A stretch of 64,000 nucleotides of DNA from Azolla caroliniana. Lineage: Eukaryota > Plantae > Polypodiophyta. The position numbers and the translations under genes were made by a program. The stretch is from contig JBHGNT010000016.1 in assembly GCA_043228905.1 (NCBI GenBank), positions 7,874,001 through 7,938,000 on the forward strand, in the 5' to 3' direction. Within the stretch, counting starts at the first letter, position 1. Each line of letters begins with the position of its first letter. This document shows positions 1 to 64,000 of the stretch, piece by piece. The notes beneath the pieces are model-generated. The model was not told where the DNA came from. It did no database searches and saw only the letters and a list, made by a program, of their open reading frames with translations.

Positions 1-24
1 TTCACTTCCTCTCGCATATCCTAC
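1..24 (-). CDS. GPA1: G-alpha coding exon 7 (cut by window edge)
   Basis: cag acceptor then VGYARGSE (cf. ETCARGNE). Confidence 0.85.
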
Positions 25-2395
25 CTGTATAGGGAATTGGTGAGATTATAATTCAGCAAACATTGATAACTTTACATCTAACACATGAACTTGTACTTGG
101 ATGGCAGGATCTCTCCAGAAACTTTGCACTTTGATAGCAATTTCCTCATTCAAAGCAGGAAATCCATCAGAGTCTTCGATTTCCAAAAGCATCTCTCCAA
201 ATGCCTAAATGTGTTTCCAAAAAAGAACATTTTATTTTCTTTTACCTTTTAACATGTTTTCAAGAAATAAATGTAAATCATCTATTTTGTCAAATATAAT
301 CTGAATAACATGAGATGAAGAGAGATATTAGGGACAAGTTTTCACATCATTGACAATTTAATGATTTCAACTATATAGTACATCAGCCTCCAGCAGATAG
401 ACAAATTTATAATATGCATTAAATGATTTAAATTGCAGCATATGATAAAAAGAGATACTAGGGACAAGTTTTCACGTTAGTTTAGAACTTAATGGTTTCA
501 ATTCAATGGCAACATCATCCTCCTAGCACAAAGAGAATTTCATTATTTCTGTGTTACCAAGACTTTTCTTCTCAAATATTCTAATAAATAATCTGGTAAG
601 TCTCAAAGTTTAAGAAGTGGAAATATGGAGCCTAAGATGTACAATATTTCTACATAATATTCTAAAGGTGTTTTTAGTAGCACAAATTAAGTCCATATAT
701 TGCTACTAGCTCAAGATTCTAGATTCACAATGAGGTTATTCATTTGCATTGAGCTCAGCACAAAGATTAAACTTTGCAGTTAAATCTTGATGATAAACCT
801 GATTTTCAGGTTGCAATTGATATTTAGCTGAGCCTTCTCCATCAGCCTCAGCAAATTGTTTACATCCACTGAACAATATCTGAAATATTGTCATTGATAT
901 ACTTGTCAGAATATTTATTCACATTTTTCTATAAACAAGGATAGTACATGGTAAATAAATAAAGACTGAGAAGAATGACGATATGGGTTTTCATACTCTT
1001 ATTGATTGATAAACATTGGCGTGGATAACAGGCACATAGCTCTTTCGCTCGATATCATTAAATCCTGTTTTGTATAAAACTTTGATCTACAAAAGCAAAC
1101 AGTATAATAGAGGATAAAAGATGATTAAACAAGCAAAAAAAAAAAAAAAAGCATATGATAGACAAAGGAACATGATATCACCTGCTTCAAAATAGTAGAC
1201 TTGCCAGATTCTCCAGCACCTACAGATATAGAAAATAAGATGCAGGTTGAAACAAGGATCTCTCTATCATCCACTCTATTAAGTCTACATATTGACCAAC
1301 TAGTAGAGTTCATCCAAGAAGCATTAGGAGAACATGAGAAAAACCAGACAATGGCTTTTTCACAATATTGCACACACTATGTACTTTCAACATTTCCTCA
1401 AGTGACTGCAAAATCCTTGGATGCAGTACACACTTTCTAATGAACCTAGTAGTGGCCTAGCAGTCAACGTGACTACAACCAAAATCATGGTGGTGGGCAA
1501 TCTCACATCTGAAAGTCAGCAACCAGTAGTATTCTATGAAGATGATTGAAGTGGTTCACAATTTCAATTACCTTGAAATTGGCATACCTAATTAACATGT
1601 TTGAAACAAGTATCTAACTAAGAAAATGAAAGCTGGTACGGCCCAATACTATCAACTTGAGAACAACCCGATGATAGGAGTTGTTTAAAGCAATAGTATT
1701 TGATGCATGTGTAATGCAAATTCTGCTTTATGGAACCAAGGTTATGGGAGGCATATTTCAGGAAGCTCATGAAATGAAATAGCGAAAATACAAAAGAGAG
1801 TTCTATTCATCATTTAGGGTTTAAGAACCCAACCACATAATCCATTGCATTCCTAGAAACTAAAAGAAGGCCAATACATTTTTATGCCCGTCGAGGAGTT
1901 TATAAGTACATACTGACGGTAAGGGCAATGCCTAGCAATCGCCTCTCAATGGCCACCTAGGAAATTGGATGCTTCGTTTAACATTTCAGATTTTAGTTTT
2001 TGTTCTTGTTTTACTTACTGCCTACATTCCTAAAAATTGAATTGGTGAGAATTTGACTCTGAAACGGATGCAGAAAGAAGCGCCAAACTCAACTGATCAT
2101 AAATGTAAAACCTACCCTGGAAACTTCTACATCATCTGCATAGTACACATCACAAAATGGAAATTTGGGTCACCAACAGGGAACTCTCACCAAGTAATAA
2201 TAGTTTCTGAACAGCTCTTTCCTTTTTGGCTTGTTCGTTTATTTTTTTGCTGATTTCTGCATCCTGGGAACATGCACAGCAAGAGACATATTGTTCAGAT
2301 TCTCTCTATACAGACCAAATGGAAAGAGACGAGAAGAAAAATACCTGTGCATCTTCAAGAGTTATTATTTTGGGTTTTACACAGATTGTTCCCAT
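1..2395 (-). CDS. GPA1: Heterotrimeric G-protein alpha subunit, 5' part (spliced; continues off the left edge of the window)
   Basis: GT-AG exons at 2345-2395 ([17 protein letters not shown]), 2191-2263 ([25 protein letters not shown]), 1182-1219 ([13 protein letters not shown]-loop), 997-1086 ([30 protein letters not shown]), 799-879, 97-204 (...FWRDPAIQ) and 1-24 (VGYARGSE). Phases join in frame, and motifs match plant GPA1. Confidence 0.93.
97..204 (-). CDS. GPA1: G-alpha coding exon 6
   Basis: AFGEMLLEI...[10 protein letters not shown]; AG/GT borders; 108 nt. Confidence 0.9.
799..879 (-). CDS. GPA1: G-alpha coding exon 5
   Basis: [27 protein letters not shown]; AG/GT borders; 81 nt. Confidence 0.88.
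997..1086 (-). CDS. GPA1: G-alpha coding exon 4
   Basis: IKVLYKTGF...[15 protein letters not shown]; AG/GT borders; 90 nt. Confidence 0.92.
1182..1219 (-). CDS. GPA1: G-alpha coding exon 3 (G1/P-loop)
   Basis: (G)[12 protein letters not shown], tag acceptor and GTGA donor. Confidence 0.93.
1400..1970 (+). mobile_element. Decayed RTE-type LINE fragment in a G-alpha intron
   Basis: Broken frames give LAVNxxxTKIM, [12 protein letters not shown] and ILLYGxxV, the post-RT motifs of RTE-type LINEs. Confidence 0.6.
2191..2263 (-). CDS. GPA1: G-alpha coding exon 2
   Basis: cag acceptor, [30 protein letters not shown] donor. Confidence 0.9.
2345..2395 (-). CDS. GPA1: G-alpha coding exon 1 (start Met; MGxxC lipidation motif)
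   Basis: ATGGGAACAATCTGT...GCACAG followed by donor GTAT; 51 nt. Confidence 0.85.
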
Positions 2396-3120
2396 TCTAA
2401 TCAAACAATAGAAATGCTCATGGACTTCCAGCTTCCAGTTATAAACAGTCAAAATCTAACCTCTGCTGATGCCTTTTTACATGCATAACCTTTGCCAAAA
2501 CTGCAAGAAGAGGAAATCATAAGTCATTTCAAACTTTTCATAGGTACTATAAAACAGGACTCTGAACATCTTCAGTCCTCATCCCTTCCATCCCCCCCCC
2601 AAAGGTGTTACAGACATGCAGACTATACCCGGAAGACAGTTTATTTAATATGTTCAATATGGTACACAAGGTGTTGATGTAGCATCATCAGTTCTCAATA
2701 CAATCGCAAAGTCACAATAGTGATACTCTAGTTCAGTTTCTAGATCGGAGGCAAAATCAGTACTTGGGAATCCACTTCCAAGATAGCTAGTTCATACACC
2801 AGGCATAAGGCCTATAATATATTGTACATCATAGAGAATAAGTAACAAGCAGAAATGGTTCACTTTGGTTCAGTATTCTCAAACTCAAACCACTCAAAAA
2901 ATTTGAAACTTAAATCAAACAGTGAAACCATTGAACAGCTCCTCAAACCTAAACAATTTAAAAATGTTCAACAACTAGTTTGCATAAAAATAAAGCTGAA
3001 AATCATCAACTTCAAAAAATATGTAGCGGTTTATGATTTCAGACTAACTATATTATAAAAAAGGCTCTATACATCATTTAAGCCGCTAACCTAATAGAAA
3101 ATTGCAGTTTAAGGTGTTTA

Positions 3121-3655
3121 AGACAGGTTTTCAAGCTTGATAAGATGTTAACCATCAACACAATATAATTTCAAACCAAGCATTAACCCCCAACCAAACT
3201 TTTGGAACTTAAACCGAACCATTTAAGCTGTTGACCCATGGTTTCATGATTCAGATTCACCAAACAATTGCCAGTTGCTAATGGTAATGCCTCTATGTGG
3301 TACAGTAAGCTTGATCATGTGCATGTGAAAGTATAAGTCGAGTATGCTCTCTTGGGCAAACTAAAAAATTGTCTTTCATAGATATTTGAAAAAGGCAACC
3401 CAATCTAATCTCAAACCAATCCACACTTTAGCTGTTCAAGACAAGGTTTCATGCTTGATAAACTGTAAATCATCAACCCAATATGATTTTGACCTAAACG
3501 TTAACACCCGAACCAAACCAAGTTGTTATCCAATTTTGGAACTTAGATTGAACCATTTAAGCTGTTAAGCCACTGTTTCATGGTTCAAAGTTGCTTGAAC
3601 CAAACGATTGCCAATTGCTAATGATAAGGCCTCTATGTGATACAGGAGGTTTGAT
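3121..3655. repeat. Diverged ~200-bp direct repeat (3121-3315 and 3439-3655)
   Basis: Shared colinear blocks ttttggaactta, gaaccatttaagctgtt, ttgctaatg and gcctctatgtg. Confidence 0.8.
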
Positions 3656-4194
3656 GGAATACTTTCTCCCATTAAAGGCAAGACGTGTGTCCACATGAAT
3701 GCCATGCCTCAGAGATAGGCCAAAGTTTTAACAGTAGTTAACTATTTAAGCCCACTTGAGCTCCTAATTTCGTGTTACTTGCAGATATTTTTGTCAATAC
3801 ATTCTAATTCTAGACTCTCAGCCTTCCTCCCCCATCTTACTCTTTGGTTCCATCTCCTTCCTTGTTTCCATCACTTGTCTTCTTGTTTATTATAGATGGC
3901 CATCATTTAGATGCATTTCTTGCTTGGCTCTTACAGAACGGCTTCGAGGGGCTGATACACCTAGGTGAAACACTACCTGTTACACCACTGAAACTTTTTT
4001 ATGATTAGGGTGGATCTCCGATCGGACTCAGACTCACGTGACCAACGCTACTCAACTGCGTAGGGCTGACTAGGTGAAGTATTTGGACCCGCTGAACATA
4101 CCGCCCAACCACCCTCTATCCAGCTTCCAATCCCTCTGTGAATCATTGGCGTCTTCTCCATCTATCGAGAAGACTTAGAATCCCACAACTCACG

Positions 4195-4400
4195 GGGCCT
4201 TCTCTACCCGTCGCGAAGGCCCTCACCTCAATCTGTTGAGTTGATATGTTGTGCTTCCGATCACGGAACCCCTCAACACAGCGGTTGTGTTACAATTGGT
4301 GCCTTCTCTACCCGTCGAGAAAGGCCCTCGCCTCGATCTGTCAAGGTGATGTGACGTGGTTCCAATCACGGAACCCCTCAACACAGTGAACGTGTTACAC
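4195..4400. repeat. ~103-bp tandem duplication
   Basis: gccttctctacccgtcg...aaggccctc...atcacggaacccctcaacacag...gtgttaca occurs twice in tandem. Confidence 0.85.
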
Positions 4401-7400
4401 TACCTCACCCCCACAAGGAGGAAATCTGCCGCAACAAGTGACGGTTTCCATTGCCATGCTTCCTCAATGAAAACCTCAACCTGCCATAGAACAGTGCCAT
4501 CAATCTAGCCTACCCCCACACAGTCATGGTCAAATACTTCAGTGAGTACTCCATGTCTTCAAGACTTACAAGACGCAGGATATAAGGCTGTAGCATTTTT
4601 ATTGGATATAAGGCTGCTGCACCCTAAGCAACTCTATATGCCCCACAAGGCCAACCTCCCCATTACAACCTACCTAGGACAGGTGGTTCAGTAGAACCAC
4701 TTTTTGGGGTTTTATAACCCTCAGAGCAGAAGATGACGAAGCGTCTGCTGGTGGAAGGAGTGGCCAACGTATCTCAGCCCACTGTCCTCACCTGCTACCA
4801 CTAAAGCAATGCCAGACCTGTCACGCCCCTGAAGAAGAAGATGTTCATCCCCTTAGATGGTGCATCAGCCAAAGCTTGGACACCACTATTAAAAGGGGGT
4901 GATGACGTGCATTATAGAGAACACATAGAAGGTTGAACTCATTTATCCATAAATCAAGACTTCATGCTTCAAAGTAGGATTATACCTTCTTAGGAAGGAG
5001 ATACACATCAAGAAAATTTGTGTACTCAGGTCCCATGAGTCAATATTGGCCTCTCTATGGATGCTAAAAAATATCTATCTATCTATCTATAAGGATACTG
5101 TCACTGTTCCTCCCACTGAAAAATAATCAGCCACACCCGCAGCACCAGCACAACCCACTCTGCCCCCACTACAGAGACTAATTAAGGTCCAAGTCAAAGG
5201 CATCACAAATAACCACCACCACAGTGTTTATTCCTATTGTGGGGAAGGTCTCGCGGTTCCACTCTTCACTGCAGCTGTAGACACAATTAGAAATAGAGAG
5301 GCATATGCACCTGAAAGTCGTGAACATCAACCCACCACCAGAGTTGCCCTTGAGTGCCCATCAGTTGACCAGAATAATTATAGGTGGGACAGCCAGGAAA
5401 TGAATATTTTTCCATGATCACCACCTCACCATCCACACTGAGCAGATGATAGCTAATCACCACAAGTGAGAGAATACACTGTCTGAGCTCATCCAGAGCT
5501 CTTAGGAGGACGTAGAATACCTCCCGACACAATTTATGAGTCTTGAGCCACTAGTGACGCTACCAAAGCAGCTAGATCCCCGGCCTCACAATTGCTTTAC
5601 ACTGCCACACGACAGTGTCACCTATTCAACAATACCACCGTCTATGTCCAATGGTTGAAACAACATAAAGATGAGTGCCTAGTCTCACAAGAACAGGAGC
5701 TGGCAAAGACATTTAAGGCAGCCACAGCAGACCTTTACAAGTGACTCAACCAGCTCCCATCCCATCCCCATTGGAGTTGATGCACCCACAACCCACTGCT
5801 TGCTACACAAAATGGCCAAGCAGTTGCATGCAGCGACAGAGGCATTTTAGCATGAACAGGCAGCAAATGCAGCGAAGTTTCACTTCCTCTGGCTGATTCA
5901 GAAGCATGACTCCAACAAGACAAGGAAGCATACTGCTTGGAAGTGGAGGTAGTCGCTGAGATATAAAAGGACGTAGCCCACGTATACCATGAACTGGCTG
6001 TAGATGTGACCAATGAGGTCTACCATCTTGTATCTGGATGAGACCAAGACAGCACCAGCCACGGAGATGCAACTTTCGTGACTGTTACTCTCTCTGCCTG
6101 TGACCAACAAACATCTATCACTGCCCCCATAGAACCCTTGGAAGCCACTGCACCACCGCCAACCTCACCCCCAATCACCAAGTTCACCGACTCTGCACTG
6201 ATGCCAGATGATATTGACAAATATGAAGTTATCCCAGCTTGGCTAAGCTCCCATCCCCCACTTAGCCCCACCCTCCATTATTGCACTAGTTTTGTCCACA
6301 GTATCTATTTTCCCACAAGCATGCCATAGTGTTGTCCTTCCAGCAGTTGTGTATATGGCCAGAGGACCATAGTGTATAAGGTAAGGAATAAAAGAGGTAC
6401 GATGGATATGCCGTAAGTAGCCATTGCATTAAATTAGAATGGCAATAATTTTTGGTCGTTCATCCAACAGTTATGTAATTAAAATACATAATGGGGTAGC
6501 AACCTGCCCGAACAGGTATAAGGGCACACAATGTAACAAATGTATATACATAAATGCAAAATAAGAATAACAACTGAGATTTGCATCCATACATCTGTTT
6601 TTCTTTACATTGTATATTATTTTCTGCCTCATCTTGTAGTCTAATCAACACATTATTTTTTTCGTTGAGTGGTATAATCAATAGTCATTTCCCTGTGAGT
6701 AATAATGGAATGCAATCGCTAAGAAGTCCCCACCTTATGGTCAGGTTCAAGTTGAGTGCAGGTCATGCTCAGAGAGGTAACCAGTAAGACACCTGAGTGA
6801 GGACCTTCTAGGTAGAACAACACTCAAGGTGACCTTATCCCCCCTCCTAGGTGACAAGCAAAATAGGTATCCCTTGCACTAGACTAAAGGTTATTGGCTC
6901 ATAGTTATATGTGTTTGGAGGACTTGGAGACCAAGTGTTCTCAGCATAGCAGGTTGGTATACATAGCTGAAACTCACAAGAGTGATCCAGCAACAACAAG
7001 ATTAAACATTATTGTAAATCATTAAGGTACATACAACTAATATTCTCAAGGAAAATGATGTTCGAGTTGGTTCACATAACCTCTCGAACTATGCTAAAAA
7101 GACTGGTTGCATGGGCGGGAACCTCTCAGAGTCAATGACAACCATCTCAGTTAGGTTCTCCAATTATCTCTTGGCAATAGAATAGGTTTGGAGTCTTATA
7201 GTTCCATTATTGTCACACATTACTCTGTGACTTCTCAGACCTCCCTTGTAATGCACACCAAATCTATGACAATGTCTGGAAAAGCTTGCTTGGGGCCAAA
7301 TTATGGAACTTTCAAATTGGAAATATTTATAAAAGGAATAAAAACCGATAGGAATATGCTGATATTCTGCTAAAATCTTATAAATTTGCGATATTTTCTC

Positions 7401-7856
7401 CTTATTTCCTATTTTTTCATACTTGAAAGGGGGGAAACAATACGCCAATTCGTAAAGAAACTTTTCCCACAGAAAAGAAAAAAATTTCACGCACTGATCT
7501 GAATAGATCTCGACCCTAAAACATAAGACAAATATATGAAACGTCAGTATGCTTGCTTGATACCACGGGTTGATGTGTATAACATGGAAATTTATATGTG
7601 ATAAAAGGCCATAATTGTAACAAATCTCAATATTTATTTCTGAAACTTCATACTTTTCACTACTAGGTGACATTGCTTACTGCATGAAAGCTTCTCAAAA
7701 TTAATGTGTACACCTAGATGTTCATTTTTGCCTGTACCAATCCCACACAACATCTACATATAATACATAAACATGTATTCGAATACACAGTGAAGTGATG
7801 AGCATAACACAGCATAAAAGCAGAGAGAGAAGTAAATCAAAGCTCGTATATAAGAC

Positions 7857-7977
7857 AGAGAGAGAGAGAGAGAGAGAGAGTAAACCTATTGGGAGAACAA
7901 ATCCATTTGAATAGCATTATGAATACGTCTGTGATGTATATCAGATTTTCAAGAAGAAACTGTTGACACTTGCAAGC

Positions 7978-8031
<54 letters not shown>

Positions 8032-8440
8032 AGAGGAGAATACCTGGGTGAAGAAATTTTTGCAGGATGGATTGATCTCTGATGAGAATCAGGCTTCTCT
8101 GAGATGCGTCTCGAAGCACAGTCAAAACGATGAGGGCTTTAGGATTTCTTGAAGTCGTGAGACAGAAGATGAAGATGAAGATGAAGATGAAGAAATTTTT
8201 ATCTCTCAATTCTTTATCTTTGTTTCTGTCTATTGTTTTATTTTTTTACTTACTTCTTTTATGGTTTACAAGAAGCAAAAGAAGAAGAAGAAGAAGAAGA
8301 AGAATGTGTGTGGTGGGCGGCGGTGGCTCGTCTCCTCTGGTCTCGTCTCGTCTCCTGTCGAATCGTGTTGTGTCTTGTCATGTCCTGTCTTATCGAATCG
8401 TGTCGTGTCATGTTATGTCGAATCGTGTTGTGTCGTGTTT
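7857..8440. repeat. Microsatellite cluster: (GA)n 7857-7880, (TG)n 7980-8028, (GAAGAT)n ~8165-8192, (GAA)n 8281-8302, degenerate (TCGTG)n ~8340-8436
   Basis: Directly visible. Confidence 0.9.
7886..8200 (-). other. Candidate upstream (5'UTR) exon(s) of the G-alpha gene
   Basis: Donor-like AG|GTTTAC at 7885 and CAG|GTA at 8043, with pyrimidine-rich leader-type microsatellites. The ATG exon starts 1 nt after a ttag acceptor (2397-2398), which suggests upstream exons. Confidence 0.4.
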
Positions 8441-10399
8441 ATTCCCGCCCACCACCTCCGCGTGTACACACTACCCTACCCCCCATTGATCCTCACACGC
8501 AAACTCCATCCACATCCCACCACCATCGATTGATTGTTCGCACCACATGCCACGCCTTCCGATGCAATACGTTTGACGTTTTATTGCCGAAGAAAACGCG
8601 ACTCTCTAACATCACATACCCAAAACAAAGTTCGCACGGGAGAAAAAAAAGGTACAAATTAGATGGGTCTACAATGTGCGAGTTGGACTCTTTGTGCATG
8701 GAGCCAACCTACCAAGTATTTGGGCCAAATTTGAAGATGTTTTAACAAATGCCTAGAAACATTTTTGAAGGAGCAAACTATGTTGCATCATCCCATGACA
8801 CCTTGCTTCGAACTCGTTTACATCATCATAGTCATGCACATCTCAAGTCTTCTCTAACCCTTTTAACATGTGTTTGTCAATCAAAATCCATATCAACTTT
8901 ATGTCCCAAGTAAACAAGAAAGTGGTACTCGATACAATACTTCCTTGTGCTTACAAGTAAAAAATGGTCGGAGACAATTGAATGTGTATAGTTGTTTTGA
9001 TATGCATAGAGTTGATGACAAACTAGAATCTAAGGTGCGAATAATATGTGATTTTATTCCATGTGGGTTTTAAACTTCAAAGTGTATGTGTGTGCCTACT
9101 ACTTGGTCATTGCATATGCCTTTCTCTCTTTTCTCAACACTTTCAAGGAGATCCACTTTTGAACTAGTCAATCCAACAAGTACGATAATATATTTGATAG
9201 CAAAACGAAGTGATAAACCCATAAGATTGCATGACTCCATCATAATTTTTCTATCTTAGTTATCATCCATGTGCTATCCAATATTGGATTTATTCTACGC
9301 GATTAAGGCAATCAAAAGAAAAACTTAATTAAAATAACTAACCTTGATTACTAGATTAGTAATACCCAAAAGCACAGGTTTCATAGTGGTCTTCTTATAT
9401 AAGAGAAGCTTGTAACATGAGAGTAGCAATGATGGATAAGATTTATGTGGTGCAAATTAAAGCGCCAAAAGATATTATTGCAATAACAAATTCAGATAGA
9501 AAAAGTGACTGTTCACTTTAATTGTGTAAAGGCATTAACTTATTTGTCACGCTGTCGTTCACAAATATTAAGAATGACATACCTTGATGTTGTGTGATAT
9601 GTATTCTATATACATAACCACATTTTCAAAGGTATATGATGAAGAATGCACATAACCATATATAAGTATTTGTGCGGTAAATATTTGACACCCTACTAGG
9701 AAAAAAAATTCACATTTATGATTTTGGGTAATGTGGTGGCTTCTATTGAATAGCTTTAGATGGCTAAAATAAAGCAAAAACTCAACAAAGCGCAATAATT
9801 TAGCAAAGTTTTTTCTAACGACGATATAGAGATGTTTTTGGATGAATTCACATTGAGGCATTAAAAGAACATCTCATGTTTAAAATGCTACAATAGGTGT
9901 GGCCCAATTAAGGGGCAGATGTTGACATTAGTTCTTATCTCATGGGCCCATATTTTCTAAATGGAAATGGGTAAAAGTTGTTATTACCCCTAGAGAAAGA
10001 GGAATGACAAGGGGAGTATTTCATATGAGTGGAAGATGTTAAAATAAAACATTATGTTGTTGAGCTGATCATTAGCTAAAATAGATTGTATGATAAAAAA
10101 GGATATCTTTTTCAATTACAAAAGAGTTTTAGACAGGTTGAAACAAATATATAGGAAAAATCCCCAAAAGATTGAGTGGAATTATTATTTTTTAATTATT
10201 TTTTCCAAAACAATATTCTTCATTAGTATAAATTCTTCATACCTGAGAAAATGATTAGTCTGACAACAGCGTAAAAGTTGTGGCCATGAAAGGCCAATAA
10301 AAAACTCAAAGACTCAAAGTAGAAGACTACAAAGAACAGTGGACACACCTACATGACTCTTCTTCCCATCTCATGTGATCATTGACTAAGACCCAATGT

Positions 10400-10852
10400 T
10401 CCTCCATCTTCTTCCATTCTCGCATGCTGATCAGCATACAAATCAACGCTCATCACCATGGCTTCACAATATGTTTGAGCTTTATCTACCATGGTTGTAT
10501 GACTACAAGCATTTCCAACCGGATTTGCTAAAACTCCATTTCTTCTCATCTGGCCATACCCTGCAAATGTGACAGAATTAGGAGAGAGATTCTCTTCTTT
10601 TGCATCCACTCAAAAGCATTAAGAGTCTGCTCTTCAAGCTCCTAGTGCACATAACCTGTGAACAATGTATTCCATGTCAAGCACTGCCTTTTGCTCATGC
10701 CACATTTCACATCATATCTACTAGTGCATTTCCAACAAGTTGGCTTTTTCAGAAAAGCTCTTTCCTCTCAGAATTGAAATGTATCTCCTCGCCCTTGTTT
10801 GTGGATCTAATGCACCCACAAGCTTTCAAAATGCCTGCAGAAAACTATGATA
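10400..10852 (-). pseudogene. PLS-class PPR gene fragment (stops, frameshifts, deletions)
   Basis: GILKACGCI..KGEEIH, LVGNALVDM, KCGM, TWNTLFTGY, LSPNSVTF, NACSH..MVDKAQTY. Confidence 0.8.
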
Positions 10853-11221
<369 letters not shown>

Positions 11222-11279
11222 CTAGTTCTCTACTAAAATCCACTCTCCTCAGACCCTCACTAAACCTTGCTTTTGCCTC

Positions 11280-11980
11280 CGCCACCATCTTTGCTCATCG
11301 TTATATAAACTATAAACAGAAGTGTGCTTCAAATATTTCCACATCAGCCATCTCTCCATTTTCCTTGAAATTCCTGCATAGACAACCAAGAAAAAATTAG
11401 TTGTCCCAATCCACTCATGACATTGACAACATTCTCGCTCATCCTTTCAAAAAATAAACAACTTCCTTTTCCACAATATCCATCTTGACAATCACTGCTC
11501 GTTTCAACAATTTCCTATACCTACTCATAATATTCTGCTTCACCCCCTACACCGTCTTTGCTCATCCTTATCCCACAAAAAATCCTTCTTATGTCCACAT
11601 CAACCATCTCGCCGATTACCGCCAAATTTCAACGTATGATAATTGTTTCATCAACCCCCACACCATCTACAATCATCCTTATCGCTCAGAAGAAATTGCT
11701 TCTTACATCCACAACAACTATCTTGCCTTCTCGCTAATCAGCACCAAATTTTAGCTTGCCATGTCCTTGATCTCCTTCCATCAAGCATCCTGCCATATAG
11801 ACCACAAACAAATTAATGTAAAAAAACCCTCACCAACTCATGATAATATGCTTCTTCAACCCCCACACCATCTACACTCCTCCTTATCACTCATAAGAAA
11901 ATTGCTTCTTACATCCACACAACCATCTTGCCTTATCGCTAATCGGCACCCAATTTTGGCTTGCCATGTCCTTGATTTTC
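11280..11980. repeat. Degenerate direct repeats, about 4 units; best pair ~135 bp at ~11637-11775 and ~11841-11978
   Basis: ccccacaccatctaca..tccttatc..aaattgcttcttacatccaca..atcttgcctt.tcgctaatc..gcttgccatgtccttgat repeated. Confidence 0.75.
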
Positions 11981-12049
11981 ACCAACATCAATTATCCTGA
12001 CAAAAAGATCAACAATCTTCTATATTATATCATGTTATTTCTACTAAAG

Positions 12050-15000
12050 ATGGTGTTGGTGGTGGGAATAACCACCGAGGCGGTACATAGTTCCACTTGA
12101 CATCTGCGGCTTCATTCAACATAACGGTATGGACGACCAAACTTTACGAATTCTCATTCTTTTCTTATTAGCTGTGTGTCCAAAACCCTTATAACTATCA
12201 TATTCACCTTTAAATGTATGTACCAATAAGTTCCAAAAGGACTTAACCTAATCCACGATGTGAGTGTTTTCGTCATTGTATAACTTGGAGCACCTAACTT
12301 TCCAAAGAATCCATAAAGCCAAAGAGGAGACAATTTGCCAGACGTGACTCCGGGAGAAAAACTTGATTCCCTGCAATGAGGTTGAAGTATAGTCTACCTG
12401 CAAACTTGTGACACGTAATGACAAAGAAGAGTAATGCTGATGATAGAAAGTCATTTGTTGATCTAACCTTCCCCATAGACTGCACCCCACGTAAAAATCC
12501 CCGACCTATACTTACGACCTAGTAGCCTAAGAATTCTAAACCAAAACTTTTTTGAGACAACACATTCCCAAAATACATGATGCAATGACTCACTTGCATA
12601 ACCACACATAACACATGACCGATTAGTTATAGATACCCTCATCAAATCACCTACTGGCAACGCATAATGAATCATCAACCAACGAAAGTGTAATATCTTG
12701 TTCATACATTTAATTGACCAAAAGTGTTTCCAAAACATCATCATCTGAGAAGATGATACATTACCTTCGTCCCAATACTTTTTTCCCGCAGGTATTGAGT
12801 CAGTCTGACACAACATAAAGTTTCTCCCGAACGCCACCCAATATGTGAAGAATGGTAGGACCTTAGTGGAATTATTAGGCATGGACAATTTCCAACCATA
12901 ATCTGCAGGATCCCACTACAGATCCACAAGTGGTATAGCGTGTACAACCCAAATATGAGATGCATAGTTAGCAATTAAGGGACTAGGGTTAATAACCAAT
13001 TTTTTATCCAATCTAGCAATTACTCGCACTAGTAACTGCTTCGCAGCAGACATGATTGGAGACTCGATATCTACTAATACCAACCTACCATTATCCAACA
13101 CTTCATAGAAGTGAATACTGCCATTTTGATGATATAAACGAGCACCTATAAGTATATTAAGTGTCGAAAACATATTGTACCACCTTTGAAAATGATCGAG
13201 TTGCAAAGTTGGTACTGTGACTTGATACACCATGGACAATTGATCTACCATTATATTTGCCCCTCTTAACCTATACAACCTATTCTTTCGGTCTTGAGCC
13301 GATGTCTGCAAGAAGTTTATCCAATCCGCAACTGTACGGGCTGGACCATTATCCATTACAGCCCAAGATAACCTAGGCCTTAGACCCAACACACATGCAA
13401 CTTCATCCGTAAATAAAGGGTTCCATATCAAAGGTTGTCGCATGAATTGAGTATAAGTTTTCGGAGGCAAGAAAACGATTGCTTGGCGAATACTTTCCCA
13501 TGCTCGAAATATTCCATTAAAAAAACGTAAGGATCCAACATTAGACTTCGGCAATGGAAAATCTACATTAAAAAACCATCTAAGACTATCTTTCCATTGA
13601 CCACCTGTTGATGGCTTAACGTTATGTAGATGCCGAATCCATAGCTTTTTCCATAACTCCTCTCCTGGCAATAAACTCCTAACAACATGTTTAGAAAGTA
13701 AGGCTTTACTTTGCATAAAAGGATCAATCAAACCTAAACCTCCTTTCCGCTTAGGTTGTATAAGAATACCTTTGCTACCGAATTGTTAGACGCGTTGTTC
13801 CCCCAAATAAAATTCCGTATTAGGCATTGAACTTTAAGCATTATTGTCCTCGAAAATAGCCATGTAGATGCTATATACCAAATCGAGGACAAAAGGACCG
13901 AATTAGCTACAACTATCCGACTTGCTAAAGATAACTTTTCCTTATTCCAGTAAATCAACTTATTCCTTAATCTTAATAACAAGGGTGCAACCATATCCTC
14001 TGCCTTTAATTCCAAGCCCACTCTATAGCCTAAATACCTAATGGATTGACCTTTAGGTATCGATGTGAATCCTGAGGAAGGCACATTAACTGGCGGCTCT
14101 CCCGGAGCAACCCAAAAGCCTGATGACTTATTCCAATTTATCAATGCACCCGATGCATTTGAAAAATCATCCACAGCCTTTTGCACATGTGCTAAATTTA
14201 ATCGTGAAGCCTGAACATATAAAGTTGTGTCATCAGCAAACTCACTATCCATAGCAGCATACGACACTGGTAGTGCTAACCCTTTGATATTTACATCTTG
14301 AGAATTAAGATGTACAGAAAATGCTTCAGATACTAATAAAAACAGGAAAGGAGCAAGTGGACATCCTTGTCTTACTGATCTTGAGATCAGGAATCTCCTA
14401 CCAACATCCCCTGCAAATAAAAGAGAGTTATACGCATCACGATATAATGTTGATACTCCTCTTATCCATGTGTTTGGGAAACCCATCCTAACCAATGTTC
14501 CCTCCATAAAATCCCACTCCACTCTGTTATAAGCCTTTTCAAAATCCAGAAATAATACTACTAAGTCTTGCTTATGCAATTCCGCAAAGGCAACCATTTC
14601 CCAAAAGAGAATAATGTTATAAAAAATACTTCTCTCTTGTATGAAACCAGTCTGAGAATCATGGATCACTCCGACAGATAAGGTTGTAGCCTTCTAGCAA
14701 ATGTTTTTGCTAATATTTTATAAATAACATTCAACAAGGTAATTGGTCTCCAATGTTGAAGTTCTTCTAATTGTCCACTTGATTTAGGTATCATATAAAT
14801 TAAACCCTCCTTCCATTCTTGTGGCATATTTCCCGAATCTAATATCTTTTGGCAGGATTTGGTCAATCCATCACCTATCAAATCCCAATATTGGATATAC
14901 CATTGGACTCCCAACCCATCCAAGCCAGGACAAACATCTTTAGCAAGGGCTTTAGCAGCCTTAAAAACCTCTAGAGAATTTAACGGTTGTAAAAGACAAT

Positions 15001-16375
15001 TTATCAGTTTTATAGATACCCTATTCTGAATCTTTGACCATATGATGTCCCTTTTAATCAAATCATTCTCCGAAAATGACCTAGCTTTCAACAAGGTCTC
15101 ATAATAATCTGAGGCTATTTGCCTCATTTGACTAGAATTTGTGGTATAAGAGCCGTCCTGACATTTTAACCTCGAAATCCTAACAGATGTCTTATGATGA
15201 TTATGCACTGCAAAAAACAGTTTATTTACTTTATCTCTCGATTCAGCCCATGAAGACGATATATTATGATAATTAAAATCCGCTGAAATCTTTTGTAATT
15301 CCAATATCTGGTTCCCTACTTGTATCACACGAGAATTTATATACGTTGAATATGGTCTTCTCTCTTGTAGATGTTGCAAAGATTTCAACCCCCTACGAAG
15401 TCTTCCTATTTTAGTACAAGTGTCATAAAATACTTGTTTAGCTTTACAGTGGAAAAATTGTTGTGTTTTGCTAATAGCGTTTTGAACACTAGATAATGCA
15501 TAATCATATGAATAGTAGTATTTGTTCCAAATATTATGCACACTAGGAGCACAAGCTTGTCTAAGAAACACATGATTCGGAATTTTAAACTAGAATTTCT
15601 ATGTTGCTCCTGCAAGACTATAACTAACCAAAGTGGTGCATGATCAGAAAAGGAAAACGAAGGTAAAATTCCAATTGAGCCTCCTTTGTCCCACAAAAAT
15701 TTATCCGCATAAACTCTATCTAACCTAGACAAATTGGTATTTGATTGTTTTCTATCCGAACGTGAATAAGCTAAGGAATCTTGCATTCGTTCAAAGGAAG
15801 ACACATGCCACAAGTCCATTAAACCTAAAGAAAAGATCAACCATTCCCATTCATATAATTCTGAACCAAATAATGGTTGAAATGTGCCTCCTAACCTATC
15901 ACATGCATCCTCCAACATATTAAAGTCACCCGCAATTGCCCAATGTTCAACAACTGGTAATTGTGGCATTATGCTCTTCCATAATGCCGTTCTATCTCTT
16001 GCATGATTCATTGCATAAATATTCAACAAACCCCACTTCTTTGAACCGATTTGAAGAATTATATATTGTTCTCTACCACAATCCAAAACTCCATAATGCA
16101 TGAAAGCATACCACCAAATATCGCTTATTGCTATACAAAGACCTGCTTTCAAACTATTATCCCCAATCACAGGCACTCAGAATTGTTTCCATTGGCCTGA
16201 CAACAAATTTCCATAGTTTTGAATTCTTTGTTCATTTAAATGATGCTCTTGAATAAGCAAAACATCAATCCTACCGATCAAAGATTTTCTTAGCTGACGA
16301 TGGAAAACACTCCTTACCTTACAACAATGTCTACCTCCTAAGCCCCATACATTCCATGAAATAAGATTTAACCTA
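12050..16375 (-). pseudogene. LINE ORF2 (endonuclease-RT-zinc finger), split by several frameshifts and stops
   Basis: ORF pieces 15406-16176, 14666-15571, 13734-14669, 12916-13731, 12463-12888 and 12248-12490 are colinear domains. Confidence 0.88.
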
Positions 16376-17836
16376 TCAATTATTCATGTTTTGCCCTCCT
16401 ACTCTTTTTTCGGCTAGTGCACCTTCTCTACCTTTCCTTCCATCCTCCGTGGCCCTTAATTGTCTCCTATTTGACCACATGTCTTTTCCAGACAACTTAT
16501 GGGCACGCACTGGCAAATGTTTATCTGCTATAGAGACCCTATCGGAGAACTTAACAACCGTAAACGCCGCTATATTGCCACAATCCATATCCGTATGTGA
16601 TGTGTCTACCTTGACCACTTCCTTTGTTGTAATCTCATTCACTACTATGGACCTATTATCTTGTTGTACTTTATGTAAAACCAACTGCTTGTCCTTACTT
16701 GATTGATTATTAACCGTAGAAAAAGATTCTACCGTTTGCACCTTATTTGTATTATGATCCAACTGATGCTCCATTGTGCCAACTGGAATGGATAAACCAC
16801 CATCGACTTTACTACTCCCTGCTTCCTTTTCAAGTGTTTGTAAAGATTGATAAGGATTAGCCTCTAGTAGTAACAGTGGATTAATTATCTTACTAGTCGG
16901 TTTAAAAACATGTTTATTAGACACTGTAGACCAGCCATCTTTACTAACATGTTGTCGAGTAGTTGGATGAGCATCAATATTGACATTCGAGCGTCTCTTT
17001 TGACAATCTCGACCTAAACGCCCAAACTGTCAACACACAAAACATTGATCGGGCAAACCTTGATAATATACCTTTTGTATAATCGGTGGTTTATTTATAA
17101 GTAGATTAGGTAAAGAAATAGTTGTCGGAAAATGTCTAGATCTTGGTGTGCTTATCCTAACTGTAGGGGCCCCACCCGCTCTATCTATTGCATAATCCTG
17201 TCCGTAATATGTAGCAATCACCTTACCAAACAACGCCCCAATACTAGGCAGAACATTCCTCCATTCCTTTCTCAATCCAGGAAATATTGCCGTAAAAAGC
17301 ATAGTAGACTCTTGATCTTGCAATATGTCATCTACCTTAATATTATGCGACCATTTATAAAAAGACAACCACGCACCTTCCACTCCAGCCTCCTTAATTG
17401 CCAATAACTTTGTGATGGATTCCTCATCGGCAAACTCCACATGGTAGCATCCTCGAGACATGAATTGAATGTCGACAATGTTATCCGTTTCCTCCGAAAA
17501 GGCAGCGTACAAAGTATGCCGAAGCTCCGATCTATTCAATCTCGTACCCTGTACCTGCACAACCAAAGAAAACACCTCTAAACGTTGAACCTCTCCTTAG
17601 ACTGTAATTTTATCCTCCTCCGACAACATTAGGTCGACTTGCTCATCACAAAGATGAGGCGAAAGTTGGGGGGGTACACTGGACTCCCCTGTACGCATGT
17701 ACGGCCCAGCCACAGATGGAACCTGTGTTTGATCCGTCGTCGACCTCCTGCTCGTGGTGGAAACAGGTCGCACTGTGGCGGCACTGTTTGCGCCACACGT
17801 GACCTGCTCATTTTTTGCCTGCTGCGTCTGCTGCAT
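16376..17836 (-). pseudogene. LINE ORF1 (DUF4283-like plus CCHC knuckle), interrupted by stops
   Basis: ORF pieces 17597-17836, 17030-17575 and 16376-16924 lie in one frame; V.YQGLP..CFVC motif. Confidence 0.8.
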
Positions 17837-18429
17837 CGTTCCTCGCTCCTTACTCGTGACTTCGTTTTCAGCTTTTCATTTAATTTCCTCTGTTCAAGTA
17901 TTCATTGAAGCAACGGAATTTTTTTTCTTTATGTGAACAAATTCTCAATTCGGCAATCTTTGACTTGAGGATCAAGATAGAAGTGGTGTTTAACTCCTTC
18001 TATCGAGAAAGATACAAATGAATCTCGCTTTTGAGAAAGAGTTAGTGGGGTTATTGACGGTACATATTCAAAAGGTTCTCAAGAAGAGATGCAATAATTT
18101 GTAACTAAAAATGAAATGGAAGTTATTAATGTAAATATTTTTTATGTAAACAAGCTATTTGTTATCAACGATGATGACTTTTTGGGTTTTGGTCACTGAA
18201 TAAAATTAGGATCCTATTGAACAACCAGTGTAGAATTGCTCATGATAGTTTCTTCTCATATGGCTTTGCACATCCCAAGTGAGGGTCTGAAATAGAGCTC
18301 CCCTACCTCTTTTGATAGAGGCAATGCCCATGCAACAAACAATTGTTGCAATTTGTTCAAGTAATTCGCTTTTTTGTTGAGGGAGAAAAAACAAAACCTC
18401 ATGCACAATGATATGTTGAACCAATTCAA

Positions 18430-19772
18430 TGACCCTACATGTAAGATATCTATAACCTCATTAGAGACACCATTGGTGATGATGCTTTCACATCAAACTC
18501 CGAAGTAAATCGATAGTGCCACATGACATCATTAGAGTCGAGCTCACTTTACCCCCGATACTAGTAAAAACACTTTTCAACTTGTAGTTTTTATTAATAG
18601 GATAGATAACCAATCACAAAGATAGGATATATCGTCAAGCTTTCGAGATATCTCGATCACTCTATGAGTCCGGCGATAATAACTCTTGGTATATCACTAT
18701 GGTAAGTTTGCTTTTTGTAAACGGCCTAGACATTAATAACCTACCTCCTCTTAGGTACAACCATGAGACCAATACAACTTTAATCTCTCATGAGGACCGT
18801 AATAAAGTAATACGCCAAGGAATATGGCAAATTTACATTCCACATAAATGGATCAACCCACTAGAACCACTCCTATCTAAAATGTTGTACTATAAGGAAC
18901 ACTTCATGCACTTCTCTAAGTTAGGCTTTATTATACGACCAAAATATCTAGATACATTCGTACCAAATGCATTAAGGGTTGCCATTGGACAACTTGGTGT
19001 ATCATCTCATGAACTCGAGGTTGAAAATGGCCGTGCTAATGAAGTCCCCAGAGAAGAAAGGATATGTAGATTATGTCACATACAAATAGAGGATTAGTAT
19101 CACTTTACATGCAAGTGTCCAACTTACGTCGAGATAAGGGCAAAATACCGAGGCATACTAGGACCTTCTCCCCTCTCACCAAACTATTAGATACCCCAGA
19201 TATAAAGAAACTAGGTAGATATATCTTAAAGCTAAAACAACATAGAGAGAATATTAAGCTACAAAATGCTAACCATACCCTTTCTAATATTCACCAACAT
19301 GTAACCAATGAATTTTTTCAGGAACAAGAGGGGAAGATGAGTGTGGACACACTTGCACCACTCAGCCTCTCCCTCGCTGAAGCAGAAAACCAAAGAACAA
19401 CCAAACTCCCTTGGATGTTAGACCTCAAAGTTACTTGTTGTGTAGAAGCAATTAAAAAGATAAGGGAACATGAGTTACACCACCTAGAAGCTATGGTAGG
19501 GGTATCTTTTACATCGGCACCATAGGCCACACCCACATCGAAACCCTTTGACCTCCTGCTCATTTTCGAGAGATGTGGATGGAAATGAAATTGAGCCTAG
19601 CATGTAGCCATTTCCTTTATAGAATATGTTACACCATAATACCTTTTGTACAATACTAAAACTCTTTTATCTATGTTTTTATTATTTTTATTTTTAATGA
19701 TTGAGTACACATCCTATTTTGTTGTAACCAATTGTCTCATGGGCCAAATCGTTGGTCTAAGAAGACGTTAAT
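18430..19772 (+). mobile_element. RTE-type LINE, 5'-truncated copy
   Basis: SSHELEVENGR..PREERICRLC..IED*YHFTCKCP motif. The 3' end ...gtctcatgggccaaa...agaagacgttaat is shared with copies at 27752 and 35711. Confidence 0.85.
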
Positions 19773-20586
19773 ATATCTTCCTTTCTATATTCATAGCTAG
19801 TATCATGATATTCACAACTCCTTTGCAAGCACCATAACAAGAATTTAACGTATTTTATCAGAGATAAGCCTTCACATATATTCATTTGAATAGGCATCTC
19901 AATCATTTGACCTCTAGAGTAACCTAATGAACACTTGATTCACTATGTTATGAAAACCATACAACGGATGTAGGCCTCCAAAAAATAGACATACTAAATG
20001 AACTTCAAGCTCAAGCTTTTAATCAATGTGTTTTATGATATATTTGATGAATTGGATTACCTTGTTGGTTTTGATGATGCATTTGAGGGAATTCTTGGAT
20101 TTTGTGGCATTAATGAAATTGATTAGTATGTTTAGTACATATTCCTACAAGATTGTTTGTGAGGTGGATAAATTAATTCATATGGATATTTATTCTTTGG
20201 ATTGTATGTCTAGAATCAAAGCTATTATTGATGTTGTGACTAATCTTAGAAGTTCATTTACACAAAAAAACTTACTTCAAGACTAGATCAACAATAACAA
20301 CAAATTTTTGAATTTTGACTTATCTGTTAAATAGTTTTTACGAATTGTCTACGAGATGGGGATATGCGGCAATTTCACTACGAGATCCCTAAAAGAAACT
20401 TTTAAGCTCAAGCTTTTATTGAGGCCCATATGATATATTTGATCAATTGAATGAGCTTGCTAAGTTTGATGATATACTTAAGGGAATTAGAATTAGATGA
20501 AATTACTGAAATAAATCCTTTCGATGGATTGTTGGAATTCCAAAATTTTATGGAATTGATCATGTTCCTGATATTGAGGTTTGAAC

Positions 20587-20894
20587 CATAGTACGTAAAA
20601 TTCGTGTTCGTCTAGCATAACATTCGTTTTCCTACGTTGGAAAACGAATGTGAATGTTATTCGAACATTCTTGTGTTTTTTTTTTCCATTTTTTAGGCTT
20701 ATTTACCTCATAATAAATAGTTAACCCAAAAGTATGGTATTTATCATTCTTTGAGGGTGTTTTTCTTGCGCGAATGATTGAAACATTCTCGAATGCGAAT
20801 GCACGTATGGTTCATATCATGCTTTGAGGGTGTTTTTCTTGCGCGAATGATTGAAACATTCTCGAATGCGAATGCACGTATGGTTCATATTATG
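20587..20894. mobile_element. hAT-type non-autonomous element (MITE) with a 73-bp tandem duplication of its right end
   Basis: Ends catagtacg / catattatg (imperfect TIR), 8-bp TSD gtttgaac/ctttgaac, repeated cattcg/cgaatg subterminal motifs; 20749-20821 is repeated at 20822-20894. Confidence 0.65.
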
Positions 20895-21726
20895 CTTTGA
20901 ACATTCTAACTTCTTATGATAATATACTAAAAGTGGCTAGCAAGACAAGTGGGACTTTATATTCTTAGAGTCATTAGGCTTTCACTCTAATAATGTAAAA
21001 CAACACAAAAATACAATGTATATGCACACTAAGAGGGTGCATCTTTTGACTTCTTTGACATGTGCTAACCATGATCCTTTACTTTATAAAGCACCAAAAA
21101 AGTTTTGGAATGAATTTGTTTCAAAGGACAGTGAATGGTGACTTTAATGTTTGACTATTATCCTCTCATGTTGGACAATAAATTCACTCCACATGCAGTA
21201 GTAGCCTTTTGAGGTCATTTCTCCTCCTCCAACTTTGGATGGTCCATTAAAAGATCCAAGAACAATGACTACAACTTATAATATGTAGAATATTTTTTAG
21301 TGAGTATGAACAAGCACCAACCACCCCCACACAAATGAACAATAGCAAGATGCAATTTCACTATGGTTAGTGGGGTAAGCATCTTATAAACAAATGCCTA
21401 TTGTATAGGAGAGAACCTAAGAATGTATTCTAAGGCTATGCCATTAACTACATCGAGTGAGTTATATTTGGAATTGGAGCAAATGACATATAACTCTCTT
21501 TGAAACAAACTTTTATTGTAATCATGCTCAAGTGTTTTGCAAAACATATGCACTTTTTTTCTCTTTGCATCATTGTCTTCTTTTCAAGCATCCATGTGTC
21601 AAATCCTCTCATATTTATGAAAATATAGCACGATATTAAAGCATTAAGGTTCTATACTTTATCTTAACTAAGCCTAGGAGAGAATTTGTTGTTGATTCAT
21701 TGTTTTGTCAACTAGTAGTAGGATGA

Positions 21727-22060
21727 CACAACAGTATAGTAGATGCTCTGATGGATAAGTATCAAAATACGGCAGATGCATTGTCATTACAATATAGTGG
21801 ATCTGCTACTCATCATATTGTTTTTCTTGAGAAGTATGGAAGGGAAACCCTCTCTTTGGGAGCTGGATTCTGATTATTCCTTACACGTTGGGAGTAATGG
21901 TGATGATTCACATGCATCAGATGCTTGGTATAAGAAGTTGCTTTCAAGTGTGGACTTAACTAAGCACTTCTTTTTAGCTGCACATACCCAATTATGCAAA
22001 GCTTACAAAGGAATCTGCTTGTTGATGAGGCTGAGAGGGTGCCATATGAAAACATGTTTG
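21727..22060 (+). pseudogene. SAC/FIG4-like phosphoinositide phosphatase retrocopy, left part (non-colinear exon order)
   Basis: SIVDALMDKYQNTADALSLQYSGSATHHIVF, EGKPSLWELDSDYSLHV, then YKKLLSSVDLTKHFF-SCTYPIMQSLQRN..VPYENMF; preceded by TSD aactagtagtaggatga (21710-21726). Confidence 0.82.
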
Positions 22061-22640
22061 TCTTTGGATAATTGGTCCCTCTGGATGGGATGAGTTGGAG
22101 AGCCGAATCGGATGAAGGTCAGCTGAGAGCCGAAAGTTGAAAGTCGATTAGGCCATATCCGATTAGAGGCTACATTTGTAAATAGCCCATGCCGTGTATG
22201 AGTATAAATACAGCTACGACAATCATTATGTAATGTGATGTACAGAGTTGTTGTGATAGTGTATTGAGAGTGACCTCACAAAGAGAGTGTAGGTAACCGT
22301 CTGTAAGACGAATATGAGCTCAAGGTTGTTGCCTAGAGTCTCTTGTATACCTCTTTACATAGTTATTCTGTTTGGAGTCTATGGGCTCCCGTGGTTTTTC
22401 CCATTCAGGGTTTCCACGTTAATATCTCGTGTCTCTGTGTCTGTGCATTTTCTGTTTTTAGTTGTTTCGGTTATTGTCTTTTCATTGTCATCTAGAATCG
22501 GTTGTTGCCGGTCTCATATTCTCAACAAATTGGTATTAGAGCTGAGGTTCATAAACTTGAAGCTGTAGAAAATATGGACGAATTCTTCGAGGGGATGTTC
22601 AAGCTAACTAGTGTCGTGAATGTGTGTGTGTGTGTGTGTG

Positions 22641-22734
<94 letters not shown>

Positions 22735-23744
22735 CAGGAAATGGAAATGATATTATATTATGAGAAAACAAGGTTACAAAGAGTAGGCTAAGGGCTAAAG
22801 ACTGGTGTTGAACCGAATGAGTTGTGATAAATGTATAGACACCTATTTATAGATCCTTATGAAGTATTCTAGAATGTTCTAGAATATTTTAGATATCTAA
22901 GATAATAAATATAATCATGAAATATTCAAGAATGTTCTAGAATAATCTAGAATGTTCTAGAATAATCTAGAATGTTCTAGAATATTCCAAATATCTTGTA
23001 ATAAATAAAATTATAATTATTATAACTACACATCATATATGTTAATTTAATGGTTAAAGGTTCAACACACAGACCAAGAAGTTGTGGGTTCGACTCCTAA
23101 TAAGCCAAAATGTATGTCTTCATGATATTATCTCCCCTCTTCAACGACGACTTCCATGAGTCAGAATACAAGATTTTGGACTTGGATTATGGGGATATTT
23201 GTTGTGAAATGCAACAACCATGTCGGAAGCATTAGCAAGATGCTCGGCAAGCTCCCATGTTCGATCATTAGGTGTATAACCTAACCAATCAACCAAATAA
23301 TATAGTTTGTTGCGGATGATCTTGGAGTCGAGAATGGCAACAACCTCACATTCAGAGCCATCAGAAACTTTGATTGGAGGTGGGGGTGGTGTAAGACGAC
23401 CCGAAATAGAGCTTGGTGTGTAGGGCTCCAAAAGTGAGACATGGAAGACTGGGTGAAGATGCATATCAGGAGGAAGATCAAGGTGAAATGTCACATCATT
23501 GATCCTACTACAAATCACATATGGACTGAAACGTGGATAATCTAGTTTGTAGCAAGGTTGGGTGGTTTTAATGCTACCTTATAAGAACCATACTCGATCG
23601 CCTACTTGAAACGTAGTCGATGAATCACACCGATGACGGTCAACAACCTTCTTGTGAGTGGTTTGAGCATCACCTAAATGGTGCAAAAGTATATCCTGAA
23701 CTTCTTGGAGTTGGGTGAGCCAATCTTTAGCAGCCAGGTTTGTC

Positions 23745-24806
23745 GAGAAGGAGCATCGACTGTAAGTCGAAAAATGAGGGCGTATTCTCCCTTGTACAAA
23801 CCGCAATCCGGAAAGCTCCAAACTTGGACGCCAGGCCTCCAAGACAGACATGCACCATCCGTCTTCCTCTACGGTGACGTTAATAGAGGCAAGCGCGTCA
23901 CAGATCCCTTTGATCCGGGCTGTGTAATCTGCCACCGACATGTTCTTCTGTCGAACATTGCTCAACTCCTGTCTGAGTTGCAGCTTCCGGGCAGTGGTGC
24001 TTGCGACGAAGACCTTTTTCAAGTTTCCCCAAGCATCCTTCGGTGTCTTGGCGTCACGGATATGGCTGAGCAACTGGTCACCGACACTGGACGCGAAGCA
24101 GTACATCACCATGCTTGCCGCCTGTTCCCACACTAGGAAGTCCTTGTGTGTCGTCTCCGGTGCTGAATCGTTCACTCCGTCGACATAACTCCAGTAGCCA
24201 TGCCCAAGCAAGTACTGGTGCATCTTGTATGACCAAGATGCATAGTTGGTTTTGTCGAGCTTCTCCACCGGGAGCGACGTAGCCATACCTCTGTCCATTT
24301 CTCCTTTTGTGTCTGTTTTCCGATCTGTTAGGGTTTCCTTCACAAGCGTAGATGTCTGCAACAGAGGTTCTCAACCCACGCGCTCTAATACCATGTGAAA
24401 GATAGCTTGCGGAAGCGTTAGAAAGAACAATACACAAAGAGAGAGAGAGAGAGAGAGAGTAGGACACACTATTTTTCAAAATTATATGAATACTCTGTGT
24501 TCTCTCTCTTCTGTATCTATAACGCACTCATCAACGTTATTTATACAAGTCCACACGGGACTGTTAGAAGTACGGTGTACTTCAATGCTCACACGAGCGT
24601 CTAACACTAACTACGAGACTATAACTGCCTAGTAGTCTAACCTATACTAGGCTTCATGTTACGGATTGGATCCGTCATACCGGCTCCCCAGCTCACCGGT
24701 CCTTACTGCTTACCGGCTCGGTTGCTCACCGGCATACCGATTCATCTCACTTACCAGCTCAGGCTTATTCAGCTGATCCGGCTCCGGTTGAGCTTGCCGC
24801 TCAACA
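23745..24806 (-). mobile_element. Truncated Copia C: LTR (24394-24806), PBS and 5' gag, fused by deletion to the T1 integrase remnant
   Basis: LTR TGTTGA...TTTCACA, PBS tggtattagagcg (24381-24393), gag LPVEKLDKTNYASWSYKMHQYL...AWGNLKKVF. Confidence 0.85.
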
Positions 24807-27698
24807 ATTTGGAATGATCCCAAAGGATCGTTTAAGAGTTTAACGTCGTCAACATTTGTTGAATCAAGTACCCTCATGATTTTACACTAGTTGGTGCTAT
24901 CACTACCATTGGATTGTTTGGGTATGAGTATGGTGGTGGAAATATTGAACTTTCACAATGTATAGTTTGCATCAAGCATTCCCTTTGGCATTACTAGCAA
25001 TTGTGACCTCCCCTTGTTATGAGTGCCACTTCCACTTTCAATGGTTTCCATCTTCTAATAGACCAATACATAGTTGTCGCCTTTACAACTTTCTCCTCCA
25101 CAACTATTCTAGATGGCTAATGATGAACCTCACTCTAAATGTCATGTGAACTTGGACTAATAACAAATAAAGCACATATCATAACAAAGAACATATCAAT
25201 ACATATCATTTACATACCCATATAGTTGTCCAAATGTAATAAATGAAATTAAGATTAGAATATAGATCAAAAGAGGGCATCTTAATGCAAAAACATTGTG
25301 AAGTAGTATTGCTAAGAGGTGATTCAAAATGCAAAGTTAACTAGTTATTCACATATGCATAATTTGTGGGAGCGTTGATCTCAATTGGTACTCTCATAAA
25401 ATATGTCACACACTTTCCTTTGTTTTTAATTTGATTTAGTTTTGTTCAACCATAACACAATCTAGAATACAAGCAACAATCCGCCCAATGCTTTTGTGTC
25501 ATGCTAACAAGGATTCTCATCTAGGCAACTTAGTTTATTGGTGGATTTACATTGAGATCAAACGAGCATGAGCTCTAGCCTAAAGCTAACTAGTTGGAGC
25601 AAAGTTATAAAGGGAAAGACTCGGAAATTGGCTTGAGTTCCTCTTTATACTCCCAAAGCCCCCTCCCCAGTTCTCGTTGTTTTTTGGAATGCACCCAGGT
25701 CAAAGGCAAATGAGAAGTGATGGGGGTGCTTGCACCTTCACATGCTTCTATAGGACCTCCATTTTCTTTATGGGCACATGCCAAAGTTGGGGGACGATGC
25801 CAATATGGAATGCTCCTCTTGAGTTTTTGAGTAGATCAAGATATCATCCAAGTAAACTATGATGAAGATATCGAGGAAGTCCGAAAAAACTATCATTCGC
25901 CATATGTTGGAAAACTACTGGTGCATTCGCAAGATCAAATGGCATCATTGTATACTCAAAATGGCCATAGCGAGTGCGGAATGCAGTCTTCCATTAATCC
26001 ACGGGATGAATTCGAACAATGTTGTAGGCACCTCGAAGATATTACTTCGTGAAATATTTTGCTCCATTGAGGTGTTCCAGAAGGCTTGAGATCAATGGTA
26101 GAGTATATCGGTTTCGAATAGTCACTTTATTCAAACCCTGATAATCCATGACCATACGAAGCGTACCATCTTTCTTCTTAACGAAAAAGATGGGTGCACC
26201 TGTAAGATATCTTGAACGTTGGATAAAACCATTTGCTAGGTTCTCATCAATATATTCTCGAAGAACCTCTAACTCCGTGGGCGAAAGGTTATAAATTGGC
26301 CCCCATGGAGGCTCTTTTCCTAGGCTACAAATCAATCGGGCAATCATATGGTTGATGTGCTAGTTGTCTATTAGTCGTCACCTTATTGAACATATCAGAG
26401 AATTCTATATACTTCTTTGGTAGTTGGACCCCCAACTCTTGTGAGCTAGATAAAGGAGTTGTTAAAACCGCAAACACAAACATGTCTTCTGTCCTTCCAT
26501 TCTCACGTAACTAATGTATAGAGATTGTTGAAATTGTGTGGGATCCTAGATCCTTTGTTGCAGTCTCACGAGACTCGGACTGTACCGTGACCTTTTCAAT
26601 AGTTCTTTTTCTCCAATAAATAGTTGGGTTATGTGGACAATTCACGGCGATATGTCCTGAACCACCAGAATATAGGCATAGGTGATGTGCTCGACATCGT
26701 TATTTCTCAGCATCTGATAAGGGCCCTTGACGTTGTGTTGACTCTATTTCCATCGGAGTGGGACCATCCCTCCTAACGGGTCTGGAAACTTATGGCGGTG
26801 TTGCGACTATTGAAGCGTACGTTTGTTCCGATCGGTAGCGTAACATTTGTTGCCGTTCAGAACTTCGCTCAAATAGGCGATTATCACATCGCACAGCTCG
26901 ACTAATTGCCTCAGTAAGAGACTTCGGATCTTCGTGGAAAGTAAGAAGAAGATCTTTGACATCGTTACGCAAACCCTAACGGCATTGATCCATTAAGGTT
27001 GCCTCATCCCAAGGGATGTCACATGCCAAGAGACGGAAATCGGTTGCATAAGCTAAAGCGGGATGATCTCCTTGTCGGAGTCTTCGAATCTTGTTTATTG
27101 TCATCCTAGTGCTATCGATGTCTCCAAACTAGCTTGAAACTCCTTAACGAATGCCTCGAAATCCTCCAACAACGGTGATTTCTTCTCAAGAAGTGGTGCA
27201 AACCATGCTAACGTTGTACCGCTTACCAAGGTTCCTACTAATCCCACACGAGCAACATCAGTTTGGTACCGATTGGGATGTAACTGAATCACCAAACGGA
27301 CTTGATTCAAGAAACCTCGAAACAGAGATCTTGTACCATCAACTTGGAAGGGAGGCTAATCTTTGGTTCCCTTGGGGAGTTTTGAACTCCCACGGTTTGT
27401 TCTCGTAATGCTAATATAGTAGCCTCGAGTTGATGAACCCATTGTGCTAACTCCTCATATTGGTGAGCTTTCTCGGTACTCACGTGTTGTAGATCCCCGA
27501 GCAGTCTTTGATTTTCTTGCTCTAATGCCACAAACTTAGTCGTGAGCATGTCGAGCTCAGAAAGGACACACATATATTCTTGCTTGCGGAGAGACTCCAT
27601 AACTGAGAGGGAAAAAGAAAGAAGGAAAAAGAAGAAAGCTTGCCAGGGTTATTGGAAGAGGAAAAAGAAATATTCAGTTCAAACCGTCGTGACTCGTG

Positions 27699-27755
<57 letters not shown>

Positions 27756-29376
27756 ACGTCTTCTACGACCAAAATTGGCCCATGAGACAAATGGTTTACA
27801 ACAAAAAATGGGATATTTACCCATTCATCGAAAGTAAAAAATAAAAATAAAAATAGAGTTTTAAGCTAAATAGTTCTAGTAAAATAAAATAACAAACATG
27901 TTCTACAATGAAAATGATGTTATACTAGGCCTAATTTCATTTCCATCCAAGTCTCTCGAAGAGAAGCGGGAGGTCAAAGGGTTTTGATGTGGATGTGGCA
28001 TGTGGCCCCAATGTAAAAGGTACCCCAACCATAGCTTCTAGTCAACGTTGCTCACGTTCCCTTATCTTCTTAATCCTTTCTACTCTGTGTCGACTTGTTT
28101 TGAAGCCCAAGATCCGAGGGCATTTGGTTGTTCTTTGCATTTCGGCTTCCTCAAGAGAGAGGCTGAGTGGCGTAAGTGTATCCACATTCATCGTCTCCCC
28201 TTGTTCCTGAAAAATTACATTGGTTACAAGTTGATGAATAGTAAAAGGGTTATGGTTTGTAATTTATTCTCCCTATGTTGTTTTAGCTCTAAGATATACC
28301 TACCTAGTCTCTTTACATCCGGGGTATCTAATAGTTTGGAGAGGGTGGGAGAGGGTCCTAATATGTCTTGGTATTCCACTCGTATCTCGGCATAAGTTGG
28401 GCACTTGCATGTGAAGTGATACTCATCCTCTATCTCTATGTGGCACAACCTACATAGCCTTTCCTCCCTAGGGACTCTATTAGCCCGCCCATTCTCAATC
28501 TCAAGTTGGTGAGATGATATCCTAAGTTGTCCAATGGTCACCCTTCGTGCATTTGATAAGAACGTATCTAGATATCTTGGTCGTGTAATAAAACCTAACT
28601 GAGAGAATTGCAAGAAGTGTTCCTTATAGTACAATATTTTAGATGGGAGTGGCTCTCGTGGGGTGATCCATTTATATTGAGTGTAAATTTTCCATATTTC
28701 TTGGCATATCACTTTATTATGGTCTTCATGAGATATTAGAGTCTGGTTAGTCCCATGGTTGTACTTAAGGGGGGGTAAGTTATTAATGTCTATGCTGTTT
28801 GCAAGTAACCAACTCACCACAGTGCTATACCAAGAGCTAGTGTCTCCAGACGCATGTAGGGATCGAGATTCCTCAAAGGGTCAACATGATATCCTATATT
28901 GTGGTTGGCTATGTATCCGATGAATAAAAACTACCACTTGAAACAATGCTTCTACTAACATCAGGGCATATTGAACTCTGCTTTAATAATGTCATGTGGT
29001 ATTGTCGATTTGCTTCAGAGTTGACGTGATAACATCGTCACCAAAGGTCTCTCTAATTGCGTCCACATGAAAGATGGTAGACCTAGTGTCATAACTAGAC
29101 TCGAACCCATAACCTTTTGTTACACGGGTCGAGACTTTACCATTAGGTTATGAGTTGTAATTTGAAGGATATTATTTTCATTTAGGTTTTATTAGGAAAT
29201 TGATGTATATTCCAGATTTCTCTGGAACATTCTAGAAACTTCAGGAGTATTCCTGAAGACACTATAAAAGGAGGCACAAGGCATTAGTTTGAACCAAATC
29301 GGTTCTACGCCAGTCTTAAGCCTTCTAACTACTGTTGTATATCTTCCGTCATATAATACATATATCTTTCGCATCA

Positions 29377-29420
<44 letters not shown>

Positions 29421-29641
29421 ACTCATTCCTTCTCTCAAAGTTCGACACCTCTCATAGTACTAATCCTTCTCTGTCTTAGTACTATTCCCCAACAATAGTA
29501 CTAATCCTTCTTTTAGTACTAATTCCTTCTCTGCCTTAATAGAGTTCCTGACAGTTTGAACCGATTTTTCCTACTAGTCTCCCTCTTCCTTCTGTCTCTC
29601 TCCTTTCCTACTAGTCTCTTATTTCCCTTTTCCTTCATCCC

Positions 29642-30811
29642 ATGACCACCGTTAGCGCTGAAGAGTATCAATCCGTTTTCTCGGAATTTCAATGCTTGAA
29701 AGAGAAGTTTCATGCTTTGGAACAAGAAAATCAACGCTTGTTGGGGGATCTTCAGCAAATTTCCTTAGAAAAGCAGCAAACGCAACAACAGCATGGGGAA
29801 CTTGCGTTACGCGTGCAACAACTCGAAGCAACCATCGTAGCAATGCAACAACAAGGGCACGGAGCACAAGGGATTCATAAAGAACCCAAGATTGGCCTTC
29901 CCACGAAGTTCGATGGAACGCGATCGCAGTTTAGAGGGTTTCTTAACCAGGTACGGTTAGTTATTCAAATGCATCCGTCCCGATATCCCACCGATGCATC
30001 ACGAGTGGGTTTAGTAGGCACGTTGTTAACTGGCTCAGCATTAGCATGGTTCGCTCCGCTACTAGAAAAGGAATCTCCAGTACTAAATAATTTTGAAGAA
30101 TTCATAAGTGAGTTTAAAGCATGTTTTGGAGATATTGACAACATAAGGACTGCAATCAACAAAATCCGGCGATTACGCCAAGGTGACCGTCCAGCCTCCG
30201 CATATGCTGCAGATTTCCGCCTACTCGCCGCCGATATCCCCTGGGATGATCAAGCATTGATGGAGCAGTTCCGCTATGGTCTACGCAACGATGTCAAGGA
30301 TTTACTCTTGACTTTCCCTGAAGAGCCAAAATCATTAACAGAAGCAATCAGTCGAGCGGTCAGATGTGACAACCGCCTCTTCGAGCGACGTTCGGAACGA
30401 CAATTTCAGATGCCGAGGGCAAGATCCGAGCCTACCTATGCCTCAATGGTAGCGAAACCTTTTCAAAGGGAGTCACATAATGCGCCTCCAGTAAGTACTC
30501 CAACTCCAATGGAAATTGACACTACACGTCGTCGTGGGCCGCTATCGGAGGAGGAAAAGCAACGACGCCGAACAAACCGATTATGCCTTTATTGCGGTGG
30601 ACCAGGGCATATCGCGATAAACTGTCCCCATAGACCAAGAAGGCAGGTAAACCAAGTCATTGTTAGTTCTGACTATACTAAACCCGAGTCTATGTCAGTA
30701 GGAATCTCTGATAATCCTCATAGTCATAATAGTCCTAATAGTACTAATAGCCCGAATCTCGCAAACAAATTTGATGTCCTTAGCCAATTAGAAGAAGAGT
30801 TAAACGACTAA
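29642..30811 (+). CDS. gag: T2 Gag (coiled coil, retrotransposon gag domain, CCHC knuckle)
   Basis: 389 aa; PTKFDG, LTGSALAWF, PTPMEID, CLYCGGPGHIAINC. Confidence 0.93.
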   Translation: MTTVSAEEYQSVFSEFQCLKEKFHALEQENQRLLGDLQQISLEKQQTQQQHGELALRVQQLEATIVAMQQQGHGAQGIHKEPKIGLPTKFDGTRSQFRGFLNQVRLVIQMHPSRYPTDASRVGLVGTLLTGSALAWFAPLLEKESPVLNNFEEFISEFKACFGDIDNIRTAINKIRRLRQGDRPASAYAADFRLLAADIPWDDQALMEQFRYGLRNDVKDLLLTFPEEPKSLTEAISRAVRCDNRLFERRSERQFQMPRARSEPTYASMVAKPFQRESHNAPPVSTPTPMEIDTTRRRGPLSEEEKQRRRTNRLCLYCGGPGHIAINCPHRPRRQVNQVIVSSDYTKPESMSVGISDNPHSHNSPNSTNSPNLANKFDVLSQLEEELND

Positions 30812-30850
30812 GTCCAGCCAAAATAGGAGCCGTTTGGTTGGACAGCCCTA
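30799..30850 (+). promoter_or_regulatory. Putative -1 ribosomal frameshift signal
   Basis: G_TTA_AAC (30799-30805) in gag frame, 6-nt spacer, 11-bp stem gtccagccaaa/tttggttggac; the -1 frame is open into pol. Confidence 0.7.
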
Positions 30851-33800
30851 GATCTGTGCAGCCCATTAGTGGTTCCATTCCCTCTAAGCAAGTTAGTGAT
30901 GTGTTCGTAGTCCAAGTAGCAGTTAGTACTAAAAGTACCCCTCCAGTACATACCTTAGCCCTTCTAGATTCCGGAGCTAATTCTTGCTTCATGGATAGGA
31001 ATTTTGCCCGAGCTCATCAGATATCTCTCAGAAAGCTCCCATGTCCAGCCTCAGTAGTAGTCATTGATGGTCGTCCCATTGCTTCTGGTAATATCATAGA
31101 AGAGTCGGAACCCGTTAATATTGTCCTAGATAACTTAACATGTGTAGTATCATTTAATATTATTAGTATTCCAGAACATCCCATAGTTTTAGGATTACCA
31201 TGGTTCGAGTTACATGACCCAGACATAGATTGGAGGACAAGGGAAATCCGGTTGCGACAAACCCAAGGATCTACCCAGAAGGTTGCAACCATTACGCTAC
31301 GACAGTTGCGTGAGGAAGGGCGCAAGGAGGAAATGTTTCTCTTTGCAATATCAGTACAACCCTCCAGCACCACCAAAGAGGAGTCCACCGTTCAACTTCC
31401 CGAGAAGTATCGTCAGTATGCTGATGTGTTCGATAAAGTACAAGCCAACACACTTCCTCATCATCGGCCGTACGACTGCGCCATCGACTTACAACCGGGA
31501 AAAGAGCCGCCATGGGGGCCGATCTACAATTTGTCACCAACCGAGCTAGAAGTCCTTCGAGCCTATATAGAGGAGAATTTGGAGAACGGTTTCATTCGGC
31601 ATTCGAAATCTCCAGCCGGCGCACCCATTTTCTTCGTCAAGAAAAAAGATGGCTCGCTTCGACTCGTTGTAGATTACCGTGGCTTGAATAAGGTCACAGT
31701 AAGAAATAGGTATGCTCTTCCCCTTATCTCAAGTCTTTTAGAACGGATCAACGGTGCCAGGTTCTTCACGAAGATCGACTTACGAGGAGCCTATAACCTC
31801 GTACGGATCCGACCAGGAGATGAATGGAAGACCGCGTTTCGCACCAGATATGGGCACTTCGAGTATACGGTCATGCCGTTCGGACTCACTAATGCGCCGG
31901 CAGTCTTCCAGCACATGGCGAATGATATATTTCGAGACCTCTTGGATGATTTTTTGATCATCTATTTGGATGATCTACTGGTTTATTCAAAGACCCAAGA
32001 AGAACATGATTCTCATGTACTATTAGTACTAAAACGACTTCGAGAACATGGTCTGTATGCAAAGTTAGAGAAATGTAGTTTCGGGTGCAACCAAGTGGAG
32101 TTTCTCGGCTATGTCATCTCCTCAGAAGGCATATCTATGGACCCAGCCAAGGTCAAAATGGTGATAGAATGGCACACTCCGCGTTCGGTGCGGGATGTGC
32201 AATGCTTCCTAGGCTTTGCAAATTTCTACCGGAAGTTCATACAAAATTACTCAAAAATTGTGCTGCCTCTCACACAGCTCACCAGGAAGGGACAATCATT
32301 CATTTGGTCTAAAGAGACGGACATGGCTTTCGAGAGTCTTAAGAAGGCGTTTACATCAGCTCCAATTTTAGGTCATGTGGATCCGGAAAAACCATTCATT
32401 ATCGAAGCTGATGCATCGGATTTCGCATTGGGGAGCATTCTGTCACAACAGGGTAACGACGAGAAGCTACATCCTGTGGCTTTCCACTCCCGTAAGTTTG
32501 ACGCCGCCGAAATCAACTACGAAATTCATGATAAAGAGTTATTAGCAATAGTTGATTCTTTTATGCAATGGAGGCATTTCCTGGAGGGATCTCCTCATCA
32601 GGTCACTGTATTCAGTGACCACAAGAACCTTGCCTACTTTCAAGATGCTCGTGTACTGAATCGACGTCAAGCTCGGTGGGCCCATTTCCTCACACGCTTC
32701 GACTTCAAAATTACATATCGTCCGGGGAAGCACCAAGGGAAGGCAGATGCATTATCACGGCGTTCGTATCTAACACCACGTCCCGGTGAGCCAGCTTTCG
32801 ATAACCAGAAGCAGGTAATCTTGGGTCCAGCACGACTGCAAGCAGCACAGATCTTTGACATGCCCGTGGATTCCGACATTACCAATACTATACGTGAGGA
32901 CTTGAAGACTGACGCTTTCGCCCAAGCTATACTAGCACAAATTGACCCCTCTCGAGCGTCATGTTCACAATCACAATCACCAGGTACGGATTATCGGCAA
33001 TTCAAATACTGTGATGGATTCCTCTTCTTTAAAGAACTTTTGTATGTTCCTAATGGTTCTTGCCGCCTTCGAGTAGTACAAAACTGCCATGACACATATA
33101 CAGCAGGACATTTTGGTAGTACTAAAACATTAGATTTAGTACAACGATCATTCTGGTGGCCCCGTATGCGACAATTTGTCGAAGATTTTGTTCGGACTTG
33201 CGATACATGCTGCAGAGCGAAAATGCCAAGACATCATCCATATGGTTTATTAGAACCATTACCAATTCCAAGCAAGCCATGGCAATCCATTGCTCTTGAC
33301 TTCATTACAGATCTTCCAGTCTCTAAGGGATTCAGTGCGATTCTCACAGTGGTGGATCGATATACGAAGATGGCTCATTTCTTACCATGTACTAAAGAAA
33401 TATCTAGTGAAGACACCGCCGAAATTGTCATGCGGGAAGTATGTCGGCATCATGGACTCCCTGATAATATCATCAGCGATCGTGGACCCCAGTTTGTGTC
33501 AAAATTCTGGAAGCACCTTTTTAAAATGCTGAAGGTCACTTGTAACCTCTCCTCCGGCTACCACCCACAAACCGACGGTCAAGCCGAACGAACAAATCAA
33601 ACACTGGAGCAGTATCTGCGGTGCTTTCTCAACTATCATCAGAATGACTGGGCATATATTCTTCCGTTCGCCGAATTTGCCTATAATAACGCTATCCACG
33701 CATCGACTAAAGTCACGCCATTCTACGCTTATACGGGATATCATCCCCGGTGGTGTGTCCTTGAAACCCCAGAAGTGTCCACAAATCCTTGCGCGGAGGA

Positions 33801-34392
33801 TCGTTTGGAGCGGTTACGCAAGATAGCGGATTTATCTACTCAACTCCAGCAAGCTCAACAATCACACAAGGACTACGCAGATCGTCATCGACTTCCATCC
33901 AGTTTTAACATTGGAGATCGGGTGTGGCTGCTACGACGACACATCAAGACTACTCGCCCATGTGAGAAGTTGGATTATCGACGATTAGGTCCTTTCCGTA
34001 TTATCGGGAAGATTAATGATGTCGCTTTTCGTCTCGAGCTACCTCCGCAACTTCGGATACACCCGGTGTTTCATAGTTCTCTCCTCGAACCCTATCACGA
34101 GAGCACTATCCCAGGACGTACTATACAACCTCCACCTCCTATCGAGCTCGAAGATGGACCTGAGTATGAGGTCGCTGCCATCCTCGATTCCAAGATTGTT
34201 CGCAACAAGCTCTACTATCTAGTCGATTGGCTAGGATATAGTCCCAGCGAGCGTACTTGGGAACCGATCGAGAATGTGACCAATGCTCGTGCTCTTCTAG
34301 AAGACTTCCATCGACGATATCCCGAGAAACCGGGTCCTCAATCCAAAACGACTCGTGAAACTCGTCGTTTTAAAGGGGGGATAGTGTCATAA
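30838..34392 (+). CDS. pol: T2 Pol (protease-RT-RNase H-integrase-chromodomain), in the -1 frame relative to gag
   Basis: LLDSGA, YLDD, EADASD, H..H/C..C, DRGPQF, TDGQAER, YEVAAIL..YLVDWLGY..TWEP; uninterrupted 1184 codons. Confidence 0.95.
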   Translation: MDSPRSVQPISGSIPSKQVSDVFVVQVAVSTKSTPPVHTLALLDSGANSCFMDRNFARAHQISLRKLPCPASVVVIDGRPIASGNIIEESEPVNIVLDNLTCVVSFNIISIPEHPIVLGLPWFELHDPDIDWRTREIRLRQTQGSTQKVATITLRQLREEGRKEEMFLFAISVQPSSTTKEESTVQLPEKYRQYADVFDKVQANTLPHHRPYDCAIDLQPGKEPPWGPIYNLSPTELEVLRAYIEENLENGFIRHSKSPAGAPIFFVKKKDGSLRLVVDYRGLNKVTVRNRYALPLISSLLERINGARFFTKIDLRGAYNLVRIRPGDEWKTAFRTRYGHFEYTVMPFGLTNAPAVFQHMANDIFRDLLDDFLIIYLDDLLVYSKTQEEHDSHVLLVLKRLREHGLYAKLEKCSFGCNQVEFLGYVISSEGISMDPAKVKMVIEWHTPRSVRDVQCFLGFANFYRKFIQNYSKIVLPLTQLTRKGQSFIWSKETDMAFESLKKAFTSAPILGHVDPEKPFIIEADASDFALGSILSQQGNDEKLHPVAFHSRKFDAAEINYEIHDKELLAIVDSFMQWRHFLEGSPHQVTVFSDHKNLAYFQDARVLNRRQARWAHFLTRFDFKITYRPGKHQGKADALSRRSYLTPRPGEPAFDNQKQVILGPARLQAAQIFDMPVDSDITNTIREDLKTDAFAQAILAQIDPSRASCSQSQSPGTDYRQFKYCDGFLFFKELLYVPNGSCRLRVVQNCHDTYTAGHFGSTKTLDLVQRSFWWPRMRQFVEDFVRTCDTCCRAKMPRHHPYGLLEPLPIPSKPWQSIALDFITDLPVSKGFSAILTVVDRYTKMAHFLPCTKEISSEDTAEIVMREVCRHHGLPDNIISDRGPQFVSKFWKHLFKMLKVTCNLSSGYHPQTDGQAERTNQTLEQYLRCFLNYHQNDWAYILPFAEFAYNNAIHASTKVTPFYAYTGYHPRWCVLETPEVSTNPCAEDRLERLRKIADLSTQLQQAQQSHKDYADRHRLPSSFNIGDRVWLLRRHIKTTRPCEKLDYRRLGPFRIIGKINDVAFRLELPPQLRIHPVFHSSLLEPYHESTIPGRTIQPPPPIELEDGPEYEVAAILDSKIVRNKLYYLVDWLGYSPSERTWEPIENVTNARALLEDFHRRYPEKPGPQSKTTRETRRFKGGIVS

Positions 34393-36669
34393 CTAGACTC
34401 GAACCCATAACCTTTCGTTACACGGGTCGAGACTTTACCATTAGGTTATGAGTTGTAATTTGAAGGATATTATTTTCATTTAGGTTTTATTAGGAAATTG
34501 ATGTATATTCCAGATTTCTCTGGAACATTCTAGAAACTTCAGGAGTATTCCTGAAGACACTATAAAAGGAGGCACAAGGCATTAGTTTGAACCAAATCGG
34601 TTCAACGCCAGTCTTAAGCCTTCTAACTACTGTTGTATATCTTCCGTCATATAATACATATATCTTTCGCATCATCATTCTCTCTCTCTCTCTCTCACTC
34701 ACTCATTCCTTCTCTCAAAGTTCGACACCTCTCATAGTACTAATCCTTCTCTGTCTTAGTACTATTCCCCAACAATAGTACTAATCCTTCTTTTAGTACT
34801 AATTCCTTCTCTGCCTTAATAGAGTTCCTGACACCTAGAGCCCATACTACTGATGCATACATGAGGGAAGGGGTCACTAATGAGTCGAAGAGCCATCCCT
34901 TACTCCGTGGCTCTTGAAAGTATGCATGGTGGCATTGTCTCTCTAAAAGTGAGAGGCATGCATACCCTCTCGTTAACCTATCTTTGGCTCTGCCTAGGTC
35001 ATTAGAATTTACATGAGTGAGCACTAAAAGTGACACCCAAGTATACATATGATCCAACTACCTCAACTAGATTATGAGAGAGGATTAGGTGACATTTACT
35101 CCTAACTCGGGACGATGTATGAAAGATAAGGACTTTAGTTCTCGTTAGATTCACTACCAGTCCTCATTGTGTACAAAAGTCATCTAGGGCATTAAGATGC
35201 TTTTGTAGGTCGTGTTCGACTCCGAGAGCAAGACAATGTCGTTTGTGTAGAGTAAGAGACTAACTTGCGTATCCCCAATAGCTACTCCCTTGCCTCCCTT
35301 ACGAGCAATAAAATCAGTGATCTCACCAATGTAGATCCCCAAAAAGAGTCGGTGATAGGGGGAAACCCTGTTTTACACCAATGGTGCTAGTGAAACAATT
35401 GGATAGGCCACTTGGCCATCTTATGCACCTAGAGACTTGCTTATATAGGGCATACATGGCCCAGATCATGGTCAATTGTGGTGGAAAACCCTCGGCGAGG
35501 GCGAAGTTGAAGATTAGAGTGAGAAAGGGGGCTAGGCACTCTCGAGCATATATGATGTGCTCAGCTTGCAATCCTGTGTGGTCCATGGATTTCCTATGTT
35601 TTAATTTTTTTATGACCTTCGTGACCCTAGAGGTCGTGAAAAGTGTCCCCATGTTAGGTCGGGGTGTGGAAGGCATTGGGATGGGTGGTTGGTTCGGGGT
35701 TTAGGCCAAAATTATTGTCTTCTAAGGCCAAAATTGGCCCATGAGACAATTGGTTTACAACAAAATGGGATATTTACCCATTCATTGAAAGTATAAAAGA
35801 AATAAAAATAAATAGAGCTTAAACTAAATAGTTCTAGTAAAATAACAAACATGTTCTACAATGAAATGGCTTTATATTAGACCTAGTTTCATCTCCATCC
35901 AAGTCTCTCGAAAAGAAGTAGGAGGTAAAAGGCTTTCAATGTGGATGTGCCCCCCCGTGGTCCCAATGTAGAAGGTACCCCAACCATAGCTTCTAGTCGG
36001 CGTAGCTCACGTTCTCTTTGTTGGGATTTCAGTCCCTCCGGATGGGATGTCCGGAGATGAATGACGGCAAGCCCGGTTACGGTTACGGAACCGGAGGATG
36101 AAGAGTACCCGGCATGAAGCCGGATGAAGAGTACCCGGTTACGGAACCGGATGAAGATACAGGCCCGGTGAGAGTACTCACCGGATGTGGGGACATATTT
36201 GTGAATATGTTTTCCAAGAGCCCTTTGAGGCTATATTTGTAAATAGCCTGAAAGTCATATGTGTATAAATATGACTTAGGGCAAACTGTTTAGCGCTGCT
36301 GTATGTTGTTGCTCATTTCTCTGTTTTCACTTAGTAGGAGCTAAGTGAGCAGCCGAGAGAGAGAGAGAGTGAGACGAAGAGGTCGTTGCCTCTGTGTATT
36401 ACCGCCGCCTGTGGCGAAGACAGTGAGCTCAAGGTTGTTGCCTTGTAGCTTCACCATTGTACATCTCTGTTTGTAGTGATAGTTGGAGTTTGAGGACTCC
36501 CGTGGTTTTTCCCACTTAGGGTTTTCCACGTAAAATATCCTATGTACCCTTCTCTCTATTGTCTTCGTGCATTTTGTATTTCCTGTTTTCTGTGAGTTGA
36601 TCCTATTTCTCGGTTGTGGCCGAGTACTGTGTTTAACAAAGTGGTATCAGAGCGACGGTAACACAGAAA

Positions 36670-39600
36670 ATGGAAGGCGGCGGTAGTGGGCCTCCGGGGA
36701 TGATGGTGTTGAACTCACAGAACTACGCCGACTGGAAGATAAAGATGGAAGACCTTCTCATCGTCCGAGACCTGTACGAACCGATCGACAATGCCGAGAT
36801 ACCCAAAGGGGTAATAGAGTCGGAGTGGAAGCTCCTGAACCGGAAAGCCGTAGCGACGATCCGGCAATATGTCGATGTAAGTGTCCTGCAACATGTGGCG
36901 AACGATACGAACGCCTATGAGATGTGGCAGAAGCTGTCCGGACTGTATGAGAGGAAGAATGCTCTGACCCGGACCTCCCTGATGAGGAAGATAGTGAATC
37001 TTAAGTACCGGGACGACGAGAGCATGGTCGAACACGTCAGCACGTTCATGGGATTCGTGAACCAGCTTGCGGCGATCAAGTTCCCGTTGGATGATGCAAT
37101 GCAAGCCATCATGCTGATGTGTACCCTTCCGGAGAGCTGGGAAAACTTGGTAGTTACTCTCAGCACCTCCTGTAAGGAAGAGAACTTGTCTTTACTAACG
37201 GTAAAGACAAGTATTCTAAATGAAGAAGCGCGTCGGAGAGATAAAGAACCGGCCTCCGACTCGAAGGCGCTGCTTACCGAATCGGAACGCGGAAGACAAC
37301 GGAACCGGAGTCCGCAAAGACGGGAGAAGTCGGGGACACGGTCGCAGTCGAGGGGAAGACCTACATGCTTCTACTGTGGGAAGCCGGGGCACTTCCAGAA
37401 GAACTGTCGGCATTTCCGGAAAGACAACGGAACCGACGGTACCGATTCGAAGAAGTCACTGGAGCGAAACGGTGCATACCGGGGAGCCACGGACCGGAGA
37501 GGTCCGGATCGGCGAGGGCAGGACCGGAAAGGAACGACGGCACTCGCGGCAAGTGAAGAAGAGATAATGCTCATTACCGAAGAGAGGGAGCTGAACCTTG
37601 CCGGTGAAGAGATGACCTGGGTGGTCGATTCCGGAGCGTCGTTCCACCTGACCCCGGAAAGAAGATACTTCTCATCCTACACAGCCGGTGAGCATGGATG
37701 TGTTCGGATGGGAAATGAAGGTACGTGCCGGATTGCCGGCATAGGAGACGTGTGGCTGATGACATCAACGGGATGCAAGATGCTGCTGAAGGATGTCCGA
37801 CACGTTCCGGAGGTTCGATTGAACCTGATTTCGGCTGGGAGGCTAGACGATGAAGGCTACACGGGTAGCATCTGAAACGGTGTCATGAAGTTCAGCAGAG
37901 GGAGCCTGATAGTGGCTCGGGCCCGGAAGGTCAACACACTGTACCTGATGAATTCCCGGCTATGTCCGGAGGAGCTGAACGTGGCAGCCGACACTGCCGG
38001 TGAGCTGTGGCACAAGAGACTGTGCCACATGAGTGAGAAGGGGATGAAGAGGCTTGCAGAAGACAACCTTATTCCAGTGAAGCATGTGCACCTGGAGAAG
38101 TGCACCGATTGCCTGGCCGGTAAGCAGAACCGAACCTCCTTCCACTCAAGGCCACCGACGAGACGTAGCGCACCATTGGAGTTGGTGCACATTAACGTGT
38201 GTCAAGTAGAAACGAAGTCACATGGCGGAGCCCAGTACTTCGTGACATTCATTGATGACCACAACCGGAAGCTGTGGATGGCACCGTTGAAGACAAAGGA
38301 CCAAGTGTTGTGCGTCTTCAAAGAACTCCACGCGAGAGTGGAAAGAGAATCCGGCAAGAAGCTGAAAGCACTACGAGCGGATAACGGAGGAGAATACCGA
38401 GGGCAATTTGAGGAGTATTGCCGTTCGATGAGAATCCGACTCGAGTTTACTGTGCCGAAGACGCCGGAACAGAACGGGCTAGCCGAGAGGATGAACCGGA
38501 CCATAATGGAGAGGGTCCGGAGTATGCTGGCGCATGCGAAATTACCCAAGGGGTTTTGGGCTGAGGCAATGTCGACGGCGACATACGTGATAAACAGATC
38601 ACCCTCAGTACCTTTGGACGGAGACACGCCGCAGAGAGTGTGGACCGGTAGGGAAGTATCCTACCGGCATCTGAAGGTGTTCGGGTGTCTCGCACATGTG
38701 CATGTGGCAAAGGACCGGAGAGGAAAGCTAGATCCAAAGACCCGGCCATGCATATTCCTCGGTTACGGCGATGACGAGTTCGGCTACCGAGTATGGGACC
38801 CGGTCGACAAAAAGATATTCCGGAGTCGTGATATCATCTTCATGGAGGACAAAACACTCGCCGACTGGGAGTCGGAGAAGAAGATGAAGAGCTCCAAGTC
38901 GACCGGTGAGGATCAACTCTACGAGGAGCAGTCCCGACCGGCAAGGGACCGGTTAGCACTCGAGGATCCGGCCGAAGACGGTGAAGAAACAGAACCGGCC
39001 GAGGAAGATGAAACTGATACCGGAACCTGCCCCGATCCCGAAATGGATTCGGATGAAGAGGAAACGGAGGAGCCGGTTACCGAAGCTCCGGAACGGAGAT
39101 ATCCTCTAAGAGAGAGAAGGGCCCCCCGGAGATTTCCGGAACCAGAGCACGTGCTGCTAACCGACGAGGGGGAGCCGGAGAGTTTTGAAGAAGCAAAGCT
39201 TGACACCCATAGCCGCAGGTGGTTAAGTGCCATGCAGGAGGAGATGGATTCCCTGCATGAGAACCACACATATGAACTTGTGGAGCTGCCGAAAGGAAAG
39301 CGGGCACTTCGAAACAAGTGGGTGTTCAAGCTGAAACCGGGAGATGCCGGAAACCCCCCGAGATACAAAGCCAGGATCGTGGTGAAGGGGTTCCAGCAAA
39401 AGAAGGGCGTCGACTTCGACGAGATATTTACCCCGGTAGTGAAGATGACCTCCATCCGGACGGTGCTGAGCATAGCGGCAAGCATGGACCTCGAGGTAGA
39501 ACAGATGGACGTGAAGACGGCATTCCTTCACGGTGACCTCGAAGAAGAGATCTACATGCAGCAACCGGAAGGATTCGAGAAGAAAGGGAAGGAGCACCTG

Positions 39601-39856
39601 GTATGCCGGTTGAAGAAGAGCCTTTACGGACTGAAGCGGGCTCCCCGACAATGGTACCGGAAGTTCGACTCCTTCATGACCGACGAAGGGTACCACAAAA
39701 CGTAGTCCGATCACTGCGTGTTTGTGAAGAAGTTCGAAGGAGGAGACTTTCTAATACTCCTCCTGTACGTGGACGACATGTTGATCGTTGGACGGGACCA
39801 GGTCAAGATACAGATGCTGAAGAAAGCGCTTCACCAAACTTTCTCAATGAAGGACC
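36670..39856 (+). pseudogene. Copia A gag-PR-IN-RT (in-frame stops at 37873 and 39703)
   Basis: CFYCGKPGHFQKNC, WVVDSGAS, DNGGEY, AERMNRT, DVKTAFLHG, LYVDDMLI; the stops look like CGA>TGA and CAG>TAG. Confidence 0.93.
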
Positions 39857-40737
39857 TGTCGAATACAAGTGTATAATGGACGTATTCACACTATCCCTTT
39901 TGTATAGCTCAAGTTTGGGCCATTTGTGTAATTAGCATAAACGGGAGTTGCCCTAAGTCGGTCACTATATAAAGTGACCTTGTAACCTTTTTGCAAGGTT
40001 GGTTGTATTATTTTTCTATTGAACAGAAAGAGTCTTTTGTGCCTCCTCTCTCTCTCTCTCTCTATCTCTGTGCACGACCTTGGAAACTGTCATACACAGG
40101 TTTCAACTCGAATCGAATGCTTCTTGATCTTCCGCATTGACGGCCTTGTCTCCAACATTTGGTATCAGAGCGAAGGTTCCTCAACCCGCTGTCGGCCGTC
40201 GTCTCAGCCTGCACAGCATTCGGTTTCTTGCGTCATTCGAAGAAGGGAGAAGAAGAAGAAAAACGAGGCTTGCATCTCATCGCGTTAGATCATCTTCGCT
40301 TGGAGTAAGCCAGCAGGTTGTACTCTGTTCCTTGTGATCGTAACCGCTCGAGGTGAAATCCCCTTGTGCAACATTGACACGATCGTGCTCCACTCGGTTA
40401 AACGGCATCCGAAGAGGTCATCAAACGCTGCTCGCCGCTCATTGTAACCACTCGGTGCAGATCGGTCTCAAGACAACAACCCCAAATTCGTGCTTCATCC
40501 GGCTGATCGACATTTGGGAGGATCAGTTGGATCCGTCTCTCTCGTCGCTGCAGTCACCCGAAGCAGAATCGGTCCAGACAATCGGTTTCAATAATCGGTA
40601 TTCGGCACATATATCCGAAGCCGAACCGACTCGGGTTCAAATCCGACTAGAACGATATCGGGTGAGCAAACCGGCTGCACTCCAACAAGGTTCGTAGTCA
40701 ACTCCGAACCGAGCTTCGTCAACCGAAACCAAATTTG

Positions 40738-43700
40738 ATGGCATCAACATCCGGCTCGTCAGAAATGAGTCTACGAAAGTTCGATGGATCGAACTTCAAT
40801 TTCTGGAAGGAGCAAATGCAGGACTATCTCATAGTCAAGGGGCAAATCGATCCCATCGAAAATGAAGAACCTCCAGAAGGATACAAACCAATCGAGTGGC
40901 AGAAGCTGGACAGAATTGTCTGCGCCACGATTCGGATGCACCTATCGGAATCGGTATACTTTACGGTGCAATCGTGTACGACAGCATTCGAACTGTGGAA
41001 AACACTGTCGGACACCTACGAAAAGAAGGTCGCCGCAACGAAGATGTTTCTGATCCGGCGCCTCTACAACTTGCGGATGAAAGAATCAGATTCGGTTCAA
41101 GCACATCTCAATGAGTACGAAAGCATAAGATCCCAAATCTCATCTCAGGGGACGGCAATCGAGGATGAACTCAGAGCAATGATACTCATGAGCAGCCTTC
41201 CCTCATCATGGGAAACTTTCGTCACAACCGTGTGCAACGCGTCAACCACGGCTGTTAAATACTCCGAAGTCACGAGCGCAATCCTGACCGAAGCAGCTCG
41301 GAGAAAGTCTTTCGCCAAAGACTCAACAAACGACGCTTATGTAGTACAAGGTTCGACAGATCGATCGAACATACAAGGAAGAGATTCCTCACGGCAGCCG
41401 AACAATCAGCGAAGACGGAGCCAGTCACGGGATAACCGAATCTGCAACTATTGCAAGAAACCCGGACACATCAAAGCCGACTGCCGCGCACTCAAGAACA
41501 AGAACGACAAGTCTCAGAAATCAGACAAGAAGAGTGGCCGGCATGAGGAGATCAATTACGTCAGCTTCTCAGTTGACGTGCTACCAAACGACCCGAATAT
41601 ACTATCAATCGAAAATCCAGTCGGATCAGAAGTTCTGCTCACGACTGAAGAATCGAGCACATGGCTCTTAGATTCGGGTGCGTCATTTCACGTGACTCCT
41701 CATCGATCCCAATTTCGGCAATATACGATCCGTCACTCCGACTCAGTTCGAGTCGGCAACTCGCAACACTGCGACATCATTGGAATCGGCACAGTAGAGC
41801 TCAACCTTGCAGGTGGCTCTACACTTGTACTTCACAATGTCCGACATGTACCCGAGCTCTCAAGGCCATTGATCTCAGTCGGACAACTAGATGAAGACGG
41901 CATTCGTGCCGGTTTTTCTTCGGGAGGGTGGACACTCCACAGGGGGAACCTCCTGCTTGCTAGAGGACCCAAGATACACTCACTGTATCCGTTACATGTT
42001 ACGCTCAGAGAGGGTAACCTGTTTTTGGTGGATATTCCTGTGTCATCACTATGGCACAGAAGATTAGGACACCTCAGCAAGGCCGGCATTACGCACCTAT
42101 CTAGAGCCGGATACATCCCTAAACTCTCCTTCTCGGACCATCAATTCTGCGAACATTGCCAGTATGGCAAACAGGCAACCGCATCACACCCGACATCAGC
42201 ACCAAGAGAAACGAGACCTCTCGATTTAGTCCACTCGGACGTCTGTGGCCCAATGCCGCATCAGTCTCTCGGCGGTGCCTCTTACTTCGTCAGTTTTATT
42301 GACGATTCGACTCGAAAGGTGTGGGCTTATCCAATTCGCACCAAAGATCGTGTCTTCTCGATCTTCTCCGATTGGCTCACTATGGTGGAAAATCAAACTG
42401 ACCGAAAACTGAAATGCTTTCGGACCGACAATGGGGGAGAGTTCAAATCCGAAGAATTCGTCAAATTTTGCCGACAACGCGGCATCCGACGTGAATTTAC
42501 GGCACCACACAGTCCGGAGCAAAACGGGATTGCAGAACGCATGAATCGGACAATTCAAGAACGGATAGTTTCCATGCTCCAACACTCCAGACTGTCGGAT
42601 GGCTTCTGGGCAGAGGCTCTACTCACGGCAGTACACATAATCAATATGTCGCCAAGTAGACCTCTAGGACTTCAAATTCCTCAGGAACTATGGATCGGCA
42701 GTAAGCCGAATTACGACAAGCTGAGGATCTTCGGATGCGAGGCGTACGCCCTTATTCCGAAAGATGATCGCCGAAAACTTGCACCTCGGTCCAGGAAATG
42801 CATTTTCCTTGGATATGGATCAGACGGCGAAATGGGATACCGACTCTGGGACCCCGAACGCAGACAAATCGTTCGAAGTTCGGACGTTGTGTTCCACGAA
42901 TCGGCTATGAATCCATCAGTCGAAAAACCGATCGAAGTCCGAAGGGTAACATTTTCCGATGTGCCGACCCTTCAAGAAGGCCCTGCTCTTAACACACGGT
43001 CAGCTTCACGGGTAGCTGAACCTTACACTACCGACTCGGACAACTCCGACTCGGCACAGCAGAATAATTCGCTTTCGGACCATCCGACCTCGATACCCGA
43101 TACGACCAGTCCAGTCATACCCCGACGATCCGAGAGACTATCGCAACCTCCAGAGAGGTATTCTCCAGGAATTTTCTTCACCGACGCCGGCGAACCGACG
43201 TCTTACGAAGAAGCATCGACATCTGTCGATTCAGCCACCTGGCATCTGGCGATGGAGTCGGAAATGCACTCCATTCGGGCAAACAAGACTTGGGACCTGG
43301 TCGAATTACCTAAGAATCGACGTGCTCTTCCCTGCAAATGGGTTTATCGACTAAAAGAGACGTCTGATTCGACCACCCCAAAGTACAAGGCCAGATTAGT
43401 TGCGAAGGGCTTCCAACAAGAATATGGCGTCGACTTCGACGAGATTTTTTCACCAGTGGTGAAAATGACAACCCTTCGTTTTCTACTCGGCGTAGTGGCA
43501 GCCGACAACTTGGAGCTGATTCAGCTAGATGTCAAAACAGCCTTCCTCCATGGTGATCTTGACGAGGAAATTTATATGGAGCAGCCAAAAGCCTTCGTGG
43601 CAACTGGCCAAGAACATCTAGTCTGCCAACTCAGGAAGAGTCTATACGGCCTCAAACAGGCACCGCGACAATGGTACAAGAAGTTCGACGACTTCATCCA

Positions 43701-44910
43701 ATCGATCGGCTTCTCCAAAAGCGATGAGGACCATTGTCTCTTTACCACCACAGCTCAAGATGGATCACCCATCTTCCTCATCATTTACGTGGACGACATG
43801 CTAATTTCTGGACGCCACGCGGGCGAACTTGCCGATCTCATTCGGCAACTGCGGTTGAAGTTTGCCATGAAGGACCTCGGTCCGGCACGACACATACTCG
43901 GCATGAAGATTAGTCGGCATCGCGATAAACGACATCTTTTTTTGTCTCAGACCGACTATATCGGACGTGTCTTGGAACGCTTCAACATGCAATCAGCCAA
44001 ATCTGCTTCAACCCCGCTCCCCATGAATCTTCGGCTCTCTCAGCGCGACTGCCCGACATCCGGTTCGGAGGGGGAAGATATGAAGTCGGTACCGTATGCA
44101 CCGACAGTCGGCTCCCTTATGTACCTGATGGTCGCGACACGGCCTGATATCTCTCATGCCGTAGGAGTCGTTAGCAGATTTATGCACAATCCTGGCCGAT
44201 CGCATTGGAACGCAGTCAAGCATGTGTTCAGATATCTGGCTGCGTTCCAATGCGATCGGCCAGGATTGTGCATAAATCTGCTAACGACTCCTACGGCATG
44301 AGAGATATCAGGCCGTGTCGCGACCATCAGGTACATAAGGGAGCCGACTGCCGGTGCATACGGTGTGTTCAGATATCTGGCTGGCACAAAAGACCACGGC
44401 ATTCTTTTCGGTCCGAACCGAACCTCAGGCGTAGTCGGTTACACCGACTCGGATTTCGCCGGCTGTATAGACAGTCGGAAATCAACAACCGGATACTGCT
44501 TCAAATTCGGCAATGGAGCAATTTCGTGGAAGTCGAAACTTCAGGAGTGCACAGCGACCTCAACGACCGAAGCAGAATATGTAGCTGCGTCCGACGCTGC
44601 AAAAGAAGCTTTGTGGCTCGGTCGGCTGGCGCACACGTTTCGGCAAGTCGACCATGACTCGGCCCCAGTTGTCTATAGCGACAGTCAAGGTGCTGTTGCC
44701 CTGTCGAAAAATCCGGTTCACCACAACGCCTCCAAACATATCGACGTTCGATATCACTTCGTTCGGGACTGCGTCATTTCAGGGAAAATCGGTCTAGAGA
44801 AAATATCCACAACCGACAATGTCGCAGATGGAATGACCAAGTGTCTTTCGGCAGACCGCTTTCGGTCTCTTCGCCATCAGATGGGCGTAACGACAAACCA
44901 GTCCGGTTAG
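40738..44910 (+). pseudogene. Copia B gag-pol, intact except a 141-bp fold-back insertion carrying a stop at 44299
   Basis: CNYCKKPGHIKADC, WLLDSGAS, DNGGEF, YVDD; RNase H resumes in the same frame at 44365. Confidence 0.93.
44091..44364. repeat. 125-bp inverted duplication (arms 44091-44215 and 44240-44364) with a 20-bp direct duplication (44223-44242 and 44364-44383)
   Basis: The minus-strand ORF 44154-44402 reproduces PYAP.VGSLMYLMVATRPDISHAVGVVSRFMHNPGRSHWNA. Confidence 0.95.
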
Positions 44911-45404
44911 AGCCGGACACAGCGCAGGATGGTTTCTGACAACCGACATCAGTTCCTTAATGATCGGCTTCAACTCTTCCGACCCGACCAGTTCGGTCTT
45001 CTGCCTTCGGACCCTGCCGACTCGAACAAAACTGATATGTCCGAGAACCTAGGTTTATACCTGTAATCTTAGATAACCCATGTATACGCCCATTACGGGG
45101 GAGTGTCGAATACAAGTGTATAATGGACGTATTCACACTATCCCTTTTGTATAGCTCAAGTTTGGGCCATTTGTGTAATTAGCATAAACGGGAGTTGCCC
45201 TAAGTCGGTCACTATATAAAGTGACCTTGTAACCTTTTTGCAAGGTTGGTTGTATTATTTTTCTATTGAACAGAAAGAGTCTTTTGTGCCTCCTCTCTCT
45301 CTCTCTCTCTATCTCTGTGCACGACCTTGGAAACTGTCATACACAGGTTTCAACTCGAATCGAATGCATCTTGATCTTCCGCATTGACGGCCTTGTCTCC
45401 AACA

Positions 45405-46296
45405 GGACCTGGGTTCGGCGAGGCAAATACTAGGGATGCACATCATCCGGGACCGGAAGAAGAAGCAGTTGTGGCTGTCACAGGAGAAGTACGTGACAAA
45501 GGTGCTTCACCGGTTCAACATGTCGGAAGCAAGATCGGTCGGGTCAACCCTCCCGGCAAACTGCAAGTTGTCCAGCAAGCAAAGCCCCAAGACAAAGGCT
45601 GAGAAGGAGGACATGATGAAAGTACCATATGCCTCTGCCGTCGGAAGCTTGATGTACGCAATGGTGTGTACAAGACCGGACATAGGATATGCAGTCGGAG
45701 TGGTGAGCCGGTACATGAGCAATCCCGGCAAAGAACAGTGGAACGCGGCCAAGTGGATACTCCGATACCTGAAGGGCACAGCAAACGTGTGCCTCCGATT
45801 CGGCTCTGGTAAGCCCGAACTCGACGGCTTTACCTATTCGGATATGTCGGCTGATGCAGATACCAGCCGGTCCACATCAGGGTATGTGATGACATATGCA
45901 GGGGGAGCTGTTTCGTGGCAGTCGAGGCTGCAGAAGACGGTTGCACTGTCAACCACGGAGGCGGAGTACATGGCGGCTGTTGAAGCCGGCAAGGAAATGA
46001 TATGGATGAAGGACTTCATTAGAGAGCTCGGTATCCGGCAGGAGGAGTACCGACTCTACTGCGACAGTCAGAGTGCCATCCACCTTGCGAAGAATGCGGC
46101 CTACCATTCCCGGACGAAACACATCCAGCGTAGATACCACTGGATCCGGGAAAGGATAGAAGACAAGGAGTTCGTGCTGACGAAGATCCACACGGACGAG
46201 AACGGGTCGGATATGCTGACCAAGGTGCTCACACCCGACAAGCTGGAAGCATGCCGGAAGAGGATCGGATTGGAGAGACATCCCATGCCGAAGTGA
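45405..46296 (+). pseudogene. Copia A RT end and RNase H (after the Copia B insertion)
   Basis: MKDL|GSARQILGMHI continuity across TSD ggacc; CTRPDI, STTEAEY, HSRTKHI. Confidence 0.92.
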
Positions 46297-47285
46297 AGGG
46301 GGAGTTTGTTGGGATTTCGGTCCCTCCGGATGGGATGTCCGGAGATGAATGACGGCAAGCCCGGTTACGGTTACGGAACCGGAGGATGAAGAGTACCCGG
46401 CATGAAGCCGAATGAAGAGTACCCGGTTACGGAACCGGATGAAGATACAGGCCCGGTGAGAGTACTCACCGGATGTGGGGACATATTTGTGAATATGTTT
46501 TCCAAGAGCCCTTTGAGGCTATATTTGTAAATAGCCTGAAAGTCATATGTGTATAAATATGACTTAGGGCAAACTGTTTAGCGCTGCTGTATGTTGTTGC
46601 TCATTTCTCTGTTTTCACTTAGTAGGAGCTAAGTGAGCAGCCGAGAGAGAGAGAGAGTGAGACGAAGAGGTCGTTGCCTCTGTGTATTACCGCCGCCTGT
46701 GGCGAAGACAGTGAGCTCAAGGTTGTTGCCTTGTAGCTTCACCATTGTACATCTCTGTTTGTAGTGATAGTTGGAGTTTGAGGACTCCCGTGGTTTTTCC
46801 CACTTAGGGTTTTCCACGTAAAATATCTTGTGTACCCTTCTCTCTATTGTCTTCGTGCATTTTGTATTTCCTGTTTTCTGTGAGTTGATCCTATTTCTCG
46901 GTTGTGGCCGAGTACTGTGTTTAACACTCTTATCTTCTTAATCGTTTCTACTCCACGTTGAGTTGGTTTGAAGCCCAACATCCGAGGGCGTTTGGTTGTT
47001 CTTTGCATTTCTGCTTCCTCAAGAGAGAGGCCGAGTGGCGTAAGTGTATCCACATTCATCGTCTCGCCTTGTTCCTGAAAAGTTACACCACTTTCATGTT
47101 GATGAATATTAACAGGGTTATGGTTAACACTTTGTAGCTTATTCTCCCTATATTGTTTTAGCTCTAAGATATACCTACCTAGTCTCTTTATATCCGGGGT
47201 ACCTAATAGTTTGGAGAGGGTGGGAGGGGTCCTAATATGTCTTGGTATTCCGCCCTTATCTCGACATAGGTTGGACACTTGCATG

Positions 47286-47321
<36 letters not shown>

Positions 47322-47332
47322 GGAAATGATAT

Positions 47333-50300
47333 TATTATGGAGCACTGGAAAGAGAGAGAAAGAATTCTAGACAAGAGGTACTTAGTTCAATAAGAAGAAA
47401 GGAGCATTTACTATATTAAAGAGAAGATATTACATCGGGGGTATCCCCTTAATTTCCCAAAAACCAGCCCCCCTTCTCTATGCACACAACTTCCTTAAAT
47501 ACCCATGGACTCATTTACTTCACCACCAATTTCTCTAACTACTTGACCATTAATTCCTCTAGTTACTTGACCACTAATTTCTCTAGTTGATCCCTCCTCT
47601 AATTTCTCTACTTCTAACTACTCCATAACATAACACTCTCCCATGAGGTGCAGAGTTTCACCCTCAAAACTAAAACACTAGTACAATAACATGACTTGCT
47701 AAGTCCATAAGTAAATGAAAGGAATGAAGGACAATGGCAAAGGTGGTCTTACCATACTAATATAGTAGGCAATGTCTAAAACCTTGCCATTGTAGCACTA
47801 ATTAGAGCTAGGGTACCTGAACAAGAATGAGGGATCCAAACGAAACAAACTTTCTTCAGAGATCCATGTGGCTTCCGAAAGTGGTCGCCCTTTCCACTTG
47901 ATCAAAAATTTCGTGTTTCCATTGTGCACTTGTTTTAAGATTGCTTCAGGTTTTTCAGCTTCCTCACTTAGATTAGTCTTCTGACTCCAATGTTTATCTG
48001 CATGAAATCTTTTAAGCAAACTTACATGAAATGTATCATGCACTTTGACAGAAATAGGTAATTTGAGCTTGTAAGTGACTCCATTAAAACTTTGTAGCAC
48101 TTCATATGGCCCATAATAACGATGGTTAAATTTAGGTGAGAGTCCTCCAGGTAAAGGCCAATGAACGGCACTAACGAGGACCAAGTCGCCTTTGAAAAAT
48201 TCGATGTGTTGCCGTTTTTTGTTAGCTGTCTGAACCATTCGTTCCTTTGATTCTTGTAATCCTTGTTGTGCAACCCGCATTGTTGCTTGCCAATCTGCTA
48301 GAAAAAGATCGACATCAGGCTCTTTAATTTTATCTCGAACAGCATGAGAGACCAAAGCCAATGGAGTAAGAACTTGCTTCCCTGTAGCTACTTCAAAAGG
48401 AGAAAAACCAGTGGCAGAATGTTTAGAGGAGTTATAACAAAATTCCAGCATATCGATATGATCCGTCCAATCTTTTTGATCCGCCTGCACATAACAACGA
48501 ATGTAGTCTTCAAGACTCTGATTTACCCTTTCAGTTTGGCCATCAGTTTGGGGATGAGCCGTCGAAGACATTCGAAGTTGTGTGTCCAGCAATTTGAATA
48601 GTTCTTGCCAAAATCGACTAGTAAAACACGGATCCCTATCTGATACGATAGCCGCAGGCATGCCATGATATTTAAAGATATGTTTGAAGAACAATTTGGC
48701 TACTTGGAGAGCTGTGAGGGGTGGTTTAGTTGGTACAAAGTGAGCTTGTTTAGAGAAATAGTCGATGACCACCATGATCGCATTATAACCTCTTGACATG
48801 GGCAAGTCCACTATGAAATCCATACTCACCACATCCCATGGTTGAGCGGGTATTGGCATGGGTTGTAGCAATCCAAATGGTCGTCCACGCCGAGCTTTGA
48901 CTTGTTGGCATGTCACACAGGATTGGATGTAGTCTTTTACATCCAACTCCATATGTGGCTACAAAAAATATTGCCAGATATTGGTGAGTGTCCGATGAAT
49001 ACCACCATGCCCTGCCATCTTACAATCATGTGCTTCTTGCAAAATTAGTGCCTTAATTTCCTTTATATTAGGTACAAACCACTTACCATGTACCATTAAT
49101 AGACCTTGTTGCATTTTAAGTGACCCATGGGCCGCACGTTGCATTTCCATATCGGAAATCAATTGTTGCGTGTAAGGATCATGTTATTGAGCTGTTCAAA
49201 TGTCTTGTAGTAAAGAAGAATTAGAGATTACCGAAATGGTACAAGCACGAGGCATTCGACTTAAAACATCTGGCATAGTATTAAGAGCACCACTTTTATG
49301 GTTGATGCAGAAATCAAATTCTGCCAAAAAATCTTGCCAACGAGCTGGTTTAGGGGACAACTTCAGTTGGGACTGAAAATACTGCAAGGATATGTTATCA
49401 GTGAATACTTTAGTAAACTTATCTTGGACATAATGACGCCATTTGCGTAAGGCATAGACGATGGCAAGCATTTCTTTTTCATGAGTAGGCCACCTAACTT
49501 CAATACATGAAAATTTCTTGGATTCATAAGCAACTGGATGTCCATCCTGTATCAACACAGCACCATAAGCCACATAAGAAGCATTTGTATGGATTTCAAA
49601 TGGTTTAGTAAAATCTGGTAACTTAAGCACTGGTTGGGAACACACTGCTTCTTTGAGTTTTTCGAAAGCATCTTGTTCTAGTGTTGTCCATTTAAAACTT
49701 GTTTTAGCTTTAGTTAGGTTAGTTAGGGGGGTTGCAATCGCACTAAAATGCTTGATGAATTTACACACATATTGCACGAAACCTACAAATTGTTGGAATT
49801 CTATGGTTTTAGTCGGGATTGGCTATCTTCGAACAACATCCACCTTGCTTGTATCCATGCGAAGGCCATGTTTCCCTACCCGGAAACCTAAGAAGTTAAT
49901 ATCTTGTACTGCAAACTCACATTTTTTGGGGTTAGCATACAATTTGTTTTCTCGCAGTATATGTAACACCTTCTTAACATGTAACACGTGCTCATCCAAT
50001 GTTTTGCTATAGATGAGCAAATCATCTATGTATACGATGACAAACTCATCAAGGAAAGCACGAAATAGATCATTGCCCAAGTGGCTAAATGTTCCTAGTG
50101 CACCAGTGAGCCCAAAACTCATAACCAGCCATTCATAACTGCCATACCTTGTCCAAAAAGCTGTTTTCTCAATGTCACCTTCAACAACTCGGATTTGGTG
50201 GTATCCCGACCTCAAGTTGATGCGAGTAAAAAATTATGCCCTTGCCAATTGATCTAGTAAATCGTCAATGACTGGCAATGGATATTTACCTTTGATAGTT

Positions 50301-53006
50301 ATCTTGTTGAGTGCTCAATAGTCCATACACATTCACATTGTTCCATCCTTTTTTGCAACAAATATAATGGGTGCCCCGTATGGCGAATTGCTCGGGCAGA
50401 TGAAACCAGATGTCTCCAGCTTGGCCAATGCTTCTTTAATTCTGCTACTTGAGTTGCATTCAACTTGTATGGAGCTTTAGCTGGTGGTGTGCTTCCCGGT
50501 AGTATGTTGATTTTGTGATCAATGGCTCTTTTAGGGGGTAGTCCAGGAGGTAACCTGGCTGTTAGCACATCATTAAATTTAGTTATTAGGTGTTGAATTA
50601 TTGGATTACTTTTGTGTCCTTCCAATGTTGTATTTGCTTGATGGTGGACAATGGTTGTACATAAAAATAATTGCCCTCCTTTTTTAAGTGAATGATTAGC
50701 CACTTTGGCGCTACATAATGCTAAAGGAGGACTGGATTGCTTACTTGATTGCACTTGCTTATTTGTGGAGCGATGAAGACTTACCACCACCCCATTGTGT
50801 CCATCCAAATTGTCCAATAATACTTTGTCTATTCTCCTTCCGAAATGTGCGATAAGATACTTATCTGCCCAATCCAATCCTAATATGACATCAAATCCTG
50901 TCATTGGAACTACTAGAAAATTTACCTTTCCTTTCCATGTTTCCGCTTCCATAGGAATATCCAACGCCAGGGATCCAATATTGGTTGAGCCTTGCACAAA
51001 GCTTATGGATATGTCCCTTAATGGCATAGGTTTCAATCCGAATTTAGTGATGCACTCGGGAGTGATAAAGTTATGCGTTGCTCCACTATCAACCATAGCA
51101 TTGCAAGCATGACCATTGATCTTGGTTGCCAAGTACAAATGATCAATGTGAGAGACACCCACAACAAAACAAAGGGGGTTTACCTTTGTTGCTCCTGCCG
51201 TGACCTCCATTAACCCATCCTCCACCTCATCAAGAATGTTGAGAGGTTCATAGTTGTTGTTGTCCAATCCCTCCTCAAGATCCCTAACATTGGCTTGGGC
51301 CACCACGACTTTTGGTGATTTCCTTCGGGGACATTCATATGCTAAGTGTGGACTGTCACATTCAAAACAACCCCTTCGAAGGTTTGGGAGCCTTTCCCCA
51401 TTTGATGAGGATGCCATGCTTTTTCGTGCTCCATTACTACCCCCCCAATTATCTTGGGACATAGCAAGTGATCTGTTGAAGACTCTTTGCCCTTGACTAC
51501 TAAAATCGCGTCTCATAGGGAAGTTGACGGACGATTTCATAGCTCGAAATGGCTGTTGAAGCTCTTCAAAATCACCAATTCGTTCAGCTAGTTGAACCGC
51601 CATCTCCAAATTCATCGGTTGTTGCTTTTCAATCTCCATCCTGATTTTGGATCTTAAACCAAACAAAAAACCATGAATTTTAGTCACTTCATGAAAATGC
51701 GGGAGTTGAAGCATGAGTTGTCTATACTTGTCGACATAAGTCGACAAACTCCCCTCTCCTTGCCTTAATTTCCTCCATGCATCCATCAAACGAGTTGTTT
51801 CATTTGGTGGGATAAAATATTGCCGCATTCGAGTTGTGAAGGCTTGCCATCCCATGAACTGGTATGTGTTCTCTCCGACCAGATACCAATTTAAGGCCGT
51901 CCCTTCTAAAAAGTTTGTTGCAGATATGGTCCACTGGTCTTGAGATATACCACTTTGCCGAAGAAAGTGTTCTACCTCATGAACCCACCTATTCAAGGCT
52001 AGTGATTTTCGTTCGCCTCAATACGTCCGAGGTTTGATTGGTGTGAACCTTCCGCCTCCCCCTTCTATGCCCGTATTTGCATTTTTGAGAAGGAGATCCA
52101 CTAAAATTTCTAATTGATCCTTTGGTGGGGCTTGGTTGTGGCCAACATCCGTCTCCACGAGTCTTCTAGTTGTCTCTTCTCGTGACTCTTGCCCTTCTAC
52201 TTCCAACGCTTCATGGAGAGATCCAAATTCGATCCCTGCTGCTTCTTCCAAATCATGTGAGGTTTGCCCTCTTGGTTGTTCCATTTGATCAATACTATGC
52301 TCTAATATTTCTCTTGATTCAAATTCATCCACAATTTCCATATTTCCCCTTCGTCGAAGAGGGCATGGTTCCCTACCCATTCTCCTTCTATTATTCAACA
52401 TATTCTCAGAAATTTCTTACCTGAGGGTATGGTCGGTCAAGTAGGTATGTTGTCGGTCGACACTTCTTATTCGATTAGCCGTATTTCTTGTGGCTATGAT
52501 AGGATGTTCAACTCAGCTGTTGCAGACAAAAAAAATAGAAATACTAATAATTTCAGCCACCAATGTAGCCTCCACTCGATTTCTAACCACCACTTCCACT
52601 CTTGGCTGCCACAATTCGAGTTGTTGTTTGCTTCTCTCTTGGTTGCTAGATCTTTCCACGCATCTACACCTTCTCGGTGATATGCAGAACCTGCTCTGAT
52701 ACCAAGTATTACGGAGCACTGGAAAGAGAGAGAAAGAATTCTAGACAAGAGGTACTTAGTTCAATAAGAAGAAAGGAGCATTTACTATATTAAAGAGAAG
52801 ATATTACATTGGGGGTATCCCCCTAATTTCCCAAAAACCAGCCCCCCTTCTCTATGCACACAACTTCCTTAAATACCCCTAGACTCAACTACTTCACCAC
52901 CAATTTCTCTAACTACTTGACCATTAATTCCTCTAGTTACTTGACCACTAATTTCTCTAGTTGATCCCGCCTCTAATTTCTCTACTTTTTACTCCATAAC
53001 ATAACA
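47333..53006 (-). mobile_element. Chromoviral Ty3/Gypsy element with tRNA-iMet PBS (decayed), inserted in the T1 5' LTR
   Basis: ~300-bp LTRs 47333-47635 and 52707-53006, TSD gatat/aatat, PBS tggtatcagagc. Gag (LEGTALNW, CFECDSPHLAYEC), MVDSGA, YIDD, RNase H, integrase and C-terminal chromodomain (FLIKWKG..ATW) in broken ORFs 47798-52401. Confidence 0.93.
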
Positions 53007-53365
53007 AATATTATATTATGAGAAAACAAGGTTACAAAGAGTAGGCTAAGGGCTAAAAACTGGTGTTGAACCGAATGAGTTGTGATGAATGTATAGGCAC
53101 CTATTTATAGATCCTTATGGAGTATTCTAGAATGTTCTAGAATATTTTAGATATCTAAGATAATAAATATAATCATGAAATATTCAAGAATGTTCTAGAA
53201 TAATCTAGAATGTTCTAGAATATTCCAAATATCTTGTACTAACTAAAAATACAATTATTATAACTACACATCATATATGCTATTACAATGGTTAAAGGTT
53301 CAACACACAGACCAAGAAGTTGTGGGTTCGACTCTTGATAAGCCAAAATGTATGTCTTTATGACA

Positions 53366-56300
53366 ACTGGCTCCAACTACTCAGTTTGGAAGTCGCGGAT
53401 GAGAGACATGCTCACGTGCAAAGATCTATGGTTGCCAATGCAGTATGACAAAGAAAAACCAGGCAAGATCGATGCATCAACTTGGGAAGTCAACTACATA
53501 CACAAGGTGTTTTATAGACACAAATCTATACAACAACTTCAATGAAGAGACAGAAGCATGTATTTAGGAAGATAGTGAGATTGAGATATCGGGATGGCTC
53601 AAGCATGGCTGAGCACCTGAACGCCTTCCAAGGAGTCATAAATCATACCACTTCTCTAGAAGTACCTCTCGCCAACGTGGTATTGGCCTTGTTGTTGTTG
53701 GGATCCCTTCCGGACAGCTTGGAGATGCTCATGGTGACCTTGGGTAACGTGGGACCACAAGAGAAGTAATTGTCTCTGGAGATGGTGAAGTCGAGCTTGC
53801 TGAATGAAGAAGCTCGTCGGATGGAGGGATAGTCCATCTCCGATCATAAAACCCTAGTCACAGAAGGTGACTCCAATAGAGGAAGGGGTAGGTAGAGAAG
53901 TCTGCAAAATAGGGACAAGTCTAGACCAAGGTCGAAGTCGAAGGGAAGGCTCACGTGCTTCTAGTATGGGAAGTTGGGACACTTCCAAAAGAATTATCGG
54001 CATTACTAGAAGGAAAAAGGGGGGGGAGTTGATGGTGTTGAGCCGAAAAAGATTTGGGACAACAAGACCACCTTAGCCATCGTCGCGAGTGAGGAGGAGC
54101 TATTGTTCATTAGTGAATAGAACGAAGTAAACCTTGTTGGTGAAGAATTGACATGGGTGGTCGATTCTAGTGCGACATTTCACCTGATCCCCAACAAAGA
54201 ATGCTTCTCATCCTACACGGCCAGAGATTATGGCTACGTGAGGATGGGAAATGATGGTGCATGCAAGATCATCAGAATCAGAAATGTATGTTTGCTAACC
54301 TAAACAGGCTATAGGATGATGCTGAAATACGTGTGCCATGTTCCGGATATCAGATTGAATCTGATATCGGCCGGATGGCTCAATAATGAGGTTATAGTAG
54401 TAACTTCCAAAGTGGCATGTGGAATTTCTGCAAAGGAAGCTTGATAGTGGCTCGAGCTTACAAGAAAAATACATTATATGTGATGCATGCATGGTTGTGC
54501 CAGAACAAGGTAAATGTGGCAGCCAACACAGCTGGCAAGCTATGGCATAAGAGGCTATGCCACACGAGTTAACAGGGCATGTAGATGGTAGTAAAAAGAG
54601 AACTCCTATCAGAGGTGAAGAATGTGCATCTGGACAAATGTGTCGACTGCTTGGCTGACAAACAAAATAGGGCCGCCTTTCGCCCTAGGCCTCCGATGAG
54701 GAGGAAGAATCCTCTAGAACTCGTGCATAGAGATGTATGCTATGTTGATGCGAAGTCATATGTTCAATGCACAATATTTTGTGACATTCATATATGACTA
54801 TAACTTAAAGTTGTGGGCCTCTGTGCTGAAGACAAAGGACCAAGTGTTATCCGTCTTCAAAGAGTTCCATGCAAGAGCGGAAAGGGAATCCAGACGAAAG
54901 TTGAAGGCGGTCCTTATAGACAATGGAGGGGAGTACAAAGGGCAATTTGAAGAATACTACCAATCTCAAGGTATCCGGCAGGAATATACAGTGCCGAAGA
55001 CTCTAGAACTAAATGGTATGGCCGAAAGGATGAACCGGATCGTAATGGAAAGGTTCCGATATATGTTGGTGCATGCTAAGTTGCCGAAAACCTTTTGAGC
55101 TGAGGCATTGATGATGACGATGTTCATAATAAACATGTGTCCCTCAGTTCCCTTAGGTGGTGATAGCCCACAAAGTGTGTGGACGGGCAAGGATGTGTCA
55201 TACAGGCATCTGAGGGTGTTTGGTTGCCTATCATATGTGCATGTTGCCAAGGACCAGAGAGGAAAATTGGATCCTAAAAGCCGGCCATGTATTTTCTTGG
55301 GGTACGGAGAAGATGAATTCGGCTATCGGCTGTGTGACCTGATTGACAAGAAGGTCATCAAGAGCCGGGACATAGTCTTCATGGAAGAAAAGACTATTGC
55401 CGATTGGGAGACGGAGAAGTTGGGATCATCCTCCCAACTAACCGGAAGAGAACAATCGCATGAGATACACGCCCAACCGGCCGAAACCCGGATGTCAACT
55501 GAAGAACAAAGCGGGCAGGTCGGATCCGGACAGGGAGCTGGATCGCCGGAAGGCATTCGAAGGCCGGATCCAGACAAGGAGCCACATCGGCCGGAAGCCA
55601 GATCTGAACAGGGATCCGAATCAGATTTGGATGAGGAGCCGGCAAAAGAGAATGATGCAGAGCCGACTGATGAGAACCAAGGTAGGAGATACCCCTTGAG
55701 AAACAAAAGGGGGGCCCGTAGTTTTTCGGAAAAAGAATATGTTCTCTTAACTGATGAGGGGGAGCCGAAAAGCTTCAAGGAAGCTAGGAGAGATGCCCAC
55801 AACAAAGAATGGTTACATGCCATGCAAGATGAGATGGATTCCTTGCATGAGAACTACACGTATGAATTGACTGAGTTGCAGCAAGGTAAGACAGCACTCG
55901 GGAATAAGTGGGTCTACAAATTGAAGCCGAGAGAAGGCAAGAATCCACCCAAATTCAAATCCCACATTGTGGTAAAGGGCTTCTAGCATAAAAAGGGTGT
56001 AGATTTCGACGAAATATTTGTCCCGGTAGTGAAAATGGCATCCATATGGACGGTGTTGAGCATTGCAGCCAACATGGACTTAGAAGTCGAACAACTGGAT
56101 GTCAAAACAATTTTCCTGCATGGAGTTTTGGAGGAAGAAATCTATATGCAGCAGCTGGAAGGATTTGTAGGGAATGGTAACGAAAACCTGGTATGTCGGT
56201 TGAGGAAGCACCTGTATGGGCTGACGCAAGGCCCCGACAATGGTACCAGAAATTCGAATCCTTCATGATAGATCATAGCTTCAACAAGGCACATGCCGAC

Positions 56301-57330
56301 TACTGCGTTTTTCTAAAGAAAATGACTAAGGAAACTTCCTTGTCCTCCTGTTGTATGTTGACGACATGTTGATTGTTGGACAAGACCTGAAGAAGATTGC
56401 AAGCTTGAAAAAGGCCTTGAGCAAGTCATTTTCAATGAAGGATATGGGTTCGACGAAGCAGATTTTGGGGATGCACATTGTCCAAGACTGAACGAAGAAG
56501 TTTTTGTGGCTGTCACAAGAGAAAATGTGACAAAGGTGTTCTAGAGATTCAACATGTAGAATCCGAAGCCAGTCAGCTTGACATTGCCAACAAACTGTAA
56601 GCTGAGCGGAAATCAATGTCCGAAGATGAAGGTGAAGAAAGCTGAGATGAACAAGATCCCCTATGCCTCATCAATCGAAAGCCTGATGTATGCAATGGTG
56701 TGCACAAGGCCAGACATTGCCTATGTTGCCAGAGTGGTCAGCCGATTCATGAGCAATCCCGACAAGGAACATTGGGCCGTGGTCAAGTGGATACTTTGAT
56801 ACCTGAGAGGCACCTCAAGTGTATGCCTCAGATACGGCTCAATTAACCCTGTGCTGGAAGGGTTCATGGACTTCGACATGTCAGATGATGAAGACACCAA
56901 CTAGTCCACGTTTGGATACGTGATGACTTATGCAGGGGGAACCATCTCTTGGCAGTCGAGGTTGCAAAAGGTTGTGGCTCTATCGACCACACGTGCTGAG
57001 TATATGGCTGTTGTCGAAGGCAACAAGGAAATCATATGGATGAGAGACTTCATTGGTGAGTTAGGAATAAGTTAGGAACAATTCTGATTGCACTATGACA
57101 ATCAAAGTACCATCCACCTTGCTAAGAGTGCCGCCTACCATGCGAGAACTAAGCATGTCCAATGGAGATACCATCGGCTTAGAGAGAGGGTAGAAGAAGG
57201 GGATTTCACCCTGGTAAAGATCCATACAAACGACAATGGATTGGACATGTTGACCAAGGTGTTGCCTACATACAAGATGAATGCATGCCAACATCGAGTA
57301 GGTATGTTGAATTACCCCATCCCAGAGTGA
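53366..57330 (+). pseudogene. Copia D gag-pol, degenerate
   Basis: WVVDS, DNGGEY, AERMNR, KLDPKSRPCIFLGY, LYVDDMLI, CTRPDIAY and HARTKH motifs, with stops and frameshifts. Confidence 0.9.
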
Positions 57331-57780
57331 AGGGGAAGTTTCTTGGGATAATTGGTCCCTCCAAATGGGATGAGTTGGAGAGTCGGATCACTTGAGAGCC
57401 GAAAGCCGATTAGAGGCTACATTTGTAAATAGCCCATATCGTGTATGAGTATAAATACATCTAGGGCAATCATTATGTGATGTGATATACAGAGTTGTTG
57501 TGATAGTGTATTGAGAGTGAGCTCACAGAGAGAGTGCGGGTAATCGTCTGTAAGATAAAGATGAGCTCAAGGTTGTTGCCTTGAGTCTCTTGTATACCTC
57601 TTTATATAGTTATTTTGTTTGGAGTTTGTGGGCTCCCGTGGTTTTTCCCATTCAAGGTTTCCACGTTAATATCTTGTGTCTATGTGTCTATCCATTTTCT
57701 GTTTTCAATTGTTTCGGTTATTGTCTTTCTCATTGTCGTCTGGGACCAGTTGTGGTCGGTCTCATATTCTCAACACTTTG

Positions 57781-57859
57781 TTTGGAATTACTTTGTATGT
57801 TGTACCTGATATGCCTTTTTAAAAACTAATGGAATGATATTTTGTTTTGAAAAAAAAAA
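57781..57859 (+). pseudogene. SAC retrocopy, right part with poly(A) tail
   Basis: Removing Copia D restores ATG TTT GTT TGG AAT TAC TTT (MFVWNYF). A10 tail at 57850-57859 runs into the second TSD copy aactagtagtaggatga (57858-57874). Confidence 0.75.
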
Positions 57860-58640
57860 CTAGTAGTAGGATGATAAATGTGGGTGACTTTTTGCACATT
57901 GATGGAGTTTGCTTCAATAAGTTGGTTCATTGTTCTATTAGATATACTCACTTATTTGCCAACATAGGATGTCAATCCTCATTGGATGATGCTTGAACAT
58001 TTAGAAATCTTGAAAAATCCTCTTGCAACAAAAAGATCATTAGGCATTGCAAGTTGTATTATCAAAATCTTAGTCCATACGTTGTCGTGATGTGGTGTGC
58101 TCATGGGAAGAAATTACTCAAGCATGGCGAGAAGGTCACATGCCAAGAGGAGGCACAAGATAACAAAAAGATATACCTCAAGAAATTACTCTTGAAACAA
58201 AATGGGCAAGGGGGAGGCAATATGAGTGAATGGAGATGCTCATCAACATTTTGCTCTCTCTAGGCTCCCTAGGAGGATAAGTATTTTCTCTAGCTTGAGA
58301 AAATACACGAATGTGCTCATGTGAGTACACAACAAAAAATGTACACTTTCTTGTTTGAGCTTGGAAGCACTTATGCTTTTCTTGCGTGAATTTGGAGACA
58401 AGGTTCGACAAAGTGTTCCAATGCACAAGACATTGGATACAAACCCACAACCTACACTCTTGTCACATGCTCATAAGGCCCACAAATTGGATCAAGAAGC
58501 TCGTTGTCGTGATGTGGTGTGCCGAGTGTGGGAAAAACGCATAAACAAGGGCAAAAGAGTGCAGTGGAAGTGCAGGCAAAAAGCTAGAGAAAGGAGGGAG
58601 GTAGGTGCCAAGGAGGAGAAAATGTGTGAGTGAGAGAGAG

Positions 58641-58816
58641 CCTAGATGGATGTAGCTCAGTTGGTAAGGTTGCCCAATGGATACCAGGTGGTCATGGGTT
58701 CAACCCCTACATTCCACAATGGCATCTAGTGAATTAAGAGATATCTATATGGAGTATAGAGGTGAGTAAAAGAAATTGGATTTTGAACCCAAGAGTGTAA
58801 CAACTTACCAATAGCG
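58641..58816. other. tRNA-derived (SINE-like) sequence: A/B boxes on plus (58653-58706) facing a shorter degenerate copy on minus (58778-58815)
   Basis: TAGCTCAGTTGGTA...GGGTTCAACCCC; minus strand TATTGGTAAG...GGGTTCAAAATCC; no good anticodon arm. Confidence 0.55.
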
Positions 58817-58999
58817 AAAGCTAATTATGATAGAGAGAGAGAGAGAGACAGAATATGCAAACGTGGGGAAGAGAGAGATAAAATTTAAATGCAATAAAAT
58901 ATTAAAATGTGACCTCCTCTCCCCTTGTTTCCTATAAAAAGGAGGAGGGGCTCATTTTGGCTTCTTCACCATTTTTGGGGAGAAAACTCTTGTTCTTCC

Positions 59000-59645
59000 T
59001 TAGCTCTTACCTTTTCATCCCCTCTTCGTCGTTCAATGCTCTTCTTCTTTGCGTTAGTGTGTTCGTGCTCGCTTTCTTCATCGTGTGGTGCTCATCTTCT
59101 TTGTGTTGGTGTTGGTGTTGGTGTTCACGTGCTTGTGTTCTCATGTGCTTGTGTGCTTGCGAGTTTGTGGTGCTCGTGCTTGTGCTCGTCTTCTTCGTCA
59201 TTCCATGCTCAAGTGTTGGCGTGTACGTGAGTTCATGGTTGTGGTCGTGATTTGTCGTTTGCAATCGTCGGTGTGCCCGTGTGCTAGGTGTTCCTTGGTC
59301 GCGGTGTTTATGTGTTCATTCGACTATCGTTCACGAGTCGGTGTGTTCGTGATGCTCATGTTTGTCGAGTTCATAGTGTTCAGGGTTTGCCATCCGTGTG
59401 GTTGTGCTCACCGAATTCGTCATTTGGTGTTCATGTTCGCGTGCCCGTGTGCATGCGAGTTCACGATGCTCGTCTTCTTGGTGTTCGAGTGCTCGTGCTC
59501 ATCTTTTTTATCATTTTGCGCTCGTGGGTTGGCGTCATCATGTTGGTGTGCTTGCATTCGGTGGTTGCGATTGTTGCGTGACACCATCTTTTTTCTGTAC
59601 TACAAACTCCTCCATTTTCGATAACCATCACTCGTGCTTGAGCTC
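59000..59645. repeat. Low-complexity degenerate GTGTTC/GTGCTC-rich tract downstream of a TATA-like cctataaaaagg (58931)
   Basis: Directly visible; produces spurious Cys/Val-rich ORFs; probably the leader or LTR of an unassigned repeat. Confidence 0.55.
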
Positions 59646-60820
59646 AAGTTTTATGCTAAGAATGCATCATTGTACTCATGTTGTGGCTCTTAAGTCTTAT
59701 AAAAAGTTTGTTTGATACATCCTCGCCGTGGTCCTATCACGTTTGTTTGTCTTATCACCGTGTTGATCTTTTGCCGAGCTTTATTCCTCATCTCGTGCTC
59801 ACGTGAGCCTTTTGTGAACCCTTAACTCACTTAGGATCGTTCGGTAATAAAAACGACTAGGAGGGCAAACCTCGACGAGCGAAAGCTCGACGAGACTCGA
59901 CAAAGAGCCTATCGAGGTTAAGTGTGGTACCGTCTTCTACTTGCCAATCCCCTCCGACTCCCTTGTCCGCAACCCCCATAGTCCCGCCCGAACAACACCC
60001 ACGCAAAACTTCGTGACACCGTCTAGAAGAGGTGTCATCACAGTTATCATCTCTTGTTACTCTCCATTGACAAAACATATTCCTTGGTTTAAGTTCCCAA
60101 TGGTCTCCCTTTGCTTTCACATGCACATATGTTAATTTTGTGATACCAAAGATAAAGGTTAGATGAAAAAATTGATGAGTAGGTTCATTAATGGTCTATA
60201 CAAACTTGCTAAGTATCTATTGTACCTAGCATGACTTATGAAGACATTGCCATGTACATTGCCACTAAGACAAAAAGAATGGAAAGAAGTTGGTTCTAGA
60301 GCTTTAGAGCTAATGCACCCCCAATGCGACAACCTTTTTGTAAATAGGATATAGAAGTCACTTTTATCGCATTCAATAGTTATCGTGCAACAAAAGGTGA
60401 TTGCGAAATACTAAATGCATGTATGTGATCAATCAAAGTACATACAATGAAGAGAGAATAAAGTAGAGAGAGGGGGGGAATAAGATAGAATAACAAAGTA
60501 TGTTGGAGAAGGACAAACAATCTTTTTTATGTATCTTTTTGCTCTGATATCTGTTTCCTTCGTTCTTTGGTTAATTTCTAAGCTTACATAGAGATTTCTA
60601 AGGAATAATTGGACATCTTGTTACAAGCATAATCTTTATTCAGTTGTATGCATCCCATGGTCGCATGCTTTGTTTCCTTCTCCAATAAAGTTATTTTTAA
60701 GTGAGAACTCCCATATATATTTTCGTCATTAGGATGGTAGTGTTGTTATGAACATGAATGCATCTTTGAATTCATTAAAGGATGCATCCATGGTTGAGTT
60801 AGTAACGAGTCCAAGAGGGG

Positions 60821-61570
60821 ATGATAAAAGACAATGATGTATTGGAGGTGATAGTAATGATATATCTTATGTTGAGGCAATGCAACAAGATGAAATATGA
60901 GAGGGATGATAGCCATTGGGAACATTTACGATGCATGACAAATATTTTAATGGAATATTGTATAAGGGAGAATGTAAAATTTGTTAAGGAGTTTGATGAT
61001 GATGAAGTGCTTAAGGTAGAAATAGACAATACGGATTTAGATGTGTCATATTGTTTTCACGATGAGGATATCCTTCCTTTTGAGGGTCAAAAAAATGGTT
61101 ATGTGGGAGTTTATAGGGTGATTGTGTTCAAAATGTTTATGTTGGTCCTCATGGGTTTTATGAGGTTGTTTTGGTATTATAAGAGCATAAAGAGAAATTA
61201 CTCAATAAATTGCCAATTTTTTATGAAAAAAGTTTGGTTCATATTGATCCTTAGAGGCCGCTGATGGAATACCATGATATATTGAAGCAAGAATGTCCTG
61301 TATGGGTTGAGGTAGATTGCACATATTCAATGTTCTAACCAATATTATGATCAACAATGGAAAAATTGGGAAATATCTTAGTACCTCTTAGTGCTAATGC
61401 ACAAAATTGATAGTGTGCATTCCTTGGAATGCAACAATTACGAGACCAAGTTGGTTGCAAATTTCACATTACGGTATGCCTCCTATGTTTTTTCAGCTTA
61501 AATGGGGTACATTTGAAGGATATTGTTTCCATTGTGGTGTGTTAGGGTATTTTATGGCCAAGCATCCTTG
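60821..61570 (+). pseudogene. Decayed LINE ORF1-like remnant
   Basis: CPVWVEV..MEKLG and zinc-knuckle-like EGYCFHCGVLGYFMAK; many stops. Confidence 0.5.
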
Positions 61571-61662
61571 AAAAAAAAAACAAAGCAATGCGACTAGTAT
61601 GTGAAGAGCATACAAACTATGAAAAGATTCAAACTTTAACAATCTCTAATCCACCTTGTGAG

Positions 61663-61882
61663 TGTCGAGACTCGTGGGGAGGAGGTAGAGTGAGAGTGAT
61701 AGCAATAGCGAAAGAGAGAGGGTGTGTGTGTACGTGAGAGAGTGTGTGAGAGAGAGTGGGAGAGATAAGACTTCAAATAGAAATGAGATTATATTATGAT
61801 GAGACAAGATTACAATGAGTAGGCTAAGGGCTAAAGACTAGTGTTGAACCGAATGAGTTGAAATGAATGTATGGACACTTAT
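61663..61882 (-). mobile_element. Part of an LTR of the T1 family, interrupted by Copia E
   Basis: tgtcg start, GA/GT tract, then attatattatg...gagtaggctaagggctaaagact.gtgttgaaccgaatgagttg matching 22750-22825. Confidence 0.8.
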
Positions 61883-63812
61883 TGTTAGGATTTCGATCCC
61901 TTTGGATGGGATGATGAGTACCCAGCAAGGAAGACCCGGTGAGAACCGGATGATGCAGGCCCGGTGAGAAGCTCTCACCGGATGAAGGGACATATATGGA
62001 AATATGTTTCTGAGAGCCCATTGGGGCTATATCTGTAAATAGTCCTAATGTCATATTAGTATAAATATGACCTAGGGCAAACAAAGTGTAGTGTGTGTAT
62101 CATTGTGTTGTCATTATTTTGTATAGAGATTATTGGTGTAACTACTGTACAGAGCGTAGCAGAGGAAAAGAGAGAGAGAGAGAGAGTATCTGTTGTAACC
62201 GCCACCAGGCGAAGATCGTGAGCACGAGGTCGTTGCCTTTGTGTTTATCTGTTGTATTCCTCTCGACATAGTGATAGTTGGAGTTTGTGAACTCCCGTGG
62301 TTTTATCCATTTAGGTTTTTCCACGAAAACATATTGTGTACTCTCTTGCTCTATTGTTTTTGTGTATACGTTCATCTATCTCCACATTCCCATTGTTGTG
62401 TTTGTAATTCTCAACGAAGTGATTGAAGAATCGGTTGTGGATGAGTATTATTCCGCATATTCTCTTCAAACTGGTATCAGAGCGAAACGACAAAGAAAAT
62501 GGAAGATTCATTTGGCGGCATGTTCAAGCTCACCAACTCCAACTACTCAGTGTGGAAGTCGAAGATGAGGGACATGCTCGTGGTTAAAGATCTTTGGTTG
62601 CCGGTTTAGTTCGGGGACAAGAGACTAGACAAGATCGATGCCACGATATGGGAGGTGATGCACATGAAGACAACGGCGTACATACGGTGCTTCATCGACA
62701 TGAGCCTGTACAACAACTTCAATGAAGAGAGCAAGGCTCACTAGCTCTGGAAGAATATTGACATTATGTTTCAGAACAAAAATGTTGTTAATTAGGTCTC
62801 GGTATTTCGGAAGCTAGTGAGGCTCCGGTACCAAGACGGCTCGAGTATGGCGGAGCACATGAATGCCTTCCAGGGGCTGATACACCAGACAACCTCATTG
62901 GAAGTACCTCTCACCGATGAGGTACTTTCTCTACTCCTGCTCGGTTCCCTCCCGTATAGCTGGGAGATGTTAGTTCTCACTTTGGGCAACGCCAGGCCGG
63001 AAGGAAAACAGTTATCCCTAGTAAGAGTCAAGTCGAGCTTGCTAGATGAGGAGGCGCATCGGAAAGACAAGGATACGATCTCCGACTCCAAATCACTCCT
63101 TATTGAATCGGAACGTGGAAGACAAAGGAACCGTAGTCTCTAGAACCGGGAAATTCAGGGACATGGTCAAAGTCAAGGGGGAGGCCCACTTGCTTCTATT
63201 GCGGCAAGTCGGGGCACTTCCAGAAGAACTATCGGCATTTCCGGAAACACAAGGAAACCGACAGTACCGATTCGAAGCGGTCACCGGACCGGAACGGTAA
63301 AGACCGGAGGGGACCCAACCGGAAGGGAACGACGGCAATCGCGGCAAGTGAAGAAGAGTTTATGCTCATCATCGAGGAGAGTGAGTTGAACCTTGCTGGC
63401 GACGAGACAACGTGGGTTGTCGATTCCAGAGCGCCGTTCCACCTGACCCCGGACCGGAAATGCTTCTCATCCTACATAGCCGGTGAGCACGGCTGTGTCC
63501 GGATGGGGAATGAAGGTACATGTTGAATTGTCGGCATAAGAGACGTGTGGTTGACAACACCAACCGGATGCAAGTTGATGCTGAAGGATGTCCAACACGT
63601 TCCGGAGGTTCGACTGAACCTGATATCAGCCGGTCGGCTAGATGATGAAGGCTACACTGGTAGCATCCGGAACGGTGTTATGAAGTTAAGCAAAGGGAGC
63701 CTAATAGTAGCTCGGGCCCAAAAAGTCAACACATTGTACCTGATGAATGCCCGGTTATGCCCAGAAGATGTGAACATTGCTTCCGACACTACCAGTGAGT
63801 TGTAGCACAAGA
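61883..63812 (+). mobile_element. Ty1/Copia element E (5' LTR 61883-62468, PBS, decayed gag-PR from 62499)
   Basis: TGTTAGG..CTTCA, PBS tggtatcagagc 62472-62483; MFKLTNSNYSVWKS, CFYCGKSGHFQKN, WVVDS, LISAGRLDDEGY. Confidence 0.9.
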
Positions 63813-64000
63813 TGACAAGAACTACACGCTCCGATGAACACCACTCGGCCACAACCGAGCTTAGAATCAAACACAGAAAACGGGAATGAAAGACACGGCA
63901 CAAAGGAGAGAAGAGTACACAGGATGTTTAACGTGGAAAACCCTGAGAGGGAAAAACCACAGTAGTCCACAGACTCCAAACTATCACTATATAAGAATGT
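63813..64000 (-). mobile_element. U5 end of a related Copia LTR inserted in reverse orientation into element E
   Basis: Reverse complement contains gtggtttttccc..gggttttccacgt as in LTRs A, D and E, and ends in ...TGTCA. Confidence 0.75.

Follow-up and report, generated by a model that had tools for sequence, protein, structure and literature searches.

The window (the whole 64-kb stretch of DNA that was analyzed) contains a 411-bp insert in which exon 4 of a SAC1 gene, starting from its first base, directly follows the 3′ end of exon 12, the reverse of their order in the gene. The insert belongs, as a copy truncated at its 5′ end, to a retroposon family with many copies. Taken together, the evidence leans somewhat toward a history in which a LINE took up a back-spliced SAC1 RNA within its 3′ region and then amplified it.

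A LINE-type insert with inverted SAC1 blocks

The insert occupies positions 21727-22060 and 57781-57857 of the forward strand, on which all features of this section lie, and is divided by a nest of Copia elements. It is flanked by exact copies of a 17-bp target-site duplication (TSD) at 21710-21726 and 57858-57874; this 17-mer occurs exactly twice in the 64 kb, and the match extends in neither direction. An A10 run (57850-57859) closes the insert, its final two A's being the start of the second TSD copy. Retroposons mobilized by LINEs through TPRT are recognized by a TSD of 7-20 bp and a 3′ A-tract, and the insert has both (17 bp, A10). An earlier note on this DNA had described an insert of ~410 bp with the TSD at 21710 and 57858 and an A10 tail, which the present delimitation confirms; its reading of these as hallmarks of LINE-type retroposition is supported by the exact TSD and the A10 run.

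Three SAC1 blocks are present in the insert, ALMD..QY.GS..VF, GKPSLWELDSDY and YKKLL..NMFV, and DAW reads in frame into YKKLL across the junction before a 1-nt deletion shifts the frame; both the blocks (the second of LWELDSD type) and the in-frame join are as previously described. In the fern SAC1 protein P0009, YKKLL starts at residue 161, ALMD at 556, and DAW spans 657-659; thus, the block order in the insert is inverted, as the earlier note had stated with reference to Arabidopsis SAC1. Comparison with human FIG4 (7k1w_F) points weakly to the same inversion (E 0.016), with FIG4 residues 604-629 aligned before 152-183 in the query. Fusion of P0009 residue 659 to residue 160-161 amounts to an exon-exon junction in reversed order. 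P0009 has a Syja_N domain (Pfam, E 1.3e-83), which was counted as identifying a parent with a SacI (PF02383) domain. A Pfam search of the insert alone in three frames gave no match, and no sign of function was seen in the window copy.

From its 5′ end, the insert begins with the 3′ part of exon 10 (21727-21819; approximately residues 550-579 of P0009, tblastn q545-588). Position 21727 is a truncated end, beyond which other copies extend on the 5′ side (all four runs have loose ends at 21726). The start of exon 11 (21820-21841) is fused to exon 10 with no intron and stops at an internal deletion of the family. The exon 10/11 intron, at HNT|VF, is present in loci L042 and L004 and absent from the insert, supporting a template that had been spliced. 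Exon skipping was considered for the exon 11-12 gap and rejected, both of its ends lying inside exons. The 3′ part of exon 12 (GKP..DAW, 21842-21927) reaches the probable exon 12 donor, which is joined to the exon 4 acceptor, both in phase 2. The junction had been placed at ~21926; it exists, but its exact position is 21927|21928. The 5′ part of exon 4 (YKKLL..NMFV, 21928-22060), which carries the 1-nt deletion, matches the likely parent exon, found in L035, at 96% identity across 133 aligned columns.

Beyond the Copia nest, the final SAC1-derived bases (FVWN, 57781-57789) lie at a breakpoint where ~300 nt present in the longer form, L028, have been deleted, and joints omitting 300-308 nt at this breakpoint were found in all three DNA runs. 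A non-SAC 3′ tail follows (57790-57849; 81% match to the L028 tail). The dividing Copia (22061-57775; self-BLAST, Pfam), with younger Copia and Gypsy elements nested inside it, has a 5-bp TSD at 22056-22060 and 57776-57780, the two copies differing by one mismatch. Its LTRs (22061-22527 and 57341-57775) differ by 9.2% substitutions over 434 aligned columns, versus 0.3-4.2% for five inner repeat pairs.

The scrambled junction lies at splice sites

A pattern scan returned 46 loci, namely 30 intron-bearing SAC1 genes and 16 loci with the end of exon 12 ahead of the junction base. An AG immediately precedes the junction base in all 30 intron-bearing loci (10 distinct intron ends), including L035, while in all of the remaining 16 the exon 12 end stands directly before it. 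On its 3′ side, the junction coincides with a genuine splice acceptor. L035, the likely fern parent, is the only fern-like locus among the 30; it contains exon 4 alone and is 98% identical to the copy L012 over 102 nt.

For the 5′ side, isoforms of one Ceratopteris gene end in either DAW or DAC, and therefore the break falls after TG. In isoforms from Pteridium and in two gene models from Adiantum, DAW continues into either SLLQ or YL(K/Q)M, and in seed plants a phase-2 GT lies at the aligned codon in five loci (three distinct sequences). From these fern isoforms and seed-plant introns, we strongly infer that the 5′ side is a real donor. The earlier note had proposed asking whether the junction coincides with an annotated donor and acceptor; both of its ends do appear to lie at splice sites, the donor by comparison with related genes.

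A random joint would hit both a donor and an acceptor, in register, with a probability of 4e-5 to 2.5e-4, rising to no more than 2.5e-3 for ten joints, both without conditioning on homology; with such conditioning, a splice-site coincidence has a chance of roughly 1-2%, a rough estimate rather than a calculated value. A paralog already carrying the scrambled order, which the note had named as grounds for refutation, was sought among the intron-bearing loci containing both exons; it was found in none of the 13, none of which is from a fern.

The insert belongs to a many-copy family

The same junction was found at 16 metagenome loci, representing 13-14 sites, and in 24 of the 154 predicted ORFs or proteins examined. 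Insert sequence was recovered in 31-105 contigs per run in all four DNA runs, and the summed contig depth of the insert relative to flank was 27-130x in these four, a ratio that is not a copy number and means only "many". The 16 loci are short-read contigs of 1-4 kb; L023 and L030 have a common 3′ flank and different 5′ sides, and at least one locus looks chimeric. None of the runs recorded as RNA was listed as containing the stretch, and neither a circle nor an RNA with the junction was observed. Run X12, taken by guess to be RNA, contains one contig of SAC1, its exons in normal order, and one of the tail, neither with the junction, an observation that carries no weight either way.

The window insert has a deletion, the 1-nt frameshift and the foreign tail in common with many other copies. 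The internal exon 11-12 deletion is common to nine loci and missing in L012, and the lesions form a nested series that runs L035, L012, L028, window and majority type. A tree of the copies (15 rows) has no supported fork, with none of its 11 inner branches supported. The 3′ tail is common to the copies, and their 5′ ends are staggered between about -48 and positions beyond -1300, counted from the junction, which is the variable 5′ truncation of such families. Ends are A-rich in eight of the nine loci that have a 3′ end, the exception being L031, the one locus of seven tested elsewhere with a TSD (8 bp). A filled 5′ joint was seen in three runs, with no empty-site end among the loose ends listed.

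In the 16 loci, SAC residues are confined to 368-659 and 160-234, with exons 1-3 and 13-16 never included. A range lying inside exons 4-12 is what a circle predicts, but the missing outer exons are weak evidence, since 5′ truncation alone would give the same. The SAC part stops within 2 nt of the exon 4 donor (L028). The family has approximately nine other joints, all deletions away from splice sites; the exon 12-to-4 joint is the only backward one and the only one with both ends at splice sites.

The common lesions indicate that the window insert is a later, 5′-truncated copy of an already amplified, LINE-linked element; therefore, its poly(A) and TSD date this later step and not the capture of SAC1. 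CircRNA-derived pseudogenes typically lack a genuine poly(A) tail (PMC4897178), and in this respect the insert, with its A10 run, departs from them; its A-tail belongs to the carrier and not to SAC1.

Association with an L1-clade LINE

A decayed L1-clade LINE lies on the reverse strand at 12092-17800 (upper coordinate approximate), encoding a DUF4283-like ORF1 and an ORF2 with RT and zf-RVT domains (Pfam). Behind ORF2 are tandem repeats (11500-11930, reverse strand). By blastn against the window, these repeats also stand ahead of the SAC piece in eight of the 16 loci (L005, L006, L007, L016, L025, L030, L037 and L040; best E 1.7e-16). The end of ORF2 itself is homologous to the 5′ part of the SAC-bearing locus L007, matching at 62 of 83 nt and ranking top among 636 windows (score 79 versus a mean of 23, sd 4.8). 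Thus, cargo located behind an ORF2 end or 3′ repeats was encountered through L007 and the eight repeat-bearing loci, all on short-read contigs; because the contigs are of this kind and one is apparently chimeric, the long-range link in L007 may have arisen during assembly. An entire LINE connected to SAC was found in none of the loci (contigs of 1-4 kb).

The 3′ region of the window LINE also holds other gene fragments on the reverse strand, arranged as ORF2, the repeats and then the fragments. One is from a MAP kinase gene (11000-11221; Pkinase E 6.7e-18), best matching MPK6 (E 1.5e-22) over residues 82-104 and then 145-190, with an internal deletion of ~40 residues. The other is weakly PPR-like (10713-10829), with 33% identity over 39 aa (E 0.003) to a PPR piece in L023 that itself matches Pfam PPR below the curated cutoff.

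The family tail is part of a repeat that is commoner than the SAC piece and has other upstream partners (depth tables, loose ends). Its similarity to the 3′ end of the window LINE is not significant (score 42 versus a shuffled maximum of 46), and only one of four tails ranked that LINE end top, in a tie. The L028 tail has no match to the PPR frame. Compared with ~1.1 kb of intron 4 (incomplete) and the end of intron 3 from L035, the L028 tail did not score above shuffles, and this comparison gives no support to intronic polyadenylation as the source of the tail. A TSD of the window LINE was sought and not found, and the head repeats gave no Pfam match in two frames and none among 16 candidates in a homolog search with one frame.

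Origin of the scrambled junction

The junction likely came from a circular rather than a linear source, and the template would have been a circle or a circle-derived RNA, perhaps incompletely spliced. Back-splicing of SAC1 RNA would bring the exon 12 end directly against the start of exon 4. Reverse transcription would start on a LINE-type poly(A) tail, and the reverse transcriptase would jump onto the SAC1 RNA at, or at most 2 nt from, the end of exon 4, cross the back-splice joint and then return by a second jump to LINE 3′ sequence. Such jumps from and to LINE sequence would explain how an RNA lacking poly(A) could be retroposed. A single copying event would have placed the SAC1 RNA in the 3′ region of an L1-clade LINE, and this LINE would have spread it, with successive source copies acquiring short-homology deletions and an old Copia later inserting into the window copy. 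The broader proposition, in which template jumping regularly brings host RNAs into the 3′ regions of fern L1-clade LINEs and one LINE lineage caught a tail-less back-spliced SAC1 RNA in this manner and spread it to tens of sites or more, is held with slightly less than even confidence. The circRNA-derived pseudogene suggested by the earlier note survives in its LINE-type insertion, spliced template and splice-site junction, and is not supported as a single direct circRNA retrocopy in view of the shared lesions. That literal model, a retrocopy made at the window site, does account for the TSD, the A-tail and the exact junction; however, the exon 11-12 deletion (nine loci), a shortened T-run, the ~300-nt 3′ deletion and the foreign tail, all held in common, refute it unless these lesions arose independently many times, making it extremely improbable.

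A spliceosomal junction carried by a linear RNA is an unlikely but serious competitor. Here, exon 4 would come to follow exon 12 through trans-splicing of two SAC1 pre-mRNAs or through forward splicing in a genomic duplicate (tandem or circularly permuted), with the product taken up by LINE read-through or capture (3′ transduction) and a LINE-derived last exon supplying the poly(A). The exact splice sites are explained equally well by such an RNA, the poly(A) needs no jump onto a circle, and an end of the SAC part so close to the exon 4 donor fits downstream splicing as well as it fits a jump. ORFs P0145 and P0147 join exons 10 and 11 and then run into sequence of the genomic-type P0144, suggesting, at the protein level only, that intron 11 was retained in early copies, and the two Adiantum SAC1 gene models come from a record of the same length. 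In contrast, exon order is normal in all 13 intron-bearing two-exon loci (albeit none of them fern), exons 1-3 occur in none of the 16 junction loci, and LINE-type sequence lies on both sides of SAC, which one read-through does not account for. It is improbable that the LINE reverse transcriptase instead jumped within an ordinary SAC1 mRNA at a short sequence shared by two exon joints. Jumps or deletions are frequent in the family, as its approximately nine joints away from splice sites indicate, and ferns do possess an isoform that skips from exon 12 to exon 15 (P0009-P0012, P0153), likely giving 4-5 nt of microhomology between W|YL (exon 12-to-15) and W|YK (exon 4) that would make a jump easier. 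Such a jump would nonetheless have to produce the sole backward joint of the family, and the sole one with both ends on splice sites, against the chance over ten joints given above.

Implications

If capture of a back-spliced RNA by a LINE is correct, this family would be a circRNA fossil family in plants, extending such fossils to this group, and would date a back-splicing event in ferns. It would also offer a concrete route for retroposing RNAs that lack poly(A), a question left open in the portions consulted of the mammalian work (PMC4897178). Carrier sequence is kept on both sides of the cargo, and the capture route can therefore be tested. The family also points to LINEs as vehicles for pieces of host genes (SAC1, MAPK and PPR-like) in large fern genomes, a role given to LTR and DNA elements in the consulted parts of a 2026 plant review (PMC13317346). 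In practice, these species, with genomic copies of a back-splice junction, will yield spurious circRNA calls as well as spurious SAC1 gene models.

Comparison with known systems

A literature search, judged by listing and covering few subscription journals, returned no plant circRNA-derived pseudogene and no LINE gene capture in ferns. U6/L1 chimeras are reportedly formed when the LINE reverse transcriptase fuses a cellular RNA to LINE sequence. Among plants, Pack-MULE and Helitron elements also capture gene fragments.

The sections consulted of four published accounts provide the closest parallels. In mouse, circRFWD2 gave rise to 33 circRNA-derived pseudogene copies (Dong et al. 2016, PMC4897178), which resemble the SAC1 family in having a late-to-early exon junction fixed in the genome, many copies and variable lengths. 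As far as that account was consulted, the mammalian copies mostly have adenosine-poor 3′ ends, are LTR-flanked and derive from a known parent circle, with the mechanism left open. In contrast, the SAC1 copies are from plants and have A-rich tails, LINE-type repeats, one ORF2 end and stepwise subfamily lesions, and their parent circle is putative.

Retroposition with two template jumps by a LINE reverse transcriptase has been published for Magnaporthe, where WEIRD, MGL and Mg-SINE form bi- and tripartite LINE chimeras (Gogvadze et al. 2007, PMC2104539). Both there and here, a cellular RNA is fused to LINE sequence and flanked by a TSD. However, the chimera partners described in the consulted part are non-coding RNAs or retroelements, whereas here they are protein-coding exons in scrambled order; moreover, the SAC cargo apparently lies inside the LINE 3′ region and was re-amplified as a family.

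Plant gene capture by Bs1, TRIM, Rider and Pack-CACTA (reviewed in PMC13317346) likewise involves a mobile carrier that multiplies host gene fragments, with exon shuffling. The cases in the consulted text are LTR elements or DNA transposons, as opposed to a LINE here; within that text, LINEs appear only in the classification and the term circRNA is absent.

SINEs with a LINE tail, as far as the account was consulted, are short non-coding retroposons that end in a conserved tail and poly(A) and are probably mobilized by L1-clade LINEs (Ohshima 2013, PMC3747384). The SAC1 family resembles them in these features. The likeness of its tail to a specific LINE stayed below the shuffled maximum. Unlike these SINEs, it has a body derived from an mRNA, with no tRNA or 5S head discernible by eye.

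SAC1 insert and the LTR elements that split it

The SAC1-derived insert is bounded by an exact 17-mer (21710 and 57858) that occurs just twice in the whole window, and consists of 334 bp (21727-22060), a Copia element, and 77 bp (57781-57857) closing in an A-run, amounting to 411 bp without the Copia. The 17-bp TSD and A-run described in the earlier note are thus confirmed, as are the SAC1 peptide blocks that it named and their inverted order, the blocks lying at residues 556, 630-659, and then 161-207 of the fern SAC1 protein used for numbering (P0009). Querying with the 47-residue junction peptide recovered 21 of 27 candidate proteins, comprising 10 fern-type and 2 seed-plant SAC1 proteins plus 9 short ORFs; the fern sources named are Adiantum, Ceratopteris, and Pteridium, which points to a fern as the likely host. 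Intron 10 is absent, and the insert was made by LINE-type insertion from a spliced template.

The LTRs of the splitting Copia (22061-22527 and 57341-57775; 5-bp TSD with one mismatch) diverge by 9.2%, versus 0.3-4.2% for five inner repeat pairs, indicating that some nested LTR elements are recent. Nested ORFs belong to Copia and Gypsy according to Pfam. The stack includes near-identical inner Copia pairs (36017/46305 and 39857/45104), a chromodomain Gypsy (29084-34833), and an inverted repeat (44091-44364; 128 nt, 98%, 18-nt spacer) that lies within the youngest Copia, close to where its long ORF ends. Both outer LTRs (22056-22066, 57341-57346) seem to start with TC rather than the usual TG.

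Splice sites at the scrambled junction

The sequence pattern coding for YKKLLSSVDLT was detected at 46 loci, namely, 30 intron-bearing genes and 16 junction-bearing metagenome loci. An AG immediately precedes the junction base in 30/30 intron-bearing loci (10 distinct intron ends). A seed-plant protein mapped on locus L042 has 16 exons, so that the acceptor exon is number 4 and the one encoding GKP..DAW is number 12, with the same numbering assumed for ferns. The junction (21927|21928) therefore lies on the exon 4 acceptor. On the donor side, isoforms of one Ceratopteris gene finish in DAW or DAC, placing the break after TG; DAW is followed by SLLQ or YL in Pteridium isoforms and two Adiantum gene models; and a GT in phase 2 stands at the aligned codon, one codon shorter, in five seed-plant loci (3 distinct sequences). 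These fern isoforms and seed-plant introns argue strongly that the junction falls on the exon 12 donor, in keeping with the proposal in the earlier note that a late-exon donor had been joined to an early-exon acceptor. Random landing on both splice sites has a probability of 4e-5 to 2.5e-4. One intron-bearing locus, L035, likely the parent or a close ortholog, shows 98% identity with junction copy L012 and 96% identity with the window copy.

The exon 12 donor of fern SAC1 is used variably (P0009-P0013, P0015-P0019, P0152-P0154), with exons 13-14 skipped or, in Ceratopteris, the gene model ending; such flexibility may favor back-splicing. A further Pteridium isoform lacks part of exon 11.

A family of junction-bearing copies and its probable LINE carrier

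All 16 junction loci share the scrambled junction and represent 14 sites by shared flanks (13 if L006 equals L040). The junction is also present in 24/154 fetched proteins, a count overlapping that of the loci, as some of these proteins derive from the same contigs. In 4/4 DNA runs, 31-105 contigs cover 601 bases, with loose ends extending 5′ of 21727 into further SAC1 sequence. Lesions are nested across copies: L012 keeps the parental T-run, and its exon 11-12 region is undeleted; in L028 one T is gone, while exon 4 is complete to its end and followed by a ~300-nt tail; the window copy has both the exon 11-12 deletion and a ~300-nt 3′ deletion; and the majority of loci carry an additional T-run change, a second tail type being present in the greater part of these that reach a 3′ end. 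This nesting indicates one founder re-amplified through successive source copies; a tree of the copies (0/11 branches supported) added no information. The copies thus form a family, and the single retrocopy at the window site suggested in the earlier note is, with near certainty, excluded by the lesions that the window copy has in common with other copies. In two predicted ORFs (P0035, P0036), the late and early blocks are in the same reading frame through the deletion and the junction alike, probably by chance.

The window also contains a decayed L1-clade LINE (10195-17800, minus strand; RVT_1, zf-RVT, weak DUF4283), with tandem repeats directly behind ORF2 (11500-11930, minus strand). Matching repeats (best E 1.7e-16) precede the SAC piece in 8/16 junction loci, with joints at three different SAC1 points, and in L007 an ORF2 end also lies upstream of them (62/83 nt; best of 636 windows). 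In these repeats (L006:2085-3080, the L007 head, and window 11500-11930), one reading frame stays open over 70-80 codons, with no Pfam or homolog match. Located 3′ of the window repeats are a MAP kinase fragment (~40-residue internal deletion), a weak PPR-like fragment, and an A-rich end near 10200; no TSD was found for this LINE, so it may not represent a single insertion. L023 and L045 have PPR-like sequence in place of the repeats, immediately 5′ of the SAC piece (L023:191-640; upstream part of L045), suggesting a second cargo of the same carrier family. Tail depth is several times that of the SAC part in 3/3 DNA runs and the tail has other upstream partners, making it part of a larger repeat family; its similarity to the window LINE's own end is not above chance. 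This evidence strongly implies that a LINE 3′ region carried the SAC piece. It calls for caution, since the loci are short-read contigs, and L023 and L030 have a common 3′ flank but different 5′ parts.

Origin of the junction

With moderate confidence, we propose that the junction stems from a back-spliced SAC1 RNA. Reverse transcription would start on a LINE-type tail, two template jumps would flank copying of the SAC1 RNA, and the tail would provide the poly(A) that a circle lacks. The main rival, a linear transcript that is either trans-spliced or from a rearranged SAC1 gene, is less likely. The SAC part stops ≤2 nt from the exon 4 end (L028 versus L035, and versus an intron-free contig of X12, a run guessed to be RNA), and protein-level comparison of predicted ORFs P0144, P0145, and P0147 with P0105 suggests that early copies with exons 10-11 joined retained the start of intron 11, although exons 11 and 12 are joined in two X2 contigs. 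Both points are compatible with an incompletely spliced template as well as with a linear RNA. Against a linear source, exon order is normal in 13/13 intron-bearing loci holding both exons, none of them fern. The same four ORFs also point to one subfamily with a smaller exon 11-12 deletion.

A reverse-transcriptase jump as sole cause of the junction is improbable: likely microhomology with an exon 12-15 isoform and the many family deletions off splice sites would suit it, but two splice sites must both be struck.

Comparison with known systems

LINE double template jumps have been reported in Magnaporthe (PMC2104539), and LINE-tailed SINEs and plant L1 3′-end recognition have been reviewed (PMC3747384). 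The accessible portion of a 2026 plant gene-capture review names LTR and DNA elements without mention of circRNA (PMC13317346), and literature listings revealed neither a pseudogene of circRNA origin in plants nor gene capture by a fern LINE. For mouse circRFWD2, the available text describes 33 reversed-junction pseudogenes, most of which are A-poor and flanked by LTR sequence, and leaves the mechanism open (PMC4897178). The SAC1 element behaves like a circRNA-derived pseudogene family, but its copies do not share the A-poor trait and the parent circle is unseen, which makes it a candidate member of that class. The feature is real and larger than the earlier note reported: a fern LINE-linked family with a splice-exact scrambled SAC1 junction.

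Follow-up and report, generated by a model that had tools for sequence, protein, structure and literature searches.

We found A and B boxes of tRNA type, facing outward, at the U3 edge of intact chromoviruses in the 64-kb stretch of DNA analysed here (the window), which is a pile of nested LTR retrotransposons. The cassette that these boxes form is antisense to gag-pol in all four families that carry it, namely T2 and T1 in the window and L001 and L002 among their metagenome relatives, and the conservation of its boxes makes it probable that the cassette is a selected TFIIIC-type site.

Structure of T2 and position of the cassette

T2 (29087-34833, + strand) is an intact chromovirus-type Ty3/gypsy element bounded by a 5-bp TSD (CCTAG), with a 5' LTR at 29087-29553 and a 3' LTR at 34385-34833 that show 2 mismatches across their first 294 nt. 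The gag frame (29615-30811, +; capsid and zinc knuckle) and the pol frame (30784-34392, +; PR, RT, RNase H, integrase, SH3 and chromodomain) are both open, with Pfam domains in Ty3/gypsy order and the chromodomain at the pol C-terminus. The translated chromodomain shows aromatic Y, W and Y residues at what we take to be the aromatic cage positions. The pol stop codon falls within the 3' LTR, and the polypurine tract (PPT) is located at 34372-34384 (+). Just upstream of the PPT, within the pol coding tail, there is a short inverted repeat (34345-34370), with similar sequence in L001.

The PBS (29554-29567, +) is the complement of the element's own LTR and not of a tRNA 3' end. It pairs with LTR positions 209-220, 32 nt below the TATA box (29263-29268, +) of the element's Pol II promoter, so that the predicted self-primer (29295-29306, +) lies at the start of R; the complementarity is 12/12 using the 3' LTR copy and 10 contiguous positions using the 5' LTR copy. 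With the self-priming site there, the Pol II start falls at about LTR position 209 and U3 covers about positions 1-208 (29087-29294). A role of the cassette as RT primer was rejected as superfluous, since T2 already has a self-priming site. The self-primer at the start of R (29295-29310, and the T1 equivalents) resembles a sense box B, reading GGTTCAAC-C in T1 and in the T2 3' LTR. T2 has no tRNA primer site and in this respect shows the self-priming by which Tcn1 is recognised in the available text of PMC6317226, which also records Tcn1-like features from mosses and club-mosses, so that the window probably comes from a non-seed plant; our Tcn1-like assignment is based on domain and priming features, and neither the tree nor the database matches contain a named Tcn1 reference.

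In the 5' LTR, the tRNA-derived cassette occupies 29087-29157 (-), equivalent to virtual tRNA positions 1-72, and faces the flanking host DNA, with box A (D-loop; TAACCTAATGG) at 29140-29150 (-) and box B (T-loop; GGTTCGAGTC) at 29098-29107 (-). The copy in the 3' LTR (34385-34455, -; box A 34448-34438 and box B 34405-34396, -) faces back across the PPT into the end of pol. The antisense, tRNA-spaced A and B boxes that a preliminary description of this DNA located on the U3 edge are thus present in both T2 LTRs, and its placement of the cassette within U3, facing outward, agrees with the U3 boundary given by the self-priming site. A strict pattern of D-loop core and B box at tRNA spacing matched four times in the window compared with 0.04 times per dinucleotide shuffle (maximum 1 in 100 shuffles), the four matches being two copies each from two related families.

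The cassette in T1 and in other relatives

T1 is a T2-related family located on the - strand, with 55% amino-acid identity to T2 in the integrase tail and 80% in a piece of RT. The two LTRs had been described as otherwise dissimilar, which is wrong; they are homologous, with 72-75% DNA identity across ~200 nt of the HSE/TATA/R region. This homology rules out a convergent origin of the T1 and T2 cassettes, which are therefore common by descent, and the two families do not count as independent cases. The T1a 3' LTR carries its cassette at 23036-23107 (+, the element being on -; LTR edge 23127), with a weak box A at 23043-23053 (+) and box B at 23087-23096 (+). The T1b LTR piece (53008-53365), interrupted by a nested Gypsy element at 47333-53006, carries it at 53274-53345 (+), with box A at 53281-53291 and box B at 53325-53334. 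Both T1 LTR pieces that keep the U3 edge therefore have A and B boxes, and the antisense orientation reported for T1 holds, with + strand boxes at 23043-23096 and 53281-53334 in an element that runs on the - strand. A profile made without T1 recovered the T1 cassettes with E values of 0.001-0.005 (0.001 for T1a). The T1a pol end adjoins a same-strand Copia gag fragment (23123-24400), an arrangement of nested insertion plus deletion. Elsewhere in the window, a 128-nt inverted repeat (44091-44364; 98% complementary, 18-nt loop) lies at the end of a Copia pol frame and is a possible source of hairpin RNA.

To place these families, 165 loci were gathered by protein similarity and not by motif; metagenome relatives were 80 of 399, so that the clade, with its four cassette families, is thinly sampled. 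L001, a metagenome locus with 74-78% identity to T2, has a cassette with a full box A, and L002, also from a metagenome and 58% identical to T2, has one with a canonical T-loop. The distance from G18 to the B box is 34 nt in T2, 35 nt in T1, 37 nt in L001 and 35 nt in L002; about 34-36 nt is the class I tRNA register. This box spacing of 34-37 nt is kept in the four families while the distance to the LTR end ranges from 21 to 41 nt. The cassette had been placed at the same LTR position across families, which does not hold, as box B starts at position 12 in T2, 17 in L001, 30 in L002 and 32 in T1.

A quick tree was built from 53 rows, comprising loci with at least 150 bits and at least 125 residues, proteins P0001-P0023 and three elements of the window, with SH-aLRT as its only support measure. 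T1 and T2/L001 form two sister groups inside a 20-row clade (SH-aLRT 92), and L002 is sister to L003 (SH-aLRT 99), a locus that has neither the cassette nor a heat-shock element (HSE); about 22 proteins of the T1/T2 clade are protein sequences only, without LTR DNA. From their sequences, T1, T2 and L001 share one capture of the cassette, while the cassette of L002 is possibly either a strongly diverged copy or a second capture. An nhmmer profile of the other four copies missed the L002 cassette.

The 163 other loci gave 74 distinct callable LTR starts, the rest being left out because they were duplicates, had no callable PPT, matched over a short length or supplied too little sequence. By a relaxed pattern, the cassette was absent from all 74; this count uses the relaxed pattern because the nhmmer profile is too narrow for an L002-type cassette when L002 is left out. 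Viral contigs and contigs of prokaryote genomes yielded no close relative. Many prokaryote genome records (within L087-L165) contain eukaryotic Gypsy contigs, which looks like assembly contamination.

Fit to a type 2 Pol III promoter

The cassette is not a tRNA gene. ARAGORN found no cloverleaf, even at relaxed thresholds for T1, T2 and L001, and Rfam found no tRNA; relaxed ARAGORN called L002 alone of the four cassettes, with no type assigned. The acceptor stem has only 2-4 of 7 positions paired and the anticodon stem 1 of 5. On these grounds the tRNA gene reading was dropped. The closing stem TCATAAC/GTTATGA named in the preliminary description is indeed present in T2 (29089-29095/29147-29153) but lies off the acceptor-stem register and overlaps box A. 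It is no common feature, being absent from the T1, L001 and L002 cassettes, and two of its positions (34446 and 34451) vary among T2 relatives; as an acceptor stem it was consequently rejected. Poorly paired stems beside conserved boxes suggest that promoter positions have been kept and RNA structure has not.

The box B consensus is matched in T1, T2 and L002, and the single L001 copy has a C-to-T change at a CpG. Box A is full in L001 and in sibling subfamilies of T2, has one mismatch in T2 (tRNA position 10) and has lost its 5' half in T1, where this half reads TATTAY family-wide and not TRGY. At position 10 of T2, the consensus G makes up 23-76% of the related contig depth (place 34446 in the 3' LTR). 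At about -35 to -20 of the T2 cassette (29177-29192, -) there is an AT-rich stretch (81% AT versus 65% in U3), which we tentatively predict as a TFIIIB site; across the families with the cassette, the AT fraction at -35 to -20 is 0.81-1.00 versus 0.62-0.75 for U3. CAA at -10 to -1, described as typical of plant tRNA genes in the available text of PMC3082873, was found in one of the four cassette families. No terminator of T4 or longer occurs within the LTRs of the cassette families; a T4 run lies 36-46 nt into the internal region at all four 3' LTRs (T2, T1a, L001 and L002). Four X18 contigs cover the T1 cassette; their RNA origin is a guess, and strand and transcription are not readable from contigs.

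At 58646-58715 (+) there is another tRNA/SINE-like head; its box A is canonical, and ARAGORN calls it at the relaxed threshold only. The head is in sense orientation, with a TATA ~220 nt downstream of it at 58933, and the surrounding 1.5 kb (about 58506-60018) may be an LTR-like stretch.

Conservation of the boxes

Between families, the box cores are identical at 15/16 positions for T2-T1 and at 13/16 for both T2-L002 and T1-L002, whereas the other tRNA-register positions agree at 16/35, 10/35 and 11/35, respectively. Fourfold sites of pol agree at 19/54 (0.35), 20/66 (0.30) and 12/47 (0.26) for the same pairs and are saturated. Box cores differ from fourfold sites with binomial P values of 2e-6 to 4e-5; because the boxes serve as anchors of the alignment, it is biased in their favour. 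Box cores kept at 13-15/16 while synonymous pol sites have become saturated (26-35%) point to selection.

The claim that the boxes are kept while the spacer diverges is borne out between families (13-15/16 versus 10-16/35) but not within T1. Among the T1 variants listed (40 of 45 rows), 4/11 positions of box A, 4/11 of box B and 6/33 of the spacer vary; the box B changes affect its two CpG bases and positions 59 and 62, and G53, T54, T55, A58 and C61 have no variant among those rows. The T1 U3 (~300 nt) retains one CpG, that of box B, where ~5 are expected. At the T2 3' end, in contigs of four runs, the variants among the 40 of 92 rows listed affect the spacer and positions 10 and 12 of box A, the position 10 change of T2 relatives going towards the consensus; no box B variant occurs among those 40 rows, in a box that lies near the conserved terminus. 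Six loose ends at T2 box A, among the 24 listed (with 705 more), all have A boxes of the TRGTNTRATGG type (6/6) with different flanks. A fair reading of these comparisons is an old box-specific constraint that would be strongest on box B and weakened on the T1 box A.

The heat-shock promoter beside the cassette

T2 contains a perfect four-unit HSE (two overlapping three-unit matches) at 29225-29242 (+), repeated in the 3' LTR at 34523-34540. The T1a LTR has an array of seven perfect three-unit matches (22867-22987, -) and the T1b LTR one of six (53125-53225, -). All 17 perfect three-unit HSE matches in the window are in T1 and T2 LTRs, just upstream of TATA, and the four other LTR families of the window have none; from these arrays, both Gypsy elements are predicted to be heat-inducible. 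In P. patens, heat induces RLG2 and represses RLG1 (PMC7466625), and RLG2-like families would be expected to carry both cassette and HSE. L002 has three HSE matches, and an HSE occurs in 4 of the 74 other callable LTR starts. The first match begins at LTR position 137-141 in T2, T1 and L002, and an AT-rich gap of 47-68 nt separates the cassette from the HSE array, giving the order terminus, box B, box A, AT-rich gap, HSE array, TATA and start. The link between cassette and HSE comprises three families with both and one with neither; the L001 sequence ends before the HSE region.

Discussion

We tentatively favour the explanation that occupancy of the cassette by TFIIIC and Pol III keeps the heat-shock promoter open in heterochromatin, as a barrier acting in cis. 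Chromodomain integrases are thought to insert into heterochromatin. A tRNA- or SINE-derived A/B box, presumably captured, sits at the outer U3 edge of these autonomous, self-priming chromoviruses, where TFIIIC would bind box B and position TFIIIB on the AT-rich gap. The complex at the 5' LTR would separate the flanking heterochromatin from the HSE array, which would thereby stay accessible to heat-shock factor. The copy in the 3' LTR would start transcription back into the element, where the T4 run, 36-46 nt outside the LTR, would terminate this by-product at 111-142 nt. A barrier role seems the most economical: the element itself would gain from it, no RNA structure is required, a weak box A would suffice, and it suits a chromodomain element that lands in heterochromatin.

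Besides the conserved box cores, the constant box spacing, the loss of stem pairing, the lone CpG of the T1 U3, the A boxes of the loose ends at T2 and the absence of the cassette from the 74 other LTR starts, the joint presence of cassette and HSE in T1, T2 and L002 and their joint absence in L003 count for this barrier, as does the requirement of fission yeast tDNA barriers for TFIIIC and Pol III in either orientation (available text of PMC2040200). Counting against it are box variation within T1 as frequent as that of the neighbouring positions, the degraded T1 box A, the presence of CAA in only one of four families and the fact that L003 and 73 other relatives manage without the cassette. 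Pol III occupancy of the 3' LTR would, moreover, obstruct the element's own Pol II transcript, a cost at that end; in the available texts, yeast tDNAs stop Pol II readthrough (PMC4228148) and mouse B2 SINE boundaries reduced neighbouring expression (PMC8136502). In the literature searched, we found no report of a TFIIIC barrier in any plant. It is conceivable, though somewhat doubtful, that the back-to-back Pol III and heat-shock Pol II promoters constitute a portable barrier or heat-released switch, possibly captured twice.

The location of the T4 runs could also be read as the purpose of the 3' LTR cassette, which would then make a 111-142 nt antisense Pol III RNA over the U3 edge, the PPT and the end of pol that pairs with genomic RNA and tunes plus-strand priming or copy number. 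In T2, the first T4 downstream of the 3' LTR cassette (34345-34348, -) would end a 111-nt RNA, and that of T1a is at 23174-23177 (+). The run lies beyond the LTR edge by 36 nt in T2, 46 nt in T1a, 36 nt in L001 and 41 nt in L002, while only 13 of the 74 other loci have a matching A4 run (Fisher P 0.008, a post hoc value from three independent families), and foamy viruses express Pol III RNAs from U3 (available text of PMC7693620). However, the run is coding and contains a Lys codon, and protein constraint may account for it; no terminator is built into the 5' LTR copy or occurs within 80 nt of its flank, no shared fold of the cassettes is evident, and such an RNA would be expected to feed host silencing. 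We judge this reading unlikely. Rather unlikely as well is a damper, in which the Pol III complex would, under normal conditions, hold down the neighbouring Pol II promoter and stop readthrough until heat releases it and HSF activates, giving a tight switch. Cassette and HSE are present or absent together, 47-68 nt apart, which suits this proposal, but heat loss of Pol III complexes in the host is an assumption for which Maf1 biology is the basis. Yeast offers a parallel in tRNA-gene-mediated silencing and in the tDNA roadblock to Pol II (available text of PMC4228148).

It is improbable that the cassette is a neutral relic, that is, a SINE or tRNA fragment without a role, copied along ever since its insertion into an ancestral LTR. 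T1, T2 and L001 do have it by descent, T1 shows no excess conservation of the boxes and a decayed box A, and L003 lacks the cassette; further, if LTRs have been exchanged they may be younger than pol, and T2-T1 non-box positions agree at 46% versus 35% for fourfold sites. Drift alone, however, sits poorly with box cores at 13-15/16 across saturated lineages, with constant spacing, with the lone CpG retained in the T1 U3 and with the better A boxes of sibling subfamilies. More improbable still is selection of the motifs for another use, whether as a landing pad for Pol III-targeting elements, as a signal near the LTR end for integrase or strand transfer, or as a pairing partner of the self-primer. 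In T2, only 11 nt separate box B from the terminus, and the self-primer region, GGTTCAAC in T1 and T2, is itself box B-like. Against a signal of this kind, the distance to the terminus differs between families by 20 nt, unlike an att signal, and a D-loop motif at tRNA spacing is explained by none of these uses. As for a landing pad, T1 LTRs contain two nested insertions, at ~170 and ~270 nt upstream of the cassette; these are not Ty3-like distances and lend the idea no support, two insertions in the window being too few for exclusion.

The favoured barrier bears on a problem of chromodomain retrotransposons, which presumably insert into heterochromatin and still need transcription; a TFIIIC site at the LTR edge would offer a concrete answer. 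If true, it would be a transposon-encoded anti-silencing device built from a host promoter and the first plant test case for TFIIIC barriers, and thousands of LTR copies would act as mobile Pol III-factor sites that shape chromatin and the heat response in a non-seed plant genome.

Several known systems resemble parts of this arrangement. T2 resembles the Tcn1 clade in its aromatic-cage chromodomain, self-priming, 5-bp TSD, ~450-bp LTR and length of 5.7 kb (PMC6317226, PMC2864245), and the LTR descriptions in the available portions of those two papers mention no tRNA-like or Pol III element. More broadly, the literature searched, which was mostly non-subscription and partly in excerpt (including PMC2864245, PMC6317226, PMC7466625, PMC11656987, PMC3082873 and PMC13578239), contained no antisense tRNA-type promoter in an autonomous plant LTR. 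In yeast tDNA and B-box barriers and in B2 SINE boundaries, A/B boxes likewise lie by a Pol II promoter or chromatin edge (PMC2040200, PMC8136502, PMC4228148, from the text available); those, however, are host loci or SINEs with experimental proof, while the cassette is a putative barrier built into the LTR of a plant retrotransposon. Foamy viruses are likewise autonomous LTR retroelements with a U3 Pol III unit beside the Pol II promoter, but their units are self-contained hairpin miRNA precursors whose RNA and host targets have been demonstrated (PMC7693620, as available). The cassette here is tRNA-derived, with no shared hairpin and no terminator inside the LTR.

Among plant LTRs, Cassandra TRIMs also carry a captured Pol III promoter, but theirs is a 5S-derived type 1 promoter in a non-autonomous element and drives the element's own RNA, which is not so here (PMC10886601). 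Closest are Helenus and TRIMp3, in whose LTRs a tRNA-derived sequence has retained boxes A and B but forms no functional cloverleaf (Kojima 2024, PMC10886601). For Helenus, an origin by SINE insertion has been proposed, and the accessible text of that paper gives one plant case, Selaginella. Helenus elements are non-coding and 311-1263 bp long, while T2 is autonomous, with gag and pol open over 5.7 kb, and their tRNA part is in sense in one plant and three wasp LTRs (PMC10886601), unlike the cassette here, which is antisense and so cannot transcribe its own element. Unlike Helenus, T2 also keeps a Pol II HSE/TATA promoter and self-primes. The Helenus paper argues that autonomous partners, which must use Pol II, would probably not have such LTR sequence in common with them; it also notes a resemblance to part of a tRNA in many Repbase LTRs, of which only short ones were analysed (PMC10886601, in the text available). 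Autonomous LTRs with tRNA-derived parts may therefore sit unreported in Repbase. The preliminary description had suggested an undescribed LTR design; since tRNA-derived LTR promoters are already described in Helenus, the cassette is better regarded as a variant of them, one that extends such promoters from non-coding TRIMs to autonomous elements, where they would do a different job.

Follow-up and report, generated by a model that had tools for sequence, protein, structure and literature searches.

Probable self-priming by Tf1/sushi-type chromoviruses of the fern Azolla caroliniana, with inverted copies joined at the primer-binding site

Seven families of LTR retrotransposons in the genome of Azolla caroliniana are, with a probability that we put at about 0.9, Tf1/sushi-type chromoviruses that prime reverse transcription with the initial 11-12 bases of their own transcripts. 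Two of them, T2 and T1, lie in the window, i.e., the whole 64,000-nucleotide stretch of contig JBHGNT010000016.1 analysed here; the other five are sister families. The first-pass annotation had proposed Tf1-type self-priming for T2 and T1, a proposal that is supported by covariation between primer-binding site (PBS) and LTR, by a fixed geometry, by the lack of any tRNA 3'-end match and by rearranged copies joined at the primer duplex. Self-priming as such is not new, being known in Tf1 and already predicted for the Tcn1 clade; judged from sequence, the novelty would lie in evidence at the scale of a genome, in what is likely a new host group and in a candidate new cis-element.

T2 is an intact LTR element of 5747 bp on the plus strand of the window (Table 1), whose two LTRs differ by two substitutions (29118 and 29306) and one 18-nt gap. 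GTTTGAACCGATTT, which had been noticed in place of a tRNA-type site, is indeed located at 29554-29567, directly behind the end of the 5' LTR (TGACA); we refine its limits, as the pairing covers 29556-29567, the leading GT remaining unpaired as a spacer. The complement reported for it within the LTR, AAATCGGTTCAA, is perfect in the 3' LTR and carries one substitution in the 5' LTR (29306, T for A), and it begins 33 nt past TATAAAA, as had been claimed. The chance of finding a given 12-mer within a 467-nt LTR is about 3e-5.

Table 1. Features of T2 and T1 in the window.
Feature	Positions	Strand	Remark
Target-site duplication CCTAG	left 29082..29086, right 34834-34838	+	5-bp repeat flanking T2
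T2 5' LTR (TGTCA...TGACA)	29087..29553	+	467 nt
T2 TATA box (TATAAAA)	29263..29269	+	32-33 nt ahead of primer base 1
U3 hairpin arm able to pair with the primer	29289..29295	+	within a longer imperfect U3-R stem
Predicted self-primer (RNA nt 1-12, C|A start)	29296..29307	+	private substitution at 29306
Unpaired 2-base spacer (GT), LTR end to primer site	29554..29555	+	
T2 PBS	29556..29567	+	complement of own LTR, no tRNA 3'-end complement
Hypervariable junction directly 3' of the PBS	29568..29571	+	position of the primer 5' end
T2 gag	29642..30811	+	Retrotrans_gag, Ty3_capsid, DUF4939, weak CCHC
T2 pol	30784..34392	+	frame overlapping gag; protease, RT, RNase H, integrase, Tf2-type SH3, chromodomain
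T2 polypurine tract	34372..34384	+	
T2 3' LTR	34385..34833	+	second primer copy 34594-34605, hairpin arm 34587-34593
T1 spacer and PBS	27672..27684	-	11 bp pairing, one G-U in the window copy
T1 3' LTR	22612..23127	-	primer copy 22818-22808, no U3 hairpin
Probable 5' part of T1 5' LTR	53008..53365	-	primer 53076-53066; nested insertions separate the LTR from the PBS

The order of its domains (PR-RT-RH-IN), its C-terminal chromodomain with the cage residues Y/W/Y, its TG..CA LTRs, its polypurine tract (PPT) and its 5-bp target-site duplication (TSD) are those of a Ty3/gypsy chromovirus. Over RT-RNase H, T2 shares about 47-63% identity with named relatives from fungi, fish and frogs, and about 42-52% with those from streptophyte algae and one seed plant. 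In an RT tree rooted at its midpoint, where the references are database proteins named by host rather than type elements and where the rows T1_L153 and T5_L196 are RTs of nested neighbours, T2 falls on the fungal/vertebrate side, apart from the seed-plant clades and from the tRNA-primed chromovirus of the window (100/99 split). T2 also fits the description of plant Tcn1 elements (REXdb) in its size, 5-bp TSD, overlapping gag-pol, aromatic-cage chromodomain and self-type PBS. By its sequence, T2 is a Tf1/sushi-type (Tcn1-like) chromovirus.

The PBS and the two LTR matches first attributed to T1 on the minus strand are where they had been placed, with a TATA box 33 nt upstream; a third match of the T1 LTR primer in the window is at 61854-61844. 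T1 is a broken copy; the match at 53076 falls within what is probably the 5' LTR of T1 itself, which nested insertions totalling about 25 kb have split off. The T in the PBS of this copy is specific to it, the family having G-C at this pair in 21 of 25 copies. Its pol is without much of the region from RT to integrase and is interrupted at 23750-25800 by a copia-type gag and an LTR-like sequence. Positions 27685-53365 are a nest of at least five insertions within the probable T1 5' LTR: one element that contains T2 and whose repeats lie at 27752-29057 and 35711-47286; two copia elements, one at 36017-46926 with the other (39857-45404) inside it; and a second chromovirus (47333-53006, minus strand). 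The latter, nested in the T1 LTR, has a chromodomain, 36% Pol identity to T2 and an ordinary TGG primer site that we take to be of the tRNA-Met type; by exclusion, it would be Galadriel- or Galahad-like. Elsewhere in the window, a broken LINE-like element lies on the minus strand at 12463-17596 (RVT_1 match at 13737-14693); a match at 16041 falls inside a LINE-like ORF and was taken as chance.

In order to follow primer and PBS beyond the window, we scanned the 523-Mb assembly (22 large contigs) and collected copies by LTR, leader and Gag-domain searches, placing both sites from their flanks only. From 235 loci, 231 had a gag match and 230 could be anchored; 32 of them, whose LTRs are broken or nested, failed a filter on flank score and distance and one was a duplicate, leaving 197 non-redundant copies in seven families (T2, 142; T1, 25; T3, 14; T4, 12; T5, 2; T6, 1; T7, 1). 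One has to keep in mind that loci L001-L030 were picked by their likeness to the LTR and PBS of the window and are thus unable to show PBS variants. The same assembly holds tandem nuclear tRNA clusters at L236, L237, L253 and L254, with tRNA-Lys(TTT)/Asn, tRNA-Ile(TAT) and tRNA-Arg(TCT). Its plastid psbZ and petN (L250:977-2515, G000:C73) carry several residues, Pro or Ser in place of the usual Leu or Phe, that resemble C-to-U editing sites. The order psbZ-trnG-trnC-petN on the plastid contig agrees with an inversion known from core leptosporangiate ferns (PMC3098776).

In all 197 copies and seven families, the PBS starts two bases past the LTR end and pairs over 11-12 bases with the LTR of its own element, which answers the covariation check suggested at first pass: over 11 positions, 97.0% of the pairs are Watson-Crick in register, vs. 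6-47% when the two strands are slid by 1-4 nt. The primer cores are AAATCGGTTCAA and AAATTGGTTCAA in T2, ATTCGGTTCAA in T1, AATTCGAATCAA in T3, AAGGAGATCAA and AAGGAAATCAA in T4, AAGGTGAACAA in T5 and ATTCCGGTTCAA in T6, and two-sided changes between lineages are found at 8 of the 11 positions. When the PBSs of nine lineages are permuted, the mean is 64.9 pairs; the true order gives 96 of 99, a value reached by 1 of the 362,880 orders. The change between T1 and T2 that had been read as compensatory holds in part: there is one true two-sided change, at the 10th pair from the primer 3' end, the rest being a difference in length (11 vs. 12 bp). Within T2 (n = 142), the variable pair is C-G in 66 copies, T-A in 69, T-G in 4, C-A in none and something else in 3, a distribution that stems from few independent events; private variants of primer or PBS have no mirrored change on the opposite side.

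The geometry is equally constant. The distance from the TATA start to the primer is 32-33 nt in all seven families, and the first base of the primer is an A after a C in the usual form of every family; an A after C at this distance from the TATA box is typical of plant start sites. When RNA is folded from the predicted start A, the pairing probability of primer and PBS reaches 0.94-0.96 in seven representatives, the further values being 0.68 for T7 and 0.81 for the mutated 5' LTR of the window. All seven families also have a conserved C(A/G)CCAG(T) directly behind the primer and its predicted cut site, whatever the primer sequence; this motif may be a signal for cleavage or strand transfer.

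The 2-4 bases past the PBS are the most variable spot in young T2 copies, with a heterozygosity of 0.81-0.86 in three subfamilies (n = 30, 9 and 14), vs. maxima of 0.28-0.50 in the other 5-nt windows of the same subfamilies (1250-1281 windows over about 1.3 kb, outside the CT repeat). Even among pairs of copies less than 0.2% divergent, 135 of 174 differ at this junction. In three older T2 subfamilies, it is the top or near-top window, being matched by two other windows in one of them. The first junction base in the 142 T2 copies is T in 90, C in 35, G in 17 and never A; among the first 100 purine junctions listed genome-wide, 60 have G and 20 have A once 20 GGTT cases are set aside (counted by eye). 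A junction G is the complement of the C ahead of the primer, and five ordinary copies carry 4-9 bases of complement to the sequence upstream of the primer. Six of these first 100 read PBS, one A, then GGTT (for instance C5:10939950, C6:2585212 and C7:19630705); they are possibly inverted copies (see below) with one untemplated base, or else reflect the leader of a subfamily. No hotspot is seen at the primer 3' end in the LTR. The clear hotspot is limited to T2, since the junction is far less variable in T1 (A in 20 of 25) and T3, which restricts the claim accordingly. The hotspot likely marks the 5' end of the RNA, as far as genomic copies can tell.

Two other explanations have to be weighed at this point. 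The variability could stem from homopolymer slippage or assembly error, as the site is a T run beside a C run and many variants differ in their T and C counts alone; yet other homopolymers of at least 4 in the same young copies have heterozygosities of 0-0.13 only, the junction variants include G and GG, and 53 of 53 young copies show no change within the first 12 bases of the PBS, so that we find this quite unlikely. The other explanation concerns the primer itself: a host RNA, be it a tRNA fragment ending in the T-loop or some other small RNA, would prime, and the match to the LTR would serve RNA folding only. Among 73 distinct tRNA calls of this assembly, an incomplete set, none has a 3' end with a match to the PBS exceeding 2 nt. 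Internally, the best match is to 10 nt of the T-arm of tRNA-Ala(TGC), for the C-G primer type of T2 only; T2 also shares 9 nt of T-arm with tRNA-Asn, the T3 primer holds 8 nt common to T-loops, and a fold-back of the plus strand could yield one of the rearranged forms described below (L296) under any primer. However, the PBS matches its own LTR (11-12 nt) better than any tRNA in six of the seven representatives, the exception being T6, where a G-U in mid-duplex leaves 7 nt exact; tRNA matches do not exceed 7-8 nt in T4 and T5, and the PBS of each family tracks its own LTR while a CCA-end match is absent. Priming by a host RNA is, in our opinion, very improbable.

The self-primed duplex also appears in rearranged copies, in which the PBS is followed by a reversed U3; the changeover is at the hypervariable junction of Table 1. 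This pattern occurs at 53 of 1678 T2 junctions (3%), at 32 of 211 in T3 (15%), at 40 vs. 179 other junctions in T1 (18%) and at 0 of 40 in T4 (0%). Among 50 T2 matches examined, 39 are true inversions (37 independent), 4 are unclear or belong to other families and 7 are not inverted; the 20 T3 and 12 T1 matches examined are all true inversions, and every confirmed inversion uses the reversed U3 of its own family. The usual layout is a full U3 from TG, the primer, a reversed spacer-U5-R, a jump to internal sequence, sometimes through a reversed internal piece, then the PPT and the 3' LTR. One contig (run X5, depth 3.5, the kind of run being a guess) joins U3 and primer straight to the reversed spacer and U5. 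Both ends could be assigned in 19 of 42 inverted loci, with 14 exact 5-bp TSDs, 4 with one mismatch and 1 locus with none. Inverted arms of T2 and T3 that end within R-U5 do so at +10..+20 in 14 of 43 cases (expected share 0.065, p = 3e-7) and at +1..+9 in none, and six further arms continue into U3; this count leaves out 21 of 70 rows, of which 12 lacked an inversion or scored below the cut, 2 were duplicates and 7 were inverted arms failing the alignment filter (ends at -215, -155, -10, +12, +12, +17 and +17), and some of the retained ends are truncated by later insertions. T1 arms are short, the 10 measured ending from +117 to +227 with none near +13; pooled over the three families, 14 of 53 ends are at +10..+20 (p = 5e-6). 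A boundary at +13 fits an RNase H cut after base 12, and the base of a fold-back stem would give the same boundary with no cut.

A U3 hairpin whose arm matches the primer of its own family is present in T2 (where its 5-8 bp belong to a longer stem), T4, T5 and T6 and absent in T1 and T3. In T4, it pairs 11-12 primer bases in 11 of 12 copies, and folding z-scores are -2.2 to -4.9 for four representatives among T2, T4, T5 and T6 and -1.0 for the T-A type of T2. The 7-bp hairpin first described for T2 (TTGAACC-aaatc-GGTTCAA) is perfect only in the 3' LTR of the window copy, and the substitution at 29306 breaks it in the 5' LTR; in the subfamily closest to this copy, TTCGAACC stands in 42 of 69 copies and the form of the window copy in 1 of 69. 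The persistence of the mismatch in 42 young copies indicates that the hairpin is not being perfected. As for the proposal that it masks the primer when transcription starts further upstream, folding predicts such masking in T2 (T-A type), T4, T5, T6 and T7; for the subfamily of the window copy, about 100 nt upstream are needed. Inversions are common in the families that lack a hairpin (T1, T3), less frequent where it is partial (T2) and number 0 of 40 where it is full (T4), with p = 2e-15 for T1 vs. T2 and p = 0.002 for T1 + T3 vs. T4, a trend drawn from four related families of different ages and from search patterns of unequal stringency. As the inversion share falls with hairpin strength, the hairpin may guard against mispriming; such a role is a natural reading because the primer sequence has U3 ahead of it both in plus-strand DNA and in the 3' LTR that each genomic RNA carries. 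Hiding this second primer copy (3' LTR RNA or plus-strand DNA) is a likelier job for the hairpin than acting on upstream-started transcripts only, and we give a guard role about even odds.

Both the inversions and the hairpin can be read otherwise. Self-priming could be right and the inversions be due to host DNA replication or repair switching at the 12-bp inverted repeat after insertion: TSDs would outlast such switching, many inverted copies have further deletions and flipped internal pieces, and T1 arm ends are not clustered. Against this, the reciprocal junction (PBS and leader at the opposite end) is absent, the arm ends of T2 and T3 pile up at +11..+20, and another inverted repeat of the T1 LTR, 10 bp long, has no such joint vs. 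146 intact sites, compared with 40 of 219 at the primer duplex (p = 3e-10). L296 (G000:C4:19608638-19611660) consists of one LTR, the PBS and a reversed U3 only, with a 5-bp TSD and integration by two U3 ends, which requires integration to have followed the rearrangement. We therefore hold switching after insertion to be unlikely. A hairpin without a guard role, i.e., a neutral quasi-palindrome kept by template switching, or one that acts on upstream-started transcripts or on promoter or 3'-end signals, is a real possibility, against which we lean only slightly. T1 and T3 multiplied without a hairpin, upstream-started RNA is predicted to be masked in the families named above, and hairpin strength has no effect inside T2, where inversions show no excess of the C-G type with its weaker hairpin (15 of 53, compared with 37 among the first 100 junctions listed, p = 0.37); still, the arms vary in sequence, each matching its own primer in T2, T4, T5 and T6, the inversion share goes from 15-18% to 3% to 0 as the hairpin strengthens, and 42 young T2 copies keep the mismatch mentioned above.

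The mechanism that we propose for self-priming would run as follows. Transcription would start at the A after C, 32-33 nt past the TATA box (29296 in T2), and the RNA 5' end would fold back on the PBS, which begins two bases past the LTR. As in Tf1, a cut by RNase H behind base 11-12 would then free a primer 3' end, from which RT would copy the 2-base spacer, U5 and R. Probably retained, the primer would be copied up to its capped end into the plus strand, whereby start-site scatter, cap copying and untemplated bases at the primer 5' end would be fixed just past the PBS; extra bases after the PBS copy would be fixed at second-strand transfer. As the primer sequence is also present in 3' LTR RNA and plus-strand DNA, the wrong copy may sometimes pair with the PBS, and RT would then make U3-primer-[inverted U5-R]-internal-3' LTR molecules that integrase inserts normally. 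Strong-stop DNA might jump to the wrong template, its copied primer annealing to plus-strand DNA; the plus strand or a 3' RNA copy might prime on the PBS; or plus-strand strong-stop DNA might fold back. In each of these routes RT has to extend the primer-PBS pair ahead of integration, and the inverted copies likely record the self-priming mechanism both working and misfiring. The U3 hairpin of some families would likely hide the second primer copy and lower mispriming.

A broader proposal is tentative and falls just short of an even bet: the second primer copy would misprime often, 3-18% of integrated junctions being dead inverted copies, several lineages would have evolved a primer-matched U3 hairpin that cuts the loss to near zero, and inversions and hotspot together would locate both the 5' end of the RNA and the site of the cut with no data other than a genome sequence. 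If true, this cost of self-priming has not been described before, and the mapping could be extended to any self-priming family. A hairpin that suppresses mispriming would be a new LTR cis-element and would explain a trade-off of abandoning the tRNA primer. Covariation, footprint and joined products, with their exact coordinates, are much nearer to in vivo evidence than a single short complement, and the same three screens are applicable to any genome with Tf1/sushi elements, be it of fungi, fish, amphibians or mosses. The inverted copies moreover bring inverted repeats into the genome, which are candidate sources of dsRNA. To our knowledge, experimental proof of self-priming comes from fission yeast alone, and for plants self-priming has been predicted on the basis of a single short complement.

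The comparisons that follow refer to the accessible parts of the papers cited. Neumann et al. 2019 (PMC6317226) predicted self-priming for 83% of 1500 elements of the Tcn1 clade, whose sizes are 5466-9444 bp; T2, with 5747 bp, is in this range and shares with the plant clade the 5-bp TSD, the overlapping gag-pol and the aromatic cage, as well as the kinship to fungal and vertebrate elements (PMC6317226, PMC2864245). That prediction relies on one 10-bp complement per element, and covariation, junction footprint, hairpin and inverted copies are absent from the accessible part of the paper. Plant LTR elements with predicted self-priming named there include the TAR copia elements (Houba, Osr-1), which belong to another superfamily and are unrelated to the fern families. 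For the Selaginella element, Novikova et al. 2010 (PMC2864245) detected no priming of either the tRNA or the self type, and priming is not treated in the accessible text on P. patens elements (PMC7466625). The Tcn1 clade has been reported from mosses and Selaginella only, and a PCR survey that covered 26 ferns and horsetails did not find it (PMC2864245); ferns are thus likely a new host group. In the literature searched, from which subscription papers were mostly missing, we found no description of inverted copies at the primer duplex or of the junction footprint, nor, for Tf1, of a U3 hairpin or integrated R-U5 inversions; the inverted copies look like a new observation.

The closest known system is that of Tf1/Tf2 of Schizosaccharomyces pombe, which have a chromodomain integrase and a PBS complementary to the first 11-12 bases from the predicted start (PMC7175516, PMC4600332, PMC5341516). 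The fern families differ from it by their two-base spacer between LTR and PBS, the Tf1 PBS appearing directly after the LTR (bioRxiv 10.1101/2022.12.06.519325 among sources), and T2 has gag and pol in overlapping frames, unlike Tf1. The three-duplex "pretzel" of Tf1 is only partly matched: the R-U5 stem is 8 bp in T4 and T5 and 3-5 bp in the other families, and the U5-leader stem is not conserved. Tf1 reportedly keeps and copies its primer, leaves a PBS copy at cDNA 3' ends and has an RT that adds untemplated bases there (PMC11042837); such primer retention and untemplated addition fit the junction hotspot of the fern families.
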